The notes under the pieces were generated by a model. That model had not been told where the DNA came from, ran no database searches, and saw only the letters and a list, made by a program, of their open reading frames with translations. A stretch of DNA of 64,000 nt from IMG/VR virus record IMGVR_UViG_3300046328_001173, one strand, 5' to 3'. The translations under genes and the position numbers were made by a program. The DNA is from an uncultured virus (IMG/VR IMGVR_UViG_3300046328_001173) (lineage: Duplodnaviria; Heunggongvirae; Uroviricota; Caudoviricetes). Below are positions 1 to 64,000 of the stretch, piece after piece (within the stretch, counting starts at the first letter, position 1; each line of letters starts with the position of its first letter).

Positions 1-545
1 ATATAGTATTTAGTTATTAAGATTTATTTTTATTATTTTTATTATTTTTATTGAATTTTATTGATGATAAATTTAATGTTGAAACTTAAAAGTTAAACTT
101 TACATTGAAATATTAAATGAATTTTAAAATAAATTAAAAAACAATTAGTAAATAACAAGTAATAATTGAGAGGTTTTAATTTAGATAGTTGATTAAGAGA
201 TTAAAGGGACAGTTTTGATTATTAAAGTTAATTATTAAAGTTAGTTATTAAAGCTAGTTGATGGATTTAATTTAGTTAATTTAAAAATTTAGAAACTTTA
301 AAGAGGACTTTTATTGAGAAATTTTATTGAGAACTTTTAAGAATTAATTTTGAAGAACTTTTAGACTAATTTTAGATTAGTTTTAGATTAGTTTTTAGAC
401 TAATTTTAGGACTTACTTTTACGATTTACTTTAGAAGATTTGAGAAGATTTTAGAAATCTAGTTTAAACTGTAATAAATGGAATATGCTTTTAAATTTAA
501 AATTTTATTGAATTAGTTTGATAGGATGTGGATTGATTTGTAAAA
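1..545. repeat. Low-complexity, C-poor AT-rich non-coding region with short tandem repeats (TTTTAGAYTAR-like units at ~359-410)
   Basis: No ORF; repeated ttttagactaa/ttttagattag units. Confidence 0.6.
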
Positions 546-641
546 GGTATAGTGTAAAGTACCCCTACCGTAGTTGGGCGCGGGAAAGGACAGAGGTATC
601 AACGTAGATATTCTGTTATTCTTTCTTGCCAACTTTCAAAA

Positions 642-1997
642 ATGCCACAAGAAACAAGAGTTCCATCAGTATTCGCAACAGCAAATGTATCATTTACTTC
701 TGCATTAACAGAAGAACAATTGCAAACAGAATTTTCAGGTATGGCGGTTACTCGTTCAAAACCAACAGCATCTTCTGATGATGTTCAAGCGGGTCTTTTC
801 AATTTAATGATGAAATTTGCAAACTTAACTTATGCTACTTCACAAGGCGTAGGTGCGTTAGCTATGAATTTCAATCATAGAGGTACGACAGACACAGGTT
901 TAGTTGCAAGAGATACGGCGACTTTGAAATGGTTTAAAGATCAAGGTCTTTACATTGGTGCGGAAGACGCAACCAAAACTACTTTCAAAGGCAAAAAATT
1001 TGTTGCAGTTTTGTCCAAATTGGCAGGTGATGACCGAAAAATCAAAACTATTACGGAAGACGAATTTAGCCCTAAAAGCAATATTCTTTGCCCGATAGGT
1101 AGTTTTGCTACACCTGAGGCAGTCATAGCCCATTTTTCGGATATTATGACTTCAAATGTCAAAAAATTGCAATTAGCAAAACTAGTGAAAGATACATTGG
1201 AAATTGTTGAACCTAATCCTAAAACTCACGTAAAAGTGACGATAGAGAAAATTTTAAGCAACGACCCAACAAAACCAACGACAGACGAAGCCAAAGAACT
1301 TGTCAAATTTATTGGCAAACAATTTGCAGGACTAGCTTTTCCTTTGGGAACAATTGATGGCGTTACTTTAACTGCACCTATTGGTCAGCCAAAAGAAGTG
1401 CAAGTAGCTTATAACGGAAAACCAGTATACGCCCCACAAGTTGAATTGTACAAAGCAAGAGTATTTGACTTTGTTACAGGTGAATTGGTCGCAGAAGGAG
1501 TTTTAGACAGCAAAGATTTGTTTAATACAATGGCTTTACCTGTTTCATACAAATCAATCTCTTCGGAGTATTTGGAGAAAAATGAGGCTTTGTTGGCACA
1601 AGCAAAAACAAGCAATTTGCCAATTTTTGGTGTTCATAAAGCAGATTTTGAACACATCTTGCAATTTGATATCAAGAAATCTTTTGAGACAATAGGCGAA
1701 AATTTGATTATGCAAATCAATTTAGATGCTGTTTGTCTAAAAGGAAAAGGTTATGACGAAGCTAGTGCAGATCAAAAATTGACAAGATGTTTGTTTAATT
1801 TCAGAGGAGAAGTAGTAAAATTGGATACTTTGTCAGACGCGACTAAGAAAGCTGTTGGACATTTTTCAGATCCTGAAAAACTAGAAGCAATTAAAAGCAA
1901 AATAGCTGCTGATGATCTTGCTACTTTAAAAGGGGCTCTTTTAGATAAAGAATATTTCAGAATTACGAAATTATTCCCTGCTTTGGCAATTAAATAA
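642..1997 (+). CDS. Hypothetical protein, 451 aa
   Basis: Long uninterrupted ORF, A-rich leader, followed by terminator. Confidence 0.9.
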   Translation: MPQETRVPSVFATANVSFTSALTEEQLQTEFSGMAVTRSKPTASSDDVQAGLFNLMMKFANLTYATSQGVGALAMNFNHRGTTDTGLVARDTATLKWFKDQGLYIGAEDATKTTFKGKKFVAVLSKLAGDDRKIKTITEDEFSPKSNILCPIGSFATPEAVIAHFSDIMTSNVKKLQLAKLVKDTLEIVEPNPKTHVKVTIEKILSNDPTKPTTDEAKELVKFIGKQFAGLAFPLGTIDGVTLTAPIGQPKEVQVAYNGKPVYAPQVELYKARVFDFVTGELVAEGVLDSKDLFNTMALPVSYKSISSEYLEKNEALLAQAKTSNLPIFGVHKADFEHILQFDIKKSFETIGENLIMQINLDAVCLKGKGYDEASADQKLTRCLFNFRGEVVKLDTLSDATKKAVGHFSDPEKLEAIKSKIAADDLATLKGALLDKEYFRITKLFPALAIK

Positions 1998-2002
1998 TTC
2001 TA

Positions 2003-2038
2003 TAACCCTATGATTAATTTCATAGGGGTATTTTTTTT
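2003..2038 (+). terminator. Intrinsic terminator
   Basis: CCCTATGA-ttaatt-TCATAGGG hairpin followed by T run. Confidence 0.85.
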
Positions 2039-2279
2039 AATCAAAAATTCGCTTCCCAAAGATAGTGCTTTGATTTTTTATTATTAAATTTTGTTTTAGC
2101 TTAGTTCTTTGATACATTTTTTCTGCGTGTACCAAATAACTTATACTTAAAATACTTGAATACTTTGATACCCAGAAACCTTATATGGTTAGCTGATATT
2201 GCATAGAATACTTGGTAGAGCGGTAGAAATTTTTAGGTTTACGCTCTTTAATATAAACCTATCACTAATAATTATTTAT

Positions 2280-2323
2280 ATACGTAATGAAATTGTTTAA
2301 TAACGTTTCATTACGTATTTTTT
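2280..2323 (+). terminator. Intrinsic terminator-like hairpin
   Basis: ATACGTAATGAAA/TTTCATTACGTAT stem plus T run. Confidence 0.7.
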
Positions 2324-2325
2324 CT

Positions 2326-2423
2326 TAACATAGTTCTAGCCTTTGCTATGTTATTATAATTGCCTGATGAGAGCTAGACGAAACAGTATTAGAAGTAGTT
2401 ACTCTAATAGATTATGGTCGCAA
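2326..2423 (+). ncRNA. Type I hammerhead ribozyme with 1-bp stem II and pseudoknot
   Basis: Stem I TTGC/GCAA; core CTGATGA (2364-2370); G-[AGCTAGA]-C; GAAAC; stem III; GTC cleavage triplet 2417-2419; loop II GCTAGA complementary to TCTAGC in upstream hairpin loop. Confidence 0.85.
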
Positions 2424-2439
2424 ACTAAATTTTATTTTT

Positions 2440-2601
2440 ATGTCAGCATTACAAACAAAAGTAATAGAAAAAGTGTTACAAACATTAATTTCTAATGGAA
2501 CTCTTACAGGAGCTAATTTGCTTTCTGTTTTAATTCAAGGAGAACTAAATCAAGAAAAATTAGAAGATATTCTAAACAGATTTATTGATTTAGAAAAATA
2601 A
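2440..2601 (+). CDS. Small hypothetical protein (53 aa, MSALQTKVIEK...)
   Basis: ATG to TAA, below ORF-track cutoff, directly downstream of the hammerhead. Confidence 0.7.
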   Translation: MSALQTKVIEKVLQTLISNGTLTGANLLSVLIQGELNQEKLEDILNRFIDLEK

Positions 2602-2643
2602 TTTTCACATCTTCAAGACAAAGCTTAATGTCTATAAATAAGT

Positions 2644-2675
2644 AGCCTAGTACATCGTGTATTAGGCTTTTTTTT
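2644..2675 (+). terminator. Intrinsic terminator
   Basis: AGCCTAGTACA/TGTATTAGGCT stem plus T run. Confidence 0.8.
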
Positions 2676-2698
2676 CAAACTTTTTATTTATCAAATTT

Positions 2699-3187
2699 AT
2701 GAAATCTCATATCTTAGAAACAAATTTTACGTCTGTATTAGGTGTTGTAGTAGAATCTGTCCAATTTTCAATCGAAGTTAGACAATTTGTTGCGCATATA
2801 GCAAAAGCACTGTTAAGTGAATTGAATTACGGTGATTATAAAGCTCGTGAAGCTGAATTAGGACGAGTTTATGCTAAAATTCAAGATGTGTTTTATTTTT
2901 TTAATGTAAACACACATATTAATTCAATGCAAATACGTAACGCCATTCGTGTGTTAGATATGCGTATCAATCATTGTGAAAACTCTTTGAAAATAGGAGA
3001 TTGGACAAAAGCAGACTCGCATCCACAACATTTTGAAGGTATTACAGAGAAGACTAGAGATAGTTATATTCGTAAAGACTTTGGTATATTTGCAACTCTC
3101 TATAATGGAAAAACTATGGAAGTAATGTTAGCTACAAGACAAATCCTTGTAGATTCATTAATTACAATAACACCAGAATTTGAGTAA
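2699..3187 (+). CDS. Hypothetical protein
   Basis: ORF track; typical leader. Confidence 0.85.
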   Translation: MKSHILETNFTSVLGVVVESVQFSIEVRQFVAHIAKALLSELNYGDYKAREAELGRVYAKIQDVFYFFNVNTHINSMQIRNAIRVLDMRINHCENSLKIGDWTKADSHPQHFEGITEKTRDSYIRKDFGIFATLYNGKTMEVMLATRQILVDSLITITPEFE

Positions 3188-3564
3188 TTTTCACCAAACC
3201 TATACAGTCTTTTATTAATGGATAATGTAGGTTTAAATTTGAATCAATGAAACACCTCTTAATACTTCCAGTTCTTTTATTCTTATCATTATTAGGAATA
3301 AATAAGTTCTCTATTTCCAATCCGCCATTATGGTTAATTAGTATTTTAACTAAGAATGTTGAAGGAGTGGGAAAGAGTGTATATTCTATTGGTTTCTCAA
3401 AAGAACTGATGGAAATGTATGAAGTAGATGAGTATCAATTAGGTAATTGGTATGTGAGAATATTCTCAGAAATTGTTTAAACAACTTTCACCACTCAATT
3501 GAAGTTCTAGGTATCTTGTATTATAAAGATTCTAGTTTATAGATTGAGTATAATTTTAAATCAA

Positions 3565-3882
3565 ATGGCACAATCAGTTATTGAAGTTGTAACAAAAGTA
3601 GTAAGTCCAATTGAGCAAATTCTCTTGGCAATAATAAATTATAATTATCATTGCGACAGAAAAGTTCTATTGAAAGTAGTTCCAGAATGTTGTTATCTAT
3701 ACGACAAAAAATCTGGTACAACTCAATTCGTAGAAGAGGTGATGAAAGCTGTTGAAACATTGGGAACACTAGATATTTCACAACAACCAGAAGAAATTGG
3801 AGCAGTTGGTCAAGCTTACTTGATTGATATCAATGTTCTTTTAGGTCATTTTGGTTTTGCACAAGATGAACCAAATGATTAG
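3565..3882 (+). CDS. Hypothetical protein (likely start ATG 3565)
   Basis: ORF track; aaatcaaATG leader. Confidence 0.8.
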   Translation: MAQSVIEVVTKVVSPIEQILLAIINYNYHCDRKVLLKVVPECCYLYDKKSGTTQFVEEVMKAVETLGTLDISQQPEEIGAVGQAYLIDINVLLGHFGFAQDEPND

Positions 3883-3933
3883 TAATAAAGAGGTGTAACA
3901 GCCTCTATTTTTTCACAATTAATTTTAAATCAA

Positions 3934-4314
3934 ATGTCAAAATCGCCAATAAGACTACTTCCAAAAGTAGAACTAGGTACAATAAACTTTTGTTTTACTG
4001 CTCTTAATCACCTAAGAAGTCAAATTAAAGGACAACACCTTTGTATGACTAAATCAGGTAAACTTGAAAACCCGTTAGAAAATGAGTTGAATGGTAATCC
4101 TTGGTTATGTGAGCTTTCTTTAATTGAAGATGAGGATTTATTTAATTTTCTCTCTCAATTTAAACCGTTGATAGCTTCTCAAAAGAGGTCTGGTCAAAAG
4201 AATTATCCACCAATGAGATGGTCATTACGTAATGGTTTAGCCGTGTATTCTTGGTTACCACTGAATAAAGAGCAAGAAGAGTGGTGTTTGAATGAAACTT
4301 TAAAAGGGGTGTAA
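3934..4314 (+). CDS. Hypothetical protein
   Basis: ORF track. Confidence 0.8.
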   Translation: MSKSPIRLLPKVELGTINFCFTALNHLRSQIKGQHLCMTKSGKLENPLENELNGNPWLCELSLIEDEDLFNFLSQFKPLIASQKRSGQKNYPPMRWSLRNGLAVYSWLPLNKEQEEWCLNETLKGV

Positions 4315-4368
4315 TAGCCTTTATTTTTTTATTTAGTGACACCACTTTAAATTAATTCTTAAAGCAAT

Positions 4369-4436
4369 GCTCTTATAGTTTAATGGAAAAATCTCTGATT
4401 ATTCAGATGTTCTTGGTTCGATTCCAGGTGAGAGCA
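4369..4436 (+). ncRNA. tRNA-like RNA with a 4-nt anticodon loop (no readable anticodon)
   Basis: Acceptor GCTCTTA/TGAGAGC, D-arm, TCTGA-TTAT-TCAGA, T-arm CTTGG-TTCGATT-CCAGG, discriminator A. Confidence 0.8.
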
Positions 4437-4461
4437 ATAAACTTTTTAATACCCCAAAACT

Positions 4462-4770
4462 ATGAAAACTATTATCGCAAAAGTTCTGATTCCTTCATTT
4501 GAAGTTGCAGTCAATGAATATTTGAAACAGCCTGCTTTTGCTAATGATTTTGAGAGAGGTTTAGTTAGAGAAACTTTATCAGAAGTTTGGGAAGACAATT
4601 CTCATTCTTTTGCTAAATACGTTCCTAAACATTTATTACAACCTGAGACAACAGAAGTTGTTTTGGAAGATGTAACAAGAATCTGGCAAAATTATGTCAG
4701 AGTAATGTGGAAGGGTAAAGTAGAGAAAATTTGTGAAATCGATTCAATTGTGTCGTATATTCGCAAGTAG
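4462..4770 (+). CDS. Hypothetical protein
   Basis: ORF track. Confidence 0.8.
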   Translation: MKTIIAKVLIPSFEVAVNEYLKQPAFANDFERGLVRETLSEVWEDNSHSFAKYVPKHLLQPETTEVVLEDVTRIWQNYVRVMWKGKVEKICEIDSIVSYIRK

Positions 4771-5332
4771 TCTTGATTATTAAACTCTATCATTGATTTG
4801 GTAGGGTTTTTTAATTTTAAATTAAAACTAAAAAATAATAAATATGAAACTATTCCCAATTTGTGAGTGTGATAATGAAGAAAAAGCAGTTAAAATAGCT
4901 TCTTTTTTTGTTAATAAAGGACTAATTTTCCATTATGTTTATACTGGAAATTCTAGTAAACCTTATTTGGTAATTTCAAATCAAGAAGGTTTAACTGCTT
5001 TTGAAAAATGGACTATGGAAAATACAAAATAAGTCCTTTTCCTATTATTGAGTGCAAACTCTAATAGATTTTACTGGTTTTAGGAAATCAGATAATAAAA
5101 AAATACGTAAAAAAAGATATTAAATACAATACTGTTTTATATAAGGCAATCGGTAAAAACATTTGGAAAAGATGTTCGATTTTCTCAAACAGAGATGTAG
5201 ATAATTATATATACACGCGATTCTAAGCGTGTATATGTACTTATCGAAATACATTGAAATAAAGAAGTACATCTTTTTTTTGATAAAGATCTAAGGGCAA
5301 ATGAAAAATAAAACTCACATAAATTTTTAACA

Positions 5333-6259
5333 TTATTGTTGTTTTATCATGGTGAACTTACCAGATTTGTATTTTATTAGGTTATTCTCTTTAAGGATAT
5401 TCTCTAATAATTCTTTTCTGAAATAACTTTCACTCTTGTCTAGTCTTTTACAAAAAACATCAATAAAGTTTCCCATTGAAATAGGAAAAGTGATATCTAT
5501 TAATATATCAAGATATTTTTGTTTCTTATTTTCCTCTGTTTCTTTGATATCAACTACTTTCTTAAACATAGTAGTCTGTTCATCAAACTCTACAAAGAAA
5601 TCAAAGCCTTTTCCCTCTCTTAATTTTGTAGACTTTATTTTATATTTATGTTTGTATTGTGCAATAGCTAATGAAGCAACACTTTTTTGTTCTAAGAATG
5701 AACCTAAGTGTCCTCTTGCTTTTGCATTAATGCCTGCGTCTTCGTTCTGATGAATTATTAATATTATAGAACAATTATAATCTTTTATTATCTTATTTAA
5801 TTCAGATAGTAGAGTGGTTGAGTTGCCTATATCATTAATATTTTCAATGAAATCTGCAAATTGGTCTATGATAATTAGATATGGTGGGAATTCTTTACAA
5901 GCACTATTCACTGAACCTAATTTATCAGGAGTATCCAAATCCCAAAACATTAATAAATCTTCTTTATCTTGACTTACTTGTTCTAAAATCTTTAATAGTC
6001 TTTTTTGAAGATGATATTTAGACATTTCAGTAGAGAAATAAAGAATTTTTTTATCAGGAGGACAAGGTGTGTATGTTAATCCTAGAGTATCTTCACCATT
6101 AAGAAGACCTACTAACATATTCATTACTAGTCTAGATTTACCTGAACCTACTTCACCTTTTATTAAACAAAAAGAGTTAGAAGTCAATATTTCAGATCCA
6201 TCATTTTGAATTACAATAAGTGGTTGCATATAATTAGAATTTCTTGTTATGTGTTCCAT
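5333..6259 (-). CDS. AAA_25 / RepA-like (RecA-fold) ATPase/helicase
   Basis: Walker A GEVGSGKS, FSTE, Walker B IIDQFAD, IIHQN...ARGHLGS motifs. Confidence 0.8.
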   Translation of the reverse strand: MEHITRNSNYMQPLIVIQNDGSEILTSNSFCLIKGEVGSGKSRLVMNMLVGLLNGEDTLGLTYTPCPPDKKILYFSTEMSKYHLQKRLLKILEQVSQDKEDLLMFWDLDTPDKLGSVNSACKEFPPYLIIIDQFADFIENINDIGNSTTLLSELNKIIKDYNCSIILIIHQNEDAGINAKARGHLGSFLEQKSVASLAIAQYKHKYKIKSTKLREGKGFDFFVEFDEQTTMFKKVVDIKETEENKKQKYLDILIDITFPISMGNFIDVFCKRLDKSESYFRKELLENILKENNLIKYKSGKFTMIKQQ

Positions 6260-6304
6260 TGATTTGTTTTTAAATTAACACTGTTACATATATTTTATTA
6301 GGTA

Positions 6305-6338
6305 CAAATGTAACATATTTTTTTAAGATAAAATCAAA
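6305..6338 (-). promoter_or_regulatory. Bacteroidota-type sigma70 promoter for the AAA_25 gene
   Basis: Minus strand TACATTTG (-7 box) with TTTG ~22 nt upstream. Confidence 0.55.
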
Positions 6339-6490
6339 ATAATTGAAAGAAAAAATGAAAACAACACAGTGTCCACAGCACTTTAAAATAAATAGTCTCT
6401 GATGACTGTGGTGTTCCTGATGCTGGAACTTAATAGAAAAATAGCAAATAGACTTTTAGTAAATCCCAAACCTTTTTAAATCCCCTTAAA

Positions 6491-6931
6491 ATGGATATCA
6501 CAAATATCAAATCTCAAGCAATCCTTAATCATTTCTTTGGAACTCTTACACCTGATACAAAGGAAGTAATTGCAGTTCAAAATACTTTGTATAACAAAGG
6601 AGAAGAATCAATTGCAATGAGTATTGAACACGCAATTCAGTTCATTGAAGAAGATCAGCCAGAAGAGTTAACCTTCTTTAAAACTGAATTAAAGACTTCT
6701 GATGAATGGTTGTATTGGTCAATAGAAGAAAAAGAAAACATTGGAAATTGGAAGCTATTATTTACAGATTCTATTTCTAAGAATGGATTCTATGAATTCA
6801 TTGCTGTAAATTCTGATTACGGTGCGGTATTTGGACATTTGAATGGAGAAATCTATTCAACTTCAAATGAAGCTATGAAGAACTTCTTTGAGAGTTATGT
6901 TCCAGTTCAAGTGGATTGGGATAGAGATTAG
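6491..6931 (+). CDS. Hypothetical acidic protein
   Basis: ORF track. Confidence 0.85.
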   Translation: MDITNIKSQAILNHFFGTLTPDTKEVIAVQNTLYNKGEESIAMSIEHAIQFIEEDQPEELTFFKTELKTSDEWLYWSIEEKENIGNWKLLFTDSISKNGFYEFIAVNSDYGAVFGHLNGEIYSTSNEAMKNFFESYVPVQVDWDRD

Positions 6932-7001
6932 TTTTGATATATAAAAAGAATAACTTAGAAGAAGTATTGATCTAAGTTATTCTCTTTTGACTTACTGTGC
7001 T

Positions 7002-7541
7002 TTAATTCTCTATAGAACCTTTATAAAAATATTTCGAATTAAGTTGAAATATATTTCTAGATTTAGATAGAAGTAATCCTTTCTTTACAAGGTTAGATAA
7101 AGCATTATTAAGTGTTCCCAATTTAATGTTTAGTTTACTCGCTAATATTTGTTTAAATGTTTTAATTAAAGCAAATTCAGTATTAGTAGAATACATTAAC
7201 AATAATTGGCAATATAGTTTTATCTCTGGCAAAGAAAGACTAGAAGAAAAGAGTTTTAGTAAATCAGATGTAAAGATATGTGAAGGAGATTCTATTTCAG
7301 TTAAGATATTCTCTACTGTTTCTTTTAAAGCCTCTGTTGCTTCAATATTAAACCATTCACCTCTAATTTTATTAGATTGAAAATGTTTATGAAGTATTGA
7401 TTCTTCAATATAAGAACCTTCAATTGTAAATAATACTTCTAATTTCTCAGAAGAACCTGTTTGTAATTGTGATAGTCTTTTGGTAATGTTCTCTGTTACA
7501 CCTATTTTGATGTGATGAGAGTTGGAGATGAAGTATATCAT
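7002..7541 (-). CDS. GIY-YIG (T5orf172/MUG113-like) nuclease fused to a RepL-like winged helix
   Basis: IYFI..IKIG.T..I.KRL.QLQTG..E..LH..F...RGEWF; C-terminal FQLNSKYFYKG. Confidence 0.8.
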   Translation of the reverse strand: MIYFISNSHHIKIGVTENITKRLSQLQTGSSEKLEVLFTIEGSYIEESILHKHFQSNKIRGEWFNIEATEALKETVENILTEIESPSHIFTSDLLKLFSSSLSLPEIKLYCQLLLMYSTNTEFALIKTFKQILASKLNIKLGTLNNALSNLVKKGLLLSKSRNIFQLNSKYFYKGSIEN

Positions 7542-7571
7542 AGTAAATTTTATTATGTTAAACACTATATA

Positions 7572-7579
7572 CAAATATA
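7572..7579 (-). promoter_or_regulatory. Bacteroidota -7 promoter box for the GIY-YIG gene
   Basis: TATATTTG on minus strand ~30 nt upstream of ATG 7541. Confidence 0.45.
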
Positions 7580-7713
7580 TTAAATATTTTTTAGTGTAAC
7601 TAACAATTTAAAGTAATTCTTTGTTTTAAACTACCATACTAAGTTTCAAAGGCTTAGATACATTATAAATGTATAGTAGTGAGGAGAACAAACACGTGTA
7701 AAATCAACTACAC

Positions 7714-7744
7714 TTGGAATACAGACAAAAATCTGCTATCTTTG
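7714..7744 (+). promoter_or_regulatory. Bacteroidota-type sigma70 promoter
   Basis: TTG-N20-TATCTTTG, 24 nt upstream of ATG 7769. Confidence 0.7.
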
Positions 7745-7768
7745 TTTATAATTTAAAAAAAAATAAAA

Positions 7769-8608
7769 ATGAATATAAGTAAATTAAAGCCAGGAATGGT
7801 AATCAAGAATTACAAAGAATTATGTGAATTGTTAGAAGAGAAAGTGAAAAATGGTGCAGCTAAAGTGTATCAAATGAAATTATTTGATACATTAGTAAAA
7901 TATAAGAAAGTAAAATATAGTTTTCATATTGAAGAAATCTATAAAACACCCACCAAATTGCTGAATAAAAGAAACATATCTACAAAAAGATTTACAATTA
8001 AATCAAGATTTTCTAACTATAAATTATTTCTTTGTAACGAGTCCAACAAAGATTTATCTTGTAGATCAATAGAGAAAATCAAATTTAGATGTCAAAACTG
8101 TTTCGCTTTAATTAATAAAAAAATTTGTAATGTTTTAAGAAAAAGTGAACCTATTTGTAATAATTGTAAAGCAGAACTAAACTTAGCAAAATTGTCTATG
8201 TATGAAAGAAAAATATTTAACGAATTAAAATTATTTAATTTGTGTTTTGATAGAGAAGTTTTAATTGATGATCTTAAAACTTCTAATGGAGCATATAGGT
8301 TCGATTTTGTAATATATAAAAACAAGATTCCTTATGTAATAGAATATGACGGAGAGTTTCACGATATAACAGAATCTATAAAAATAAATGATTTAATAAA
8401 AACTAAATATTGTCAAGAAAAAGGAATAGAGTTATTAAGAATAAACTACAAAGAAAAACTTAATTGGAAATCAATATTATACGAATTTTTAGCTAAACAT
8501 AACATTTGTAATATTGATAGTTTAGTAATCTCTTTGTCAGAAGAAAAAGAAAAATTATTAGAAAGAATAAAAGAAATTGAGTTTGTTTTAATAAAGTATA
8601 AAATGTGA
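7769..8608 (+). CDS. Putative PD-(D/E)XK endonuclease (DUF2726/Vsr-like) with Zn-ribbon, homing-endonuclease-like
   Basis: CxxC...CxxC; YRFDF...IEYDGEFH...D..K..YC...GI.LLRI.Y. Confidence 0.75.
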   Translation: MNISKLKPGMVIKNYKELCELLEEKVKNGAAKVYQMKLFDTLVKYKKVKYSFHIEEIYKTPTKLLNKRNISTKRFTIKSRFSNYKLFLCNESNKDLSCRSIEKIKFRCQNCFALINKKICNVLRKSEPICNNCKAELNLAKLSMYERKIFNELKLFNLCFDREVLIDDLKTSNGAYRFDFVIYKNKIPYVIEYDGEFHDITESIKINDLIKTKYCQEKGIELLRINYKEKLNWKSILYEFLAKHNICNIDSLVISLSEEKEKLLERIKEIEFVLIKYKM

Positions 8609-8914
8609 AATAGCTGTAAAAAGTTGTTTCACAAAAAATTTATTGAAATCAAAAATACCCACACAAACAACACAATTCCAATAATTATTCCATTCAAATG
8701 CACCCTAAATAAAGGAATTTTACTGAGAGATATCAAGAGAATGGTAAGAATATTAATTCCATAAAAATTAATTTTCAATTCTCTCTTCTCATCTACTTTT
8801 TGTAGAAAATGGATAGATATATTTATGACAAGTTCACCTAATAAAAACATTTCCCATTTTTTCCTCAATTCCACCAAATTTCTTCAATTTTTCATAAGAA
8901 GGAGTAAGAAGTCT

Positions 8915-9080
8915 TAAAAAAGAATTAAGTAGTTTTAAGAAGAATTAAAAAAGAATTAAAAAAGGATTAAGTAAAAGAGTGTTAAGGATTAAGAAGTATT
9001 AAGGAATATCGAAATAATATCGAAATAATATTGAAAAATTAGTTAAGAATTAAGAAGGATTAAGAAAAAGTAATTGAGAT
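8915..9080. repeat. Purine-rich degenerate repeats (AAGAATTAA-like; TATCGAAATAA x2-3)
   Basis: Visible repeated units in a long non-coding gap. Confidence 0.6.
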
Positions 9081-9541
9081 TGATGATTAAATTAATTAAT
9101 TTCTCTCTCTTAATATCTTATTTTATTCTATTCTAAAACAACTCTTTTCTGGAACAACTGGAAAAGCACTGAAAAGAAAAAAAGGGGAATTCATTTGATT
9201 TAGTTATTCATTTAACTCTTTATATTTTATTTAATCTAAGAAACCTCGATTCCAGACAAGAGGGTTCAAAAATCACGGCTCTTTTGGCTGGGATTTGATT
9301 TTTGAACCCGTTCAACAAATTAGGCGACAATCCAGATAAATTTCAAGATTTTTAATTCACAAGAATATTATTAGTGAAGAAAAAGTGAAAGAAAAAGAAA
9401 TCCAAGAGAAATTTTTAAGAAGTATTTTTTAAGAAGTTCTCTTCTCTTATATACAGGTTGTATTTAATCCTCGTATGTAACTACCAATAGATGTATTGGT
9501 GTAGCTTGTAAATGTTTTTTAAGGTCTAACAAGTGAAATAA

Positions 9542-10009
9542 ATGGATAGTGGTGCAAAGATGCTCAAACCAAAAATATGTAAAATTATGTTACGACATAG
9601 AATAAATCTTTATGGTAGAAAAATTTCTGCTGTAAATGTTTTTGATAGATATTTTGTTCAAGGTAAACATTCTCAATGGTTCAAAGACAACAATGAATGT
9701 GGATTTTTTGCTTCAGATGGGTTTAAAAATAAATATTTTGTTACACCTTACTCATCTATTAAAAAAGATGGAGATGTTTTAAATTATTATTTATTTTTTG
9801 GATCTACATCAAGAAATGAAGAAGGAAGATTGATGTTTGCAAATTCCTCAAAAGAACTTTTAGCGTTAATTAAATTAGAAGCTTGGAAAGAGATAAAACA
9901 ATTGATAGATGAAAAGAAAGCTATTGTAATGTTTTCTATTTATAATCATTGTGGAGAAACTACTAAAAAACATTTAAGAAAACATTTAAAAAAATATCTG
10001 ACAAAATAG
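9542..10009 (+). CDS. Hypothetical protein
   Basis: ORF track (start may be ATG 9587). Confidence 0.75.
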   Translation: MDSGAKMLKPKICKIMLRHRINLYGRKISAVNVFDRYFVQGKHSQWFKDNNECGFFASDGFKNKYFVTPYSSIKKDGDVLNYYLFFGSTSRNEEGRLMFANSSKELLALIKLEAWKEIKQLIDEKKAIVMFSIYNHCGETTKKHLRKHLKKYLTK

Positions 10010-10086
10010 TTAGATATTTCTTTATATCTAGAATAGTTTAAACCTTGTACTATATTATAAACAAGGGCTTTTTGTTTAATGACAAA

Positions 10087-10488
10087 ATGAAAAAGTTGAC
10101 AATTTTAAATCCTAAATTTATGCTAGTCACACCTGAAGTATTCAATGCTGCTGTAAAAGCTGCTTCACTATTAAATAGTTGCAATGGTGATTTTAATGTG
10201 TATTGTAATAACTTTTTAGTCAATCTTCCAACTAATCATAATTTAGACAGCAATACAAAAGCATCTTTAAGAGTTTCTTTCAATGAAGCTTTGTGGTATA
10301 TCAAAACATTTCCTTTGTCAAAGATAACTCTTGGCGAATCTGGTTCTGTGAAAATTGATTTACAATCTCTTGAAGAGGTAAAACAATATTTAATGGAATT
10401 GCACGAAAGCCCAGATAGATATATCGATCAAAAGGAGTGTGAACAACATATTAGTTGCCTGGAAAAAGAAATCTCTAAACTTTCTTAG
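10087..10488 (+). CDS. Hypothetical protein (likely start ATG ~10087)
   Basis: ORF track. Confidence 0.75.
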   Translation: MKKLTILNPKFMLVTPEVFNAAVKAASLLNSCNGDFNVYCNNFLVNLPTNHNLDSNTKASLRVSFNEALWYIKTFPLSKITLGESGSVKIDLQSLEEVKQYLMELHESPDRYIDQKECEQHISCLEKEISKLS

Positions 10489-10814
10489 AAGATGAACTCA
10501 TACCAACAACTTTTAGCTGAAATGCTGGAAGACCTAAGAGAAATGAATCGCTTATTAAAACAATTAGTAAAATAGTTGTTGAAGTGATTCAATTCTTTAC
10601 AACACCATTTGATTAATTTCATTTGGTGTTTTTTATTCCTTTTTAATATCTTTTCTTTATATAGTCTGCACCTATATAATTATACTCAATTACTACCTTC
10701 ACAGGCGTTTATATTCCTTATTAGCTTTGGATATAAATCGGAATAGGTGCAGACGAAATAATTTAGCTAATTATCAGTAAACCCATTTTAAAAAACTAAA
10801 AAACAAAACCCAAA

Positions 10815-12065
10815 ATGAAAAATCTTGTTTTAATTCTCGTATTTGTATTGTCTTTTGTAGCGAATTCTTTTGCTCAGACAGTTTCAACAATTAATTTTTC
10901 TTCTAATTCTGCTGTATTGAAAAACACAGTAATGAATTTGGAATTGACTGCAACTTCTTCTATCACTGTAATCGGACATACTGATAGCAGAGGTTCAGAA
11001 GAATACAACTTAGCTTTGTCTTTAAGAAGAGCTGAGGAAGTGAAGTCGCATTTGGTATCATTAGGTTATTCTGCTGACTTAATCACTGTAATTGGAAAAG
11101 GAGAATCTCAACCTTTATCTGATAATTCAAGTGTCCAAGGTAGAGCAACTAATAGAAGAGTAGAAATCGTAGTTTCAAGTTCAACTTCAACTTCAACTAT
11201 TGAAGATATTATTAATGGAAATAGCAACTCTGATCAAGTTACTTCTTCTATTGATAATGTTTCTAGTATTTCTAGTGTTGTAGTAGACTCTTCTTCAATC
11301 ACTTCTTTGAAAAACTCTTTTATTACAGTTGCAAATGTAATTTCAGATACAATTCATATCGAAGTAGTTGAATCAGAAACTACACCAGAAGACTATTATG
11401 CAATGTATGATTCTTTAATCAAATTGCATAGCGATTCAGTGAAAACTGTAATTGTTCACGAGACTTTTTATTCTTATGAACAAGAAAAAGTGGTTAAAAA
11501 AGCATTTAAAGACTCAGTTGCTAATGAGAAACGTACTCGTAAAGCAATTTATAAAGATTCTTTGAGTTCTTTGAAAGACCAATTGAAAGCATCAAAAGAG
11601 TCAGGAGATCTTGGTTTAGCATTTTGGACAAGAAGTCAAATAGCTATGTTAAAAGCTACTTACTTTAAAAATGATTATGATCCTAAAGGATTTTTTACTT
11701 ACTATGAGTATATTCCTTGCTATCCTAATGTATCTACATTAGATTTGAATATTCATAGAATTTTGAATTATTCCCCTTTAGTATATCCAATTGAGTATGC
11801 AGCTCAAGGAATTAAAGCTTTGGCTCATTCTTCATTGAAATCTCGTGCTAGATATCTTGCAATGAAAGCGTTACAACACGGTAGCTACCAAGCTTATATT
11901 AATATTCGTACAAACCATTATGGTGGGTCGAATATGATTAAATATGCTAAGAAGTATCGTAATCTTTGTAAAGCCAATAAAGGCAAAGCAGAGATTAAGG
12001 ATGTGAAAGATGTAGCAACTTTTGAACAAAATGTAGAAGTCTCTTCATCAGATAATGAAAAATAG
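10815..12065 (+). CDS. OmpA-family (OmpA_C peptidoglycan-binding) secreted protein
   Basis: Signal peptide ending SFA-Q; GHTDSRGS..YN..LS.RRA..V...L...G...G.GE..P...N....GRA.NRRVEI; Ser-rich linker. Confidence 0.9.
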   Translation: MKNLVLILVFVLSFVANSFAQTVSTINFSSNSAVLKNTVMNLELTATSSITVIGHTDSRGSEEYNLALSLRRAEEVKSHLVSLGYSADLITVIGKGESQPLSDNSSVQGRATNRRVEIVVSSSTSTSTIEDIINGNSNSDQVTSSIDNVSSISSVVVDSSSITSLKNSFITVANVISDTIHIEVVESETTPEDYYAMYDSLIKLHSDSVKTVIVHETFYSYEQEKVVKKAFKDSVANEKRTRKAIYKDSLSSLKDQLKASKESGDLGLAFWTRSQIAMLKATYFKNDYDPKGFFTYYEYIPCYPNVSTLDLNIHRILNYSPLVYPIEYAAQGIKALAHSSLKSRARYLAMKALQHGSYQAYINIRTNHYGGSNMIKYAKKYRNLCKANKGKAEIKDVKDVATFEQNVEVSSSDNEK

Positions 12066-12541
12066 TTGTTGACAAATAATTCTTGAAAAAGAGTTTTTGA
12101 AAAAGAGCTTCTCATTATCTGATTGTCCATTAAAACCAGTACAAAGTATCTTACAAAATATCTAATACCAATAACTAATTCATTCAATCAAATCCTTTTT
12201 ATTTCTCTTTAATTCTCTTTATTTCTCTTCTCTTAATATTACTATCATCTATTGAATGAAATCTTGAAATCCTGCCCTTGTTGTGAAACATTAGTAAAAG
12301 ATTTCAAGATTGGTTATTCTATCCTTCTACTATTAGAAGTTGATTAAAGAATAATTAGAGTTTAATTATTGGTAATGATATTGAGATTGATAAGAATGGA
12401 AGATTGAATGGTAAAATTGAATGGTAAAATGGTTTGGTTTGATTGAGTTGGTTATGAAGTATTTGATATATTTGATATATTGTGTTGGTTTTAGTGAAGA
12501 AGCAAAGTTTAAATTATTATTCATTTTTAATTCAATTGTTT

Positions 12542-12835
12542 ATGTTTAATTTAGTTTATTTAGAGGCATTTAAAATGCTAAAAGAACACGGAATCAACCT
12601 TAAAACTATTTCTGAACAAGAATTAGAAAATAGATTGAGCCTGCATCCAGATTTGAGTAAAGCTGTTGATATTGTAAGATACTACCATTCCTTTGTAGAC
12701 TTACTTATTGTATATAGAAGAGCTTTATCATCTGGAAATTCCACAATTGCAAATAAATCAGAAAAAATTTTGAAGGAAGAATATCCTAATGAGTTTGATG
12801 AGTATTGCAATAGTTTGAATCAAAAATTCGAGTAA
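12542..12835 (+). CDS. Hypothetical protein (likely start ATG 12542)
   Basis: ORF track. Confidence 0.7.
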   Translation: MFNLVYLEAFKMLKEHGINLKTISEQELENRLSLHPDLSKAVDIVRYYHSFVDLLIVYRRALSSGNSTIANKSEKILKEEYPNEFDEYCNSLNQKFE

Positions 12836-13262
12836 GAAATAAGAGTTAATCTTCTCTTTAAAAAGATACCTTATATAATATAATTAATATTTAATAATGA
12901 TTTGATTCAACTTCTTTCGTGTTGAATTGCAAGTCTATTTCTTATTAATTCACTGTTATTTAAGAAGAAGTTATACCAATAATCCACTTTAAAAGGATTT
13001 CTTAGGTTGTAGTTCAACCGTTTATAGATTTTAATTGTAGTCTCTTTTAAAAATATTTAAAGAAACTCTTAAAATTGAAAGAAAACAAAACTCTTCTATT
13101 ACAAGTAGAAGTAAATACTAATCTTGTAGGTGTGATGATTTATACCTTAAAAACAATCCGAAATTTGAATACACAATCTTATCTTAGAGTAGCTAGTAAC
13201 TACTATTCCGAAAAGGATAAACTTCTATAAGACTGTTGAAGTATTCAGTACAAAAATATATA

Positions 13263-13331
13263 AGAATAGATTGGTTATATTAATGTTTAATACACATTGA
13301 TATAAGTGGGTCCGATTCCCATACTATTCTC
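13263..13331 (+). ncRNA. D-stemless tRNA-like RNA (acceptor + one long hairpin + T-arm)
   Basis: AGAATAG/CTATTCT; 12-bp TTATATTAATGT/ACATTGATATAA; GTGGG-TCCGATT-CCCAT. Confidence 0.6.
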
Positions 13332-13447
13332 TAAAATGCGCTGAATACTAGAAATAGTTTTGATTTTTACTACAAAATTTTAACAATCAAAACTATTTCG
13401 ATATTTTTATGTAAAAAAATTATAATTTAATTCAAACCAAATAGTTT

Positions 13448-13948
13448 ATGAAAATAGATGCAAAACAAAAAATAAGTTTACTTGGAATTAGTCCTTTAAC
13501 TACAAAAGAATTTTTTAAAATTCCAGTTTCTAATATAGAAACAAAAGAATATACGAAAGAATATTTTGATGAAGAAATTATTTTTATTCCTAAGTATATT
13601 TATGTAGAAAGAAATGAGTCTGTCAGATATCACAAATCTACATTTAGTAAAAAAGTAATTAGTAGTTTGTCTCCAATTAGTTGTAAAATGTTTTTATATT
13701 TAATGAGTAATATTAAAAGAAATGCGGATTTTGTAGATATTGATATTAAACATTGTATGAAATGGATGCAAATAACTTCTATAAACACATATAAAAAAGC
13801 ATTAAAAGAAATAATATCTAATATAATAATTGTTCCTACAAAAGAAACAAATGTTTATTGGATTAATCCCGATGTGTTTTATAATGGTAATAGAATCAAA
13901 CATTTTCCTGATAATGTTGATATTATTCAAGATATGTCAAGAGGATAA
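13448..13948 (+). CDS. RepL-like winged-helix protein
   Basis: C-terminal HTH with YWINPDVFYNG signature. Confidence 0.65.
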   Translation: MKIDAKQKISLLGISPLTTKEFFKIPVSNIETKEYTKEYFDEEIIFIPKYIYVERNESVRYHKSTFSKKVISSLSPISCKMFLYLMSNIKRNADFVDIDIKHCMKWMQITSINTYKKALKEIISNIIIVPTKETNVYWINPDVFYNGNRIKHFPDNVDIIQDMSRG

Positions 13949-13974
13949 ATAATTGAATATAATTAATCAAAACA

Positions 13975-14418
13975 ATGGGAAAATTAATTACCTTCGCTTC
14001 TTTTTGTCAGAGTACAAAAGGAGTCTTTAAAATTACCTCTTTGATACCAAGAAGAACGCCTGATTATACATCAAAATCTGGATCTCTTTATTGGTTTGGA
14101 GGCAGTCTCTCAGATTCTGTATTAGCTTCTCTTAAATTGGCTAAAACAGATTCTGATTGGTTAAAGATATATCAAACATTACGTAAAGAAGAGAAACGTT
14201 CTCTATATGTAATAAGATTATCTAATCATTGGAGTTCAAAAGAAGATACTCAAATATCATCAAGACACCATTCAGACAATAATAAAATTAATACTTGTAA
14301 ATGGTTCTTGAAGATACCTAATAATAATCAAAATGATTTAGAGTCGACTGATACTCTTTGTGGTATTGCTAAATTATCTGATTTTGTTGGTAGAGTGCCT
14401 TCTTTTAAAAGAAAATAA
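13975..14418 (+). CDS. Hypothetical phage protein (PDY.S.SGS.YW / IRLSNHW motifs)
   Basis: ORF track. Confidence 0.8.
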   Translation: MGKLITFASFCQSTKGVFKITSLIPRRTPDYTSKSGSLYWFGGSLSDSVLASLKLAKTDSDWLKIYQTLRKEEKRSLYVIRLSNHWSSKEDTQISSRHHSDNNKINTCKWFLKIPNNNQNDLESTDTLCGIAKLSDFVGRVPSFKRK

Positions 14419-14701
14419 AAGAAAAAAAAATTAATTCATCAGAGTTAGACTCTGGAATGTAGTTGTAGTGCTTTAATGTTATTTCGATAACCTCTTACTG
14501 ACAAAAATCAACTATTCATTGACTATAAGACTCTTAGTAATGTAATAGTGTAATATTGCACGAATAGAGATTAAGTAGTGATTACTCTTTTAAGAAAGAG
14601 ATTCATAACAAGAATTAAAAATGTTTAGTCATACTATTAGACAATAAAAAATAGTTAATGATGTAATTTCATCTGCTGATAAGAAATCAAGAAGAGACTC
14701 A

Positions 14702-14766
14702 GGGATTAAGGTTAATTAGATTCTATTAAGGATTTAATTAAAGTGGTTGAACTCCATTAATCTTCA
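14702..14766 (+). ncRNA. Second D-stemless tRNA-like element
   Basis: GGGATTA/TAATCTT; 13-bp TTAATTAGATTCT/AGGATTTAATTAA-type hairpin; GTGG-TTGAACT-CCAT. Confidence 0.45.
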
Positions 14767-14810
14767 TTTTTATTTTAATGTTTTGATACAAGATTTTAAT
14801 CCAAATATTT

Positions 14811-17800
14811 ATGGAACTATCAGACAGATTAATCGATCAGTTCTATCGTCTTCTTTTCAAAGGTTATTTAAAAATCTTTATTGAAGAAATAGAACTCGCA
14901 CCAAAAGGTTGGGAAGCCTTAGGTTGGGATAATAAACCTATAAGAGGCTACAATCCACCTACAGAGATAGAACTTTCTTATAGAGAGTTTCGTGAAAGAT
15001 TTTCATATCATTGTTTATTTCATCTTTCTTGTCGTACATACAAACCTCTTCCTGAAAAATCATTAGATAATAAAGGAATGGAGAAGTCTGTAGTACAATT
15101 TAATAAAGACTTGAATGAAAAATATAAAGATACATACTTCATTGAAATCTCTGATATGAGAGGAGAGCAAAAGCATTTATTATTCACCAAATCATTAGAA
15201 AAAGTCAATGAAATCATCGAAGCCTTTAAAGCTATTAAAAATAGTTGGGCTTCTGAGTTTCTTTTTCTAGTGGAATACTTTGAAATGGAAACTACTTTTG
15301 AAATGTATCGGTCTTCAACAGTATTTGAAGATTCTTATACGTAAGTTTAATCAATTTAACTCAAAAAATCACAAAAAATATGAAAACCATCACAATCCCT
15401 CAAGAAATAGTTGATACTTTATTGTGTCAAACTATTCAGTTTCATAAGTTGAGTAACGAAGATTTTACTTTATTGCAAGAATTTATTTCTTCAATTCAAG
15501 GTAAAGAATTAATCGTAACTCCTATGAACGGTTCTATTGTAGCTAGATTGTTAAACACAATTTACTATAATATGGAAAAAATTTCTGGTAAGATTGACAG
15601 AGAAAACTTCTTAATTCGAGATGCACAAGGTTTGAAAAGAGAATTTATTTCTGAACAAGACTTGGATTCTGTTTTTGTACAAAAAGATTTGAAAGGAGTT
15701 TACACGGTAAACTTGGATTTCTTAGGTCTTGATGACTATAATAGAAGACGAGCTGAAAAAGATGTGTATCTTTCTGGTGATGTAGTATACTCTATTTATT
15801 GGAGTATTCTAAGTAAACTTAAAGATGTAATGGCTTTCTTTAATGGTTATTTAACTAGAAAAGAGCTATTATCTTTTCCTTCTTTGCCTTTCGAAGATTT
15901 CTTTTACGGAAAAAGTATTTCAAAGGAAATGTTGAAAGTATTACAAGAAAATGTAGATAATCTAAACTATAATTCTAAATATTTTCAAGATTCTTCTATG
16001 GAAGTTTCCTCAGATAATTATCTTCAAGACGGTATTAGATCAGAAAAAGACTTTAAAGAAATGTTAGAAAATCTTTATTGGGCTTATTTTGGTGTAGAGA
16101 ACCGAGAAGAAAATGGATTGATGTGGGCCAGATGGGACGAATTGGAAGTCGCAGAAAATCAAATTGATTTGTTCGCTTTATAAACTAATCCGATATGATT
16201 TTTAATTATCACAACCCTGTCACAGATAAAATAGAAGAAGTAAATACTGATTCTATAAAATCAATGCCTGAATATTATCTGAAAGGAGAAGATGTAGTTC
16301 TTGCATTTGACGCACTCTTTAATCGCCATAAAGATACTTTGAGTATTGTAATCTTAGATGTATTGAATAATATTCGATATAAAGCTACAAGATTATCTAT
16401 ACTTGGTATGATTTATAGAGATGAGTTTAAAAGATTTAGTTTTGCTTATTCTAAAATCTAAATCATAAAATTATGATTACAATCATCATTGCAGTAACAT
16501 TATTCAGTATATTCTTCTATTTCAAAGAAAAAAGAGATAGAGATCTACTTGATAAAGAATAATCCGTTCACTTTTAAACATCAAATCAGATGAAATATTT
16601 AAAAGAATTACAAGAATTTTACAATGAAGTAGTGGATATCAATCACGCTGTAAGAATGCTTGAAGAAAGATATCTACCTGAATTACCTGTACCACCAGCT
16701 TTAGTTGCATTGTACAACAAAAATCCCACTAAAGAAGAATTTGAGGAATACATCTCTCTTTCTAAACAATTTAATATAGATTGGGAAACTTATGAAAAGA
16801 GTTGTAATGGATATAGACAATCAAAAGCTACAATTGAAGAAACTATTCAAAAATTTCTTTCAGATAAAGCCGGATTGAGTAATATAGCTGAAAAATCTCG
16901 TGAAAAGGTTTGGTGTTTGGCTTATTCAAGAGGTAAATTATTTGGTTGGCAACAAGTCTATGAAGAACTTGTAGAATTAATTGATTTATTCTTAGATTAA
17001 TTAATTCTATTTTCTTTTTCATCAATTTTCCTTTAATTTAAGCTCTTAGTTTTTTTCTTGATGATTATCATTAATAAAGAAAGATGTGATCTTAAATCGA
17101 ATGATTTGCAGTAATAATAATATTCAATTCACAATATAAATTTCACATAGAATGGAAAATTCATTCAAATTCGATGAAAGCCAAATTAAAGAGGCTCAAC
17201 TAATCTTTGATAAATACTCTTGGTCTTATGATTTAGAGGGTATTAATGAGGCTAAAAAAGCTTTGGAAGATTCTAATAACCTAATAAATGCTTTAGGTAT
17301 TGGCGATAACTTAGAAGAAATTAAACTTCTTAGAAGAACAGTTGATTGGGCTATTATGGTTCTTGGTTCACAATTAGAACTTAGAGAACTATCCGCAGAA
17401 GAATTGAAAGCCAAGACTGATAAAATTTTTGGCAGTAATTTTAAACCTAACTCAGAAAGTTTTGAATTTCAGATGAAGGCTTTTATTAATAACACTTTTA
17501 ATGAAGAAGAAATTTTATTCCTTCAAATAAAATCTGAATTGCAGCATTTACTCAATACCAGAGAAGAAGATAATTACATCTTAATTGCAATGGCTATTAG
17601 AGAAACTCATAGATTGGAATTTGAAAGAAATATACCAATTTGTGAGTATCCTGACAACTCTTGGACACAATTTAAAGAGACTTTTAGAGGTTTGATTCGT
17701 CAGATTACATATCTAAGAGACGATACCAATTTCATTGATTGGTATGCTAACGAAACAGCAAATCTCTAACAAAAAACTCAATACTGCGAGATGTAATAAT

Positions 17801-18779
17801 CTTTATGATATTGAGTTTTATTTTTCACCCAATACTTTTATAAAAAATGAATCACATAAAAAAAATTGTAAACAATTTTGAAATCTCATTGTTTGTATCT
17901 AGTTTTTTATTAGAAACATTGGCAAACATTTCAATCAAAAAATTAAAAAGTAGAGTTACAGCGTCTGATTTATTAGATGCAATGAATCTGTTAGAGAAAA
18001 ACAATATTTATACTACTTCTAAATTCTCTTCGCATCATATTTCTGCACTTATCGACTTTTTAGAAATTTCTATTGAAGAAAATAAAAAAGTTCGTAAAAT
18101 GTTGCGGGATTTCGAAAATACCGAAATCGGTAAAGAAGTAATTAAGCGATATAACGAACCTCTATCTGGTCTTTATTGTGATTTAGTATTACATAAAGAC
18201 GATGCGCCAAGAGGTTTAGGTATGACTAATGGTTTATGGGAAATTCCAGGAATCGTTTCATACAGTCTCGAAAGAGAAGAAGTAAAAATTGCAGTTAAAG
18301 AGTTGTTGAGTAATCAATTAATTTAAATCTTCTTCGATATGAAAACTAGCATAATAACTCTGCCAATAGAAGGCTATCCAAATCTTTGTTTTGTTGTAGT
18401 CAATAGAGCAACGGGTTTATTCGTAGAATTTCAATATACGATACAAGAAACGGTGAACAATGAAGTAGTCGACAGAATTTATCGTAACAATTCACTTAGC
18501 GACAGCCATTCAGTATTGTTTGCTCGTTATGTTTGTTCTATCTTGCATAAAGAAGCTATACCTATTGTAAAACATCAGGTATGTAAAGAATTTGAATCAA
18601 GAGAATTATTCTTAGATTCAATTCCAGATCAACTTAGAGAAATAGTCAGAACTTTTGAAAAAAAGATTACTAAATTGTACAAAGAATACAAAGGAAGAGA
18701 AGAAATATTGTCAAATCTTTCTGGTATGCCGTACAATGGAAGTAAAAAAGATTTAATTCAAATTCTTTCAAAAGAATAA
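14811..18779 (+). other. Block of co-oriented hypothetical CDSs (14811, 15380, 16195, 16590, 17152, 17847, 18339)
   Basis: Intact ORFs in track, no recognisable motifs. Confidence 0.8.
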
Positions 18780-19468
18780 TCAATCAAATAATCATTCTTC
18801 ACAGTAAATCATTAGAATCTTAGCACCTAATAATCGGTCTTCTAAACTAAATAGAAAAACCTTTATGAGGTTAATCTAAGGTAATTGAGACTTCTAATGA
18901 TTTAAAGGTATCTGAATACTAAACAGATATTTGTGAAGAATGGTTATTGATTTAATACAAAAAATAATTAAATTTTTAAACACCTACAAAAAGGAGCGTC
19001 AAAAAATATATTGCTTTTTAAACAGTGGCCTCTGAAGGAGATGCTTGGTCTAATACTGCTCTTCTTTTTAGTTCTCAAAAAGAAATAACCGAATTCTTTT
19101 CAAATTCTAAACTTGTTTTTGAAACACTTAAATTTGAATTTGAAGAATATGAAGATCTCGACTCTTGTATTACACTTCGTAGAAATAATGAAGGTGTTAT
19201 CAATGGAGTTGAAATTATTCACGAATATTGTGGAGAAGTGTATATTCTTGAAATGAGTGAAGGATTTGTGATTTCAAGTAAAAAACAAAACAAATTGAAT
19301 ATCTTCAAGGTCAAGAATATAAGTGTAATCTAAACGAATTTAACTCAGTTTAGACGCTTATTTAGTTATTTACTTAGTAAGTAATTATTATATGTTATTT
19401 TTCACATAAAAAGAAAGATACATCTTCAATTACTTGAGGATTTCAATTTTGTTTTATATTTAATAAAA

Positions 19469-19610
19469 GTCTTGGTGGTGGAATTGGTAGACATATTATC
19501 TGAAAAGATAAGCCTGATAAAGAAAACAAAACTCTGGTAAAGTTTATAATCTTTATTACTTAATACCAATTAAGTAAAAGGGTGTGCAGGTTTAATTTCT
19601 GTTCGAAACA
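19469..19610 (+). ncRNA. Degenerate tRNA-Leu-like RNA with non-canonical anticodon arm and very large variable region
   Basis: GTGGTGGAATTGGTAGACA D-arm; TTATCT-GAAA-AGATAA; branched ~70-nt insert; GCAGG-TTTAATT-TCTGT; TCGAAAC-A-CAA. Confidence 0.7.
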
Positions 19611-19885
19611 CAAATTTTAATTACTTTCTAATGAAAAAATATTTCAATGTTCAAATCCAAATTCTTTGTAGTGTAATTCTATCTGTAATAATTATTACAG
19701 TAGTAAACTGCATTGCAATCACAAGAATCTCTATTCAATTGATAATTTCTCTGGTTTTAGTTACTGGTTTAGTAGTTAAAATATGGTGGGAAACTTCTTT
19801 GAATGATGAGTTGGAGTAAAAATTTAATTTTAAAAGCAATTTTAATAGTATTTAAAATTAATTTCGCCATTAAACAAAAACTAAT

Positions 19886-20317
19886 ATGGATATCAAAAAT
19901 TTAAAAGTATCTGAATTAAAAGAAATTTTAATTGAAGAGGGTATAGATTTCCCAAGTAATGCTAAAAAAGCTGCTTTAATAGAAATCGTAAAAAAAGTTT
20001 TTAGTCCAATTATAGGTTACATTAATCCAAAAAAAGTAAAAAAAGTTGGTTATGTAGAATATATCGGTGTAGAACCTTTTGGTTGCCCTTGTATATATTT
20101 AGAAGGGTTAGAAATTAATATTCAAGACCTTGAAACTCAATTTAACACTAAATTTGAGAGAGGTACTTTGTTTATAACTAATCGTAACAGTATTTACAAA
20201 TACGAAGAAAAATTTTATTCTTTATCTATGATAGATTTTGTAGATGGAAATACGATTGGTTTTCAATATCAAAAAGGTTTTAATAGAAGTAAATTAAGTG
20301 AGTATTTAGTAAAATAA
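19886..20317 (+). CDS. HeH/LEM (Rho_N-like) domain protein
   Basis: LKVSELKEIL...GI.FPSNAKKAALI N-terminus. Confidence 0.7.
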   Translation: MDIKNLKVSELKEILIEEGIDFPSNAKKAALIEIVKKVFSPIIGYINPKKVKKVGYVEYIGVEPFGCPCIYLEGLEINIQDLETQFNTKFERGTLFITNRNSIYKYEEKFYSLSMIDFVDGNTIGFQYQKGFNRSKLSEYLVK

Positions 20318-20380
20318 ATACTTCAAAGGTTATTTGTTTTACCTTAAATTGAACAACTCAAAATCAAAATTTCAATTTCA

Positions 20381-20728
20381 ATGAAAAACTATCTCATTTT
20401 TCTAGTATTTACAACATTAGTTTGTGGAACTAGCTTAGCTTGTATCGAATCATTTAAATTTAGTGTGATTGAGGCTATTGGCTTCTCAACTATGTTTGGT
20501 ACAATGCTAATTGTAATCGTATTTATGATAGAATCTGCCAATGTAGAAGATACCAGACACATTATCTTTGGATTGATAGCTAGTTTTACATTCTTATACC
20601 CATTCTTAGTGTTGGTATTAAGTTTAATAGTCAATCTTAATCAAGCTGCATTACTTGGATTTGTAGGTTATGTTGCATTGTTAGGTTTTGTATTGAGTCT
20701 TGGGTTTTTTATAACCAGGATTAGATAG
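20381..20728 (+). CDS. Multi-pass membrane protein
   Basis: About four hydrophobic segments. Confidence 0.75.
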   Translation: MKNYLIFLVFTTLVCGTSLACIESFKFSVIEAIGFSTMFGTMLIVIVFMIESANVEDTRHIIFGLIASFTFLYPFLVLVLSLIVNLNQAALLGFVGYVALLGFVLSLGFFITRIR

Positions 20729-21483
20729 AGATAGAAATTGAATAAAGTGTGAAAAATTTTGATACTATCTATTGATTGTCATACTGATTATTAGTATTGC
20801 AAATGATGGAATATTATCAAAATCTTTCTCAAAATTATAAGAGCTTGGTTACTTTATTTTGGTAGCTAGTTTCTTGTCTATTGAACGATCTTGATTTGAT
20901 TGATACTTTGTATTGATTGGATTTTGAGGTTGTTATATTAAGTTAAAATCCCTTCTTTTTATCGCCATGAAAAATTACACCTTTGTTAAAAGCAAATTTG
21001 CTTCTCGTTGGACAGGTATTGTCTTAGACATCAAAGAAAGAAAAGGTAGAAATCCAGTGTACTTAATTTTAATAATAAAAGATAAGAATGGAATTACACC
21101 TAGAAAAAGAATATTAACAGTTCTGGATTCTTATTGGACAGCAGAAGTAAATAAATTTGATTTGTCTTTTTTAAATAGAGATTGGTTGAAGAATTTACCA
21201 GAATTGTCAAGAATTTAAAATATCTTTCACTTTTAAATTGTTTTTTATGTCTCAAAATATTTTTATCAGAATATTTACTACAATAATAGCGATCATATTC
21301 TCTACATTGATGTACAATTTATACCAATTACAAGGTATGAGTTTGTTTTCCAATTGGGGATTTTGGTTGCTTGTAATATTTGTAGTAGTAAGATTTTTCA
21401 AAGCTATACTGCTTATGAAATCTTAGATTAAGTATAACTTTGTACTATAACAAGGTACTCTCATAAATAAAAAGCATAAAATT

Positions 21484-22131
21484 ATGTCGAAATATCAAAT
21501 GGTTTCGCTACCAACAAAACAGTCGAGCAATATTGGTTTAGTTAATAATGATAAATCAGTATCTTATTAAAAAGGATAACCATTTCAAAAACCACAGCAT
21601 CTATATTTAGTAGATACAAAAGCTGTTATAGAAGTCAATGATTTATTTGTTTCACTTACAGATAAAAGACCTACTTCACTTGAAAAAATGCTTTATAGAT
21701 GTAAAGATAAACGCCATAAAAATAATCTTTTAAAAGACAAAATTTTTGCCAAGAGTATTGCTTCTAGAAATGTTAGTTTAAACTTTCTTGGCATTGCTTT
21801 AATAAAAGACTACGATATAAAAGAGTATATCTCTAATTCTGATCTAGAAATTGAAGAGATTTCTATTGAGCAAGATTATGAAAATACTTGGCGAACAAAT
21901 ATCAAATGGAAGAAAGCTTCCTGTCTTAAATCTTTTGACACTGTAACACTCATTCCAAACCTTAAAGTAGGTGTAGTAAAAGCTACTGTATTAACTATTG
22001 AAAGCGATAGAGTTGTATTATTGCATCAAAATACAATTTGGGTTGCAGGTAAAGATAAAGATATGTATCGTCCATATCCTAAAAGTAGAACCATTGATTT
22101 GGTAGAATTTGCACAAAAAAGTTATCAATAA
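21484..22131 (+). pseudogene. Disrupted member of LPT..S / HLYLVDT N-domain paralog family
   Basis: MSKYQMVSLPTKQSS... stops at ~21567; KPQHLYLVDT then continues into the 21688 ORF. Confidence 0.6.
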
Positions 22132-22184
22132 TAAAAGTTATAACTTGTACTTGTAAACAAGTAAACTTCCTAAACTAAAATAAA

Positions 22185-23729
22185 ATGGAAGCAAATATTT
22201 CTGTCGTATCTAATTGTCGTAACAGTAAGATACAAATTTCTGCAACTTCTGAGTCTTTAAAGAGACACGAAGTTATTTGTGTAGTAACTGATAAGTCTTT
22301 TCGTCATTCAAAAGTAGAAGTTACGTATAAATCTAATTCTTTTAACAAGTTTGAAGATGTATCTGCTTTTGCTGAACATATAATCAAATCAAATGAAGGA
22401 AAAAGATTTTGGTTAATGGTAGCCGAAGCTTACAAAAAAGAAATCAAAAAACTTCAAGATAGACATTGGAACACTTATGATTTCTTTAAATATCAAGCAG
22501 AAGAACTTGATAGCACACAACAAGAACTTTTCAGCGAATATTTCAAAAGAAATTCTGATAGGTTCTATGAAGCAACAAGAAGTTCTTTTTCAATAAATGC
22601 TTTAACACAGCGTATTATTGATGTTCTTGGAGGAGTTTGTAAATAATAGTATGTAAAAGACTTATTTGATTTAAGTAAGTCTTTTATTGAACTAAAACAT
22701 TTGAATCAAAGCTTTAACAATTAAACAATATAAACTTTAAATATTTGTAAAAATGAAAAATAAAATTTCTAGTTGTGCTTCAACTACAAAAGCAATTATT
22801 GATTTTCTTACAAATACTTGTAGAGAAGACGAAGAAGAAGAACTTTTTAATGTTTTTGACAAAATAGCAATAGTTTTTCTTATAAATAGGCATCTACCTG
22901 AAATTTTTATGTGTTGTCAGAATCAAAATCTTTCTTATCAATCACTTAATACTAGAAGTATGTGGATTGGTGATGTAATTGAACTTGAAAATGGCGATAA
23001 ATGGAAAGTTTCAGACATAAACTTTGAAAAACTAATTCCAGAATCAATTCCAGAAGATATCTTAATGATATTAGAAACCTCTTATCAAAGAGTTGAGTCT
23101 GAGTATCAAGAGAAGCTTCTCAAAGGTCAAGAATATCCAGAAGATTCTTTAATGTTTCTTTTTGGTATGTTAGTTGATGGAATCGATAAACTTTTAGTAT
23201 TACAATTTTTAAAAGAGAAAAATCTAAGTTCTATTGTAACAAATAGTTATTGTTATGAGAAGAAGAATTATTTAACTCTTGTAGAGGTATTGGGAAGTAA
23301 TTAGGGTTTTAGTGTTAAGGATTTAAATTAACATAATAAACTATCAATTTTTAAAAAATTTACAGTTTACATTGTTTTCTAACATAAAATGTATTTTCAA
23401 TTATGGCAAATTTAAACACACAATTTGCAGCAGTATTGGTTAAATACTTGCAAGCAGAAAAATTAAATGAATCTAAACTTGTAAAAGAGTTTATTGATTG
23501 TTATTATGAAGAATCTGTAGAGTACATTGGTATTCCAGAAGAATCTACAAGTCAAATGATAGATTTTGCAAAAGGATTTATCAAAAAGAAAATAAAGTGT
23601 ACAGACTGTCAATTTAAAGAAAGAATGGTAGAAATATCTACTTCTGTTGCTTTCATTGAACAAGTGGCTACACAAATTGCTGTTACTTCACAACGTCAAG
23701 AAGTATGTATTTACAAAGGTGAATGTTAA
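22185..23729 (+). other. Three hypothetical CDSs (22185, 22753, 23403)
   Basis: ORF track. Confidence 0.8.
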
Positions 23730-23784
23730 AAATTTGAATATCTAACCCTTAAAAAATCAATTCTAACCTTTAAACTTTAATACT

Positions 23785-24417
23785 ATGTTACCACCATTTG
23801 AACAAAAGGTGTTGCGTCTTGCTATTTATAATCCAAAACAAATGATAAATAGTATTAAATGTTTTAGTAATGTTGCACACGCATATTCTATACTTGATAA
23901 ATATTTTCCTATGAGAGTAGGAATTGAAATTGAAGGTATAATTAGTCATAATTTTGAATTTGAAAAGAATGTTTTACCAAAAACAGGTGAAATGTTTTAT
24001 GATCAATCTTCTAATGCCTTTGAAATTAGATTTTCTTTTGAAGGGTTTAAATATCTATCCAGACTTTTATTGTTTATGGAATCTTTCGTACCTAATTATG
24101 AGTACGGTATTCATATACATATAGACGGAAAAGGTATTGATATTAATAATTCAAAAGTATTTCCAAATGATTTAGTAGCTTACTTAATCGATGTATTTAA
24201 GTATAAGGGTAAATACAATACTCCTTGTGCTTCAAATGCTAAGACAGCAGTAAAATTTCATCAGAAGTATAAAAGCATTGAATACAGAATATTTCATATG
24301 ACTAACTCATACTCAGAAATAGTTCGTTGGATTCTAATTCTACAATATTGTAATCATTGTTTAAGACAACAAATACAGTGGAATAAAAATAAAATCCAGG
24401 AATTTATTAATCTTTGA
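23785..24417 (+). CDS. Putative amidoligase (COOH-NH2 ligase/GCS-fold)
   Basis: VGIEIEG, GIHIHID and SIEYR motifs. Confidence 0.65.
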   Translation: MLPPFEQKVLRLAIYNPKQMINSIKCFSNVAHAYSILDKYFPMRVGIEIEGIISHNFEFEKNVLPKTGEMFYDQSSNAFEIRFSFEGFKYLSRLLLFMESFVPNYEYGIHIHIDGKGIDINNSKVFPNDLVAYLIDVFKYKGKYNTPCASNAKTAVKFHQKYKSIEYRIFHMTNSYSEIVRWILILQYCNHCLRQQIQWNKNKIQEFINL

Positions 24418-24799
24418 TGTGATAACTACTTATTTATATTGTAAGTAGTGAATAGTCTTTTGTTTCTAGTCTATTTTTAAGATATTATTAATAATTGAGA
24501 AGGTTTATATAATAGTTACTGTTTTAAGTAGCGCCTTCTATTACAATATAGAGAGTAATTAACTCTATATAGGTATAATCAATTATTCAATATAAATAAT
24601 ATCTTAGAATGTTGTAGCTGTAAAAAATGGCCGATTTTATAGTCTATCTAGTAAACCACTGAAACTAATGTTGTATATTAGTGTAAGTACCTTTTTATTT
24701 ATATTATAATTTATATTAGTTACTTTATATGATTATCAACCTATAAACTTACTAATTGCCTGAATGTTGTAAATAGTAATAATATAACAGTGTCAATAT

Positions 24800-24872
24800 G
24801 GAAATGTAGCTTAATCGGTAGAATATTATGCTTATAACATAAAGGTACTGAGATCGTAACCCAGCATTTCCA
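24800..24872 (+). tRNA. tRNA with TAT anticodon (Ile-UAU, or decayed Met/Ile-CAU); arms carry mismatches
   Basis: GGAAATG/CATTTCC; TTATG-CTTATAA-CATAA; CTGAG-ATCGTAA-CCCAG; ends A-CAA. Confidence 0.75.
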
Positions 24873-24903
24873 CAATAAAGTCATTTAAATAAATTTTTAC
24901 CCA

Positions 24904-26303
24904 ATGAATACTCAAAAAATGGAATTAAAAGCTTACATTTTTAATAAAAAAATTCAATTTGGAGTTGATAGTTCAATATACTTAGCTGAATCTTTAGAAC
25001 AAGCTATTGCTATATTTGAATTGGACAATGAAGTAGTTTACAAAGGAGTTAAAAAACTTCGTGGTTATGTTGGTAATGAATTTTATGATTATGAATTTTA
25101 TGATTATGAATTTGAAGATACTTGTGAAGTTCTTACAGACAAAAACACTTATTATTCTATTGATGAAAAGGAACTTATAAAAGGTTTTCTAAATCAATCG
25201 TCTTATTTAGAATAATTGATAACAAGGTTATACTTTCTACCTATTTTAAAAGAGAGTGTTTAAATAATTTTCTAAATATGAAAATCAAGCCAATATTGTT
25301 AGCTCATTTTAAACAAAATGGTTTAACTGTTTATCGTTCTGCTAAAAAAGTTCTTTTAGAAAAAAATGATCAAAATGACGTAGACCCAACAATTGGGACA
25401 ATTATTTTTGTTAAAATGCCTGGATTTAGAGTAAAAGCTTTCATTGATGGGAAAATTGCCAGTGTGTTACTCGTAGAATTTAGTAGATTTTCTGATCATA
25501 TTTCTAATCCAGAAGAAGCTTTGAAACTTGTAGGTCTTGATGATAAAGCAATAGAGAAAATAAACTCTTGGAAAAGAAGTCTTGCTTGGAAAAAAGGCGG
25601 ACCAATTGAAAAAGATTGGAATTTCACAGTAGAAGCCTACGAATACTCTGATTTTTCTTGGGAAAATTGTACAGTAGAAGTTTCTATTCCAGGTCAACAT
25701 ATTTTTGATGTAGAAATAAATTTAGAGGATTCTTCTATTATTGCTACAATAACTTTCAAAGACGCCGAAGGTTATATACAAAACATTGAACAAGAGTTAA
25801 ATTATTAAATTCTTCAATACTTTTTCAGTTAAACCAATTTGTCTTATGTTAAAATATCCGCCACAGATTCCTTATAATGAAGCTGAAGCAGACAAATTAC
25901 ACGAATAACTTGTTCTTAATATTCAAGACACTATTTGTAAAAAAGTAGAAACTTGGAAATCAGAAAGCACAAAAAATATTGAATTATTGACTGCTGCAGA
26001 AATATATTGGTTAGTTAAATATTTGAAAACTCGCACACAATTTTTTACGAAATAAAAATCAATAATATGGCTTTAAAATATGTAGAAATTTATAATTGTC
26101 TTAATGATGATTTAAAAACTACAACACCTCAAATTGAACTAATAATTCCAAATGTTTTGGGTAGATTACATAAAGTAATCGCAAATTTTGACGGTGAAAA
26201 ATTTATTGTTGTCAAAAACAATCCAAATTATCGCAAAAAGATAAGACTTCACGCAGATAGACTTGGATTAGTTCAAAGAGGAAATCATTTTTACTATAAA
26301 TAG
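24904..26303 (+). other. Hypothetical CDSs (24904, 25278, ~25846, 26067)
   Basis: ORF track plus one unlisted ORF. Confidence 0.75.
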
Positions 26304-26385
26304 AAGTCAATTTTTTTTAAAAACTTTCCACAGTGTATGAGTAATATAAGACACTGTAAATTCCACTTTTTAAACTTCTCAAAAG

Positions 26386-27092
26386 ATGTTAGAACTAATA
26401 ATGCTTCCGACTAATGAAGAAAGTCAAATACTCTCTGAATTTAGTAGTGAAATTCCACAATTTGGTTATAATCGTAGTAGATATTCGCACCAAAATCATT
26501 TTTTGTATTTGGTTGATACTTATCCGGGAATATTTGCAAATGAACCAGCAATATTCTATAATTTAGAAAGTACAGGTAAATATAGTAGTACTCCCGAGTT
26601 GATTCTTGCTAAACCTGGGATACTTATAGGTAAATACCTAAAATCATTGGTACAAATGATTTAAGTCTTGGTTTGCCTGCATTTCATCCTGAGTTTCTTC
26701 AAACGTATTGCAATAATCCTCATATTAAGCTTCTACCAGATATAATGTACGATATAAGACACGAAAAATTTGTACACGGTTCAACTGTTTGGACTACTGT
26801 TGTAAATACTGTGAAGTATAAAGAAGCAGTAAGATGTGCTGGTTTTGAAGATTATGCTACAATACGAGTAACTGTTTTTATAAAGGAAGATAAAATTGTT
26901 GATCAACTTACAAATTCTTCAATGATTCAATTACTTGAAAATTTTCGTAAACAATACGCTGCAACTACTTCTGCTGATATACAAACATTTGTTCTTGGTA
27001 TGCAATCAAGAGAAAAAGAAATTCTTGATTTACAAAACAAAATCAAAAGTATTCGCAGTAGTTTTTCTGAATTAAGTAAATTATTTTTTTAA
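26386..27092 (+). pseudogene. Frameshifted member of LPT..S N-domain paralog family
   Basis: MLELIMLPTNEESQ...FLYLVDT; shifts near 26635 into PKIIGTNDLSLGLPAFHPEFLQTYCNNP. Confidence 0.7.
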
Positions 27093-27554
27093 CAAACTTC
27101 CAATGATTAACCAACAAATAAGAGAAATATCCTTCTCTCAATTACCAAATAATTCTTTTGAATTATCTTATGCAGGTATTTTACAAGAATTCTCATTAGT
27201 CAATCAATTTGGTGTTTTAGACATCAGAGGCAATTTGAATTACGCTTTATCTATATTTAAGCAATCTTTTTATGAAGGAGCTAGTAATCATAATCCTTTG
27301 TTAAGTGTGCCAAATATAGATAAAGATTCTAAAACACTTTTAGAGAAAAAACTAGATGAAGCTTTTGATGTAAAACCTATCGATTTTTCGAAATATTTTA
27401 AAGGGTTTATCTAAAAAAGTTTTCGTAATATTTTTATTCAATCTAAGACACTATTATTTTATTTGATGAATTTCATTAGTAAGATTAGATTGTTTCTTAA
27501 ATTGTTTCTTTTGTATTAAATTCAAAATACTTCACCAATAAATCTTTTCATAAA

Positions 27555-28031
27555 ATGAAAAAATCTTTGACAATTTTTAATATTGTATTGAGTTCTATTC
27601 TATTTTCTACAAGTGTATTTGCACAAACAAAAATAGAAAATCTTATTTTAGAGACAGTCAATTATGATAGTCTTGTAAGCAAGAAGTTTACTTGGAATCT
27701 AGCTCAAAGAAAGTCTTTTCAGTTGCAAGTAAAAGCAATAGAGAATTATAAAGAACTTTCTATAAACACGCCAATCACTATTACAATACAACCAACACAA
27801 AATTACCCATTTGAAATCAATTTAGATTCAAAAAGATATGTGTTGTATTCTATTGTTTCAAGTAAATCAAATGTTGTGGTTTCTTATTTAATTGCATCAA
27901 TTGATTCAGAATTTGGTAATAGTGGGGAATCTTCTTTTGAGTTTAATCCTAATAGAACAGGAATTTACTACTTGAAAACGAAGAATTGTAAATGTTCTTT
28001 TAAACCTGTGTTTGTTAGAGCATTAAAATAG
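27555..28031 (+). CDS. Secreted hypothetical protein
   Basis: Signal peptide ending VFA-Q. Confidence 0.75.
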   Translation: MKKSLTIFNIVLSSILFSTSVFAQTKIENLILETVNYDSLVSKKFTWNLAQRKSFQLQVKAIENYKELSINTPITITIQPTQNYPFEINLDSKRYVLYSIVSSKSNVVVSYLIASIDSEFGNSGESSFEFNPNRTGIYYLKTKNCKCSFKPVFVRALK

Positions 28032-28759
28032 TAAAACCAGTATTCAAGTAGTCAAATATTCAAGTATTCTAATGTTATAATTTACAATAGAGTACTTGAA
28101 TAAAATTATTTATTAAAATGGCTTTGAAACACAATCCAACAAATCTATTTGGTTTGTAGTGCGTTCTTTAACAAAGAAGAAATGGTTTCAAAATACTAGA
28201 AATCAAAATCACACACAAAATACTTACTCTTATGAAATTCTCTTGGAACACACCACAAGCTAACAAAGCAAAAGTGGAAAAACAACTCTCACACTTTTCT
28301 GTTGGAGATATAGTAAAAATTACTGATTGTAATAATTCCAGAAAAGGGCTAGATAAAAATGGTCGTACTGGAATTGTTACAAGAACTACCGAGACTCAAG
28401 TTGAAATTCAGCTTCATTGCACTACAACAGGTGGAAATGAAACAAAGTCTGAATTTATAGTTGAGTTAGGTCGGTATGTTGGTATTACGAATGTAAAACA
28501 ATGGTTTAACAAAAATCAAATTCAATTATGTTAATTTACGAATTGTACAATCCTTTAAACAGCACTTCATTAGGTTTCTATTCTACTGAAATTGAATGTC
28601 ATAAGACAGCTGATGCTAAAGGATTGATTAATTATGAAATAGTAACTTGTGAAAGTTCTTTTAAAGAATTAGTAAGAATAGTTACTGTTTCATATTCTAT
28701 TGAAATAAAAGGTTGATATTTTCTACCCTTTTAAAAAAAATACCGAAAATAACATTTTT

Positions 28760-29377
28760 ATGGAAACACAATTGAAATTAGTTGTATCGTCTACAACTTC
28801 ACCGACTCACATTTATAAATTAAATGGAAAGTTTTATTGGTCGGACATACTAATCACTAATAAAACTAAAAAATTGGTTTTTGGTGATACAGATTTAGAG
28901 ACTATTGAGGTACATTTAATAGATACTCAGTTTGTTGTAGAAGAAGGAAGAGATTTCTTTATTGATGTAAATAGTATACACAAAAATAAAGCTTATTTTT
29001 ATTCTAAAATACCCCCAGAAAATAAAATCAAGATACTTGCTTCTACAAACTATGAGTTAAGATTACCACCAATCCCTGATTTTGTAATAAAAACTTTGGT
29101 CGAAAATCAAGACATAGAAATTTCTAGTGTTGATATAGATGGTTACAACTATCTTATGAATAGAATAGAAACTTTTGATAGAGCTATCAATAGAAATGTT
29201 CAAGAAGGTATATGTACAAAAGCTTCTGATTCACGTTTTTACAAAGATATGCTATTAGAAATGTCTGAATTACATAATTTCTTGAATACTCTTGGTAGAT
29301 TCGTTATTTTGAAACAACCAACAAAAGAAATTTCAGATTTAGTTGATTTTTATATCACATTACCAACCATAGAATAA
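28760..29377 (+). CDS. Hypothetical protein, LPT..S N-domain family member
   Basis: VHLIDT ... KILAST...LPPIP....L.EN similarity to 21484, 26386 and 33187. Confidence 0.7.
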   Translation: METQLKLVVSSTTSPTHIYKLNGKFYWSDILITNKTKKLVFGDTDLETIEVHLIDTQFVVEEGRDFFIDVNSIHKNKAYFYSKIPPENKIKILASTNYELRLPPIPDFVIKTLVENQDIEISSVDIDGYNYLMNRIETFDRAINRNVQEGICTKASDSRFYKDMLLEMSELHNFLNTLGRFVILKQPTKEISDLVDFYITLPTIE

Positions 29378-29396
29378 ACTTTAAAATATATCCACC

Positions 29397-29936
29397 ATGA
29401 ACCCATTTACAGAAAACAAAATTGTAGAACACTCTACAAGAAGTCTTAGAGAGCTTATCGGCACCTTTTGGGAATATTATGACTTTGAAGTTAATATTTC
29501 TCTTGGTAACATCCAAAGAAATGAATCTTGGAAAGAATCTGCTACACAACTTGGTCTAGATCCTTATACATATCATAAAGCACTAATAAATAGTATTTTT
29601 GATAATGTTGATATAGGTGTGATTACCTTGGAAGAATCTTCTTATACAAGTGATTTTAAAGTTATTGATGGTAAACATCGTCTTAAAGCCATTAAATCAT
29701 TTCTAGAAAATGAATTTAGTGTCAATAGATTTGGTGTAGAACTATTCTGGAACGATATTTTGCAATTATATCAAAGGGAATTTACAGGCAAAACTATTCA
29801 AGTCTCTTTTACTAAAAAAGGATTGACTGAATTAGAATTGTGTGAACTATTTCTTGCTAAGAATAATATAAGTGTGCCTCAAAGTGAAGAACATTTGGAA
29901 AAAATCAAAGATTGGGTGAGTAAATTGAGTCAGTAA
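29397..29936 (+). CDS. DUF262 (ParB/Srx-like) domain protein
   Basis: QR...W ... LI.SI ... IG.I ... VIDGKHRL.AI..F. Confidence 0.8.
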   Translation: MNPFTENKIVEHSTRSLRELIGTFWEYYDFEVNISLGNIQRNESWKESATQLGLDPYTYHKALINSIFDNVDIGVITLEESSYTSDFKVIDGKHRLKAIKSFLENEFSVNRFGVELFWNDILQLYQREFTGKTIQVSFTKKGLTELELCELFLAKNNISVPQSEEHLEKIKDWVSKLSQ

Positions 29937-30221
29937 TACAATTCAAAATTATTTTAATAGCTTAAATAAAAAATAAGATTTAATTTGATTCAACTCATTT
30001 CTTATTCTTTATTTAGATCACACGGCAATCTTACCGCTTAGTAATAAAGATATTTAATTTATCTTTAAGAATAGTGCAGGAACAATAATAAGACATAAAG
30101 TAATTTATGGTATGGTTTGTCGCCGTACGTTGCCACAAATTAGTACAGTTTGGTATAATAAAACTGTTATATTGGGGAGTACCCTAAGTAAAAATTACAA
30201 TAAACTGACCATCAAATCAAA

Positions 30222-30653
30222 TTAAAACCATTTACATTCAAATATAATCCTTTCACTAACATCGAATCAAAAGATGTAGAGGATTATACATTAGGAAATT
30301 GGGGAACTATTGAAATAGTTTCTAATCCTACGCCTTACAAGAATTTACCTGAGAGTGAATACCTTGTTAGAAGTAATCAGAAAGCACATTGCAAAGAATA
30401 TCACTTATTTAAAGGTCTTTGGTATCTAATAAATACGGAAACCGTTAATAATGGTAGATATACTTGTAGTGTTGGTACTTACAACCTATTTCCTTGTATG
30501 AAAGAAAGTGAATGGAAAGCACCTCAAAATAAGAATGTGTTTAACAAATTTAGTAAATACTGGAAAAGAATGGTTGTTGATCATTATCATTGGAAAGAGT
30601 GTAGAAAATTGTATAGAGAGTGTTTCTTATACAGATCTTCTCTTTCAGAATAA
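30222..30653 (+). pseudogene. ~140-codon open frame lacking a start codon
   Basis: Stop-free frame PFTFKYNPFTNIESK...RSSLSE* with no upstream ATG. Confidence 0.5.
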
Positions 30654-31393
30654 TTTTAAACTCAGTAATATTTTTGATAACTGCTCAAAACTATGACAAA
30701 ACAAGAAGTATTCAATAAAATTGATAATTTAACTTGTCAAGTTGAATTTACAACAGATTTAGATGCTGTTGTTGAAAGTATGTTGAAATCTCATGAAAAT
30801 TATTTTCTTGAACTTAATAGTAAAGTTAAAGATATAATTGAAAAAAAGGTTAAGTATCTTAAAACAGATAATTATGCTAGATGTTTTGTACCTATTACTT
30901 TTGTTGATGTTTGTAATTGGCAGAAAGAATTGTATAAGTATAAACAATCAACAATCAAGTACTGGTTAAAAGATATAACTTTTAGATTAAATAACAGTGA
31001 AAAACGATGTTTAATAAATCCTCTTACTTCTCAAAAACATTTTGATCTCAATGAAAAATTAAAAAATCTATCAAATCCTCACATTAGTTTAGGTCTTAGA
31101 GATTTTTGTCTTGAAAATTTGAAGACAGTATGTTTTTCTGTTTCAGATTTAACTTACAATTGTATGGAAGAATATGAATCAGGTGCTGTAAGTTTAGATG
31201 GTACGTACAAGTCTTTTCATTTTGAAAACACAAAACAAAGATTAGCTGAATGGTATAAAATCTTTATTACAATTCAATTCTTCAAGGATTTTAATGAAGT
31301 TCTTGGAATGATTGTAGTTAATGTGCTTTCTTATGCTCTTATAGGAAAGTATTTGGTTATTAGTAATTCAACATTTTTAAACTAACTAGATTT

Positions 31394-31825
31394 ATGACAT
31401 CGTTGTAGAAATTTGTCACAAAAAGAAAAGTTTTGTGCACAAACATTGACAGATATAAAATTTTTAGAGAAGGACCAAAATTAAAAATTTCAGAATTTGG
31501 CGATTTTTTGAAATACGTATATATTTTTCACAAGAAAAACTTAGTAGGAAATTTAGTTAAAACAGTAAGGAAGTTAACTAAAATTCAAATATTTCAATAT
31601 AATTCATCAAATTACACACTTTGTGATATTAAAATAACTAACAGTGGACAATTTGACGATTTTAAACAATATGGTCAAACACAATTTAGATTATTTTTTT
31701 TAGACTTAGAATATCTTTTTAATATTGATTTGAGTTTATTTGAACAATTTATAAATCAAGATTATTATGATTTCGAATTTACAGAGTATAAGTTGTTAGA
31801 TAAAATCAGAGTAAAACCTTTTTAA
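31394..31825 (+). pseudogene. Hypothetical gene with early in-frame TAG
   Basis: ATG 31394, TAG 31406, in frame with the 31433 ORF. Confidence 0.55.
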
Positions 31826-31836
31826 ATTTTACAACA

Positions 31837-33175
31837 ATGAAAAACAATTTATAGTTAATAGCAGAAAAATTTCATTCTTTTAACATACAATCTTATTTTG
31901 TACGTGGTTTTGTTAGAGATGTATTATTGGGTATCAAATCAGACGATATTGATATTTGTCTTGTTGGAGCTACAAAAGAACAAGTAATGAAAGTATTACG
32001 TTCTTTTCCATTTCTATTATCTGTTGCAGAAGAAGTGGGAAATAATTTTCCTGTTTGGATTGCTGACATTGAAAGATTTGGTAAAATAGATTTTGCTCTT
32101 GCAAGAGGTGAAAAAAAAATTGGTATAACTCGTCAAGATTTTGAATGTACAACTGAGGCTATTACTATTGAAGAAGATCTTCTTAGAAGAGATTTGACTA
32201 TCAATAGTATAGCTAAAAATGTACTCACAGAAGAATTAATAGACCTTTTTAATGGTGTTCAACATCTTAAAAATAGGTTAGCTCATCCTACATCAGAAGC
32301 ATTTGCAAAAGATAGTTTAAGAGTACTAAAAGCAGCAAGATTTTGTAGTAGATTTGATTTGAAACCTTCTCAATCGTTAATAGATATATGCAGCAATTTA
32401 AAACCTACTGATATTTCTAATGAAAGAGTTGGAATGGAATTGTATAAAGCAATGAAACAAGCTATAAAACCTTCAATATTTTTTAATTTCTTACGTGAAG
32501 TGAATTGGTTAGGATATTTTTTAAAGAGCTTGAAGATTTAATTAAGATTCTTCAATCACCAATCTATCACCCTGAAGGAGATGCTTATACTCATACTATG
32601 CTTTCTATAGATGAAGCAACTGATTATTTTACTAGAATTGTGATGTTATGTCACGATTTAGGTAAAGCTGTAAATACTACTATTTCTGAAGACGGTTTTA
32701 TACGATCAATAGGTCACGAAGTTGCTAGTGTGCCTCTTTCACTAGAAATGATGAAAAGAATACATTTATTGGATTATAAGTTTCAAGAACAAGTATCTTT
32801 GTTGGTAAAACTTCACATGATTCACACACAGAATATTTCAGAAAAAATAGTAAGAAAAACTTTACGTCAATTGTTGAATAAAGGTCTATTTTATGAAAAT
32901 TTAGTTGAAGTTTGTCGTTGTGATGTATCAGGTAGAACACCTTTACTTAAACATACTCCTGATATAGGACAAGTTAGAGCAAAAGAATTGTTAGAACAAG
33001 GTTTAATGGTTCCAATAGTTACAGGTAACCTTTTAGTCTCATTAGGTATGAAACCAAGTAAACAAATGGAAGATTTTATTAAAAAGCACTAGAATTTCAA
33101 GATAGGGGTATACTAAATTCTAGTAACTGGAAAGCTGTTATGAAAGGTGCTGGTTTTGTTATTCAATCATTTTAA
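31837..33175 (+). pseudogene. cca: tRNA nucleotidyltransferase (CCA-adding, class II) with HD domain, disrupted
   Basis: VRD.LLG...DDID, DFALAR.E, EEDL.RRDLTIN, HPEGD..TH, CHDLGK; TAG at 31852, frameshifts in T-run ~32520 and A-run ~33083. Confidence 0.9.
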
Positions 33176-33186
33176 AAACTAAAAAA

Positions 33187-33957
33187 ATGGAAAATCAATT
33201 TAAAGTAGTTTTAAGACCTACTGAAAAACCAAGTCAATTGTATAAAGACTCTCAAGGTAAGTTACAATTTGGAGTTAATATTCAAAGAACTTCACCAGAC
33301 ATCTCTCAAGACTTGCATATAGTAGATACAACACTTCCAATAAAAGGTTGGGCAATTCCTATAAATCAAAATGATGGAAGAATTATATGTTATCAAGGTA
33401 TTTGTTCAACAAGTCTTGATAAACTTCTTATTCCTTCTGAAACTTTTTTAAAATCTTATTGTGAAAACCCAGAAATGGAAATTACAGAAGGTTGTTGGTT
33501 TGAAGCAAATTCTGACAAATGGATTAACAGTATCACTATTTCAGAGTTCTTTAACAAGACTTTTACTTGGAATGATTTATCTCAAGTAAATATTCTTACA
33601 GGACTCAACGGAACAGGTAAAACAACTGTGCTAGATCGTGTTTGGTCGCATAAATACTTTGCTTCAACAGTAAAGATATCAGGTAATTTAGGTAAGATTG
33701 ATTATTTGAATACTAAAAGAACTATTTCTAATGGTTTAGAAGCATTAGATAGTATATTTAACGCAGCTAAATCTTGTGATATATTGTTAATTGACGATAC
33801 AGAGAAAAATCTTGATTTATTGACTCAAAGGACACTTATTTCACAAATAGTAAAAATTAATTCTAATATTCAGTTGTTTATTACAACTCACTCACCTAGC
33901 ACATATTTAGAAAATTACATAGGTAATAGGTTTGTAATAGGTGAGTTGATTTCATAG
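33187..33957 (+). CDS. ABC-type AAA ATPase fused to the LPT..S family N-domain
   Basis: GLNGTGKT, LLIDD.E..L, QLFITTHSP. Confidence 0.75.
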   Translation: MENQFKVVLRPTEKPSQLYKDSQGKLQFGVNIQRTSPDISQDLHIVDTTLPIKGWAIPINQNDGRIICYQGICSTSLDKLLIPSETFLKSYCENPEMEITEGCWFEANSDKWINSITISEFFNKTFTWNDLSQVNILTGLNGTGKTTVLDRVWSHKYFASTVKISGNLGKIDYLNTKRTISNGLEALDSIFNAAKSCDILLIDDTEKNLDLLTQRTLISQIVKINSNIQLFITTHSPSTYLENYIGNRFVIGELIS

Positions 33958-34056
33958 TATGATACCTAACAACTAATAACTAATTTGAGGTAGTTTGAGT
34001 CAGTTTAAACTAAATCTTAGTTGTTAGGTTTTTTTTCATTTTAATTAATAAACAAC

Positions 34057-34395
34057 ATAAAAGATTTCGGCAATTTTTATTGGAATGACAAATCTATTTA
34101 TTATGTAGAGAATAAGATTCTTTATTATAATAGATTTCAGAGAACTTACGAGTCCATAAAAAATTTACTTGATAATCTCTTGAAAACGAGTATTCGTGAA
34201 AAAAATATTAAAGCCAACACATTAGCTGAAATCATTTCTTATTACAAATCTCATAATCAATCTCGATATACTTTTGAAGGTATAGATTATACTCATAAAC
34301 CTTATGATTGGAATAATCGTAAAAATAGAGATTTGATTTCTTTTTATTTGTATTATCCTGAAGAAGATTGTTACAATAATTTTTTTAATAATTGA
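34057..34395 (+). pseudogene. Hypothetical gene with probable ATG>ATA start loss
   Basis: caacATA at 34057 opens a stop-free frame continuous with the 34180 ORF. Confidence 0.5.
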
Positions 34396-34851
34396 TGTTA
34401 TAATGTCTTAAAACAAATAAAACTATGACAGCAGAACAACAACACGTATTTAAATATCTCAAAGATTTTTTAACTAAAAATTACAAATATCTTTCTGAAT
34501 ATGCAAAAAGAGAGGAAATTACTAAAAAGCCTTATAAAAACAAAGAACAGTTAATAAAATTAATTGAATCTGATGTTTTTTATTTAGATTGGTATTTTAC
34601 AGAATGTTTACGTTGTCACGTAGATAAAAATATTCTAAAACAATTAGAAGTTTTTGAAGATCCTAATGAAGAATACACTGTTTATGAAATAAATAATAAA
34701 CTCATAAAAGTTTGGTTTGTTAATTTTGATGCTCAATATCAATTTGTTGAAACAAAAGATTTTGATAAAGAATTCTTAGAAGAAAGTTTACAATCTATTG
34801 TTGACAAACTAACAAAAGAAAATGAATTGTTAAAACTAAAATTATCTAAAT

Positions 34852-35286
34852 ATGAAAACAACTGAACAAAAATTGCTTTTGTTATTACAAATAGCTGCAA
34901 ATAATGGTTAGAAAGTCTCTAATACAACTTTATCTTTATGATTGAATTATCCTAATGATAAAGAATATACACCTTCTTTTACTAAAGATTTAAAATATTG
35001 TAAAGGTTGGGAATATCATTCTGTTGACAGTCTTGTTATTAATTGAAAACCTAATCAAGTTTCTTTTCTTGAATCTTTATGTAAAGCATTAGTAGATAAA
35101 GTAGAAATTTACAGAACTGAGTTTGAGAGTTATAAACTTTTGTTTGATTCTGGTAAAGAAGTTTGGATTAATTCCCCAAAAGATTTACATCCTAGTACAG
35201 TAAGAGAGTATTGGATTGATTTACCTTCTTCTAAAAGACTTAATTCATTATTTGAACTTTTTAAACTTTTAATAAATGAAAACTAA
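34852..35286 (+). pseudogene. MKT.E.K paralog with in-frame TAG and TGA
   Basis: Aligns to 35276 and 59058; TAG 34909, TGA 35044. Confidence 0.8.
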
Positions 35287-35641
35287 CGAACAAAAACTTT
35301 CTAGACTTTTGAGTCTTGCACGTAAAAATGGTTATAAAGGTTATAATTATTTTTTCTCTTCTCGTGAATATAAACCTAAAATTGATGTAAAAAAATGCGA
35401 AATTTCGTGGGAACAACCTAGTGGATATGATGATATATACATTATTATACCATTAAACGATGTTGTAACCAACTTTGAAGAAGATGAAGTATCATTTATT
35501 GAGGGTTTATGTAAAGCTTCTAAATTAGAAGATGTTATTAGCACACATCCTCAGTTTTATAGAACAATTTGGATAGAAAAACCAACTTCTCAACGTCTTT
35601 ATTGGTTGTTTGAAACATTTAAACATCTTTTAACAAAATAA
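35276..35641 (+). CDS. Hypothetical protein, MKT.E.K family
   Basis: ORF track; paralogy. Confidence 0.8.
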   Translation: MKTNEQKLSRLLSLARKNGYKGYNYFFSSREYKPKIDVKKCEISWEQPSGYDDIYIIIPLNDVVTNFEEDEVSFIEGLCKASKLEDVISTHPQFYRTIWIEKPTSQRLYWLFETFKHLLTK

Positions 35642-36733
35642 ATAATACCAAGAACTATTGAAGAGAAATCTTTGATAGTTCTTTTTTAATTTTAACTCAA
35701 ATAAAAATGGAAAATAGAAGAAAAGATATTGAAGCTTTGATTAATTTCAATGTAGAAGTTACACCTCTTCAAATATTGCTTATTATTAGTTATAAGATTT
35801 TAATTTATAAATATATTGCAATTAAAAGTGTTAGTACTTTTCATAAAGAAGCATTTATTGTAAAAGCTTCTATCTATACTCCAGCAGGTGTTTTACATAG
35901 AACTTGTTATGATAAAAGTACTTTTACTAGAGAAAGATCAACAGAACCTTATATTGTAGTTTAATCTGATTACTATGAAGAACAACATTAAACAAATAAT
36001 TTACGCTGTATATAAACATAATGATAAAAACTCTTTTATTTCTTACCATTTATCAAAAGATGTAGCACAGATAATAGTAGAAAAGCTTAACTCAATAGAA
36101 ATTGAGAAAGTTTTAACAATACGTAATCAAAATGAACAAATAGAAAAATTCTTGGTCTCTTATGAATACAAATTAGCAAATTATATCGAAAAAAGATATA
36201 AATCTACTTTATATAGATTGTTGAAGAAACATTCATTATTAGAGCTGAAAAACCAGTTTCCAGAACTTTATATTCAATATATAAAATATGGTAAATTGAA
36301 AGACAGATTAGTGAAATTGTTTAATGAAAAATTTGAAGTAGGTTATTATCTAGTGACAGATATAAGTAAAATTATTCCAGAATGGCTCTATTCGATAAAA
36401 GAAATTGAAGTTCAAGATTAATCCATTTTTAAATTTAACCCTTTTTATGAAATACAATAAATATAAAGTAAATCAAAACACAAGTGACGGTAAAAAACAT
36501 TTATTAGTTGTAATTGCTCTTTCAGAAGAACAAGCTAAAATGTTAGCTCCAGAAGATAATGAAAATCAATTTCTTGTTGAAGTAACTTTTGTTTGTTCTA
36601 CAGAAGAAAAAGAATGTAGAATAGTTGAAGCTCAATATTGTGTATAATTTTTTAGAAGTTGAAAATCTAATTTAACAGTTCAGGATAATCTAAAAATCCT
36701 AAATTTCAAATCATACATTTTTTCTCACACTAT

Positions 36734-36836
36734 CGTAGGAATATCAAACTATATTAGAATGTTCATTAAATAGAACAAACAAAGTAGCAAGGTGAATAAG
36801 TAGCAATACTTAGAGGTTCGAGTCCTTTTTCTACGA
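36734..36836 (+). ncRNA. tRNA-like RNA: acceptor + T-arm with rearranged interior
   Basis: CGTAGGA/TTCTACG-A-CAA; AGAGG-TTCGAGT-CCTTT; inner TGTTC/GAACA and AAGTA-GCAA-TACTT hairpins. Confidence 0.65.
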
Positions 36837-37035
36837 CAAAATTAATTTACTTTAAAAATCCTTCACAATAATATTTTAATATACTATACCCGTTGATTTG
36901 ACGGTTTTGTTATGTTGAAATATTATAGTATTTTCTTGATAATTTGTATCAATGAGATTAAAATAGTGTTTTAAATTTACTGATTTCAATCAAAAATAAA
37001 ATTAATCTTTAACCAAATCTCAATAATTTTAAATT

Positions 37036-37350
37036 ATGACAAACCTAATAAAACTACAAAGATAGTATTCTTCTCAATGTGACGGTGATTGGGAACATTC
37101 TTATGGTATTAAAATCGATACATTAAACAATTCAAGTTGGAGTATTATGATAGATTTAACTAATACTAAATATGAAAATCTAAAAATTAAATCTGTAGCT
37201 TATTTTAATAAAGAAGATGTTGAAAAAATTGACTGGTATGGTTATGCAATAGAAAATAATAAATTTATTGCTTGTGGAGATTCTAATAAACTAGATATGT
37301 TGATTGGAGTGTTCTTAAATATTGTTGAACCAAATAAATTAAAGTTTTAA
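37036..37350 (+). pseudogene. Imm53-family immunity protein, disrupted
   Basis: LQR*YSSQCDGDWEHSYGIKIDTLNNSSW..IDL; TAG 37063 at the conserved Trp. Confidence 0.8.
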
Positions 37351-37373
37351 AATCTATTTAACTCCTTTTTAAA

Positions 37374-37696
37374 ATGCCAAACAATAACTTTCCATTAAAA
37401 TCATTATCTGAATTAGAAAACAAACACTTTGGTCTTCCAGAAACCTCAGAAAGAATTGAATATGAGGAAGGTTATCAAAAAGAAGTTAAATCAAGTAAGT
37501 CTAACTTGAAATACAAAAAAAAGATTCAATTATTAAAACATCTTTTGGTAGTCTATCAATAGTAGCACCAATAGTTGAAGTGATTAATCAAACTGATACA
37601 GAAGTTACTCTAAAAGGAGAACAAATATTTGGTATCACAGGTATCACTACAATTTCATTAGAAAAGTTTAATGAAAATTATGAAGTTGTAAAATAA
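37374..37696 (+). pseudogene. Frameshifted hypothetical gene
   Basis: A second frame continues from ~37505 to TAA 37694-37696. Confidence 0.5.
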
Positions 37697-38236
37697 CAAT
37701 AAGTAATTTAATGTTTCATAAACAATTTAATATTTAACGGTATTAGGTTGTTTTTTGTGTTTTAAATCAAATCAATTATGAAAAAATATAGAATAAAAAC
37801 ACCTTTGTTTAGAATATTCATTGATGGTGTTGAAGATATTGTAAACGAATATACTTTTTTCAATTTGAAATTAATGGTAGCTAAAAAGATAATCAAACCT
37901 TTTAGTTTTGAAATAAAAAATGGTATACAAACTATCGAAGAAGATGGAAGACTACCTACTGATATTGAACCAATTGATTTAAATGGTAGAGAATCAATGA
38001 AATTAATATCACATTTTATTAGGCAGTTGTGGAAACTAGATATGGAGTAAAATAATGAGATAACACAATGGTTAGTGTAAGACTTTTATACAATTAGTTG
38101 GATAGAAGGCAAATTTTTTCAATATATTTATGCGCATAAAGATAAGTATGCAAAACATATAAGATTTACTGGCGATAAAGCTGACTATTGGCTGTTAAAT
38201 GAAATTTTAATTGATTCTTTTTATATAGATTGAAAA

Positions 38237-38569
38237 ATGTCACTTATTTCTAATATACCGATTAATTTTTCAGCTTCTTATTATAAACCAGAGTACATAG
38301 AAACTTTAACTGTTACTTTATTTGAAGGAACTATGTAGTATTCTATATTTTCAATTGATTTGTTTCCTGAATTACATCATTTAGCTTTTTTAGTACCTAA
38401 TTTAGAATTACTTACTTCTAATGCAATAGATGAAACAAGCTATCTTTATAAAGTAACTAAAACTCAAAAATCTATGTGGTTTAACAATGGTTGGAGAAGT
38501 ATTGATAAAAATTTTGATGATTTTATTGGACTAACTCCAGAAGAACGTTATCAAAAAATTATGAGATAA
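38237..38569 (+). pseudogene. Hypothetical gene with in-frame TAG
   Basis: ATG 38237, TAG 38336, same frame as the 38360 ORF. Confidence 0.6.
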
Positions 38570-38657
38570 AAATCTTCGTTTATTTAAAATTCTATTAGAC
38601 TTATTGACTTTGTTGATAAGTTTTCTTAATATTTTTAAACTTTAATTCAATAAAACT

Positions 38658-39257
38658 ACGAGAAAATATTTAGTTTAAACTGTTGTATCTGAAAGTGAAT
38701 ATGGAGACCACTGTACTGATGGTTTTCATATTCTTGGTGAAGTTTCTTTTGAGGATAATTCTATTCTTGAGAAACTAAATCAATATCCCTCTTATTTAGA
38801 AAAACATCCTGAATCAATAGGGCTGTGTAACTTATTTTATTTAAACGAAGATTATTACGACAAAAAACATTTACGTATAGATTCTTTCATAAAAAAACAC
38901 AAGAATCTTTTTTCTAAAGATGTTTTTGATTTTGCTGTGGATTGGTGGAATAAGATTAAACTTCTAAACAAATCTTATACATTTTCTTCTATTGTTGAAG
39001 GTTATTTAAAAGAAAGGGTAGTTTCACAATTTATAGAAACTATCTTAAGAAAAAAAGTAATGAAAGAAATAATAGGTTTTATTAGAAAGTACAATATTGT
39101 TACAAAGAGGTATTGGAATATTCGTAAAGCTATTCTAATAAAAAACTATCCTGCTTTTCAATATCCAGAAGTAGAATGTTTTATTAATACTTATGTTAAA
39201 ATCAATTCTGAAACTAAATTTGATTCTATGGAAGTAGATTTAAAATTGCTTTATTAG
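38658..39257 (+). pseudogene. Hypothetical gene with ACG start and early TAA
   Basis: Frame from 38658 (TAA 38676) is continuous with the 38937 ORF. Confidence 0.5.
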
Positions 39258-40410
39258 TTTTTACATTGTATAATTAAAAGTATGAAAAATAATAAAAACT
39301 GTGTTTGGGTAGCTTCTTTAAAAGGAGCTATAGGAATTTTACTCAGTCCTTTGATGTTTGAAGTAGGGCATTATATAGATACTAGGTGGATTACTAAGTC
39401 TCGTTTCTTGTCAAAGAAAGAAGCTAGAGATTATGTTGATTTAATACAACCTACTATAGGCAGAGAATTGAAGATTATTAAAAGAAGTGCTGTAGTTTCT
39501 ATTAATAACGTTAATCATTATTTTAATAGTCCTTTGAAAATTCTTGATAAGTTAGGAATTATAATTGGAGATGAATTAAATAAGCCTGTCTATTTTGACT
39601 TAGATACTAAAAACAATTTAAAACATTTTTTAGATGTACTTCAACATAATAACATTTCTGTTAAATACGTTATTTAAATCGTTTTATGGCAAATATAGAA
39701 TTGTTTCAATTACTTAGAACTAAACAAGATTTAAGTAATTTGCATTTTGGTGATGCTAAAGATTAAATGTAGAAGTATTGTTTTTTTTCTTGGTAAATTT
39801 ACTGATAGTAAAGATAAAAATTACGATTTAGGTGTACACATATTCGATACTGTTAAGATTTCAGCAGCTGTTGTTTATGAAAACGTAAATAGTAATTATA
39901 AATCAGGTTTACTAAGAGATTTTAAAGGTAAAGTTATAGGCTACACTAACTCACCTTTTGAATACTATATAGAAACCATTAAACGTTGTAAAAAAGTAAA
40001 TTTACTATGAAACTAGCACTTCTTTCATTGTTAGATTCTACTAATAGTAATACAGAGTTTGCAAATGCTTGTAAATGTGTGTTTAATGCTTTTTCGAAAA
40101 TACTTCTTCTATGATTGCTATTGTGTATGCAAAAAATGCAAAAGAAGCTAGAACTATTTTTAACAGAAAGATAGAAGGTAAAATTCTTACTTCAAGAAGG
40201 CTGTCTGTGTATACTGCTAAATAAATTATTATTACATAACCCTTAATTATAAGAAGGGTTATCACCTATATCAAAGCAAATTCCTTTTCGTGGTGATGTA
40301 GATAAAGTACCTCTTAATGTTTTTATTGATTGAGGGAAAACTAACTATTTGCAAAAATAAATATTGAGTAACTTAATTTAATATAATTTAAAACTTAAAA
40401 TTTTAATGTT

Positions 40411-41730
40411 ATGGCATCTCAAAAATCATTTTCAGATCTTTCTCAATTAGTTGCAGTTGATTTTGTAACAACATCAATTCCTAATATTAAAGTTATTAAT
40501 AAAGATAATAAAAATATTCCTATTGAATCTTCTTTTGCTGACTCAATACTAAAAATTGTTTCAGTTTTAGAAAGAAGTGAAAGCTTTACTCATTCTGAAA
40601 TTGTAAATTTTTTAGATAAATTGCAAGAATTTACTCAATTATCTAAAATTGCAATACAACATTCTAAAGAAGAAAGTATTGAAAAAGCTTTTGCTCAAGA
40701 AGTGGTCAATGACGCAACTGCTGTTGATGAATTTGTTCAACAGTATTCAGAAGAAACTACTCTTGATAATTTACTCACAGAAATTGAAAGTTATCTTCAA
40801 ACATCACAGTCTGTTGAATTATCAAATTTAGTTGCTGAAATACAATATAACAAAGAAGAAGTTGATTTTGATACTTTAAACAATATTGAAAGACTTTCTA
40901 TTGCTTTTAATGCAACTAAACAAAAAGATTTTGAAGCAATTTTTATTCGCAATAAAATTCAAGAATCTTTCAATCAATTTGAAGAAAAAAAGTCTTTCTA
41001 TTTAAAAAATGTTTCTAGTGAAGAATTAGAAGAGTTTCAAAGACAAATTCTTGATGGAGTAGAGTTTGTTGAAGTAGACTCTAAAATCAATTCATTGATT
41101 GTTTCAAATAAAGTTAAACAAAATCTAATTAATACTGTAAATGAACTCAAACAATCTGAATTAAATCTTATTATTAAAGATTTTACAGATGTAAATGAAA
41201 CAACAGTGTTAAATTGGTTAATGTTTTATTTTTCTTTTAAAAAGTTAGACAGTTCTATTCAAGAGAACAAGCTCTATATGTCTGGTATCTCTAAAGGTGT
41301 CTACTCATTACAAGAAGTTTTATATCTTTTAAAACCAGTTAAAGAAGAAATTAAAGAAGTAAGCAATAGTTCAACATCAACCTTTTCAAAAGATTCTGAT
41401 TATGTTATGTTAGTATCTAAAGAAACAATCTTATCTTGGGAGGAAACTAAAACATTTCCAGAAACAATACAAAACAAATCTAATTTTTTGGTTAAAATTG
41501 CTACAAGTAAAAGAACTAGTAAAAACATTTTTACAGAAAATTGTAAGTTTCATACTCACGTTGGTATTGTTTGTAATTCTATTACAGCAGAATCAATTAA
41601 AGATGTTTCTATTACATTTTTAAGTGTAGAAAAAAGTAAAAATGTTGATTATAGACAAGTTTCTATTGATTTGTCTAAAAAATCAAGCAATAGTTATGTT
41701 ATAGGTATTTTTGATTTAAAAAATCGATAA
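40411..41730 (+). CDS. Hypothetical acidic coiled-coil protein, 439 aa
   Basis: Long ORF. Confidence 0.85.
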   Translation: MASQKSFSDLSQLVAVDFVTTSIPNIKVINKDNKNIPIESSFADSILKIVSVLERSESFTHSEIVNFLDKLQEFTQLSKIAIQHSKEESIEKAFAQEVVNDATAVDEFVQQYSEETTLDNLLTEIESYLQTSQSVELSNLVAEIQYNKEEVDFDTLNNIERLSIAFNATKQKDFEAIFIRNKIQESFNQFEEKKSFYLKNVSSEELEEFQRQILDGVEFVEVDSKINSLIVSNKVKQNLINTVNELKQSELNLIIKDFTDVNETTVLNWLMFYFSFKKLDSSIQENKLYMSGISKGVYSLQEVLYLLKPVKEEIKEVSNSSTSTFSKDSDYVMLVSKETILSWEETKTFPETIQNKSNFLVKIATSKRTSKNIFTENCKFHTHVGIVCNSITAESIKDVSITFLSVEKSKNVDYRQVSIDLSKKSSNSYVIGIFDLKNR

Positions 41731-41797
41731 TACTTTCTGTAACATTTGATAGTACACAGTAATTTATTAATAATTCACCAAAAGAACTTCTTATGAT

Positions 41798-42790
41798 ATG
41801 GTTAGAAGTATTTTAAACTCAATCATTAATTTTAATAAAATGAATAATCAAGCAGAATTAGGTATCAATTCTAATGTTTCACCAAAAGTTGTTGAAAAAG
41901 CTAATGACTTTAATAAACTTAGAAAAAAATATAAGTCAAGAGGTATTATTTTAACACAAGACGCTTATTTTGAAGCTTATAAACAAATATGCTCAGGAAA
42001 AATTACTTTGATTGATTTCGAAAGAACTCTCAGTAGAGAATATGATGAATATCAATTTGAAGTTCATAAAGAAGAATTTGCTAAATATTATAGCGATTCT
42101 AAAATGTCTGATTTAACAAAAGGTTTTCGTTTAGGTACTTTGAATTACAAATCTGTAAAAACTGCTTTTAATGCTTTTGTAGTTAAAAAAAGATTGTTAG
42201 AAGTTCAAGTTCAAACTTTACAAATTATTGTTTCAGAACCTGTAATAAAAGCATTAGGAAATTCTTTAAAATTACATCCTACTGACCCAAAAGAATCAAT
42301 CAAATCTGTATTGCCTTCGTACCTTAAATTAAAAGGAATACAAAATTACAATCTTGCTGATTATGAAGATGTTATAAACGGAGAAATTTCTTTAATAGAG
42401 AAATTATCACCTAAGAATTACTTAATATTACTTTCCATTAGAAATCTTAGATGGAGAGGTAATTTACGTAGAGCTTATTTAAATTCTTCTTTAACGGAAA
42501 ACACTTACACTCAAATACAAGAGTTTTTACGACAAGATAAGGGATTGATTAGCACAACAGATAAGTTTTCTGTTACATATAAACCAGCAACTAAACCTAC
42601 ACATCTTTTATTATTGGTTAATGAAAGAGATAAATCTATTTTAGAATCCGAGTGTGATTTTAAAGAAGTTGTATCTAAATCTGTTTCTTTCTCATTAAAA
42701 GAAAAAACTAATGCTTGTAGAATACTTCTTAAAGAAAAATTTGCTATTAATTATAGTTATATTTCTTTCTTAGAAGTTAAATACAATTAA
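41798..42790 (+). CDS. Hypothetical protein (start possibly ATG 41840)
   Basis: Long ORF. Confidence 0.85.
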   Translation: MVRSILNSIINFNKMNNQAELGINSNVSPKVVEKANDFNKLRKKYKSRGIILTQDAYFEAYKQICSGKITLIDFERTLSREYDEYQFEVHKEEFAKYYSDSKMSDLTKGFRLGTLNYKSVKTAFNAFVVKKRLLEVQVQTLQIIVSEPVIKALGNSLKLHPTDPKESIKSVLPSYLKLKGIQNYNLADYEDVINGEISLIEKLSPKNYLILLSIRNLRWRGNLRRAYLNSSLTENTYTQIQEFLRQDKGLISTTDKFSVTYKPATKPTHLLLLVNERDKSILESECDFKEVVSKSVSFSLKEKTNACRILLKEKFAINYSYISFLEVKYN

Positions 42791-42811
42791 AACCAATATT
42801 AAATTATTTAT

Positions 42812-42934
42812 GTAGTAAATGTCGAGTTGGAACGGCAGGAACGGCTAAAGCGAAGGCAACACTATGCTAAGACTGGACGAATATTGGTCTGTTGCTATTC
42901 AATATTCTCGTGAGTTCGAGTCTCACTTACTACA
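42812..42934 (+). ncRNA. Type-II-tRNA-like RNA with the anticodon arm replaced by an insert
   Basis: GTAGTAA/TTACTAC-A; GTC-GAGTTGGAAC-GGC D-arm; GAATATTG/CAATATTC arm; GTGAG-TTCGAGT-CTCAC. Confidence 0.75.
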
Positions 42935-44223
42935 TAAATAATTTTTAAATTTATTTATTTTTTATCACTTAAATCAAAAATATATGACACCAATTCAATT
43001 TATTTCCTTACAAGGAATGATAGAAAAAGGCAGATTAGAAATGGGAACTAATGTAGCACTAAAAAATAGGTCCGCTTCTGTGTTTCCTTCTATGAGTGAA
43101 AAAGAGTTGATTAATAGTATGACTATTAAACTCAATAGTTTGAAGAAAATTCTTTCTAGAACTGAGATTAATGAAGATACTTATCTTACTTGTTTAATTT
43201 CATTTATAGACTCGGTAGGAGTTCTTAAATCTTCAAAAGAAATTTTAAAACAGTTTTTTAATTATTCTACAATAAGTAACAAAATTTATCAAAATTGGTT
43301 ACTTAAAATAGAATTAGAAAAAGAAGAAGAAAAGAAACTTCAAGACGTAAATTAGAGTCAAATTAACTAAATAGGTTAAATTAACAACCTATTTAGTTTT
43401 TTATTATTTGAACAATATAAAAACCATACATAATATGAAATTATTTAAAACAAAATCAGATTTTAGTGGTTATTTTGATAAAGTAGTAACAAAATACTAT
43501 ATTTCTACTAAATCGGGTAAAGAACTTGAAGTATCAAAAGAAGATGCTGAATATAGTAAAGAAGTAACAAGTAAAGAATACTCTCGAACATTAAAAAATA
43601 AAGAATTTTTAGAGTATATTAAATTAACTGTTATTAGATATAAAGAAAATAAAAGATATTTTCTTGAATTATTGACTTCAAAAGAATATATAAATGAATA
43701 TGAAGCTTTTAAAGCATTGTGTAAACAAAGTAAAATAAATCCTTTTAAAACATTTCCTGCTATTGTAAAACAATATTCTGGATTGAATCATAGATTAAAT
43801 AAAGCTTACAGAAATTGGTTAAATGGTGTTTGGAAAGATTGTAATGATGAAAAAGAAATAGTTGAATATATTGAAGATTGTTTAAATATCAAATAGAAAA
43901 TTTAATATTTATGTATAAAATAATCAGTCCAAAAGAAATAGTAGATAATTTTGATGAAGATCAATATATTACTCTACAAAATTTAGTTGATACAGCAACA
44001 AAACATAATATAGACTTTACAAAGTGTAAAATTATGTCATTAAATATTCCACAAGAACTAATTGATAATGGAAGTATTCTTGTTACAGAACAAAATACAG
44101 GAGATTTACATGAAATAGAATTGTACAATTCTTTAAATGAAATTGTTGTTATTGACAATAATATTTATTTAACTATATAATAATTTAAACTCTTAAACTT
44201 TTAAACTTTTAAACTTTAATATT

Positions 44224-44622
44224 ATGGGAGCAGATGGCGGAATTATAATTTATAAATTTAAAGATGTGTGTGAAAAATGGGAAGAGGTAAAACAAAAATT
44301 ACACATATTATTTTCTACTGAAGTTAAAGAAGAAAAAGAAAGATACAATCATTTTACAAAAACTTATTGTCTCACAAAAGAAAAAAATGAATCGTATAAC
44401 CTTGAAAAAGCTAATAAAATTAAAGAATATGATATTCAAGATAAAACTTGTAAATAGTTTTGTACTTGGTTACATACATTAGAATCAAGTTGTGATTCAC
44501 CTTATTGCCTTGAAGATTATATTTTAATGGCTTATGGGGATAATATATGGCGCAAATTTGAAAATTTTGAAAATTGTTTTTTTAATGTTCTTAAATATGA
44601 ACAAATAGAAACTTGAACTTAA
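44224..44622 (+). pseudogene. Hypothetical gene with in-frame TAG and TGA
   Basis: Frame continues after TAG 44455 to ...EQIET*T* (TGA 44614). Confidence 0.65.
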
Positions 44623-44874
44623 TTTAAAACCCTTATTAAAATTATGGAAAAATTAATTGATTGGTCAATAAGATCTTTATCTAGTAGATTTGATTCTTGT
44701 GTAGTTGTTAAAAATGCATTAGGGGTACTTAACTATATGTCACAAGAGTTTTATAATACAGGTTTTACTAATAAAATATTGTTTAGAGGAACTGATGAAG
44801 AATGTAAAAAATTCTGTGAAGATTCTGAAAATAATATTATAAAAGAATAGTTCAAACACAAACTCTTTAATTCA

Positions 44875-45219
44875 ATGAATATAAAAACTCCTTATGGTTT
44901 AACTATTATTAATAGTTTGCCACTAACTGATTTAATAAACTATAAAAACCATAAAAGACTTCGTGTTTTCTTCCATAAAGGTTGTAGCTGTATTAAATGT
45001 GGTATAACTAGAACTCAAATTGGTGTTGGAGTAGATTTTGACGGTAATAAACACTTAGATATTTATACAGATAATTTTAAGATGATTAATATTGATCATA
45101 CTCTACCTAAATCAAGAGAAGGCAATAGTTCATTGGAAAATCTTGAACCAATGTGTCATGAGTGTAATAGTATTAAAAGAAATAAATTAGATGAAGATTG
45201 GGAAGACACTACTATCTAA
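44875..45219 (+). CDS. HNH endonuclease
   Basis: CxxC ... IDHTLPKS.EG......NLEPMCHECN..K. Confidence 0.85.
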   Translation: MNIKTPYGLTIINSLPLTDLINYKNHKRLRVFFHKGCSCIKCGITRTQIGVGVDFDGNKHLDIYTDNFKMINIDHTLPKSREGNSSLENLEPMCHECNSIKRNKLDEDWEDTTI

Positions 45220-45454
45220 TCTAAAAATTTATCCTCAATGGAAGGCTGTAGATTTATTTATCATTGTCTTGATATTGGTATTTCTATAATAGGTTTAGAA
45301 GTATATAACAAAGATGGAAAATACTTAGGTATTATCTCTGAGTTATGTGAAAATTTTAGACATAATAATAGTTTGTCTATTAAAGTACAAGACAATGATA
45401 CTTCTATATATTATGTTGGAAGTGTTTATGTTAAATTAAATTAACTAAATGATT

Positions 45455-45715
45455 ATGAAAACAATTAAACGAAGATTTCAACAATTTCCCATCTATTACA
45501 AAAATTCTTTGTTACCAGTTGGATTTTAAGGGGTTCTTTCTTTTGATAATTATGGTAGATGGACTATATTTGTTCACGAAACTCATTTTGCTACATCTAA
45601 GATAATAACCATGCCAGATGATTTAGATTATGGTAGATGTATTAAAGAAGCTTTTGAAGAATTGTCTGATTTTGTTTGGGATAACAATAAATTTGTAATT
45701 AAATTTTTAGAATAG
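45455..45715 (+). pseudogene. Hypothetical gene with in-frame TAA
   Basis: ATG 45455, TAA 45527, frame open to TAG 45713. Confidence 0.6.
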
Positions 45716-45736
45716 TAAAGTTAAACCAATACATTT

Positions 45737-46585
45737 ATGAGAAAAGAATTAATTCGTAACAATAGTTGGGATACGAATAGTTCAAGTTGCCATAGCATTA
45801 GTATCAGTTCTGATATGGAAGTGTTAGATACTATATATCCTGATGAAAATGGTGTTATTACAATTGAAGGAAGAGATTTTGGTAGATGGTTTGAAAGAAG
45901 TAATGATGTTAATATGAAACTTTCTTATGCTGTAACTTCTACTTTATATGATTTAAGTGAAGAAATATTAAAAGAAATTATTAAAGAACAAACAGGTTGT
46001 AATGAAGTTATTTTTAATGTTTCTGATGATTGGGATTCTCCATATTGGTCAAGTATTGATCACGAATCAGTTGAAATTTGTCCAAGAGAAAAAGAACAAT
46101 TAAGAAACTTCTTATTTAATAAAAACAGTTGGTTGTTCATTGCTCACGATGAAGGTACACCAGAACCTGGCTTTTATGATGTTTTACCTATTTATACAAT
46201 AAATGGTGTGATAGAACCTTTATTTAAGTATGAATTAATTATTCCTTTGATTAATAAATCTTTTAAATTTTTAGATTTACCTAATCAACAAGACTTTAAA
46301 AATTTAATTGATTCGCTTAAAGTACGTTACAACAAAACAAATAAAATTTGGCAAACTAATACTCATTCTTGGTCAAGTGATGAAGAATATTATGAACCAG
46401 AAGATTATTTAGAACAAGATTTAAATAATCGTTATATTCTTGTCTTTAACGATAAAAAATTAAAAGATTTGTGTTATCATAAATGGAAATGGGAGGAACG
46501 AAAGGAACGTAAAGAAGTTTTTTTAAAAGCTCGTCAAAATTCTAAATATTTTAAAAAATTGCCTTTTACAATAACAGAACTATGA
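45737..46585 (+). CDS. Phage protein with N-terminal TNSSS.HS motif
   Basis: IRNNSWDTNSSSCHSISI and later IDHES. Confidence 0.7.
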   Translation: MRKELIRNNSWDTNSSSCHSISISSDMEVLDTIYPDENGVITIEGRDFGRWFERSNDVNMKLSYAVTSTLYDLSEEILKEIIKEQTGCNEVIFNVSDDWDSPYWSSIDHESVEICPREKEQLRNFLFNKNSWLFIAHDEGTPEPGFYDVLPIYTINGVIEPLFKYELIIPLINKSFKFLDLPNQQDFKNLIDSLKVRYNKTNKIWQTNTHSWSSDEEYYEPEDYLEQDLNNRYILVFNDKKLKDLCYHKWKWEERKERKEVFLKARQNSKYFKKLPFTITEL

Positions 46586-47442
46586 AATACATTAACGGTA
46601 ATGCTGAAATAACATTACAAGAAAATGGTACTCGTATTATTGAGTATGAAGATGAATTAAAACTAGATTACCCTACAAATGTTGATATAAGAGTTTCAAC
46701 CTCTTGTTCTTTCGCTGATAATATCTGTAAAGCGTTTTGTTATGAATCAGCTTTGGTAAATGGTAAAGATTGTGATTATGAAGCTCTAAAACAAAAACTA
46801 ATTGGTTTACCGAAAGGTATTGAATTAGCTATTGGTTGTAATCATTTTACTGAAAATTTGTATCAATTTTTAGATTGGTGTAATCAACAAGAATACATTT
46901 GTAATTTAACTATTAATCAAGGTCACATTAATCGTGATTTTGAATTGATTGAAAAAGCTATTACAAATAATCTTGTAAAAGGTTTAGGTATATCTTATCG
47001 TAAGGAACTTAAATGGATTGGACCACAGTATATTCTTGATTATTCTAATACTATTTTTCACATCATTGTTGGCATAGATTCTTTTAATGATGTAATGTCT
47101 TTAAAAGACAAAGGTGTTAAGAAATTGCTTTGTTTAGGAGAAAAAAATGTAGGATTTAATCAAGGTAAAGTAAATTTACAGTCAATAAATCACAAAGAGT
47201 GGTATTGGTGGGTTGCAAAACTATTTAGTGAGTTTGAAGTTGTTTCTTTTGATAATTTAGCATTAGAACAACTTAATATAAAAAGATTCTTTAATGATAA
47301 AAATTGGGATATTTTTAATCAAGGAGAATATTCTTTTTATATTGATGCAGTAAATCAAACTTTTGCACCAAGTAGTAGAAGTAAAGACGTAACAAGTTGG
47401 AAAGATTTAAGTATTTCTGAATATTTTAAAAATAAACTATAA
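46582..47442 (+). CDS. Radical SAM protein (atypical CX6CX3C motif)
   Basis: VDIRVS..CSFADNICKAFCYESA; ELAIG; VVSFDNLALEQL; FYIDAV. Confidence 0.75.
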   Translation: MKYINGNAEITLQENGTRIIEYEDELKLDYPTNVDIRVSTSCSFADNICKAFCYESALVNGKDCDYEALKQKLIGLPKGIELAIGCNHFTENLYQFLDWCNQQEYICNLTINQGHINRDFELIEKAITNNLVKGLGISYRKELKWIGPQYILDYSNTIFHIIVGIDSFNDVMSLKDKGVKKLLCLGEKNVGFNQGKVNLQSINHKEWYWWVAKLFSEFEVVSFDNLALEQLNIKRFFNDKNWDIFNQGEYSFYIDAVNQTFAPSSRSKDVTSWKDLSISEYFKNKL

Positions 47443-48338
47443 ACTACATTATGAAATACAAAATTAAAATAAATTATTCTACTGGAAATAGTTTTGGTTT
47501 AAATAACACTTCTGATATTCTTGAATTAGATTTTGAAGATTTGAATGTAGCAAAAGCAAATCTTTTAAGAATAAAAGAACATTATGAGTTGTATAAATTC
47601 ATTGATAGCTACACTAACAGAAAAAAACTTTCAGAAGAAGATTTTATAAAAGAATGTTCAGCAAAAGATTGGTTTGTAAAAGGAAAGTACGATTCTGAAA
47701 TGTTTTATAATATTAAACTCTATACAGATACTAGAAAAGTCTTTCAATTATCTTGTTTTTGGATTGGGTTTTTTGAAAAGTTACATTTTATTGAAATTAT
47801 TCTCGATTCAGATGTATTGTGTTATGAATTTTAATTAAGGTTTAACTTATCGCAAATTTATTCAATAACTGTGACAATTCATTTTAATTTTTAATAACTA
47901 TGATAACACAAGAACAATTACAGATACGTTTAAAAGAATTAGAGACAAAAGAATCCAATTCAGAATTTGAATTTGGTCAAATATCTCTTTTGAAAAGTTT
48001 ACTAGAATCTATTAAATCTCTAAATAAAAATATTGAGGTTTGGAGTCCTGAAAAAATTAAATTAGGTAACAAACTAAGTAAATTAACTCGTCTTATTAGA
48101 AGAATTGAAAAACTACTGCCTGATTTAGTTAAAAATGTAGAAGGAGGTTCCGGCTGGATTTATGAAATGTTTTGGAGTGAGACACTGAAACCTCACATTT
48201 CTTATGGAGTTAAAATTCCTGATAGTTGTTATCGTAGAGAACCAGATTTTCCTTCAGATATTTGGATACGTGTTGAAATTAATTTCAATCGTTGGTTAAA
48301 ATTTAATCAAGAAATTTCTAAAATACTTAAACAAATTG

Positions 48339-49016
48339 ATGAACTACCAAATAATCAATAATTCAAAAGCTCTTATAGAGTTTATTGAATTTCTTCCTGA
48401 ATTAAATTCTAATGAATGTTATTATGTTTCTTTATTAGCTAGAAACAAATACTTTAAAATAGAAGGTCTTAGAGGAGATAAACAACAACTTAAAAGATTT
48501 GTTTCTAAAAAATATAATCTTTATGAAAAGATTGAGAAATTAGAAGTCAGATTAGGTTCATATAAAGTAAAAGGATTAGAAATTCCTCAAGAAGCTTTGG
48601 TGTTATATATTACAATTAATCCTAGAAATGAAAGTAAAGCTTTATTAAAAATAATTAAAGATTCTGCTGAATTACTTTATTCTAGGAATGAAAATGTAAA
48701 TGTACTTCAAATAGCTTTGACAGCTATACATAAATCAAAAGGAAAAACTAGATATATAGATTTTGATTTTGATAATGTAGAAATAGAAGATTTAAAGCCT
48801 ACTATTTATGACATAATTAATCCAGAAGCTTGTGTGTTTATACAAACAAGAGGAGGATTTCATTTACTTGTTAATGTGAACAAAGTAGATAAAAAATATG
48901 TCAAAACTTATTACAAATCTTTATCTACCTTAGGTAGTGTAGATATAAAAGGAGACAATTTAATTCCTGTCCCTGGTTGTTGTCAAAGTAGATTTACACC
49001 AAAAATTATTGTTTAA
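48339..49016 (+). CDS. Hypothetical protein with AEP/PrimPol-like motifs
   Basis: DFDFD (DxD) and TRGGFHL motifs. Confidence 0.5.
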   Translation: MNYQIINNSKALIEFIEFLPELNSNECYYVSLLARNKYFKIEGLRGDKQQLKRFVSKKYNLYEKIEKLEVRLGSYKVKGLEIPQEALVLYITINPRNESKALLKIIKDSAELLYSRNENVNVLQIALTAIHKSKGKTRYIDFDFDNVEIEDLKPTIYDIINPEACVFIQTRGGFHLLVNVNKVDKKYVKTYYKSLSTLGSVDIKGDNLIPVPGCCQSRFTPKIIV

Positions 49017-50541
49017 TTTTTTTTTCATATTAAAAATCTTTCTTAAAATGAATCAGTTACAAAAATTTTGTGAAGCTTCTCTTAAAACTTTTAAAAATTC
49101 TTTTATTTTTGGTTTAGAAGCAAGAGAATCAGAAATACAAGCTATTTTAAAAGTTGTTGAATCCTTAATGTTATCTGATTTTCTTTGTAAAAAAGATTTA
49201 TTAAAAGCTAAAAGTGATTTAAAAAAGATTCAGAAAGAATATAAAACTTCTATTGCTTTTTTAAAAGAAAAAATAAAATATTTTGAATAAGACTTTATTA
49301 AAATGTAATTAAATAAAATAAAGAAGCTACGTTGATAAGTTGTAAAAAACCTTTAAAATAGTTAATATATGAGACCCGTAATTGAAAAGCAATCCTTCCT
49401 AATGATTCTGAAAAAAATCGAAAACAACATTCTTAGGTTAGCTTTATTTTATTTAATTTTTAATGCATTAAATCAATTGTACCTAATAAGTTTTTGGAAA
49501 TATGACAAAAGACGAATTAGTTCAAAAAGTTCAATACTTTGAACACAGTAATCCTAAACTGGATTAGTTATTTAATTACAGTGATCTTGGCACAGAGTAT
49601 TTTAAACATTTAACTTCCGAAAAAGCTGTTGAATTGTTTAAATATGACAAAATTGAAAATTTTAGTGATTCTAGAATTAAGTTTATAAATGAAGACATTG
49701 TTTTAGAATATGAGTTGGCTCAATTATAGAAAGAACACTTAGATAGCTATTTACTTGAAATGCCTGAATTGTTATATAAAAAAGGTGACGATATTTACTA
49801 TTATATCAAAGGTACAGAGTGGAAAAAAGGTAAACGTAGAACTACAAGTGTGGAATTATTTGCTAAAAATACAGCTAATAATACTATCAATAATATCATT
49901 GACTTATGGGTTAATAATGCTGTACTTGAGAAAAGTATTTGGAATACTGATTATCCTACTGAAGTTCCTTTAATTATTGACCTTCAAAAATGGGTTTATT
50001 ATAACTGTAAAGACATCTCTTTCACTTTCTTACCAGAAGGAGTTTTAGTTGAATTTAGACTTTATAAAGAAATTGATGACTTTATAAATGCTTTTTACAA
50101 GACTTTAGATAAATTTTCAATTTTTAAACACAAATAAAGAATAATAAAATGAAAAATTCATTAAAACTTTTGTTTCTATTTCAGTAGATTTAATATTTAA
50201 GTTAGATTTTGATAAAAACTCAATTCCAGTTGTTATTAAAACTAAAAATAAATTAAATGTAGTTCATAAATTGCTTATCAATTGGTTAGTAGATTGTAAA
50301 ATTCAATTGAGTTATTGGCAGTCTAAATCTTATAGTAAATTAAGACAAAGAATAATTAAATTCTATCAAAATTCTCTTACAGATGAAATAGTAAATTTAC
50401 AAAAAGAATATTATTCCAAATTAAATTGAGTTGTAAAAGACTAAAAAAATACAGTGTTAAATTAAATGTTTTTTATTTTAGAGGTTTGGTTTTATCAACT
50501 AAATTTCTTTTTTATAGAAAATCTAGTAAATTCAAAATACT

Positions 50542-53500
50542 ATGGAAGATCTAGCTTATCAATTTAAAAATGCAATTGTTCCAATTAAAAAATTTAAAAA
50601 TTATGTTAAATTAATACCTTCTAAAAAAATTTATACTTTTTATACTAAATGTTACTGTTTGTTTGAAGTTTGGAATAATGGTAGAAAGTATCCAGTAAAA
50701 TATGATGCTGTATTTAGTTGGAACAATTTTCGTAAAGGTAAAATACCTATTTTTCATACAAAATATTATAAATATGAAAGAGCTATGTTACTTAGGGAAA
50801 AGTATTGGTTTAAATATAGGCGGTATATTTATGATTATATATCTAGAAGTAAAATGGAAGAAAAGTGGGGGTTTAGATACGAAATAGAAACGGTATCTGT
50901 ACCATATTTTAGGTGGGTAAATGATTTAGAGAATTTAAAAGAAAACTCAATTTTTTCAGAAGATAAACCTAATTTTATTAATCTAGGTAAAGGACATTAC
51001 TGTATTAAATCAGACACTGATGCTGTTTATCATTATTATAAATCAAAAAAATCTACTATTAATAAATCAACCTACAGGTCTAAATTTTATAAACGACAAT
51101 TAGAATACAAAGGTTGGTTTTATGATTTATCAAAAGATTTTAATATTATTAAAGATTGGAATACAGTTTACGAAGCTTATTTAAATCATTTAAACTTAAA
51201 ATAATATGATTCAAGAACTTATTAAACAATATGCAAAAAGGATAAAGTTATATTTTGATGAAAACCATTTTATATTCTTTATTAATCTTAAATTTTTTAA
51301 TGAGAAGTTAAATAAACATCTTGGATTTGGACAATTTTACGAAACTCAATGGTCTTTTAAAGGATTTGAAGTTACTTGTCTTAAATTTACAATAGTAAAA
51401 AAAAAGATAATTTTTGCATATTTACAAAGTCATCACATAAAAGATTTTGTGCGTAATTTAGACTTACAAGAAAATCCTTTAGAAGGTGTAAAATATAGAC
51501 CTGATAAACAAACTTATTTTGAGGAGTCTATTCAAGAATATGTAGACCAATCAAATGAAGATTATCACGAAGATAATTGGATGTATGACAGTCAAACTAA
51601 TTCTAGAAATTTATTTGATATGTCTTTACCTACGTTATCTGAATATATTAAATCAGAAGAATTCTTATTGAATTATGCTGAAAGATTCTTACAAGAAACT
51701 TTATTAATTGAATAAAGCAAATCTTAAACTTTAATTTTATTTTATGCACACAATATACAGAATAGAATATACTGACGGTAGGGGTATTTGGAGAGCTAAA
51801 ATTGATGAAGAAGATTATGTTTGGGAAACATTGTCTTTTAAAAAAGATTTAGAAAATAAACATTGGGATATTCCTAATCCTTATGAAGATCGTAACATAT
51901 TGAGACCACCGTTACGAACAGAATATTTTGCTTTTGAATCTATTGAACAAATGAATTTTTGGATAGAACAATCTTGGTATAAAGAATTAATAGAAGTAGG
52001 TTTTAAAATCTTAGCTATTAATATAAATGAAATAATTATAGGAGAATATCAAGTGTTGTTTAAAAAAACTGATATTATTTCTATTACAGACATTTCTAAT
52101 TCATTTTTAATTTAAATAATATAAAATTATGGCTTCAAAATTAATAAACCACGAGTACAATGTTTTTATTGGTGATTTGTTTGCACATCAAGGTAAAATA
52201 ATGAAATTTCTAGGTGTATTTGAACATCAATATTCGCCAGAATTTGCTAATGAAGGAGAATTATCTCTTCAATTTATGTTTATAGGCTCTAAAATAAGAG
52301 GCATAGAACCTATAGAAGATGATGATCCCGAAGGTTTGAATATAAGTGATGAAATCGAATACATATATGATTTTGCATTTGGTATTATTAAAGACTATTT
52401 TGAAAATAGTTATATTCCTTTAAAAGATTGTAAAGGATATGATAAAATAGTTAAGAATTTTGAAGAAAAAATAAAAATGATTGAATTGTTAGATGATATT
52501 GAATAATTCACACTTTAAACAAACTTTTTATGCTACAAATAACAGTAAAACTTACAGAAGAACTTGAAGTCTATATAAAAGATGGTGTAGTTCAAAATAA
52601 TAAAGGTGAAATTGATAGTTGGTATGGTTCAGAGATTACTAAAAAAATTAATTTAAACGAAATACTCGAACACGTAAAAGGATTACCTAATGGTAATTAT
52701 AGAATCAGCCTAGTTGTTGAAAGAATTTAAGTAAAATAATTTAAGTCTGTTATAATCTATTTTATAACATACTAATCTTTTAAACAAACTTTCTTATGAC
52801 ATTATCTGCATTAATAGAGTATAGTCATCAATTAAATTATCTAATTGGTTATCAATTAGGTTTTAGTTATAGTTCAGAAGATAACATCTTTGAAATCAAT
52901 TTTTATCAAAATGGAAATAGATTTTTATCTTTTGAAATGATAAATATGACAGAAGAAGAAACTTGTCTTCATTTTTTAAATGAGAAAGAATTTGATTTAA
53001 CTTATTCTTTTAAATTAGAAGAATATAATCTATTAGAGTTAGACTCATTTATTAACAATGTAGAAATAAATAAGAAACAAATTGAACCTTTAATAAAAAG
53101 AATTAAAATTTTTCGTTATTTGAATGAAATAAGTGATCCAGATTCTTATCTTACAAAATTTACAGATTTATTAGAAAGAGTCAAAGAATTAGTTAAACTA
53201 CTTCCAGAAGGATATATGCTTTGGTTTAGTTGTGGTTCTAACTTCTCTGATGTAAGGTCTGATATTTCTAAATATAAATCTGAAACTGATTCTTATTGGT
53301 CAGTAGGTTGTGTAGAAAATAGGTGGAAATATACTTCTAAAATGGATTGTCATACAAGAATTATGAATTGTATTGAACAAACTGAGGAATTATTGAAAAA
53401 TCTTAAATAAAAATTCAAAATTATGTTAGAGCACGAAATTTTTCAAAAGGTTGTTTCTTATAATAAACAAAGAAGTGAATTATTTAATTCAATGACTGCT

Positions 53501-54339
53501 TTGGATTATGTAAGATATATAATGACTGTTGAAGACCATAAAATTCCTGTTAGAGATATTGAATCTTTTAATAAATGGAATAAAGTATTATCTGGCACAA
53601 TAGATTTTGTATTATTTGATAATGATTGTATAGATCTATATACATTAGATACATTTAAAGGAAATTATAGCTATTTTTTAAATTTTCTATTAAAATATCG
53701 TAAATACATCTATTGCTATCAATATAAACACATATCTAAATTAAAAAAAATTTATTGGGATTTGGGTTTAACTCACAAAGAAGAACAAATTTACAATGAA
53801 TTATTAGGAAATAAAGTTATTTACAAGCATAAAAACAAATTATTATGTTAGAATCTATTTTAAAATTATGGGCAGATAAAATCAATTTGTTTTACTGCAT
53901 TACATTTAAACAATTTGAAATTAAATTAAAAACAGAAAGAATAACTGAAGATTTTCCAGATCAAATAGCGTTATATCCACGGTCTTTTAATGGTGTTTTT
54001 GAAGTTACTCAAAAAGAATTTCATCTAATTAAATTTTCATTATTAAAGTCTATGCTTTCTAAAAGTGGGTATGAATGGATTTCTTACAGTTCTTTTGTAG
54101 AAGAAGGTCTAACTAAATATTTCACTGAAAATATAGACTATATACCTGATCCAGATTCAAAATGGGATAGTGAAGAAGGTACTTATATAGTTGAAGATTC
54201 AGAAGAAGAGTATAATGAAACTTATCCTGATGTTAAATGGAATAGAGAACTACCTTATTATTCTACTTTCATTTACAGTGATAAAGTAGTTGAAAAATTT
54301 CTAAATGATTATTTAGAGAGTGTATTAATTGTAAGTTAA
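50542..54339 (+). other. Block of hypothetical CDSs including paralogs 51206 and 53845
   Basis: ORF track. Confidence 0.75.
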
Positions 54340-54740
54340 ATTTTAAATTAAACCTTAATTTAAAACCTCTTATGAAAAATTATTCATTAAATTTTCAAGC
54401 TGTGTTCGATTCTATTGAAGAATTACAAGAAATTTTTAAAGATGTTTTAGAACAACTTGAAAATGAAAGTTTTGATGAACATCCTAATTGTTTGACATCA
54501 ACTTATGATGTTGAGGTATTAAAATGGGGGTAATAAAGATGTGCTTTAATTTAAAGATAGGTTAAAGTTGTACGAATTGTTGTGTAGAACTGATGCTATT
54601 GTAAAATATGGAGAAAATTATCAAAGTATTCTTACAAATATTAGAGAGTTTATTTCTGAATCAGATGTAAACTATGATGAAGTAATTAGGTTGTTGAATG
54701 AATTAGTAAAAATTAAAAATCCAAACTAAAAAATATACTT

Positions 54741-55052
54741 ATGTTAAAAGGAGATATAGTTTATTGCGATTTTCCGTCTTTTGGAGATAAACCAAACAGA
54801 CCTGCTATTATATTAGATGTAACTGAAACTTCAGTTTACTGTTTAAGAATAACTCACAATGCTTCTAAATCTTCTTATGAATTGCCAACAGATTTAAGAG
54901 GAATAATAGAATGTTGTACCGCTATTACTGGATTTATTTATTTAAATCCTACAAGTATTTTAAAAGGTTTGTGTAGAATATCCCATTGTTCTCAATGTAA
55001 AATAAGTTTAGGTTTAAAAATAATTTTAATAAGATATGGAATCAAATTCTAA
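54741..55052 (+). CDS. PemK/MazF-like protein
   Basis: GDIVY.DFP...K..RPAII, then LRIT. Confidence 0.6.
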   Translation: MLKGDIVYCDFPSFGDKPNRPAIILDVTETSVYCLRITHNASKSSYELPTDLRGIIECCTAITGFIYLNPTSILKGLCRISHCSQCKISLGLKIILIRYGIKF

Positions 55053-57178
55053 ATACGCAGTTTATTTAGTTTCTAATAATCAATCAAATGAATATTGGAA
55101 ACAGTTTTTATTAGATAACAAATCTCAAGCTACTTCTGTTTTTTACAGAATAAGTAAATCACATCCAGTAATGATTCAAAACATTGAAGAAATTCCAGCA
55201 ATTCAAGTTGAATGGTTAGAACCAATGGTTATTGAAAATGGATTTGGTAAATTAATTCCTATAAATGAAAGAAGTATGTTTGATTTGGAATGGTTGGAAA
55301 GAAATCAAAACTTTTTAAAATAAATTTTTACTTTATTAAATCAAACTTTATATGAAAAAACATCAAGAAACAGCAAAGTATTTTGAGCATTTAATTGATA
55401 CACTCAAAAAAATGCAAGTTCATTTTGAGAATTATAATGCTACAATACCAGAAAATCAATATCCAATTTATCCTGTTGTTGTTGATTTTCAACATTCAGA
55501 TGGATACGGTTTTGATGAAGAAACTCAATCTTATGGAGAAACTCCTAACATTTATTTTACAGATAGTTCAGAATGTTCATTAGTAGAACACGGTAATATA
55601 GATTTAATTAAAGGAATATTTTCTTTTGGTTCAGAAATGAAACCAGAATTTGAAGAAGTTTACAATTTTAAGGAAAAACCAACAGAAGAAGAATCAGATT
55701 GTTGGTATGATTGGTTAGATATTTTACCAGAGACTGTTGAGCCTAATTTAACTGATTTTAGAAACTCTGATTTTTATAAAAATTGGTTTAAAATTAATTA
55801 ATTTCAATTATGTCTCAACAATTAAGTTTATTTAATAATATACCTGTTACTATAATAAATGTAACAGGTATAAATGAAAAAATATTCTATTTCGAAAAAG
55901 AAGAATTAGAATATTGTGATTTTATTAATGGTAAATGGTATTATTATGAACCTAATTTATCAAGAATTAAAGGAGTTTTTATTATTAATGTAAAATTAAA
56001 GAATGAAAGAGCTTTTGTAGCTTATAAACCTTTAAAAGATATTATTTATTATCCACTACAGTTTGTCGTAAGAAATGAGTATGAAAATTCTAATGTGCAT
56101 AACAACTTCTTTTTTTTCTAGTGTTTTAAATAGTCTAGGAATAACAATAGATGAAGAAATAGAAAATTATATTAGAAAAGAATATAATAAATTAAAACTT
56201 AAATCAAATGTTTAAATATCAAATAATTGAAGTAGAAGATAATACTCTTCTTGTTGATAACAGTAAATATAAAAACAAATCAAAAAATACTTTAAGACCT
56301 AAACAAAAGATAATTGCAGTTAAATATAAACGTAATAAGGTTCCTTTATTAGAAAAATCTTTTTTAGTTGAATGGGAAGCTAATCCAGATTTAATTATTC
56401 AAGATTATGTAATAGAAGAAGGTATTTGTAAAATTAGTTACATTTTACCAAAAGATATAATGTATTTAGATCTACCAGAAGGTTGGAGATACGGGTTTCC
56501 TAAATTATTTATTAATCCAGATGGAACTAAACCTGAAAGTATAAAATAATTTTTATTGAATAATGGATATTCTCTTAAATTAATAGAATCTTTTGGAGAT
56601 TTTTTTACTTGTAGAATGTTTCCACAAGACTTTTCAAATTAAATCTATGGTAGCACAAATTCAAACTCAAAATCAAATAATTCAAAGAATTCCTAGTTGT
56701 TTTCAACTAATAGAATTTCTTAAACTTCGTCAATTCTTATTTTCTATACCACATATACATAAAGGAGGTTGTGGATTTTCTGCTTATGTAATGATAAAAT
56801 ATCTACAATTTTTAGATTACAATGTAGATAATATTAATGTGATGTATAGTGATAAATGTCTCACAGCTAAACAACACATTTGGAAAGATAATATCAATAA
56901 TAATTTACGTTCTTGTAGACATATACTTCTATTAGAGGATGGAATTATTTTTGATTGTGAACAAATAGAATATAATCTATCTGATTTTTTAAATCATAGT
57001 CAATTTGATTTATTAAAATTTGTTAATTGTGGAAATGAAAAAGCTTTTTTAGATTTTAAAACTGCAATTCTTAACAGAAATGATTGGAATAATAAGTTTA
57101 AATACAAAAGAGCTATAACAAAGATAAATAAATTCTTGAATTTTGAATTCTTAACCGAATCAGATTTATAGACAAAGT

Positions 57179-57757
57179 TTATTTCAACAACTTTTTTATT
57201 GCTGTAATATTGTATCCAACTTGTTCAATTCTTTTATAACCTAGAATATTTATTGCTTTTGTTATAAAAGAATACTTTTTATTCAACTTTTTGTCTAGTA
57301 TATCTTGTTGCCAAGTATGACTTTCTCTAAGTTGAAGAATACAAGATTTAAAGTTATTATTTTTAATAGATATAGAAGAACTATTTTTTCTATTTCTTTT
57401 ATTACCTTTTACTACAACTCCACCAATAGTTGAATTATATCCTTTACGATAAGAATTAGAAGATTTAATTAATTCTATTTCTTTTTCATTAAGATTATTT
57501 CCTTCATATTCAACTTTCCAAACCCAATCAAATGTTTTACTATTCTTTAAAGCTCTTTGAAACTTATATTTAGGTTTCCTTGCATCTTTATAATGTTGTG
57601 CTTTTCTCATTTCTAATCCAACAGTAGTTTGTCCTATATAAACTAATTCTGTTTCTGTATTTGTAGCAGAATAAATTATTCCTACTAATTGATTTTTAAG
57701 TTCATTAATTTGTACTTTAATTTTATTATTATGAGTAATTATTTCTTGTTGTGTCAT
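57179..57757 (-). CDS. GIY-YIG homing-endonuclease-like protein
   Basis: GIIY..TN......YIGQT...L..R...H ... E...I....S...GYN.T.GG. Confidence 0.85.
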   Translation of the reverse strand: MTQQEIITHNNKIKVQINELKNQLVGIIYSATNTETELVYIGQTTVGLEMRKAQHYKDARKPKYKFQRALKNSKTFDWVWKVEYEGNNLNEKEIELIKSSNSYRKGYNSTIGGVVVKGNKRNRKNSSSISIKNNNFKSCILQLRESHTWQQDILDKKLNKKYSFITKAINILGYKRIEQVGYNITAIKKLLK

Positions 57758-58191
57758 TTTAAACTATTATTTTAAATTATTTGAATTATTAATTAAACTT
57801 CTACAAAACTATGAAATTAGCTGACATTAAACAACAAATTGATGATTATTATCAAAAATTCTATGAAGAATTAGAATCAAATAAAGAAGATTTAAATTTT
57901 CCTGTATTTTTTGAACCAAATGACAAAGTATGGAGTTTTATATTTGGTTTTGGTACAGTTGTATCTATACTAGAAGACACAAATGACTTTTTTGTTAGAT
58001 TTGACAATATTCCTGAAGAATTAAAGTGGCATACATATCTAGGAGAATACATAAAAGAGTTTTCTGATGGAGAAACAGTTTATTTAGAATTAGTAACTCT
58101 TTTTCAAGTTGGAGATGATTTTATTGAACCTATTATTCCTGTTAATATAATTAAAAATAAATTTTAATTTACATTTTAAAAAATAACCTTT

Positions 58192-58791
58192 ATGAAAACC
58201 ATAGAAGAAAAAAATATCTTAAAATCTACGCCTTTTGTAGCTAAATGGAAAGAAGAACAAAAATGCCGTGAAAAAGAACACATTAATTCTTTTCCTGAGT
58301 TACAACTAGATGTAGCTTATTGAAAGGACTATTTAAATAAACATAGTTGGATTGATTTCAGTGGATTTACAAGAGATATTATTGTAGATTATACAAAAAG
58401 CCTTCCTGCATTGTTGTCTTACGTAGAACATTTAAATATGCTAGGAGATTTTAGTGCTGCTGTAAGATTTATTGCAGGAGATTTGTTTACAGATGTTGTT
58501 TTAGAAGTAAATTATGAAGATTGTGGAGGACAAAAACTATTTAAGATACCTAAAACCTTTAAGAAAGTTGATGGTTGGTTTACTAATCCTGAAAATAATC
58601 TTGTAACAGTTTCTATAAATAAAAAAACTAATAGTGTTCAATTTACTATTGATGTAGACAAAGCTGGTGTTTTAGATGTTTATTTAAGACACAATGCTCT
58701 GCAATTCAGTGACTATTATAGTCTTAATTTGTTTCTATTGTATGTAGAATTTTTTAAAATGTTAAAAGCAGAAAAAAAACCAAAATTATAA
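58192..58791 (+). pseudogene. Hypothetical gene with a single in-frame TGA
   Basis: ATG 58192, TGA 58321, same frame as the 58411 ORF. Confidence 0.65.
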
Positions 58792-59057
58792 AAAAATTTG
58801 AAAGAATACTTTGTAGAGCAATACGTAAATTAAATCGTAAAATGGGTAAATATAAAAATTTTTTCGTTAGAGATGAGGCTACAGATTTATATATTCCATC
58901 TAAAAAACACGACAAATATCTTAAACATCTTAAGATTGTTATTAAATCAATGGGAGATTTCAATCCTTATACTAAACTTAAAAAAGAACCTATTAATGAA
59001 TATAGTTATTGGCATTAACTAAACTTATTATTAAATAACTAATTTAATTTAAACTAT

Positions 59058-59501
59058 ATGAAAACAACAGAAGAAAAATTTAAACAGTTGTTAAAAATAG
59101 CTGTTGATAATGGATTTGATTTAGACTTTTTACCTAGTCATTTTGATCTTTGGATAAATAATGTAGAATCTGCACACTTAAAGCCAAAAGTTTATCTTGA
59201 TTTAAATCACTTTTTAATTGTGTTTGGTACATTTTGCTATCCTATTAATAATTTGATTTTAAACACTAACTTCTTTGATTGTTTATTTTTAAACACTGGA
59301 TTTAGTGGAGTTCAAGACTCTATTCATTTGTCTGTAAATAATAAAGAGTATAAAACATATTGGATTGGTGAAGATATGTATGATACAACAGATGATGAAG
59401 AATCTGGACCACCTTCTATTGATTTTATGAGGTTTCAATGGATAGTAGAAATTAAAAAAGGGTCTCCTTTAGAATGGTTGTTTAAACAATTTGATTTATA
59501 A
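59058..59501 (+). CDS. Hypothetical protein, MKT.E.K family
   Basis: MKTTEEKF..LL.IA..NG ... LEWLF. Confidence 0.8.
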   Translation: MKTTEEKFKQLLKIAVDNGFDLDFLPSHFDLWINNVESAHLKPKVYLDLNHFLIVFGTFCYPINNLILNTNFFDCLFLNTGFSGVQDSIHLSVNNKEYKTYWIGEDMYDTTDDEESGPPSIDFMRFQWIVEIKKGSPLEWLFKQFDL

Positions 59502-60770
59502 AACTTTAAAATCTTTAACTCTTAAAACTATTATGCACAGAGTTCCAGAATTCAGAAGATTCTTAAATATTTACTACACTAGAACAAATAAACTTGTTTT
59601 TTGTAGTGTAATACACTCATTTTCTTTTTCTAAAGTAGAAAAAATCTATTCTAAATTGACTTGGAAAATTGATTATCTCAAAGATACTGTGAAAGCAACT
59701 AACCAAAATTTTACTTTTGAAGTTGTTAAGATAGAAGAATTTGATTATATGGATATTGAAGATTCTTGTAAAGACTTGAAGATTCCTTATACTGTAGAAT
59801 ACAATCTAGAAGCAGTAAAGAAATATTGGAATACTAGAAAAGGAAAAAAAGAATTTGTTGAGCAATTAAAAAATCCTTCTCAACAAGTATCTTTGTTCTT
59901 TGATGATAGTGATTACATTATTTCTTTTGATGGTAAATGGTTAAAGCAATTAATTGAAGAAGAATCTTGAACTATGTCAGATATATATGGATTTAGTGAA
60001 AATTTTTCTTATATTTTTGAATATAATCCTCACGATATTTTTTATGTATTTTAATCCTTTAAACACAATATAATATGATTTGGAAATTAAATATTCCATT
60101 AAAAGACAACAAATTAACTGAATATCACAAAAAAGAATTTAATAGGTATTCTGAATTACTATCTTACATTCAAGATATATTAACAGGTAAAATAATTGAT
60201 AATTTTCCTGTTCAAATAGAAGAATTTGTATTTAATGAAGAGTTTTATAATGTGTCAGAAGAAGAATATTTATTAAAATATTCAACAGAAGGTATTGATT
60301 ATTTTAATGATTATAAATTAAAACGAAATACAATATTTAATAACTTAATTGATAGTGTTTTCAACTCTTTTGTAACAAAATTAAAATGATAAGTTCTCTT
60401 GGTGATATTGAAGATATGCTAAATCAGGGTAAATATCCTGTTTTTCATCCTAAATTAGATCCAATAGACTGTACTTTATGTTGTCTTCCAACGAAAGAGT
60501 TTTTATTACAATGTACTCATTATATTATAATAGAAAGAATCTACTGTGATTGGGCTATTGTTAGATTTGCTACTCATTCTAGTTACAAAGGAAAAAATAT
60601 TCTTGTTGAAGTCGATCAATTTGTTCCAGAAGACTTAGATTTCTTTGTTAGAAAGAATGAAAAACTATTTAATTTCTATTCTCCAAAAGAGATGAATTTA
60701 ATGTTATTAGATACTTGTATGAGTTTTATATCTTATAAAGGATACTTTAAATATTTAAAATAAAAACTCA

Positions 60771-61806
60771 ATGAAAACACCAGAACAAATATCTCAATGG
60801 GGGGTTAAACAACTTCATTAACAAGTATCATTTAAGAACTAATACTAACAAAGAATTGATTTGTTTGTGTTATGACCAAATTGATACACCTAAAAATGAC
60901 ATTAGTAATGAGTGTCGTAGATTAGTTTTAAATAAAGAGACATTGGAAGTAGTTTCTTATCCTTTTTATAGGTTTAGTGATTATACCCCTAAACAACATA
61001 AACTAGACTTTGATAAAGGTTTATTTTATGAGAAAATAGCTGGTTCGTTGTGTACTTTGCATTTCTATGACAATAAATGGAATATTTCTACAAAAGATAC
61101 ACCAATGGGAGAAGATAAAGTGGAGAAAAATAATGAACAAACATTCTCTGAATATTTCTTTAAAGTGTTGAATAAAACAACAAATTTAAAAGCACTAAAT
61201 ACTAACTTCTTTTACATCACAGAGTTTAAATTCCCTAGTGGTACTCATCATTTGATACCTAATACTGATTCTTCTATTAATCTTATTGGGTTAAGAGATA
61301 AAAAAACACTAGAAGAATTGCCTCACAATATGTTGAATAATGATTTTAATGTATTACAAGGTTTAAAATTCAAAGAGGGTAAAGAATTGTTTGATTACAT
61401 TAACAATTTAGACCCAATAGTTTCAGAAGGTTTAGTTTATGTTAATAGAGATAAAGTAACTAATGGTAACTATCAAAGATTTAAGATTAAACCCCCTCAA
61501 TTTGAATTGATTTTTAGTTTAAAAACAGTCGTTCAGTCAGATATTACTAAAGAAAGAGAAAGAAAAAGATTGAATACTAAGTGGTTGAAAGAACTTTGTC
61601 AATATAATAAACACCGTACATTTTTAGAACTAAAAAAATATTCTTGTTTTAGAGAAGAAGTTGAAAATATTGATAAAAAAATTAAATTATTTGAAGATAC
61701 TTGTAATCAGTATTTTCATATAACAAATCCAAAAGAAACCTCTTTATTGAATGTTGAACAAGAAGTTAAAACTTGGTTGTTTTTACAGTTAAAACAAAAA
61801 ACTTAA
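60771..61806 (+). pseudogene. T4 Rnl1-like RNA ligase, frameshifted and motif-damaged
   Basis: ECR.LVL, EKIAGSL (motif I KxDG damaged), W.IST, EGLV, RFKIK; frameshift near 60815. Confidence 0.75.
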
Positions 61807-63291
61807 AATAAATTCTTAAATTTATAACAACTAAATTGTGGTTAATACACAGAGTAGAACAATGTTCTAGTGTACCTGTATTTGCATTTTTAAATGAAGA
61901 AGAGGCTTTAAATAAACTATATGATTTAAATAATATTAAAAAATCTAGTTTATATCAAGATATTGGTGAAAAAGCTTACTCTATTCTTGTAAAGTCTTAT
62001 CAATATATTTTACAAGAAGAACCTGTTTTAATTGAAGGTAAAGTCTTTCAATCGTTTCAAAATCTTTAATTTTAATTAATGAAGACTGCTGAATTAAACA
62101 ATTCTGAAAATACAAAAAAATATCTTGTTAGTAGAACTCTACAATTAGGTAATATTGTATTTAGAAGAGCTTTAGGGCATTATATAGCTCTATATAAAAG
62201 AGAAAATAGAAATTCTAGTAATTTTTATGGAGTTATATTATCTTCTGATGACTACTATAATTCTCAACAAGGTATTTTACTTAATAGTAAACTTACAAAA
62301 GAAAAGTCTTTAACTTATTTTACGGGGATTGTGTTAATTAAATCTTTTCCTGATAATAATTTTGTTTTTGGTCAATTGACTAACAAAGAATTAAAAACAA
62401 TTAAAGATTATGTAAAATTGTTTAAAACAAAAATATAATTTTATGCTTTATACTTCACTAAAACATATCAATAATTACTTTAAAAATCACTAAAAATGAA
62501 ACTATTTATTAGTAGTAAAACAGCTTATTGGGAAGTAAAAGAACCTTCTTTTAAAGATGTATTGTTCCCTAATGTTGGATTAAAATGTAGTTTACAAATA
62601 CCTCTAATTTTTAAAAGAGTAGAAAAAAATGAAATTATTTCTACATTTTTAATTGAAGGTGGTTGTAATTATTCTATTCCTGTTACAAATACTTAGTGTA
62701 AAATTGTAGATATTGTATTAGAGTGTGATAAAGAAGAATTATTTTTTTATACAACAGTTATATTAGAAGATATGAATATTCTTGTAATAAAAATAGATTC
62801 TTCTATTGTTGATTATTCAATTCTTAACTTCTATCAAGATTATAATGAAGAAGACTTACAATTAACTAAACAATTAAACAAGTCTTCTAACAGTATTTAT
62901 TATTTTAAATTAAATAAAGACAACAATTCATTACATTTAAGTGAATACAATTGGATATCAAATATTTTTTTACTTAAAGATTTTTATCTTCGTAATAATT
63001 TTAAAAAAGTATTTGTTACTAGATGTGTAAATAAAATTAAGGGTGTTCTTTGTCTATTAATGAGAAAATCAATCTATTTTATTGAAGATATTGTGTATTG
63101 ACGTACAATGCATACATCTCATAGTTCTAAATTATCAGATATTGATGTATTAGGTTCACATATTAATCTTTATGAAAAATTTAGTAAAAGTTTATTGACT
63201 AATAATGAATATTAAAAAGGTTTCATTTTAATTAAATAAATTATTTATAAATTTTTTAAATCTTAAACATTAGACTTTAAACACTAAAATT

Positions 63292-64000
63292 ATGACACAA
63301 AGTCCATTTAGTTATATTGATACATTCAAAAAAGAACACGTAAGACTAATTCTTGAAAAAAATCATTATCAAAGTAAAGATGAAAAGGGTGCTAACGTCT
63401 ATGAACATCTTAATTTTTATCTTATTATTACTTATTCACCTACACATAAAATAGGTGGAACTAATACTTCTATTGTACAAAGTAGCAATGGATATTTATT
63501 TTAATCTCGTAATTTATTATTAATTGAAGGTACAAATACACCTGACCAGAATGGATTTAAAAAATATCGACAACCTCTTCTTTTTATTTGACAAAGTTAG
63601 AAATGAGTATCATTGTAATATAAACGATGAAATTATCATTTATGGAAAATGGTGTGATTCAGGTATTAAAAACAATCATTCAATTTCACAAGTTAAAACT
63701 AAACAATGGGTTATATTTGCTATTAAAATCAATACTAAATATGTAGATAATTTTGTTGAGTTAGCTGACGAAAAAAATAGTGTCTATAATGTTCTTAAAT
63801 GGGGAACTTTTAAAGTAATTATTGATTATAATCAATTTAACTTTAATTGTTAGAAAGACTCTAATTCAAATTTACCAAAAGAGTTACAAGATTTAACTAA
63901 TGAACACACTTTAAAATGTCCTGTATCTAAATTTTTTGGTATTGATGATCTTGGAGAAGGTTTAGTTCTTAAATCTGATACTTATATTAGTCACAGAAGT
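63292..64000 (+). pseudogene. Rnl2-family RNA ligase, disrupted, runs off the window end
   Basis: KIGGTN, F*SRN (TAA 63502), IYGKWCDSGI, CPVSKFFG..D.GEGLV; frameshift and TAG 63851. Confidence 0.7.

What the first reader, a model, noticed from the sequence alone, without database searches (positions are those of the whole stretch)
4369..42944. Dispersed family of tRNA-like RNAs that keep the acceptor and T-arm but lack a usable anticodon
Seen: six intergenic elements (4369, 13263, 14702, 19469, 36734, 42812) have an acceptor-type stem stacked on a T-arm-like hairpin. Each has a different, non-canonical anticodon region: a 4-nt loop, a GAAA tetraloop, a single long helix or a large insert. Only the 24800 element has a normal 7-nt loop. 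They occur singly, just upstream of genes, and none encodes CCA, while the same region carries a CCA-adding enzyme and two RNA ligases. Established: RNase P, RNase Z, CCA enzymes and EF-Tu read the acceptor/T-arm 'top half', and anti-phage anticodon nucleases such as PrrC cut anticodon loops. Inference: these may be anticodon-less tRNA mimics acting as transcript-processing signals or as decoys for tRNA-targeting defences, rather than simple decay products.
Basis: partly seen in the sequence, partly recalled or inferred. Interest (0 to 1): 0.85.

Follow-up and report, generated by a model that had tools for sequence, protein, structure and literature searches.

The report
Non-decoding tRNA-shaped genes in jumbo phage
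A large uncultured freshwater phage carries one normal tRNA gene and at least four tRNA-derived genes that keep the tRNA's top half but cannot read codons, a poorly understood kind of phage RNA already seen in phage T4, and they may be working RNAs or decaying relics.

Summary
The window is an accessory stretch, rich in homing endonucleases, of an AT-rich (25-26% GC) freshwater jumbo phage of at least 273 kb.

**Elements**
- E1 (4369), E5 (36734) and E6 (42812) are solid. Each has a canonical T-arm and a 7/7 acceptor stem: 3 hits against 0.1 expected in shuffles.
- E1 is a full cloverleaf (Rfam 50.8 bits) with a 4-6 nt anticodon loop.
- E4 (19469) is a probable tRNA-Leu derivative (16.9 bits, below threshold).
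- E2 and E3 are a different, weaker three-helix fold. E2 does have a normal-looking 7-nt loop.
- The elements share no sequence with each other, so they are a class, not a family.

**Context**
- None encodes CCA.
- The phage's CCA-enzyme gene is broken: an in-frame stop and a -1 frameshift.
- I found one RNA ligase in the window, not two.
- A distant relative with an intact CCA enzyme (about 55% identical) carries the same three types.
- T4 species 1 RNA has the same layout but no detectable sequence similarity.

**Verdict**
These are most likely tRNA-scaffold RNAs that are processed and CCA-tailed but do not decode. Relic pseudogenes are a serious rival. Decoy and processing-signal roles are untested, and I found no RNA data. 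This is a new member of a known, poorly understood kind.

The parts
4369..4436 (+). E1: a complete tRNA cloverleaf (acceptor 7/7, D-stem 4/4, anticodon stem 5/5, T-stem 5/5). The anticodon loop is only 4 nt (UUAU), or 6 nt (AUUAUU) if the closing pair is open. Discriminator A, no CCA. It lies 25 nt upstream of the ATG at 4462.
   Evidence: ARAGORN tRNA-??? (ta). Rfam RF00005 50.8 bits. Strict top-half descriptor. The best full-length blastn hits are phage tRNA-Gln genes at 73-77% identity.
13263..13331 (+). E2: acceptor AGAATAG/CTATTCT, connector ATTGG, a 12-bp helix closed by the 7-nt loop UUAAUAC, and a T-like arm GUGGG/UCCGAUU/CCCAU. There is no D-arm. A 15-bp inverted repeat follows at 13351-13399.
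   Evidence: The MFE equals the centroid, z = -3.0. Layout descriptor: 2 real hits against 0.03/0.17 in shuffles, written post hoc. No Rfam hit at E <= 10. Contigs of two relatives (runs X4, X5) break synteny exactly at 13331.
14701..14766 (+). E3: acceptor GGGAUUA/UAAUCUU (with two G.U pairs), a 12-13 bp AU helix with a 4-6 nt loop, and a T-like arm AGUGG/UUGAACU/CCAUU. It ends 44 nt upstream of the ATG at 14811. This is the weakest element.
   Evidence: Fold z = -2.3. Layout descriptor. No Rfam hit. No counterpart in G003 or G004.
19469..19610 (+). E4: a tRNA-Leu-type 5' part (GGUGGAAUUGGUAGAC). It has a 5-bp hairpin with a 6-nt loop UGAAAA (alternatively a GAAA tetraloop), about 75 nt of extra sequence, a weak T-arm GCAGG/UUUAAUU/UCUGU, and an acceptor paired 6 of 7. 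It ends 20 nt upstream of the ATG at 19631.
   Evidence: Rfam tRNA 16.9 bits, E = 0.59 in a 301-nt search, below the 29-bit cut-off. The 5' 47 nt match annotated phage tRNA-Leu genes. The 11-mer GAATTGGTAGA sits at the same position as in R_4662 of G003.
24800..24872 (+). An ordinary tRNA-Ile(UAU) with a 7-nt anticodon loop. Its T-loop is AUCGUAA and its T-stem has one A.C mismatch. No CCA is encoded. It ends 31 nt upstream of the ATG at 24904.
   Evidence: ARAGORN. Rfam 47.6 bits.
36734..36836 (+). E5: acceptor CGUAGGA/UUCUACG (extendable to 8-9 bp) and a canonical T-arm at 36812-36828. About 70 nt lie between them, including an AAGUA-GCAA-UACUU hairpin. There is no D-arm. A terminator-like hairpin follows at 36890-36904.
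   Evidence: Strict descriptor. Fold z = -2.05. A 12-mer, AAGGTGAATAAG, is shared with R_12011 of G003 at the matching place before the T-arm; P about 6e-4 for that pair, with 28 pairs looked at. Terminator scan.
42810..42935 (+). E6: a 9-bp terminal helix (the inner 7 bp being GUAGUAA/UUACUAC), a long irregular arm, a 9-bp hairpin, and a canonical T-arm GUGAG/UUCGAGU/CUCAC. It ends 49 nt upstream of the ATG at 42984.
   Evidence: Strict descriptor. The MFE equals the centroid, z = -2.56. Rfam sees only the T-arm (tmRNA local match, 8 bits). No tRNA match for its 5' part.
31837..33092 (+). A disrupted CCA-adding enzyme gene. The ATG is at 31837, with an in-frame TAG at 31852-31854. An invariant Gly is replaced by Arg at 31903-31905. 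A -1 frame change occurs at T TTT TTA (32517-32523), followed after 6 nt by a 7-bp hairpin (32530-32555).
   Evidence: Pfam PolyA_pol and phrog_2244 hits split over two ORFs. 74% identity to an intact 445-aa relative. Sequence and translation. Relatives are 440-450 aa long and unbroken.
60856..61806 (+). The only RNA-ligase-like ORF found in the window (T4 Rnl1/gp63-like).
   Evidence: phrog_562, E = 3.3e-10. No other ligase hit among the 96 window ORFs scanned.

Best explanation
E1, E4, E5 and E6 are genes descended from tRNAs in which the decoding end has been shortened or replaced. The acceptor stem and T-arm, and in E1 and E4 also the D-arm, are kept.

**Inferred life cycle**
- They are transcribed on the same strand as the surrounding genes.
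- Host RNase P cuts them out at the 5' end, and 3' trimming frees the other end.
- The host CCA enzyme adds the tail, because the phage's own copy is broken.
- They then persist as stable RNAs that cannot decode.

In this reading the tRNA frame is a scaffold for processing and stability, and the variable middle part is the cargo. A by-product is a defined 5' end for the downstream mRNA.

This is the same kind of molecule as T4 species 1 RNA (rnaC) and the oversized 'intron' tRNAs reported in Lak megaphages.

**Shown:** the anatomy, its excess over chance, and its recurrence in a relative.
**Inferred:** transcription, processing, CCA tailing, stability and any function.

E2 and E3 are a separate and less certain three-helix fold.
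For: **Excess over chance.** The strict top-half descriptor gives 3 hits (E1, E5, E6), all on the + strand and all intergenic, in 273 kb. Shuffles gave 0.1.

**Uneven preservation.**
- E5 and E6 keep 7/7 to 9/9 acceptor pairs and a consensus T-loop, while the rest is unrecognisable to Rfam.
- E1 keeps all 21 stem pairs despite its unusable loop.

**Recurrence in relative G003** (244.7 kb, intact CCA enzyme, about 55% identical to the window's). Within 13 kb it has one normal tRNA-Met plus three aberrant elements:
- a 69-nt tRNA with a 6-nt loop (47.6 bits);
- a 110-nt element with 52 nt in place of the anticodon arm (43.3 bits), which shares the 12-mer with E5;
- a 121-nt Leu-type element with a 6-nt-loop hairpin (29.4 bits), matching E4's design.

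Short-loop tRNAs are rare elsewhere: 2 of 131 ARAGORN calls in 80 phage loci, and one of those two is in G003.

**T4 rnaC.** It is flagged by the same descriptor and has the same layout of terminal helix, long arm, hairpin and T-arm.

**Position.** Five of the seven elements, including the real tRNA-Ile, end 20-49 nt before the next start codon.

**Module boundary.** Contigs of relatives break synteny exactly at E2's 3' end.
Against: - There is no expression evidence.
- No close orthologues could be fetched, so there is no covariation test.
- The phage's CCA gene carries three lesions.
- The window has many long gaps without ORFs, so this region tolerates relics.
- E4 and E5 score lower than their G003 counterparts: 16.9 against 29.4 bits, and no hit against 43.3 bits. 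That could mean decay in progress.
- The orthology of E1, E4 and E5 with the G003 elements rests on short shared words and shared design. Apart from the CCA gene, only two weak ORF matches link L046 to the window, at non-corresponding positions.
- There is no sequence similarity to T4 rnaC or rnaD.
- The insert sequences show no significant antisense targets in the phage.
Confidence: 0.5

Rival explanations
1. They are relics. These would be former tRNA genes of an accessory region that is being lost, at different stages of decay and with no present function.
For: - The CCA-enzyme gene beside them is itself broken in three ways, while relatives keep it intact.
- T-loops are degenerate in E2, E3 and E4, and E4's acceptor has a mismatch.
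- E5 has lost the D-arm that its probable G003 counterpart keeps.
- The region is full of homing endonucleases and long stretches without ORFs.
- ORFs of 100 aa or more cover only 81.5% of the genome.
Against: - Neutral decay in a 25% GC genome should erode GC-rich T-arms and acceptor pairs as fast as the rest. Yet E1, E5 and E6 keep them perfectly.
- The same three aberrant designs occur in G003, which has an intact CCA enzyme, across a divergence of about 45% in protein sequence.
- Phages usually delete dead DNA quickly (general knowledge, not tested here).
Confidence: 0.3
2. They are decoys. The top-half mimics would soak up host anti-phage enzymes that attack tRNAs.
For: - Some defences read only the acceptor stem, T-arm and CCA tail. 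Cas12a3 still cleaves substrates after the tRNA loops are removed (PMC12851939, passages read).
- Jumbo phages pair tRNAs with repair enzymes (PMC7824862, passages read).
- The phage encodes two RNA ligases genome-wide.
Against: - Anticodon nucleases such as PrrC recognise the anticodon loop, which these RNAs lack. They would not bind such enzymes (established knowledge, recalled).
- The phage's CCA-repair enzyme is broken.
- No host, no defence system and no expression level is known.
- One copy of each element is a weak sponge unless it is very highly expressed.
Confidence: 0.1
3. They are pure punctuation signals. On this view they are tRNA-like cleavage sites, like plant mitochondrial t-elements. 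Their only role is to let RNase P and RNase Z cut long phage transcripts and set mRNA ends.
For: - Five of seven elements end 20-49 nt upstream of the next start codon on the same strand.
- t-elements are a described precedent (PMC1920247, search listing and abstract only).
- A minimal top half is enough for RNase P (established knowledge, recalled).
Against: - E2 and E5 are followed by terminator-type hairpins rather than by a gene.
- Most of the roughly 100 gene junctions in the window have no such element.
- E1 keeps a full D-arm and anticodon stem that punctuation would not need.
- In a compact phage genome, anything intergenic lies near a start codon.
Confidence: 0.15
4. E2 and E3 (and perhaps E4) are chance folds or ordinary intergenic hairpins in AT-rich DNA, not tRNA-related elements.
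For: - Relaxed top-half matches are no more frequent than in shuffles: 7 against 9.9.
- Permissive ARAGORN modes (ps80; mitochondrial mode) 'tRNAs' in the window, which is noise.
- E2 and E3 get no Rfam hit and have no counterpart in G003 or G004.
- The descriptor that singles them out was written after seeing them.
Against: - That layout occurs only at these two places in 273 kb, on both strands. It reached 2 in 0 of 60 global shuffles and 1 of 60 block shuffles.
- Both lie on the coding strand, 1.4 kb apart.
- Relatives' contigs break exactly at E2's 3' end.
Confidence: 0.35
5. E4-E6 are working tRNAs interrupted by small introns. On this view the inserts are removed after transcription, as proposed for Lak megaphage tRNAs.
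For: - Oversized phage tRNAs with conserved inserts are in print (bioRxiv 10.1101/356790, passages read).
- In locus L077, two tandem long tRNAs are read by ARAGORN's intron mode as tRNAs with 42- and 55-nt inserts. The inserts share a motif.
Against: - ARAGORN's intron mode at default threshold finds none of E4-E6.
- Of 1,715 single-deletion variants of each element, 1 (E4), 0 (E5) and 0 (E6) are called a tRNA.
- The inserts are far too short for group I introns, the known bacterial type (recalled).
- E1's problem is a missing triplet, not an insert.
Confidence: 0.05

Closest known systems
Phage T4 species 1 RNA (rnaC, 139 nt; with rnaD) of the T4 tRNA gene cluster
   Same: - It has a canonical T-arm (CCGGG/UUCGAAU/CCCGG) followed directly by a strand that pairs with a 5' segment.
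- A long arm and a second hairpin take the place of the D and anticodon arms.
- It is not called a tRNA by ARAGORN and has no Rfam family.
- My top-half descriptor flags it.
- Its function is unknown (recalled).
   Different: - nhmmer finds no sequence similarity at E <= 10.
- rnaC sits inside a tight tRNA cluster, whereas these elements are scattered singly over 40 kb.
- T4 has one or two such RNAs; this phage has four to six against a single normal tRNA.
- rnaC's processing and stability were shown at the bench (recalled). Nothing has been shown here.
'Enigmatic intron' tRNAs of Lak megaphages (Devoto et al., bioRxiv 10.1101/356790)
   Same: These are oversized 'pseudo' tRNAs in very large phages. 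They have conserved inserted sequences, and the genomes have large intergenic regions (passages read).
   Different: - There, removing the insert is predicted to give a normal tRNA.
- Here, a single excision does not restore one for E5 or E6, and does so for only 1 of 1,715 variants of E4.
- Lak phages recode TAG. This phage fits code 11.
t-elements: tRNA-like processing signals next to mRNAs in plant mitochondria (PMC1920247)
   Same: They are tRNA-like acceptor/T-arm structures without decoding ability, placed next to mRNA ends. Five of the seven elements here end 20-49 nt before a start codon.
   Different: They occur in an organelle, not a phage. Cleavage was shown there and is not testable here. 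I saw only the search listing and abstract of that paper.
Bacterial Y RNAs (YrlA) with Ro60/Rsr
   Same: They are non-coding RNAs with a tRNA-like module that cannot decode. Some jumbo phages encode the Ro/TROVE partner (PMC7824862, passages).
   Different: - There is no Rfam Y-RNA match at E <= 10.
- No TROVE domain was found in the window ORFs, nor in G001 or G003.
Phage tRNAs with altered anticodon loops that evade anticodon nucleases (van den Berg et al., eLife 2023, PMC10264068)
   Same: They are phage-encoded tRNAs whose anticodon loops differ from the host's.
   Different: Those remain 7-nt-loop decoders. E1's loop is too short to decode. I saw only the search listing and abstract.

Membership tests
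Canonical tRNA (Rfam RF00005) | Score at or above the curated 29-bit cut-off | tested here: inconclusive
   E1 scores 50.8 bits and tRNA-Ile 47.6 bits, both over the cut-off. E4 scores 16.9 bits, below it. E2, E3, E5 and E6 give no match at E <= 10. So 2 of 7 pass.
Canonical tRNA (Rfam RF00005) | A 7-nt anticodon loop with U33 and a purine at position 37 | tested here: not met
   E1 has a 4- or 6-nt loop. E3 and E4 have 6-nt loops or tetraloops. E5 and E6 have no such arm. The exception is E2, whose loop UUAAUAC fits by eye but sits on a 12-bp stem without a D-arm.
T4 rnaC-type tRNA-shaped stable RNA | A canonical T-arm stacked on a terminal helix, with the D and anticodon arms replaced by other structure | tested here: met
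   E5 and E6 pass the same strict descriptor that picks out rnaC as an 'orphan top half'. The folds have the same order of arms.
T4 rnaC-type tRNA-shaped stable RNA | Sequence homology to rnaC or rnaD | tested here: not met
   nhmmer of rnaC and rnaD against the window and G003 gave no hit at E <= 10. The rnaC blastn relatives were 748 phage records, mostly Escherichia and other enterobacterial phages. No covariance model was built.
T4 rnaC-type tRNA-shaped stable RNA | Accumulates as a discrete processed RNA in infected cells | not testable with these tools
   No RNA run is listed for this phage.
Y RNA / Ro60 system | An Rfam Y-RNA match and a TROVE-domain partner protein | tested here: not met
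   No Y-RNA family matched at E <= 10. TROVE is absent from the window ORFs and from G001 and G003.
tmRNA (standard, two-piece or permuted) | A tRNA-like domain plus a tag reading frame, recognised by ARAGORN or Rfam | tested here: not met
   ARAGORN -m at default threshold found none in 273 kb. Rfam gave only an 8-bit local T-arm match at E6. The tmRNA calls at ps80 are noise.
Intron-bearing phage tRNA (Lak type) | Removing one insert leaves a canonical tRNA | tested here: not met
   ARAGORN's intron mode at default threshold found 2 genes in the window, neither being E4-E6. Single-deletion scans gave 1 of 1,715 (E4), 0 of 1,715 (E5) and 0 of 1,715 (E6).
t-element-like processing signal | A tRNA-like top half directly flanking an mRNA end, cleaved by RNase P or RNase Z | tested here: inconclusive
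   The position fits for 5 of 7 elements, which end 20-49 nt before the next ATG. It does not fit for E2 or E5. Cleavage is not testable.

The most novel reading that the evidence does not exclude
Two freshwater jumbo phages may have inherited, from their common ancestor, a small set of tRNA frames that do not decode: a short-loop type, a Leu type and a type with a large insert. These would be kept under selection as competitive substrates for host immune enzymes that read only the acceptor stem, T-arm and CCA tail. Tail-cutting Cas12a3 and toxins that modify the CCA end are examples. The phage would thus shield the cell's real tRNAs without adding any decoding capacity.
Probability: 0.1. Interest if true: 0.8.

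Novelty: new member of a known kind. Interest (0 to 1): 0.45.

Why it matters
What T4's tRNA-shaped stable RNAs do has been an open question for about fifty years. Oversized 'pseudo' tRNAs in huge phages are usually dismissed or called introns.

This window shows a phage with only one working tRNA but four to six tRNA-shaped genes. A distant relative carries the same designs. That suggests the tRNA frame itself, rather than decoding, is what these phages keep.

If the RNAs are made and CCA-tailed, they would be natural tRNA scaffolds, or mimics aimed at host enzymes that bind tRNAs. If they are not made, the locus is a clear case of a phage losing its tRNA toolkit, CCA enzyme included.

For annotation, such loci should not be counted as tRNAs.

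Tried and rejected
**Searches for close relatives**
- Viral contigs searched with two flanking proteins returned none in one case and only the same genome's contig in the other.
- A 24-mer of E6 in viral contigs found nothing.
- A metagenome scan with the OmpA-like protein found nothing.
- A metagenome scan with a 20-mer of E1 gave 11 loci, all unrelated ordinary tRNAs or other sequence.
- blastn of window 40411-43355 against cultured phages found no match.
- A gapped pattern taken from E5 gave 7 viral loci. One was G003 itself, one was an ordinary tRNA-Gly(UCC), and five were not tRNA-like.

**Expression**
- No RNA holder is listed among the 5 runs found.

**Laying contigs of four DNA runs on 4300-24299**
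- The tables were cut (515 further differences not shown).
- Variation inside E1-E4 could therefore not be read.
- Only the joints at 13331 were usable, and one of them has a short side of 27 letters.

**Scans that gave noise**
- Promoter scans were at or below shuffle level in this AT-rich DNA.
- Permissive ARAGORN modes gave 49 calls at ps80 and 29 calls in mitochondrial mode.

**Ideas tested and dropped**
- All-against-all blastn of the elements, and of the elements against the genome, found nothing shared beyond the T-loop and no significant antisense target.
- Stop-codon recoding: reading TAG or TGA as sense does not raise coverage more than chance.
- Doublet decoding by 6-nt loops to read through the lesions of the CCA gene: reading 'TA' at the TAG puts the ribosome into a closed frame (by eye).
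- A 'Ser-like' D-arm in E6: its 5' part matches no phage tRNA.
- GTTCGATTC at 54404 lies inside a small ORF and is not an element.

**Papers**
- The T4 genome review could not be read because it is not held.
- A full-text search for T4 species 1 RNA found nothing.

Full report
**What the window is**

The window has 26.3% GC and carries about a hundred small ORFs, nearly all on the + strand. Its first 17,087 bases are identical to the end of a 226,480-bp IMG/VR phage contig, G001. With the rest of the window, the phage is at least 273,393 bp at 25.1% GC. DNA runs that hold it are freshwater metagenomes, and none is listed as RNA. Few ORFs have family matches. Those that do include four or five homing-endonuclease types, an OmpA-like protein, a split CCA-adding enzyme and one Rnl1-like RNA ligase. 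Code 11 fits the genome.

**Checking the observation**

ARAGORN and Rfam at curated thresholds call only two genes in the window, and ARAGORN calls only the same two in all 273 kb. One is E1 at 4369-4436 (50.8 bits). The other is tRNA-Ile(UAU) at 24800-24872 (47.6 bits).

E1 is a full cloverleaf with every stem paired. Its anticodon loop is UUAU, or AUUAUU if the closing A-U pair is open. ARAGORN reports a two-base 'anticodon'.

To ask whether 'acceptor stacked on T-arm' exceeds chance, I scanned both strands of the 273 kb with a strict descriptor. It required a T-loop of TTCRA, G53/C61, a 5-bp T-stem, and then directly a 7/7 acceptor strand with its partner 55-170 nt upstream. It found three places, E1, E5 and E6, all on the + strand and all intergenic. 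Thirty dinucleotide shuffles gave a mean of 0.1 and a maximum of 2.

Relaxing to one loop mismatch and 6/7 pairs gave 7 hits against 9.9 expected. E2 and E3 therefore cannot be told from chance that way.

E2 and E3 do share a particular layout. It consists of a 7-bp terminal helix, a short connector, a contiguous 12-bp helix, and a 5-bp/7-nt hairpin with a G-C closing pair. A descriptor of that layout finds only these two in 273 kb. Sixty global shuffles gave 0.03 and sixty 200-nt block shuffles gave 0.17. One block shuffle reached 2. I wrote that descriptor after seeing the two elements, so the figure flatters them.

E4 aligns end to end with the Rfam tRNA model at only 16.9 bits. Its first 47 nt match annotated phage tRNA-Leu genes. 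The elements share nothing with each other beyond the T-loop.

None of the seven has CCA after the discriminator. Three of them (tRNA-Ile, E4, E5) have A-CAA there.

- *The CCA enzyme.* The gene is split. Against intact 440-450-aa relatives (74% identity to the nearest), it has an in-frame TAG at codon 6 and an Arg in place of an invariant Gly. It also needs a -1 shift at T TTT TTA (32517-32523). The heptamer is in the right frame for programmed slippage, and a 7-bp hairpin follows after 6 nt. With the other two lesions, though, a dead gene is the simpler reading.
- *The ligases.* Only one RNA ligase is in the window. An Rnl2-type gene lies about 180 kb away in G001.
- *Position relative to genes.* E2 and E5 are followed by terminator-type hairpins, not directly by genes.

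**Relatives**

Close relatives could not be fetched. Contigs of runs X4 and X5, laid on 4300-24299, break synteny exactly at 13331, the 3' end of E2. They rejoin at 14809 or 16480. This treats E2's end as a module boundary. One of the joints has only 27 letters on its short side, and the tables of differences were cut before the elements.

Using an alignment of CCA enzymes, I fetched 80 phage loci totalling 1.42 Mb. The nearest complete relative is G003 (244.7 kb, 30% GC). Its CCA enzyme is intact and about 55% identical to the window's. Beyond that gene, only two weak ORF matches link this locus to the window, at non-corresponding positions. Within 13 kb beside that gene, G003 has one normal tRNA-Met and three aberrant elements:

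| G003 element | Length | Rfam score | Features | Window counterpart |
|---|---|---|---|---|
| R_17489 | 69 nt | 47.6 bits | Intact stems, 6-nt loop CUAUCA | E1's design and length |
| R_12011 | 110 nt | 43.3 bits | Perfect acceptor, D-arm and T-arm; 52 nt where the anticodon arm belongs | Shares the 12-mer AAGGTGAATAAG with E5 at the matching place before the T-arm (P about 6e-4 for the pair, 28 pairs looked at) |
| R_4662 | 121 nt | 29.4 bits | Leu-type D-arm, 5-bp hairpin with a 6-nt loop, long extra region | E4's design; the same 11-mer at the same position |

Among 131 ARAGORN calls in the 80 loci, only 2 have 6-nt loops, and one of those is in G003. G003 and G004 have nothing of the E2/E3 layout.

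In seven other phage tRNA clusters, 2 of 84 Rfam tRNA matches exceed 100 nt. Both are in L077, in tandem, and their inserts share a motif.

**Known analogues**

T4 species 1 RNA (rnaC) has a canonical T-arm followed by a strand that pairs with an upstream segment. It also has a long arm and a 10-bp hairpin. My descriptor flags it. Rfam has no family for it: its best match is 17.5 bits to tRNA-Sec. An empty Rfam result for E5 and E6 therefore means little. nhmmer finds no similarity between rnaC or rnaD and the window or G003. This is a likeness of design, not shown homology.

The Lak megaphage preprint describes oversized 'pseudo' tRNAs with conserved 'enigmatic introns'. For E4-E6 a single excision does not restore a tRNA. 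The Y-RNA/Ro and tmRNA readings fail their tests.

Earlier notes of this scan describe the same kind of RNA in several other phages, with the same closest analogue. They are unchecked leads, and I used them only to find the Lak preprint.

**Weighing the explanations**

Two facts pull in opposite directions.

*For maintained RNAs.*
- In a 25% GC genome, E1, E5 and E6 keep GC-rich T-arms and fully paired acceptor stems, while the decoding end is gone.
- The same three odd designs occur in a phage diverged by about 45% in a shared protein, one that has an intact CCA enzyme.

*For relics.*
- This phage's own CCA gene is broken.
- E2-E4 are degenerate.
- E4 and E5 look more eroded than their G003 counterparts.
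- The region tolerates long non-coding gaps.

I put 0.5 on tRNA-scaffold RNAs that are processed and CCA-tailed but do not decode, with their function open. I put 0.3 on relics. The remainder goes to pure punctuation, decoys and introns. E2 and E3 have about a one-in-three chance of being nothing tRNA-related.

The decoy idea in its PrrC form is illogical for RNAs without an anticodon loop. In a form aimed at defences that read the acceptor, T-arm and CCA tail, such as Cas12a3, it stays possible and is the most novel reading.

**Verdict**

The loci are a new member of a known but unexplained kind. Nothing about expression or function has been shown.

Noticed in passing
window 31837-33092: The CCA-adding enzyme gene has an in-frame TAG at 31852-31854 and an Arg for an invariant Gly at 31903-31905. 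It also has a -1 frame change at the classic slippery heptamer T TTT TTA (32517-32523), followed after 6 nt by a 7-bp hairpin (32530-32555). It is either a dead gene or, less likely, programmed frameshifting. Relatives are intact.
   Followed up: partly
window 13331, 14809, 16480: Contigs of related phages in two other freshwater runs join 13331 (the 3' end of E2) to 14809 or, with 31 other letters between, to 16480. The genes at 13448-14418, or up to 16461, therefore form a variable cassette that starts exactly at E2's end.
   Followed up: partly
window 13351-13399: A 15-bp perfect inverted repeat (GAAATAGTTTTGATT ... AATCAAAACTATTTC) followed by a T-run lies just after E2. It is probably a terminator.
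   Followed up: no
window 19610-19613, 24872-24875, 36836-36839: tRNA-Ile, E4 and E5 all continue A-CAA after the acceptor strand, one base away from A-CCA. By base composition, three of seven is unlikely (about 2e-4, reckoned after the fact). It may be a decayed CCA or a shared 3' processing cue.
   Followed up: no
window 7002-7574 (-), 7769-8608, 44875-45219, 57179-57757 (-): There are four homing-endonuclease-type genes (T5orf172/MUG113, two HNH, GIY-YIG). They mark the stretch as a hypervariable accessory region.
   Followed up: no
L077 3957-4076 and 4082-4210: These are two tandem long tRNAs (49.0 and 49.3 bits) in a 164-kb phage contig. Their 42- and 55-nt inserts in the anticodon loop share the motif CACATTACYGCAAGGTACG, with a GCAA-capped hairpin. 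The same insert thus sits in two different tRNA frames.
   Followed up: partly
L046 12011-12120 (G003): The long arm of this 110-nt tRNA-like element ends in a hairpin. If its last pair is open, the loop reads UUCUAGA, which is a CUA (amber) anticodon loop in form. ARAGORN's intron mode calls it tRNA-Pyl(cta).
   Followed up: no
L118 1527-1753: A permuted tmRNA (Rfam RF04321, 92.7 bits) lies in a phage contig that also carries 20 tRNAs and a CCA enzyme.
   Followed up: no
window 17087/17088: The IMG/VR contig G001, rated 95% complete, ends at window position 17087. The window runs on for 46.9 kb, so the phage genome is larger than that record suggests.
   Followed up: yes
window 37147-37350: A 67-aa ORF with an Imm53 (immunity protein 53) domain, E = 6.6e-10, lies downstream of E5.
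   Followed up: no

Follow-up and report, generated by a model that had tools for sequence, protein, structure and literature searches.

A subset of the accessory genes of a very large, AT-rich, freshwater crAss-like giant phage is probably in neutral decay under strong AT-ward mutation, with its core genes still under selection. The DNA analyzed here, called the window, is a stretch of 64,000 nucleotides from an uncultured virus (IMG/VR record IMGVR_UViG_3300046328_001173), and it is the left, accessory arm of this phage, i.e., the early arm on the + strand. The damage is limited to a subset of the accessory genes and the core is intact, so the word "pervasive" in a preliminary description of this DNA was too wide.

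Broken genes in the accessory arm

Between 25 and 64 kb, we judged by eye approximately 12 genes as solidly broken and nine more as weaker cases (Table 1), which makes the "about 15" damaged genes of the preliminary description a fair count; the codons it listed are all present. As a rough estimate, a quarter to a third of all accessory genes are broken. Several bear several types of hit (stop, frameshift, and motif change), and AlaRS-like, HAD-like, cpYpsA SLOG, and AAA_33 genes are broken as well in G001, a second record that may hold the other half of the genome. Internal TAG/TGA codons number 14 in the 107 kb accessory arm (window and G001) and zero in the structural arm; four related phages (G043, G048, G049, and G050) have two in 523 kb (p = 1.4e-9 versus the arm). 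The replication and structural genes contain 246 intact TGG codons and no TAG/TGA counterparts (Fisher p = 3.6e-5 versus the arm), the late genes L028–L033 have no internal TAG/TGA, and the major capsid protein has one G>A in 126 conserved columns. Judged by 66 control loci (81 minus 15 skipped, each <15 kb), eight internal TAG/TGA in 46.9 kb stand against 0.94 expected (Poisson p = 7e-6). Masked runs of the internal-stop detector were used because the two-strand run gave antisense noise.

Table 1 Features of the window, with positions counted from its first letter
Feature	Position	Strand	Evidence
Candidate direct terminal repeat, left genome end	1..17087	+	Identity to G001 end; G003 boundary
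tRNA, anticodon loop shortened, probably damaged	4369..4436	+	RF00005 50.8 bits with loop deletion; ARAGORN anticodon "??"
tRNA-Leu-like RNA, long insert, mismatched acceptor and T arms	19469..19610	+	Resemblance to a tRNA consensus
tRNA, anticodon TAT, odd D-/T-stem pairs	24800..24872	+	Rfam 47.6 bits; two pairs flagged non-standard
Small gene, internal TAA 25906	25846..26055	+	Blind detector; homologue not found
CCA-adding enzyme pseudogene	31837..33175	+	tblastn frame switches; conserved columns; X2 match
ORF opening at ATA, possible lost start (weak)	34057..34395	+	X2 and X3 match sequence
Triple-hit pseudogene, TAG 34909, TGA 34939, TGA 35044	34852..35286	+	Paralogue of ORFs at 35276 and 59058
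Imm53 pseudogene	37036..37350	+	Pfam PF15580 94 bits spanning break; homologue columns
Probable frameshift, A8 run 37515–37522	37374..37696	+	Codon model; three-frame translation; run
Two small genes, stops TAA 38048 and 38078; TAG 38336	38042..38569	+	Identical X3 contig bridges 38336
Gene with internal TAG 44455	44224..44622	+	Stop detector; truncated-product test
Gene with internal TAA 45527	45455..45715	+	Codon model, by eye
Radical-SAM-type gene, open frame	46582..47442	+	Homologue columns
Gene with two internal TAG, 49565 and 49727	49502..50137	+	Stop detector
Gene with internal TGA 58321	58192..58791	+	Stop detector
Rnl1-type RNA ligase pseudogene	60771..61806	+	phrog_562; homologues; truncated product on two contigs
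ORF opening at ATA (weak)	61824..62069	+	
Gene with internal TAG 62694	62496..63101	+	Stop detector
Rnl2-type RNA ligase pseudogene, extends past window end	63292..64000	+	Phage RNA ligase 2 matches; alignment to one homologue

The CCA gene has TAG 31852 (absent from the earlier list) and frameshifts at a T6 run (32517–32522) and an A5 run (33081–33085), and its tblastn homologues change frame 1>3>2 along the gene. Its substitutions are GG>RG (G>C), P>L, and R>K; the motif changes DPF>DLF (consensus 79/89) and LRAARF>LKAARF (88/89), noticed earlier, are borne out by the homologues. Please note that P>L and G>S reach the threshold only if the homologues are taken from the DNA set; the protein set gives E>K instead. 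In Imm53, TAG 37063 stands for W in 73 of 73 homologues, and the change DNPGW>NNSSW (D>N, P>S, G>S) agrees with the consensus (D 82/84, P 80/84, and G 84/84). Rnl1 has a frame break at a G6 run (60799–60804) and EKIDG>EKIAG (A>C), and the proposed ECRG>ECRR change holds (consensus in 9/9 homologues); the proposed STRG>STKD is not confirmed, as STK is also present in the four nearest homologues. Rnl2 combines TAA 63502, a frameshift at an A6 run (63559–63564), GEWCG>GKWCD, and TAG 63851, and one homologue confirms both the motif change and a Q at 63502.

Other readings of single sites were less fortunate. TAG 34909 and TGA 35044 had been listed among stops at Trp- or Gln-type positions, but the paralogues have Y/F and F/T there. 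The ATA starts at 34057 and 61824 are weak as lesions, since several control loci also gave one to two ATA starts per 20 kb. The first ~19 kb, described as largely intact, is so for its ORFs (zero internal stops) but probably not for the tRNA at 4369. TGA 44614, a candidate lesion at most, sits two codons upstream of a TAA. The radical-SAM-type gene has H54Y at a 98% conserved site, and its total deviation is within the range of its homologues. The RNA at 19469, which we presume to be tRNA-like, had no Rfam match and a fold z of -0.53.

If the TAG/TGA codons are partly read through, i.e., as leaky stops, incipient recoding, or stops corrected by A-to-I editing of the mRNA, some of these genes would still work. 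TAG/TGA make up 14 of 19 stops versus 47% predicted from equal transition rates (p = 0.016), some of the stops align with W, L, or Y in homologues, and TAA ends most core genes. Stop recoding is known in crAss-like phages, mostly in late genes and often with suppressor tRNAs (PMC7886860); here, however, the 246 core TGG codons have no such counterparts. The stops moreover fit no single amino acid, TAG and TGA terminate real genes (DnaB and helicase, respectively), the same genes have frameshifts and catalytic-motif changes, and a suppressor tRNA was not found in G001 and the window, which covers 64 kb of the 78-kb contig. We consider read-through improbable. Neutral decay does not account for the excess of TAG/TGA over TAA, which counts against it, as does the purine after all ten G>A changes (see below).

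Reality and spectrum of the lesions

A sequencing or assembly artefact, including misread modified bases, is extremely improbable as the source of the lesions. Contigs of run X2, which holds 151-nt records presumably of short-read origin, agree with the window over the compared span of 31,500–47,494 with zero mismatches and zero gaps (depth 26–32), covering both CCA frameshifts and the stops without any difference, and this largely refutes base-calling error as their cause. Among the matches listed, eight pieces of X3, from another study, are identical to the window, also at lesions, and eight of ten truncated products tested are found on two contigs; an error of chemistry would make the core suffer too. 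What speaks for an artefact is that the frameshifts are located at homopolymer runs, that X2 is a possible source of the window, and that 47.5–64 kb is outside the X2 contig comparison. X4 and X5 gave short related pieces among the matches listed, and in two of these a single gap falls where the CCA gene has its frameshifts; these listed matches mix organisms, and their change counts were left out of the spectrum.

The spectrum was taken from four broken genes (AlaRS-like, CCA, Imm53, and Rnl1) with 213 conserved codons and 19 deviations: G>A 10/130, C>T 1/47, A>G 0/133, T>C 1/108, six transversions, and one multi-step change. GC>AT transitions at 11/177 sites versus AT>GC at 1/241 (odds 16, p = 5e-4) support the earlier view of pseudogenization with a GC>AT transition excess, but the damage is not of G>A/C>T type only, as it also includes indels and the changes G>C, A>C, G>T, and T>G. 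This excess is close to the genome's own standing bias (16 versus ~18), the AT:GC ratio at fourfold sites being 17.9 in the core (7.8 in G043). AlaRS-like codons L025:9292–9301 were dropped owing to the start of an insertion close by (with them, the count rises by two G>A and one T>G). For radical SAM, ORF 45737, and the EcoRI-type methylase, the homologues are too distant and differ mostly by old divergence, and these sets were left out. An intact sister genome close enough for a polarized spectrum or dN/dS was not found, which counts against neutral decay, and none of the repeat families examined was usable to polarize changes.

A rival cause is a hypermutation episode, driven by a DNA deaminase of the host or by exhausted dNTP pools, after which the phage went through a bottleneck. 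Such a burst would explain why G>A leads C>T on the coding strand, why all ten G>A changes have a purine next (p = 0.064; small sample), and why two to three transitions lie close together in several motifs (Imm53 and Rnl2). In the same data, neither strand asymmetry (p = 0.29) nor clustering (p = 0.22–0.43) is significant, only 11 of the 19 deviations are GC>AT transitions, and neither the transversions nor the run frameshifts (at least four frameshifts have homology support) are deaminase products. Approximately 8% G>A at once would ruin the core genes, and these are clean; a PF00383 deaminase was not found in G001. T7 under dCTP-deaminase defense had no C>T or G>A excess, according to 10.1101/2021.04.26.441389. 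We therefore think such a burst hardly probable, and the deaminase-hypermutated genome of the preliminary description is not needed given the standing bias, the indels and transversions, and the lack of significant clustering.

Three further candidates were rejected. For a methylase hotspot, the stop flanks have no common motif by eye and the dinucleotide odds resemble those of relatives; for a proofreading-dead polymerase, the PolA exonuclease motifs read as canonical, judged by motifs we assume to be standard; and the interruption of PolA in G001 was not counted as a lesion, since its gap, which had no Rfam match, reads as a group I intron by what we take to be the motifs of such introns.

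Genome layout, lifestyle, and the probable course of decay

G001 encodes a Crass-type major capsid protein (PF23898, 79.6 bits, cut-off 27; nearest homologue 52% identical in pairwise comparison), a Crass muzzle (PF25731, 124 bits), and a tail ring (PF25702, 43.9 bits). ORFs of 3833, 2342, and 1446 aa occupy the place expected for the crAss virion RNA polymerase block, with no Pfam RNAP match. At least 273 kb of non-redundant sequence (GC 21–28%) is seen in the window's phage and G001; if the 78-kb contig that holds the window makes up a single linear genome together with G001 as its other half, the full length would be ~290–305 kb, though the join was not observed and no record was found spanning the G001 start. 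Positions 1..17087 and the end of G001 have 100% identity, and a separate record, G003, ends 4 bp inside this block; as G001 and G003 break at a common boundary, a genome end is suggested, and the 17,087-bp block is probably a direct terminal repeat. Fourfold-site GC is higher there. A close relative was found neither among GenBank phages (blastn), nor by scanning viral and metagenome contigs with single proteins, nor by searching 39 related virus records at the DNA level, and cluster look-ups gave singletons.

A persistent plasmid-like or carrier-state phage, as has been proposed for crAssphage, or a non-integrated prophage might lose its lytic accessory genes because it is transmitted vertically and its populations are small. 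Such a life would be one specific cause of neutral decay and not an exclusive rival, and we regard it as unlikely. The candidate repeat contains a weak RepL-like gene (window 13448; 20.2 bits versus a cut-off of 20.3, and 19.5 bits in another scan), separate records and runs give identical sequence, and C. communis is a precedent: PMC10983915 reports that it has repL, lives as a phage-plasmid, and carries terminal repeats where the coding strand switches. RepL is nevertheless below the family cut-off, an integrase was not found in G001, Pfam scans gave no partition or repressor family, and the virion genes are wholly intact, meaning that particles must still matter. Decaying prophages carry multi-hit pseudogenes and damaged tRNAs, as this phage does. 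A cryptic prophage integrated in a host chromosome is still very unlikely here, because structural, packaging, and replication genes are intact, no host genes came up in the 273 kb of non-redundant sequence, an integrase was not found in G001, and the common record boundary suggests a genome end; the decaying integrated element proposed earlier is thus a poor fit.

Deaminase burst, recoding, cryptic prophage, and artefact all fit worse than neutral decay. Under neutral decay, an accessory subset, including tRNA/RNA-repair genes and translation helpers (CCA, Rnl1, one Rnl2, and tRNAs), would have been freed from selection and would decay through the phage's very AT-biased mutation and replication slippage in homopolymer runs. 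The release may come from a change of host, niche, or lifestyle that made counter-defense functions dispensable, and dead genes may be kept because packaging constrains genome length or because deletions are rare. UDG and dUTPase were not found in G001, nor in six-frame translations of the window and G001, and ThyA was also not found; the absence of phage UDG and dUTPase (G043 has both) may raise C>T pressure. UDG is absent from eight of ten other phage records searched, so its loss alone explains little. Tentatively, and with a minor chance in our view, this may be a free, particle-forming giant phage in endosymbiont-style erosion, in which lost uracil-repair and dNTP genes led to more AT mutation, the tRNA/RNA-repair counter-defense kit was dropped at about one time, and dead genes serve as packaging filler. 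In the boldest form of this erosion, the TAG/TGA excess may indicate that some stops are read through or mRNA-corrected, a step towards recoding.

To our knowledge, phages with intact lytic machinery are held to be gene-dense, with useless DNA shed by deletion, and a pseudogene-laden lytic-type phage was not found in the mainly open-access literature searched. A natural, clonal giant phage with dozens of pseudogenes is a built-in map of dispensable and still selected accessory genes and a neutral record of how the phage mutates, and it allows a test of whether dead DNA is retained by the size of the capsid. It is also a warning that scattered in-frame TAG/TGA in crAss-like contigs are not necessarily recoding.

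Comparison with known systems

APOBEC/AID-type hypermutation likewise turns TGG into TAG/TGA and gives an excess of G>A where a purine follows the G; in contrast to it and to dCTP-deaminase defense, the window's phage has indels and transversions and no significant clustering or strand bias. Endosymbionts and cryptic prophages acquire multi-hit pseudogenes after an ecological shift, with a GC>AT bias. The accumulation of pseudogenes in young endosymbionts and cryptic prophages, the subject of PMC9336565 and PMC3056288, is shared by the window's phage, which differs in that its virion and replication set is intact and the decay is in accessory genes only. Recoded crAss-like phages (PMC7886860) also have in-frame TAG/TGA in a crAss-like genome, but in the window's phage such codons spare the late genes and are accompanied by frameshifts, and the suppressor search was negative. 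Crassvirales and their environmental relatives have the same Crass capsid, muzzle, and tail ring and two blocks on opposite strands. The nearest record, G043 (244.7 kb), has orthologues in common with the window's phage (capsid 41%, CCA 54%, and AlaRS-like 54%) and carries intact orthologues of genes broken in it; the window's phage is larger, its fourfold-site GC is half that of G043, and dozens of its accessory genes are broken, whereas G043 has almost none.

Genome layout and authenticity of the lesions

The window (GC 26%, coding almost wholly on the plus strand), whose proteins are carried by a 78,111-bp contig, is over 1-17,087 100% identical to the final 17,087 bp of the virus record G001 (G001:209394-226480; linear, 226,480 bp, 95% complete by CheckV); past 17,087, no G001 counterpart was found (12,000-64,000 searched against G001). 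G001 encodes Crass-type capsid, muzzle and tail-ring proteins, a family A polymerase (PolA), DnaB and ribonucleotide reductase, indicating a crAss-like giant phage, the closest capsid being only 52% identical. A separate virus record, G003, reaches only 4 bp into the window before it ends, matching the repeat border. We infer a linear genome of ~290-305 kb with a candidate 17-kb terminal repeat and the window as its left arm; no record seen joins the far end of the window's contig to G001.

The lesions of the accessory genes, i.e., internal stops, frameshifts and motif changes, are real, and not the base-calling error offered in the preliminary description. Contigs (not raw reads) of sequencing run X2, which may be the window's own source, cover 31,500-35,358, 35,362-38,148, 38,150-47,276 and 47,247-47,494 with 0 differences and 0 gaps at depth 26-32, and eight pieces of run X3 (another study) among the matches listed are also identical, spanning the ATA at 34057 and the TAG at 38336. 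Truncated products from 47.5-64 kb were found on two contigs. Nine of ten proteins looked up were found, each on two contigs (seven truncated pieces, two intact neighbours), the truncated Rnl1 product raising the truncated pieces to eight; the tenth, a 33-aa piece, was absent from the protein collection.

Features of the window, of G001 (stretches L025-L028) and of other records
Feature	Location	Observation	Reading
AT-rich repetitive stretch	window 1-640	inside candidate 17-kb direct terminal repeat	
Fourfold-site GC step	window 1-32000	12%, 5-6% elsewhere; dense lesions start near step	
Hammerhead-like core	window 2362-2385	upstream of small ORF; does not fold as hammerhead; no Rfam match	possibly decayed
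OmpA-family membrane protein	window 10815-12065	within candidate terminal repeat	
tRNA-like RNA	window 42812-42935	within decaying arm; well paired, middle enlarged, T arm intact (z -2.1); no Rfam match	
AlaRS-like gene	L025:9300-9720	insertion of ~130 codons vs G043	
PolA split	L026 ~14170-14480 (G001 ~74.2-74.5 kb)	inside motif B; no Rfam match at gathering score	probable ORF-less group I intron
Ribonucleotide reductase large subunit	L027:8297-11104	~150-aa insert vs G043	possible intein
Giant ORFs	L028:4614-16002 (minus strand)	helicase, ART-PolyVal, 2OG-Fe(II) domains; adjoin 3833-aa ORF	candidate polyvalent or ejected proteins
Stretch of 19 kb	L082	five internal TGA	possibly code-4 phage
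ProRS, ArgRS-like, AlaRS-like genes, chaperonin fragment	G043 (L318, L320)		

Distribution of internal stops

By a detector blind to stop type, window 17,088-64,000 contains 11 stops of internal type (6 TAG, 2 TGA, 3 TAA), G001 1-60 kb contains 8 (5 TAG, 1 TGA, 2 TAA), G001 60-100 kb 2 (both TAA) and the structural arm a single TAA. The controls, 1.25 Mb from 66 of 81 loci of related phages, held 46 (21 TAA, 16 TGA, 9 TAG). Window 1-17,087 has none, which agrees with the early impression that the first ~19 kb is largely intact, though on its own this is not significant (p=0.23). TAG/TGA number 14 in 107 kb here vs 2 in 523 kb of relatives, i.e., G043 (the nearest architectural relative) and three more records sharing the CCA gene (p=1.4e-9), and none was detected in the replication and structural genes with their 246 TGG codons (p=3.6e-5). 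The damage, first described as pervasive, spreads well past the region originally noted, reaching AlaRS-like, cpYpsA SLOG, HAD-like and AAA_33 genes in G001 1-60 kb, yet it affects accessory genes only, and many neighbours of broken genes remain open (e.g., 439 aa at 40411, 330 aa at 41798). Recoding of stops, as described in PMC7886860, does not fit: late genes are free of internal TAG/TGA and no suppressor tRNA was detected in the window or G001.

The broken set holds most recognisable tRNA/RNA-repair functions; a second Rnl2-type ligase, in G001, stays open. Such functions serve phages against tRNA-cleaving defences. The PolA exonuclease motifs appear canonical.

Nature of the changes and proposed cause

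Stops had been assigned to Trp or Gln positions, which holds for 37063 (W) and 63502 (Q) in homologues but not for 34909 (Y/F) and 35044 (F/T) in paralogues, where 34939 is W. Homologues resolve W at three further stops (L025:7390, L025:9112, L025:18802), L twice, Y once (T>G type) and no clear residue at four. Across 213 conserved codons of four genes, a small sample selected for being broken, 19 deviations comprise transitions (per site, G>A 10/130, C>T 1/47, A>G 0/133, T>C 1/108), six transversions and one multi-step change. Rnl1 EKIDG>EKIAG is an A>C change (consensus form in 9/9 homologues), CCA enzyme GG>RG a G>C change (consensus form in 43/43), and frameshifts sit at T6, A5, G6 and A6 runs. 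Hence the proposed G>A/C>T-type damage survives as a GC>AT excess (odds 16 vs AT>GC, p=5e-4) but is not the whole of the change.

The intact core has a similar AT:GC ratio at fourfold sites, 17.9 (7.8 in G043), and the spectrum is therefore as expected of neutral sequence in this genome. Within the four genes we found no clustering (p=0.22-0.43) and no significant strand asymmetry (p=0.29). Two results speak against strict neutrality: the TAG/TGA share of detected stops (14/19 vs 47% predicted at equal transition rates, p=0.016) and the purine following G in 10/10 G>A changes (p=0.064). For T7 under dCTP-deaminase defence, 10.1101/2021.04.26.441389 gives no excess of G>A or C>T.

The preliminary observation is thus largely right, with ordinary drift on an unusual scale as its most likely cause. 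The core is under purifying selection and the phage therefore functional, so that the ~8% G>A in its dead genes must have built up gradually, a host or lifestyle shift being the likely trigger. G043 encodes uracil-DNA glycosylase (UDG), dUTPase, thymidylate synthase and dNMP kinase, whereas family search finds neither UDG nor dUTPase in G001, and none of the four has a significant match in the six-frame window plus G001 (14 kb of contig and any gap lie outside). Absence of UDG/dUTPase could raise C>T; because only 2/12 records searched have UDG, its loss is a lead.

A persistent life as a phage-plasmid, like the one that PMC10983915 reports for crAssphage, is possible, the window having a RepL-like gene of sub-threshold score. 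Our literature search returned no case of pseudogenisation in a phage whose virion genes are all intact, though this is no proof that none has been published. In endosymbionts and cryptic prophages, the decay of genes once selection on them relaxes is well known.
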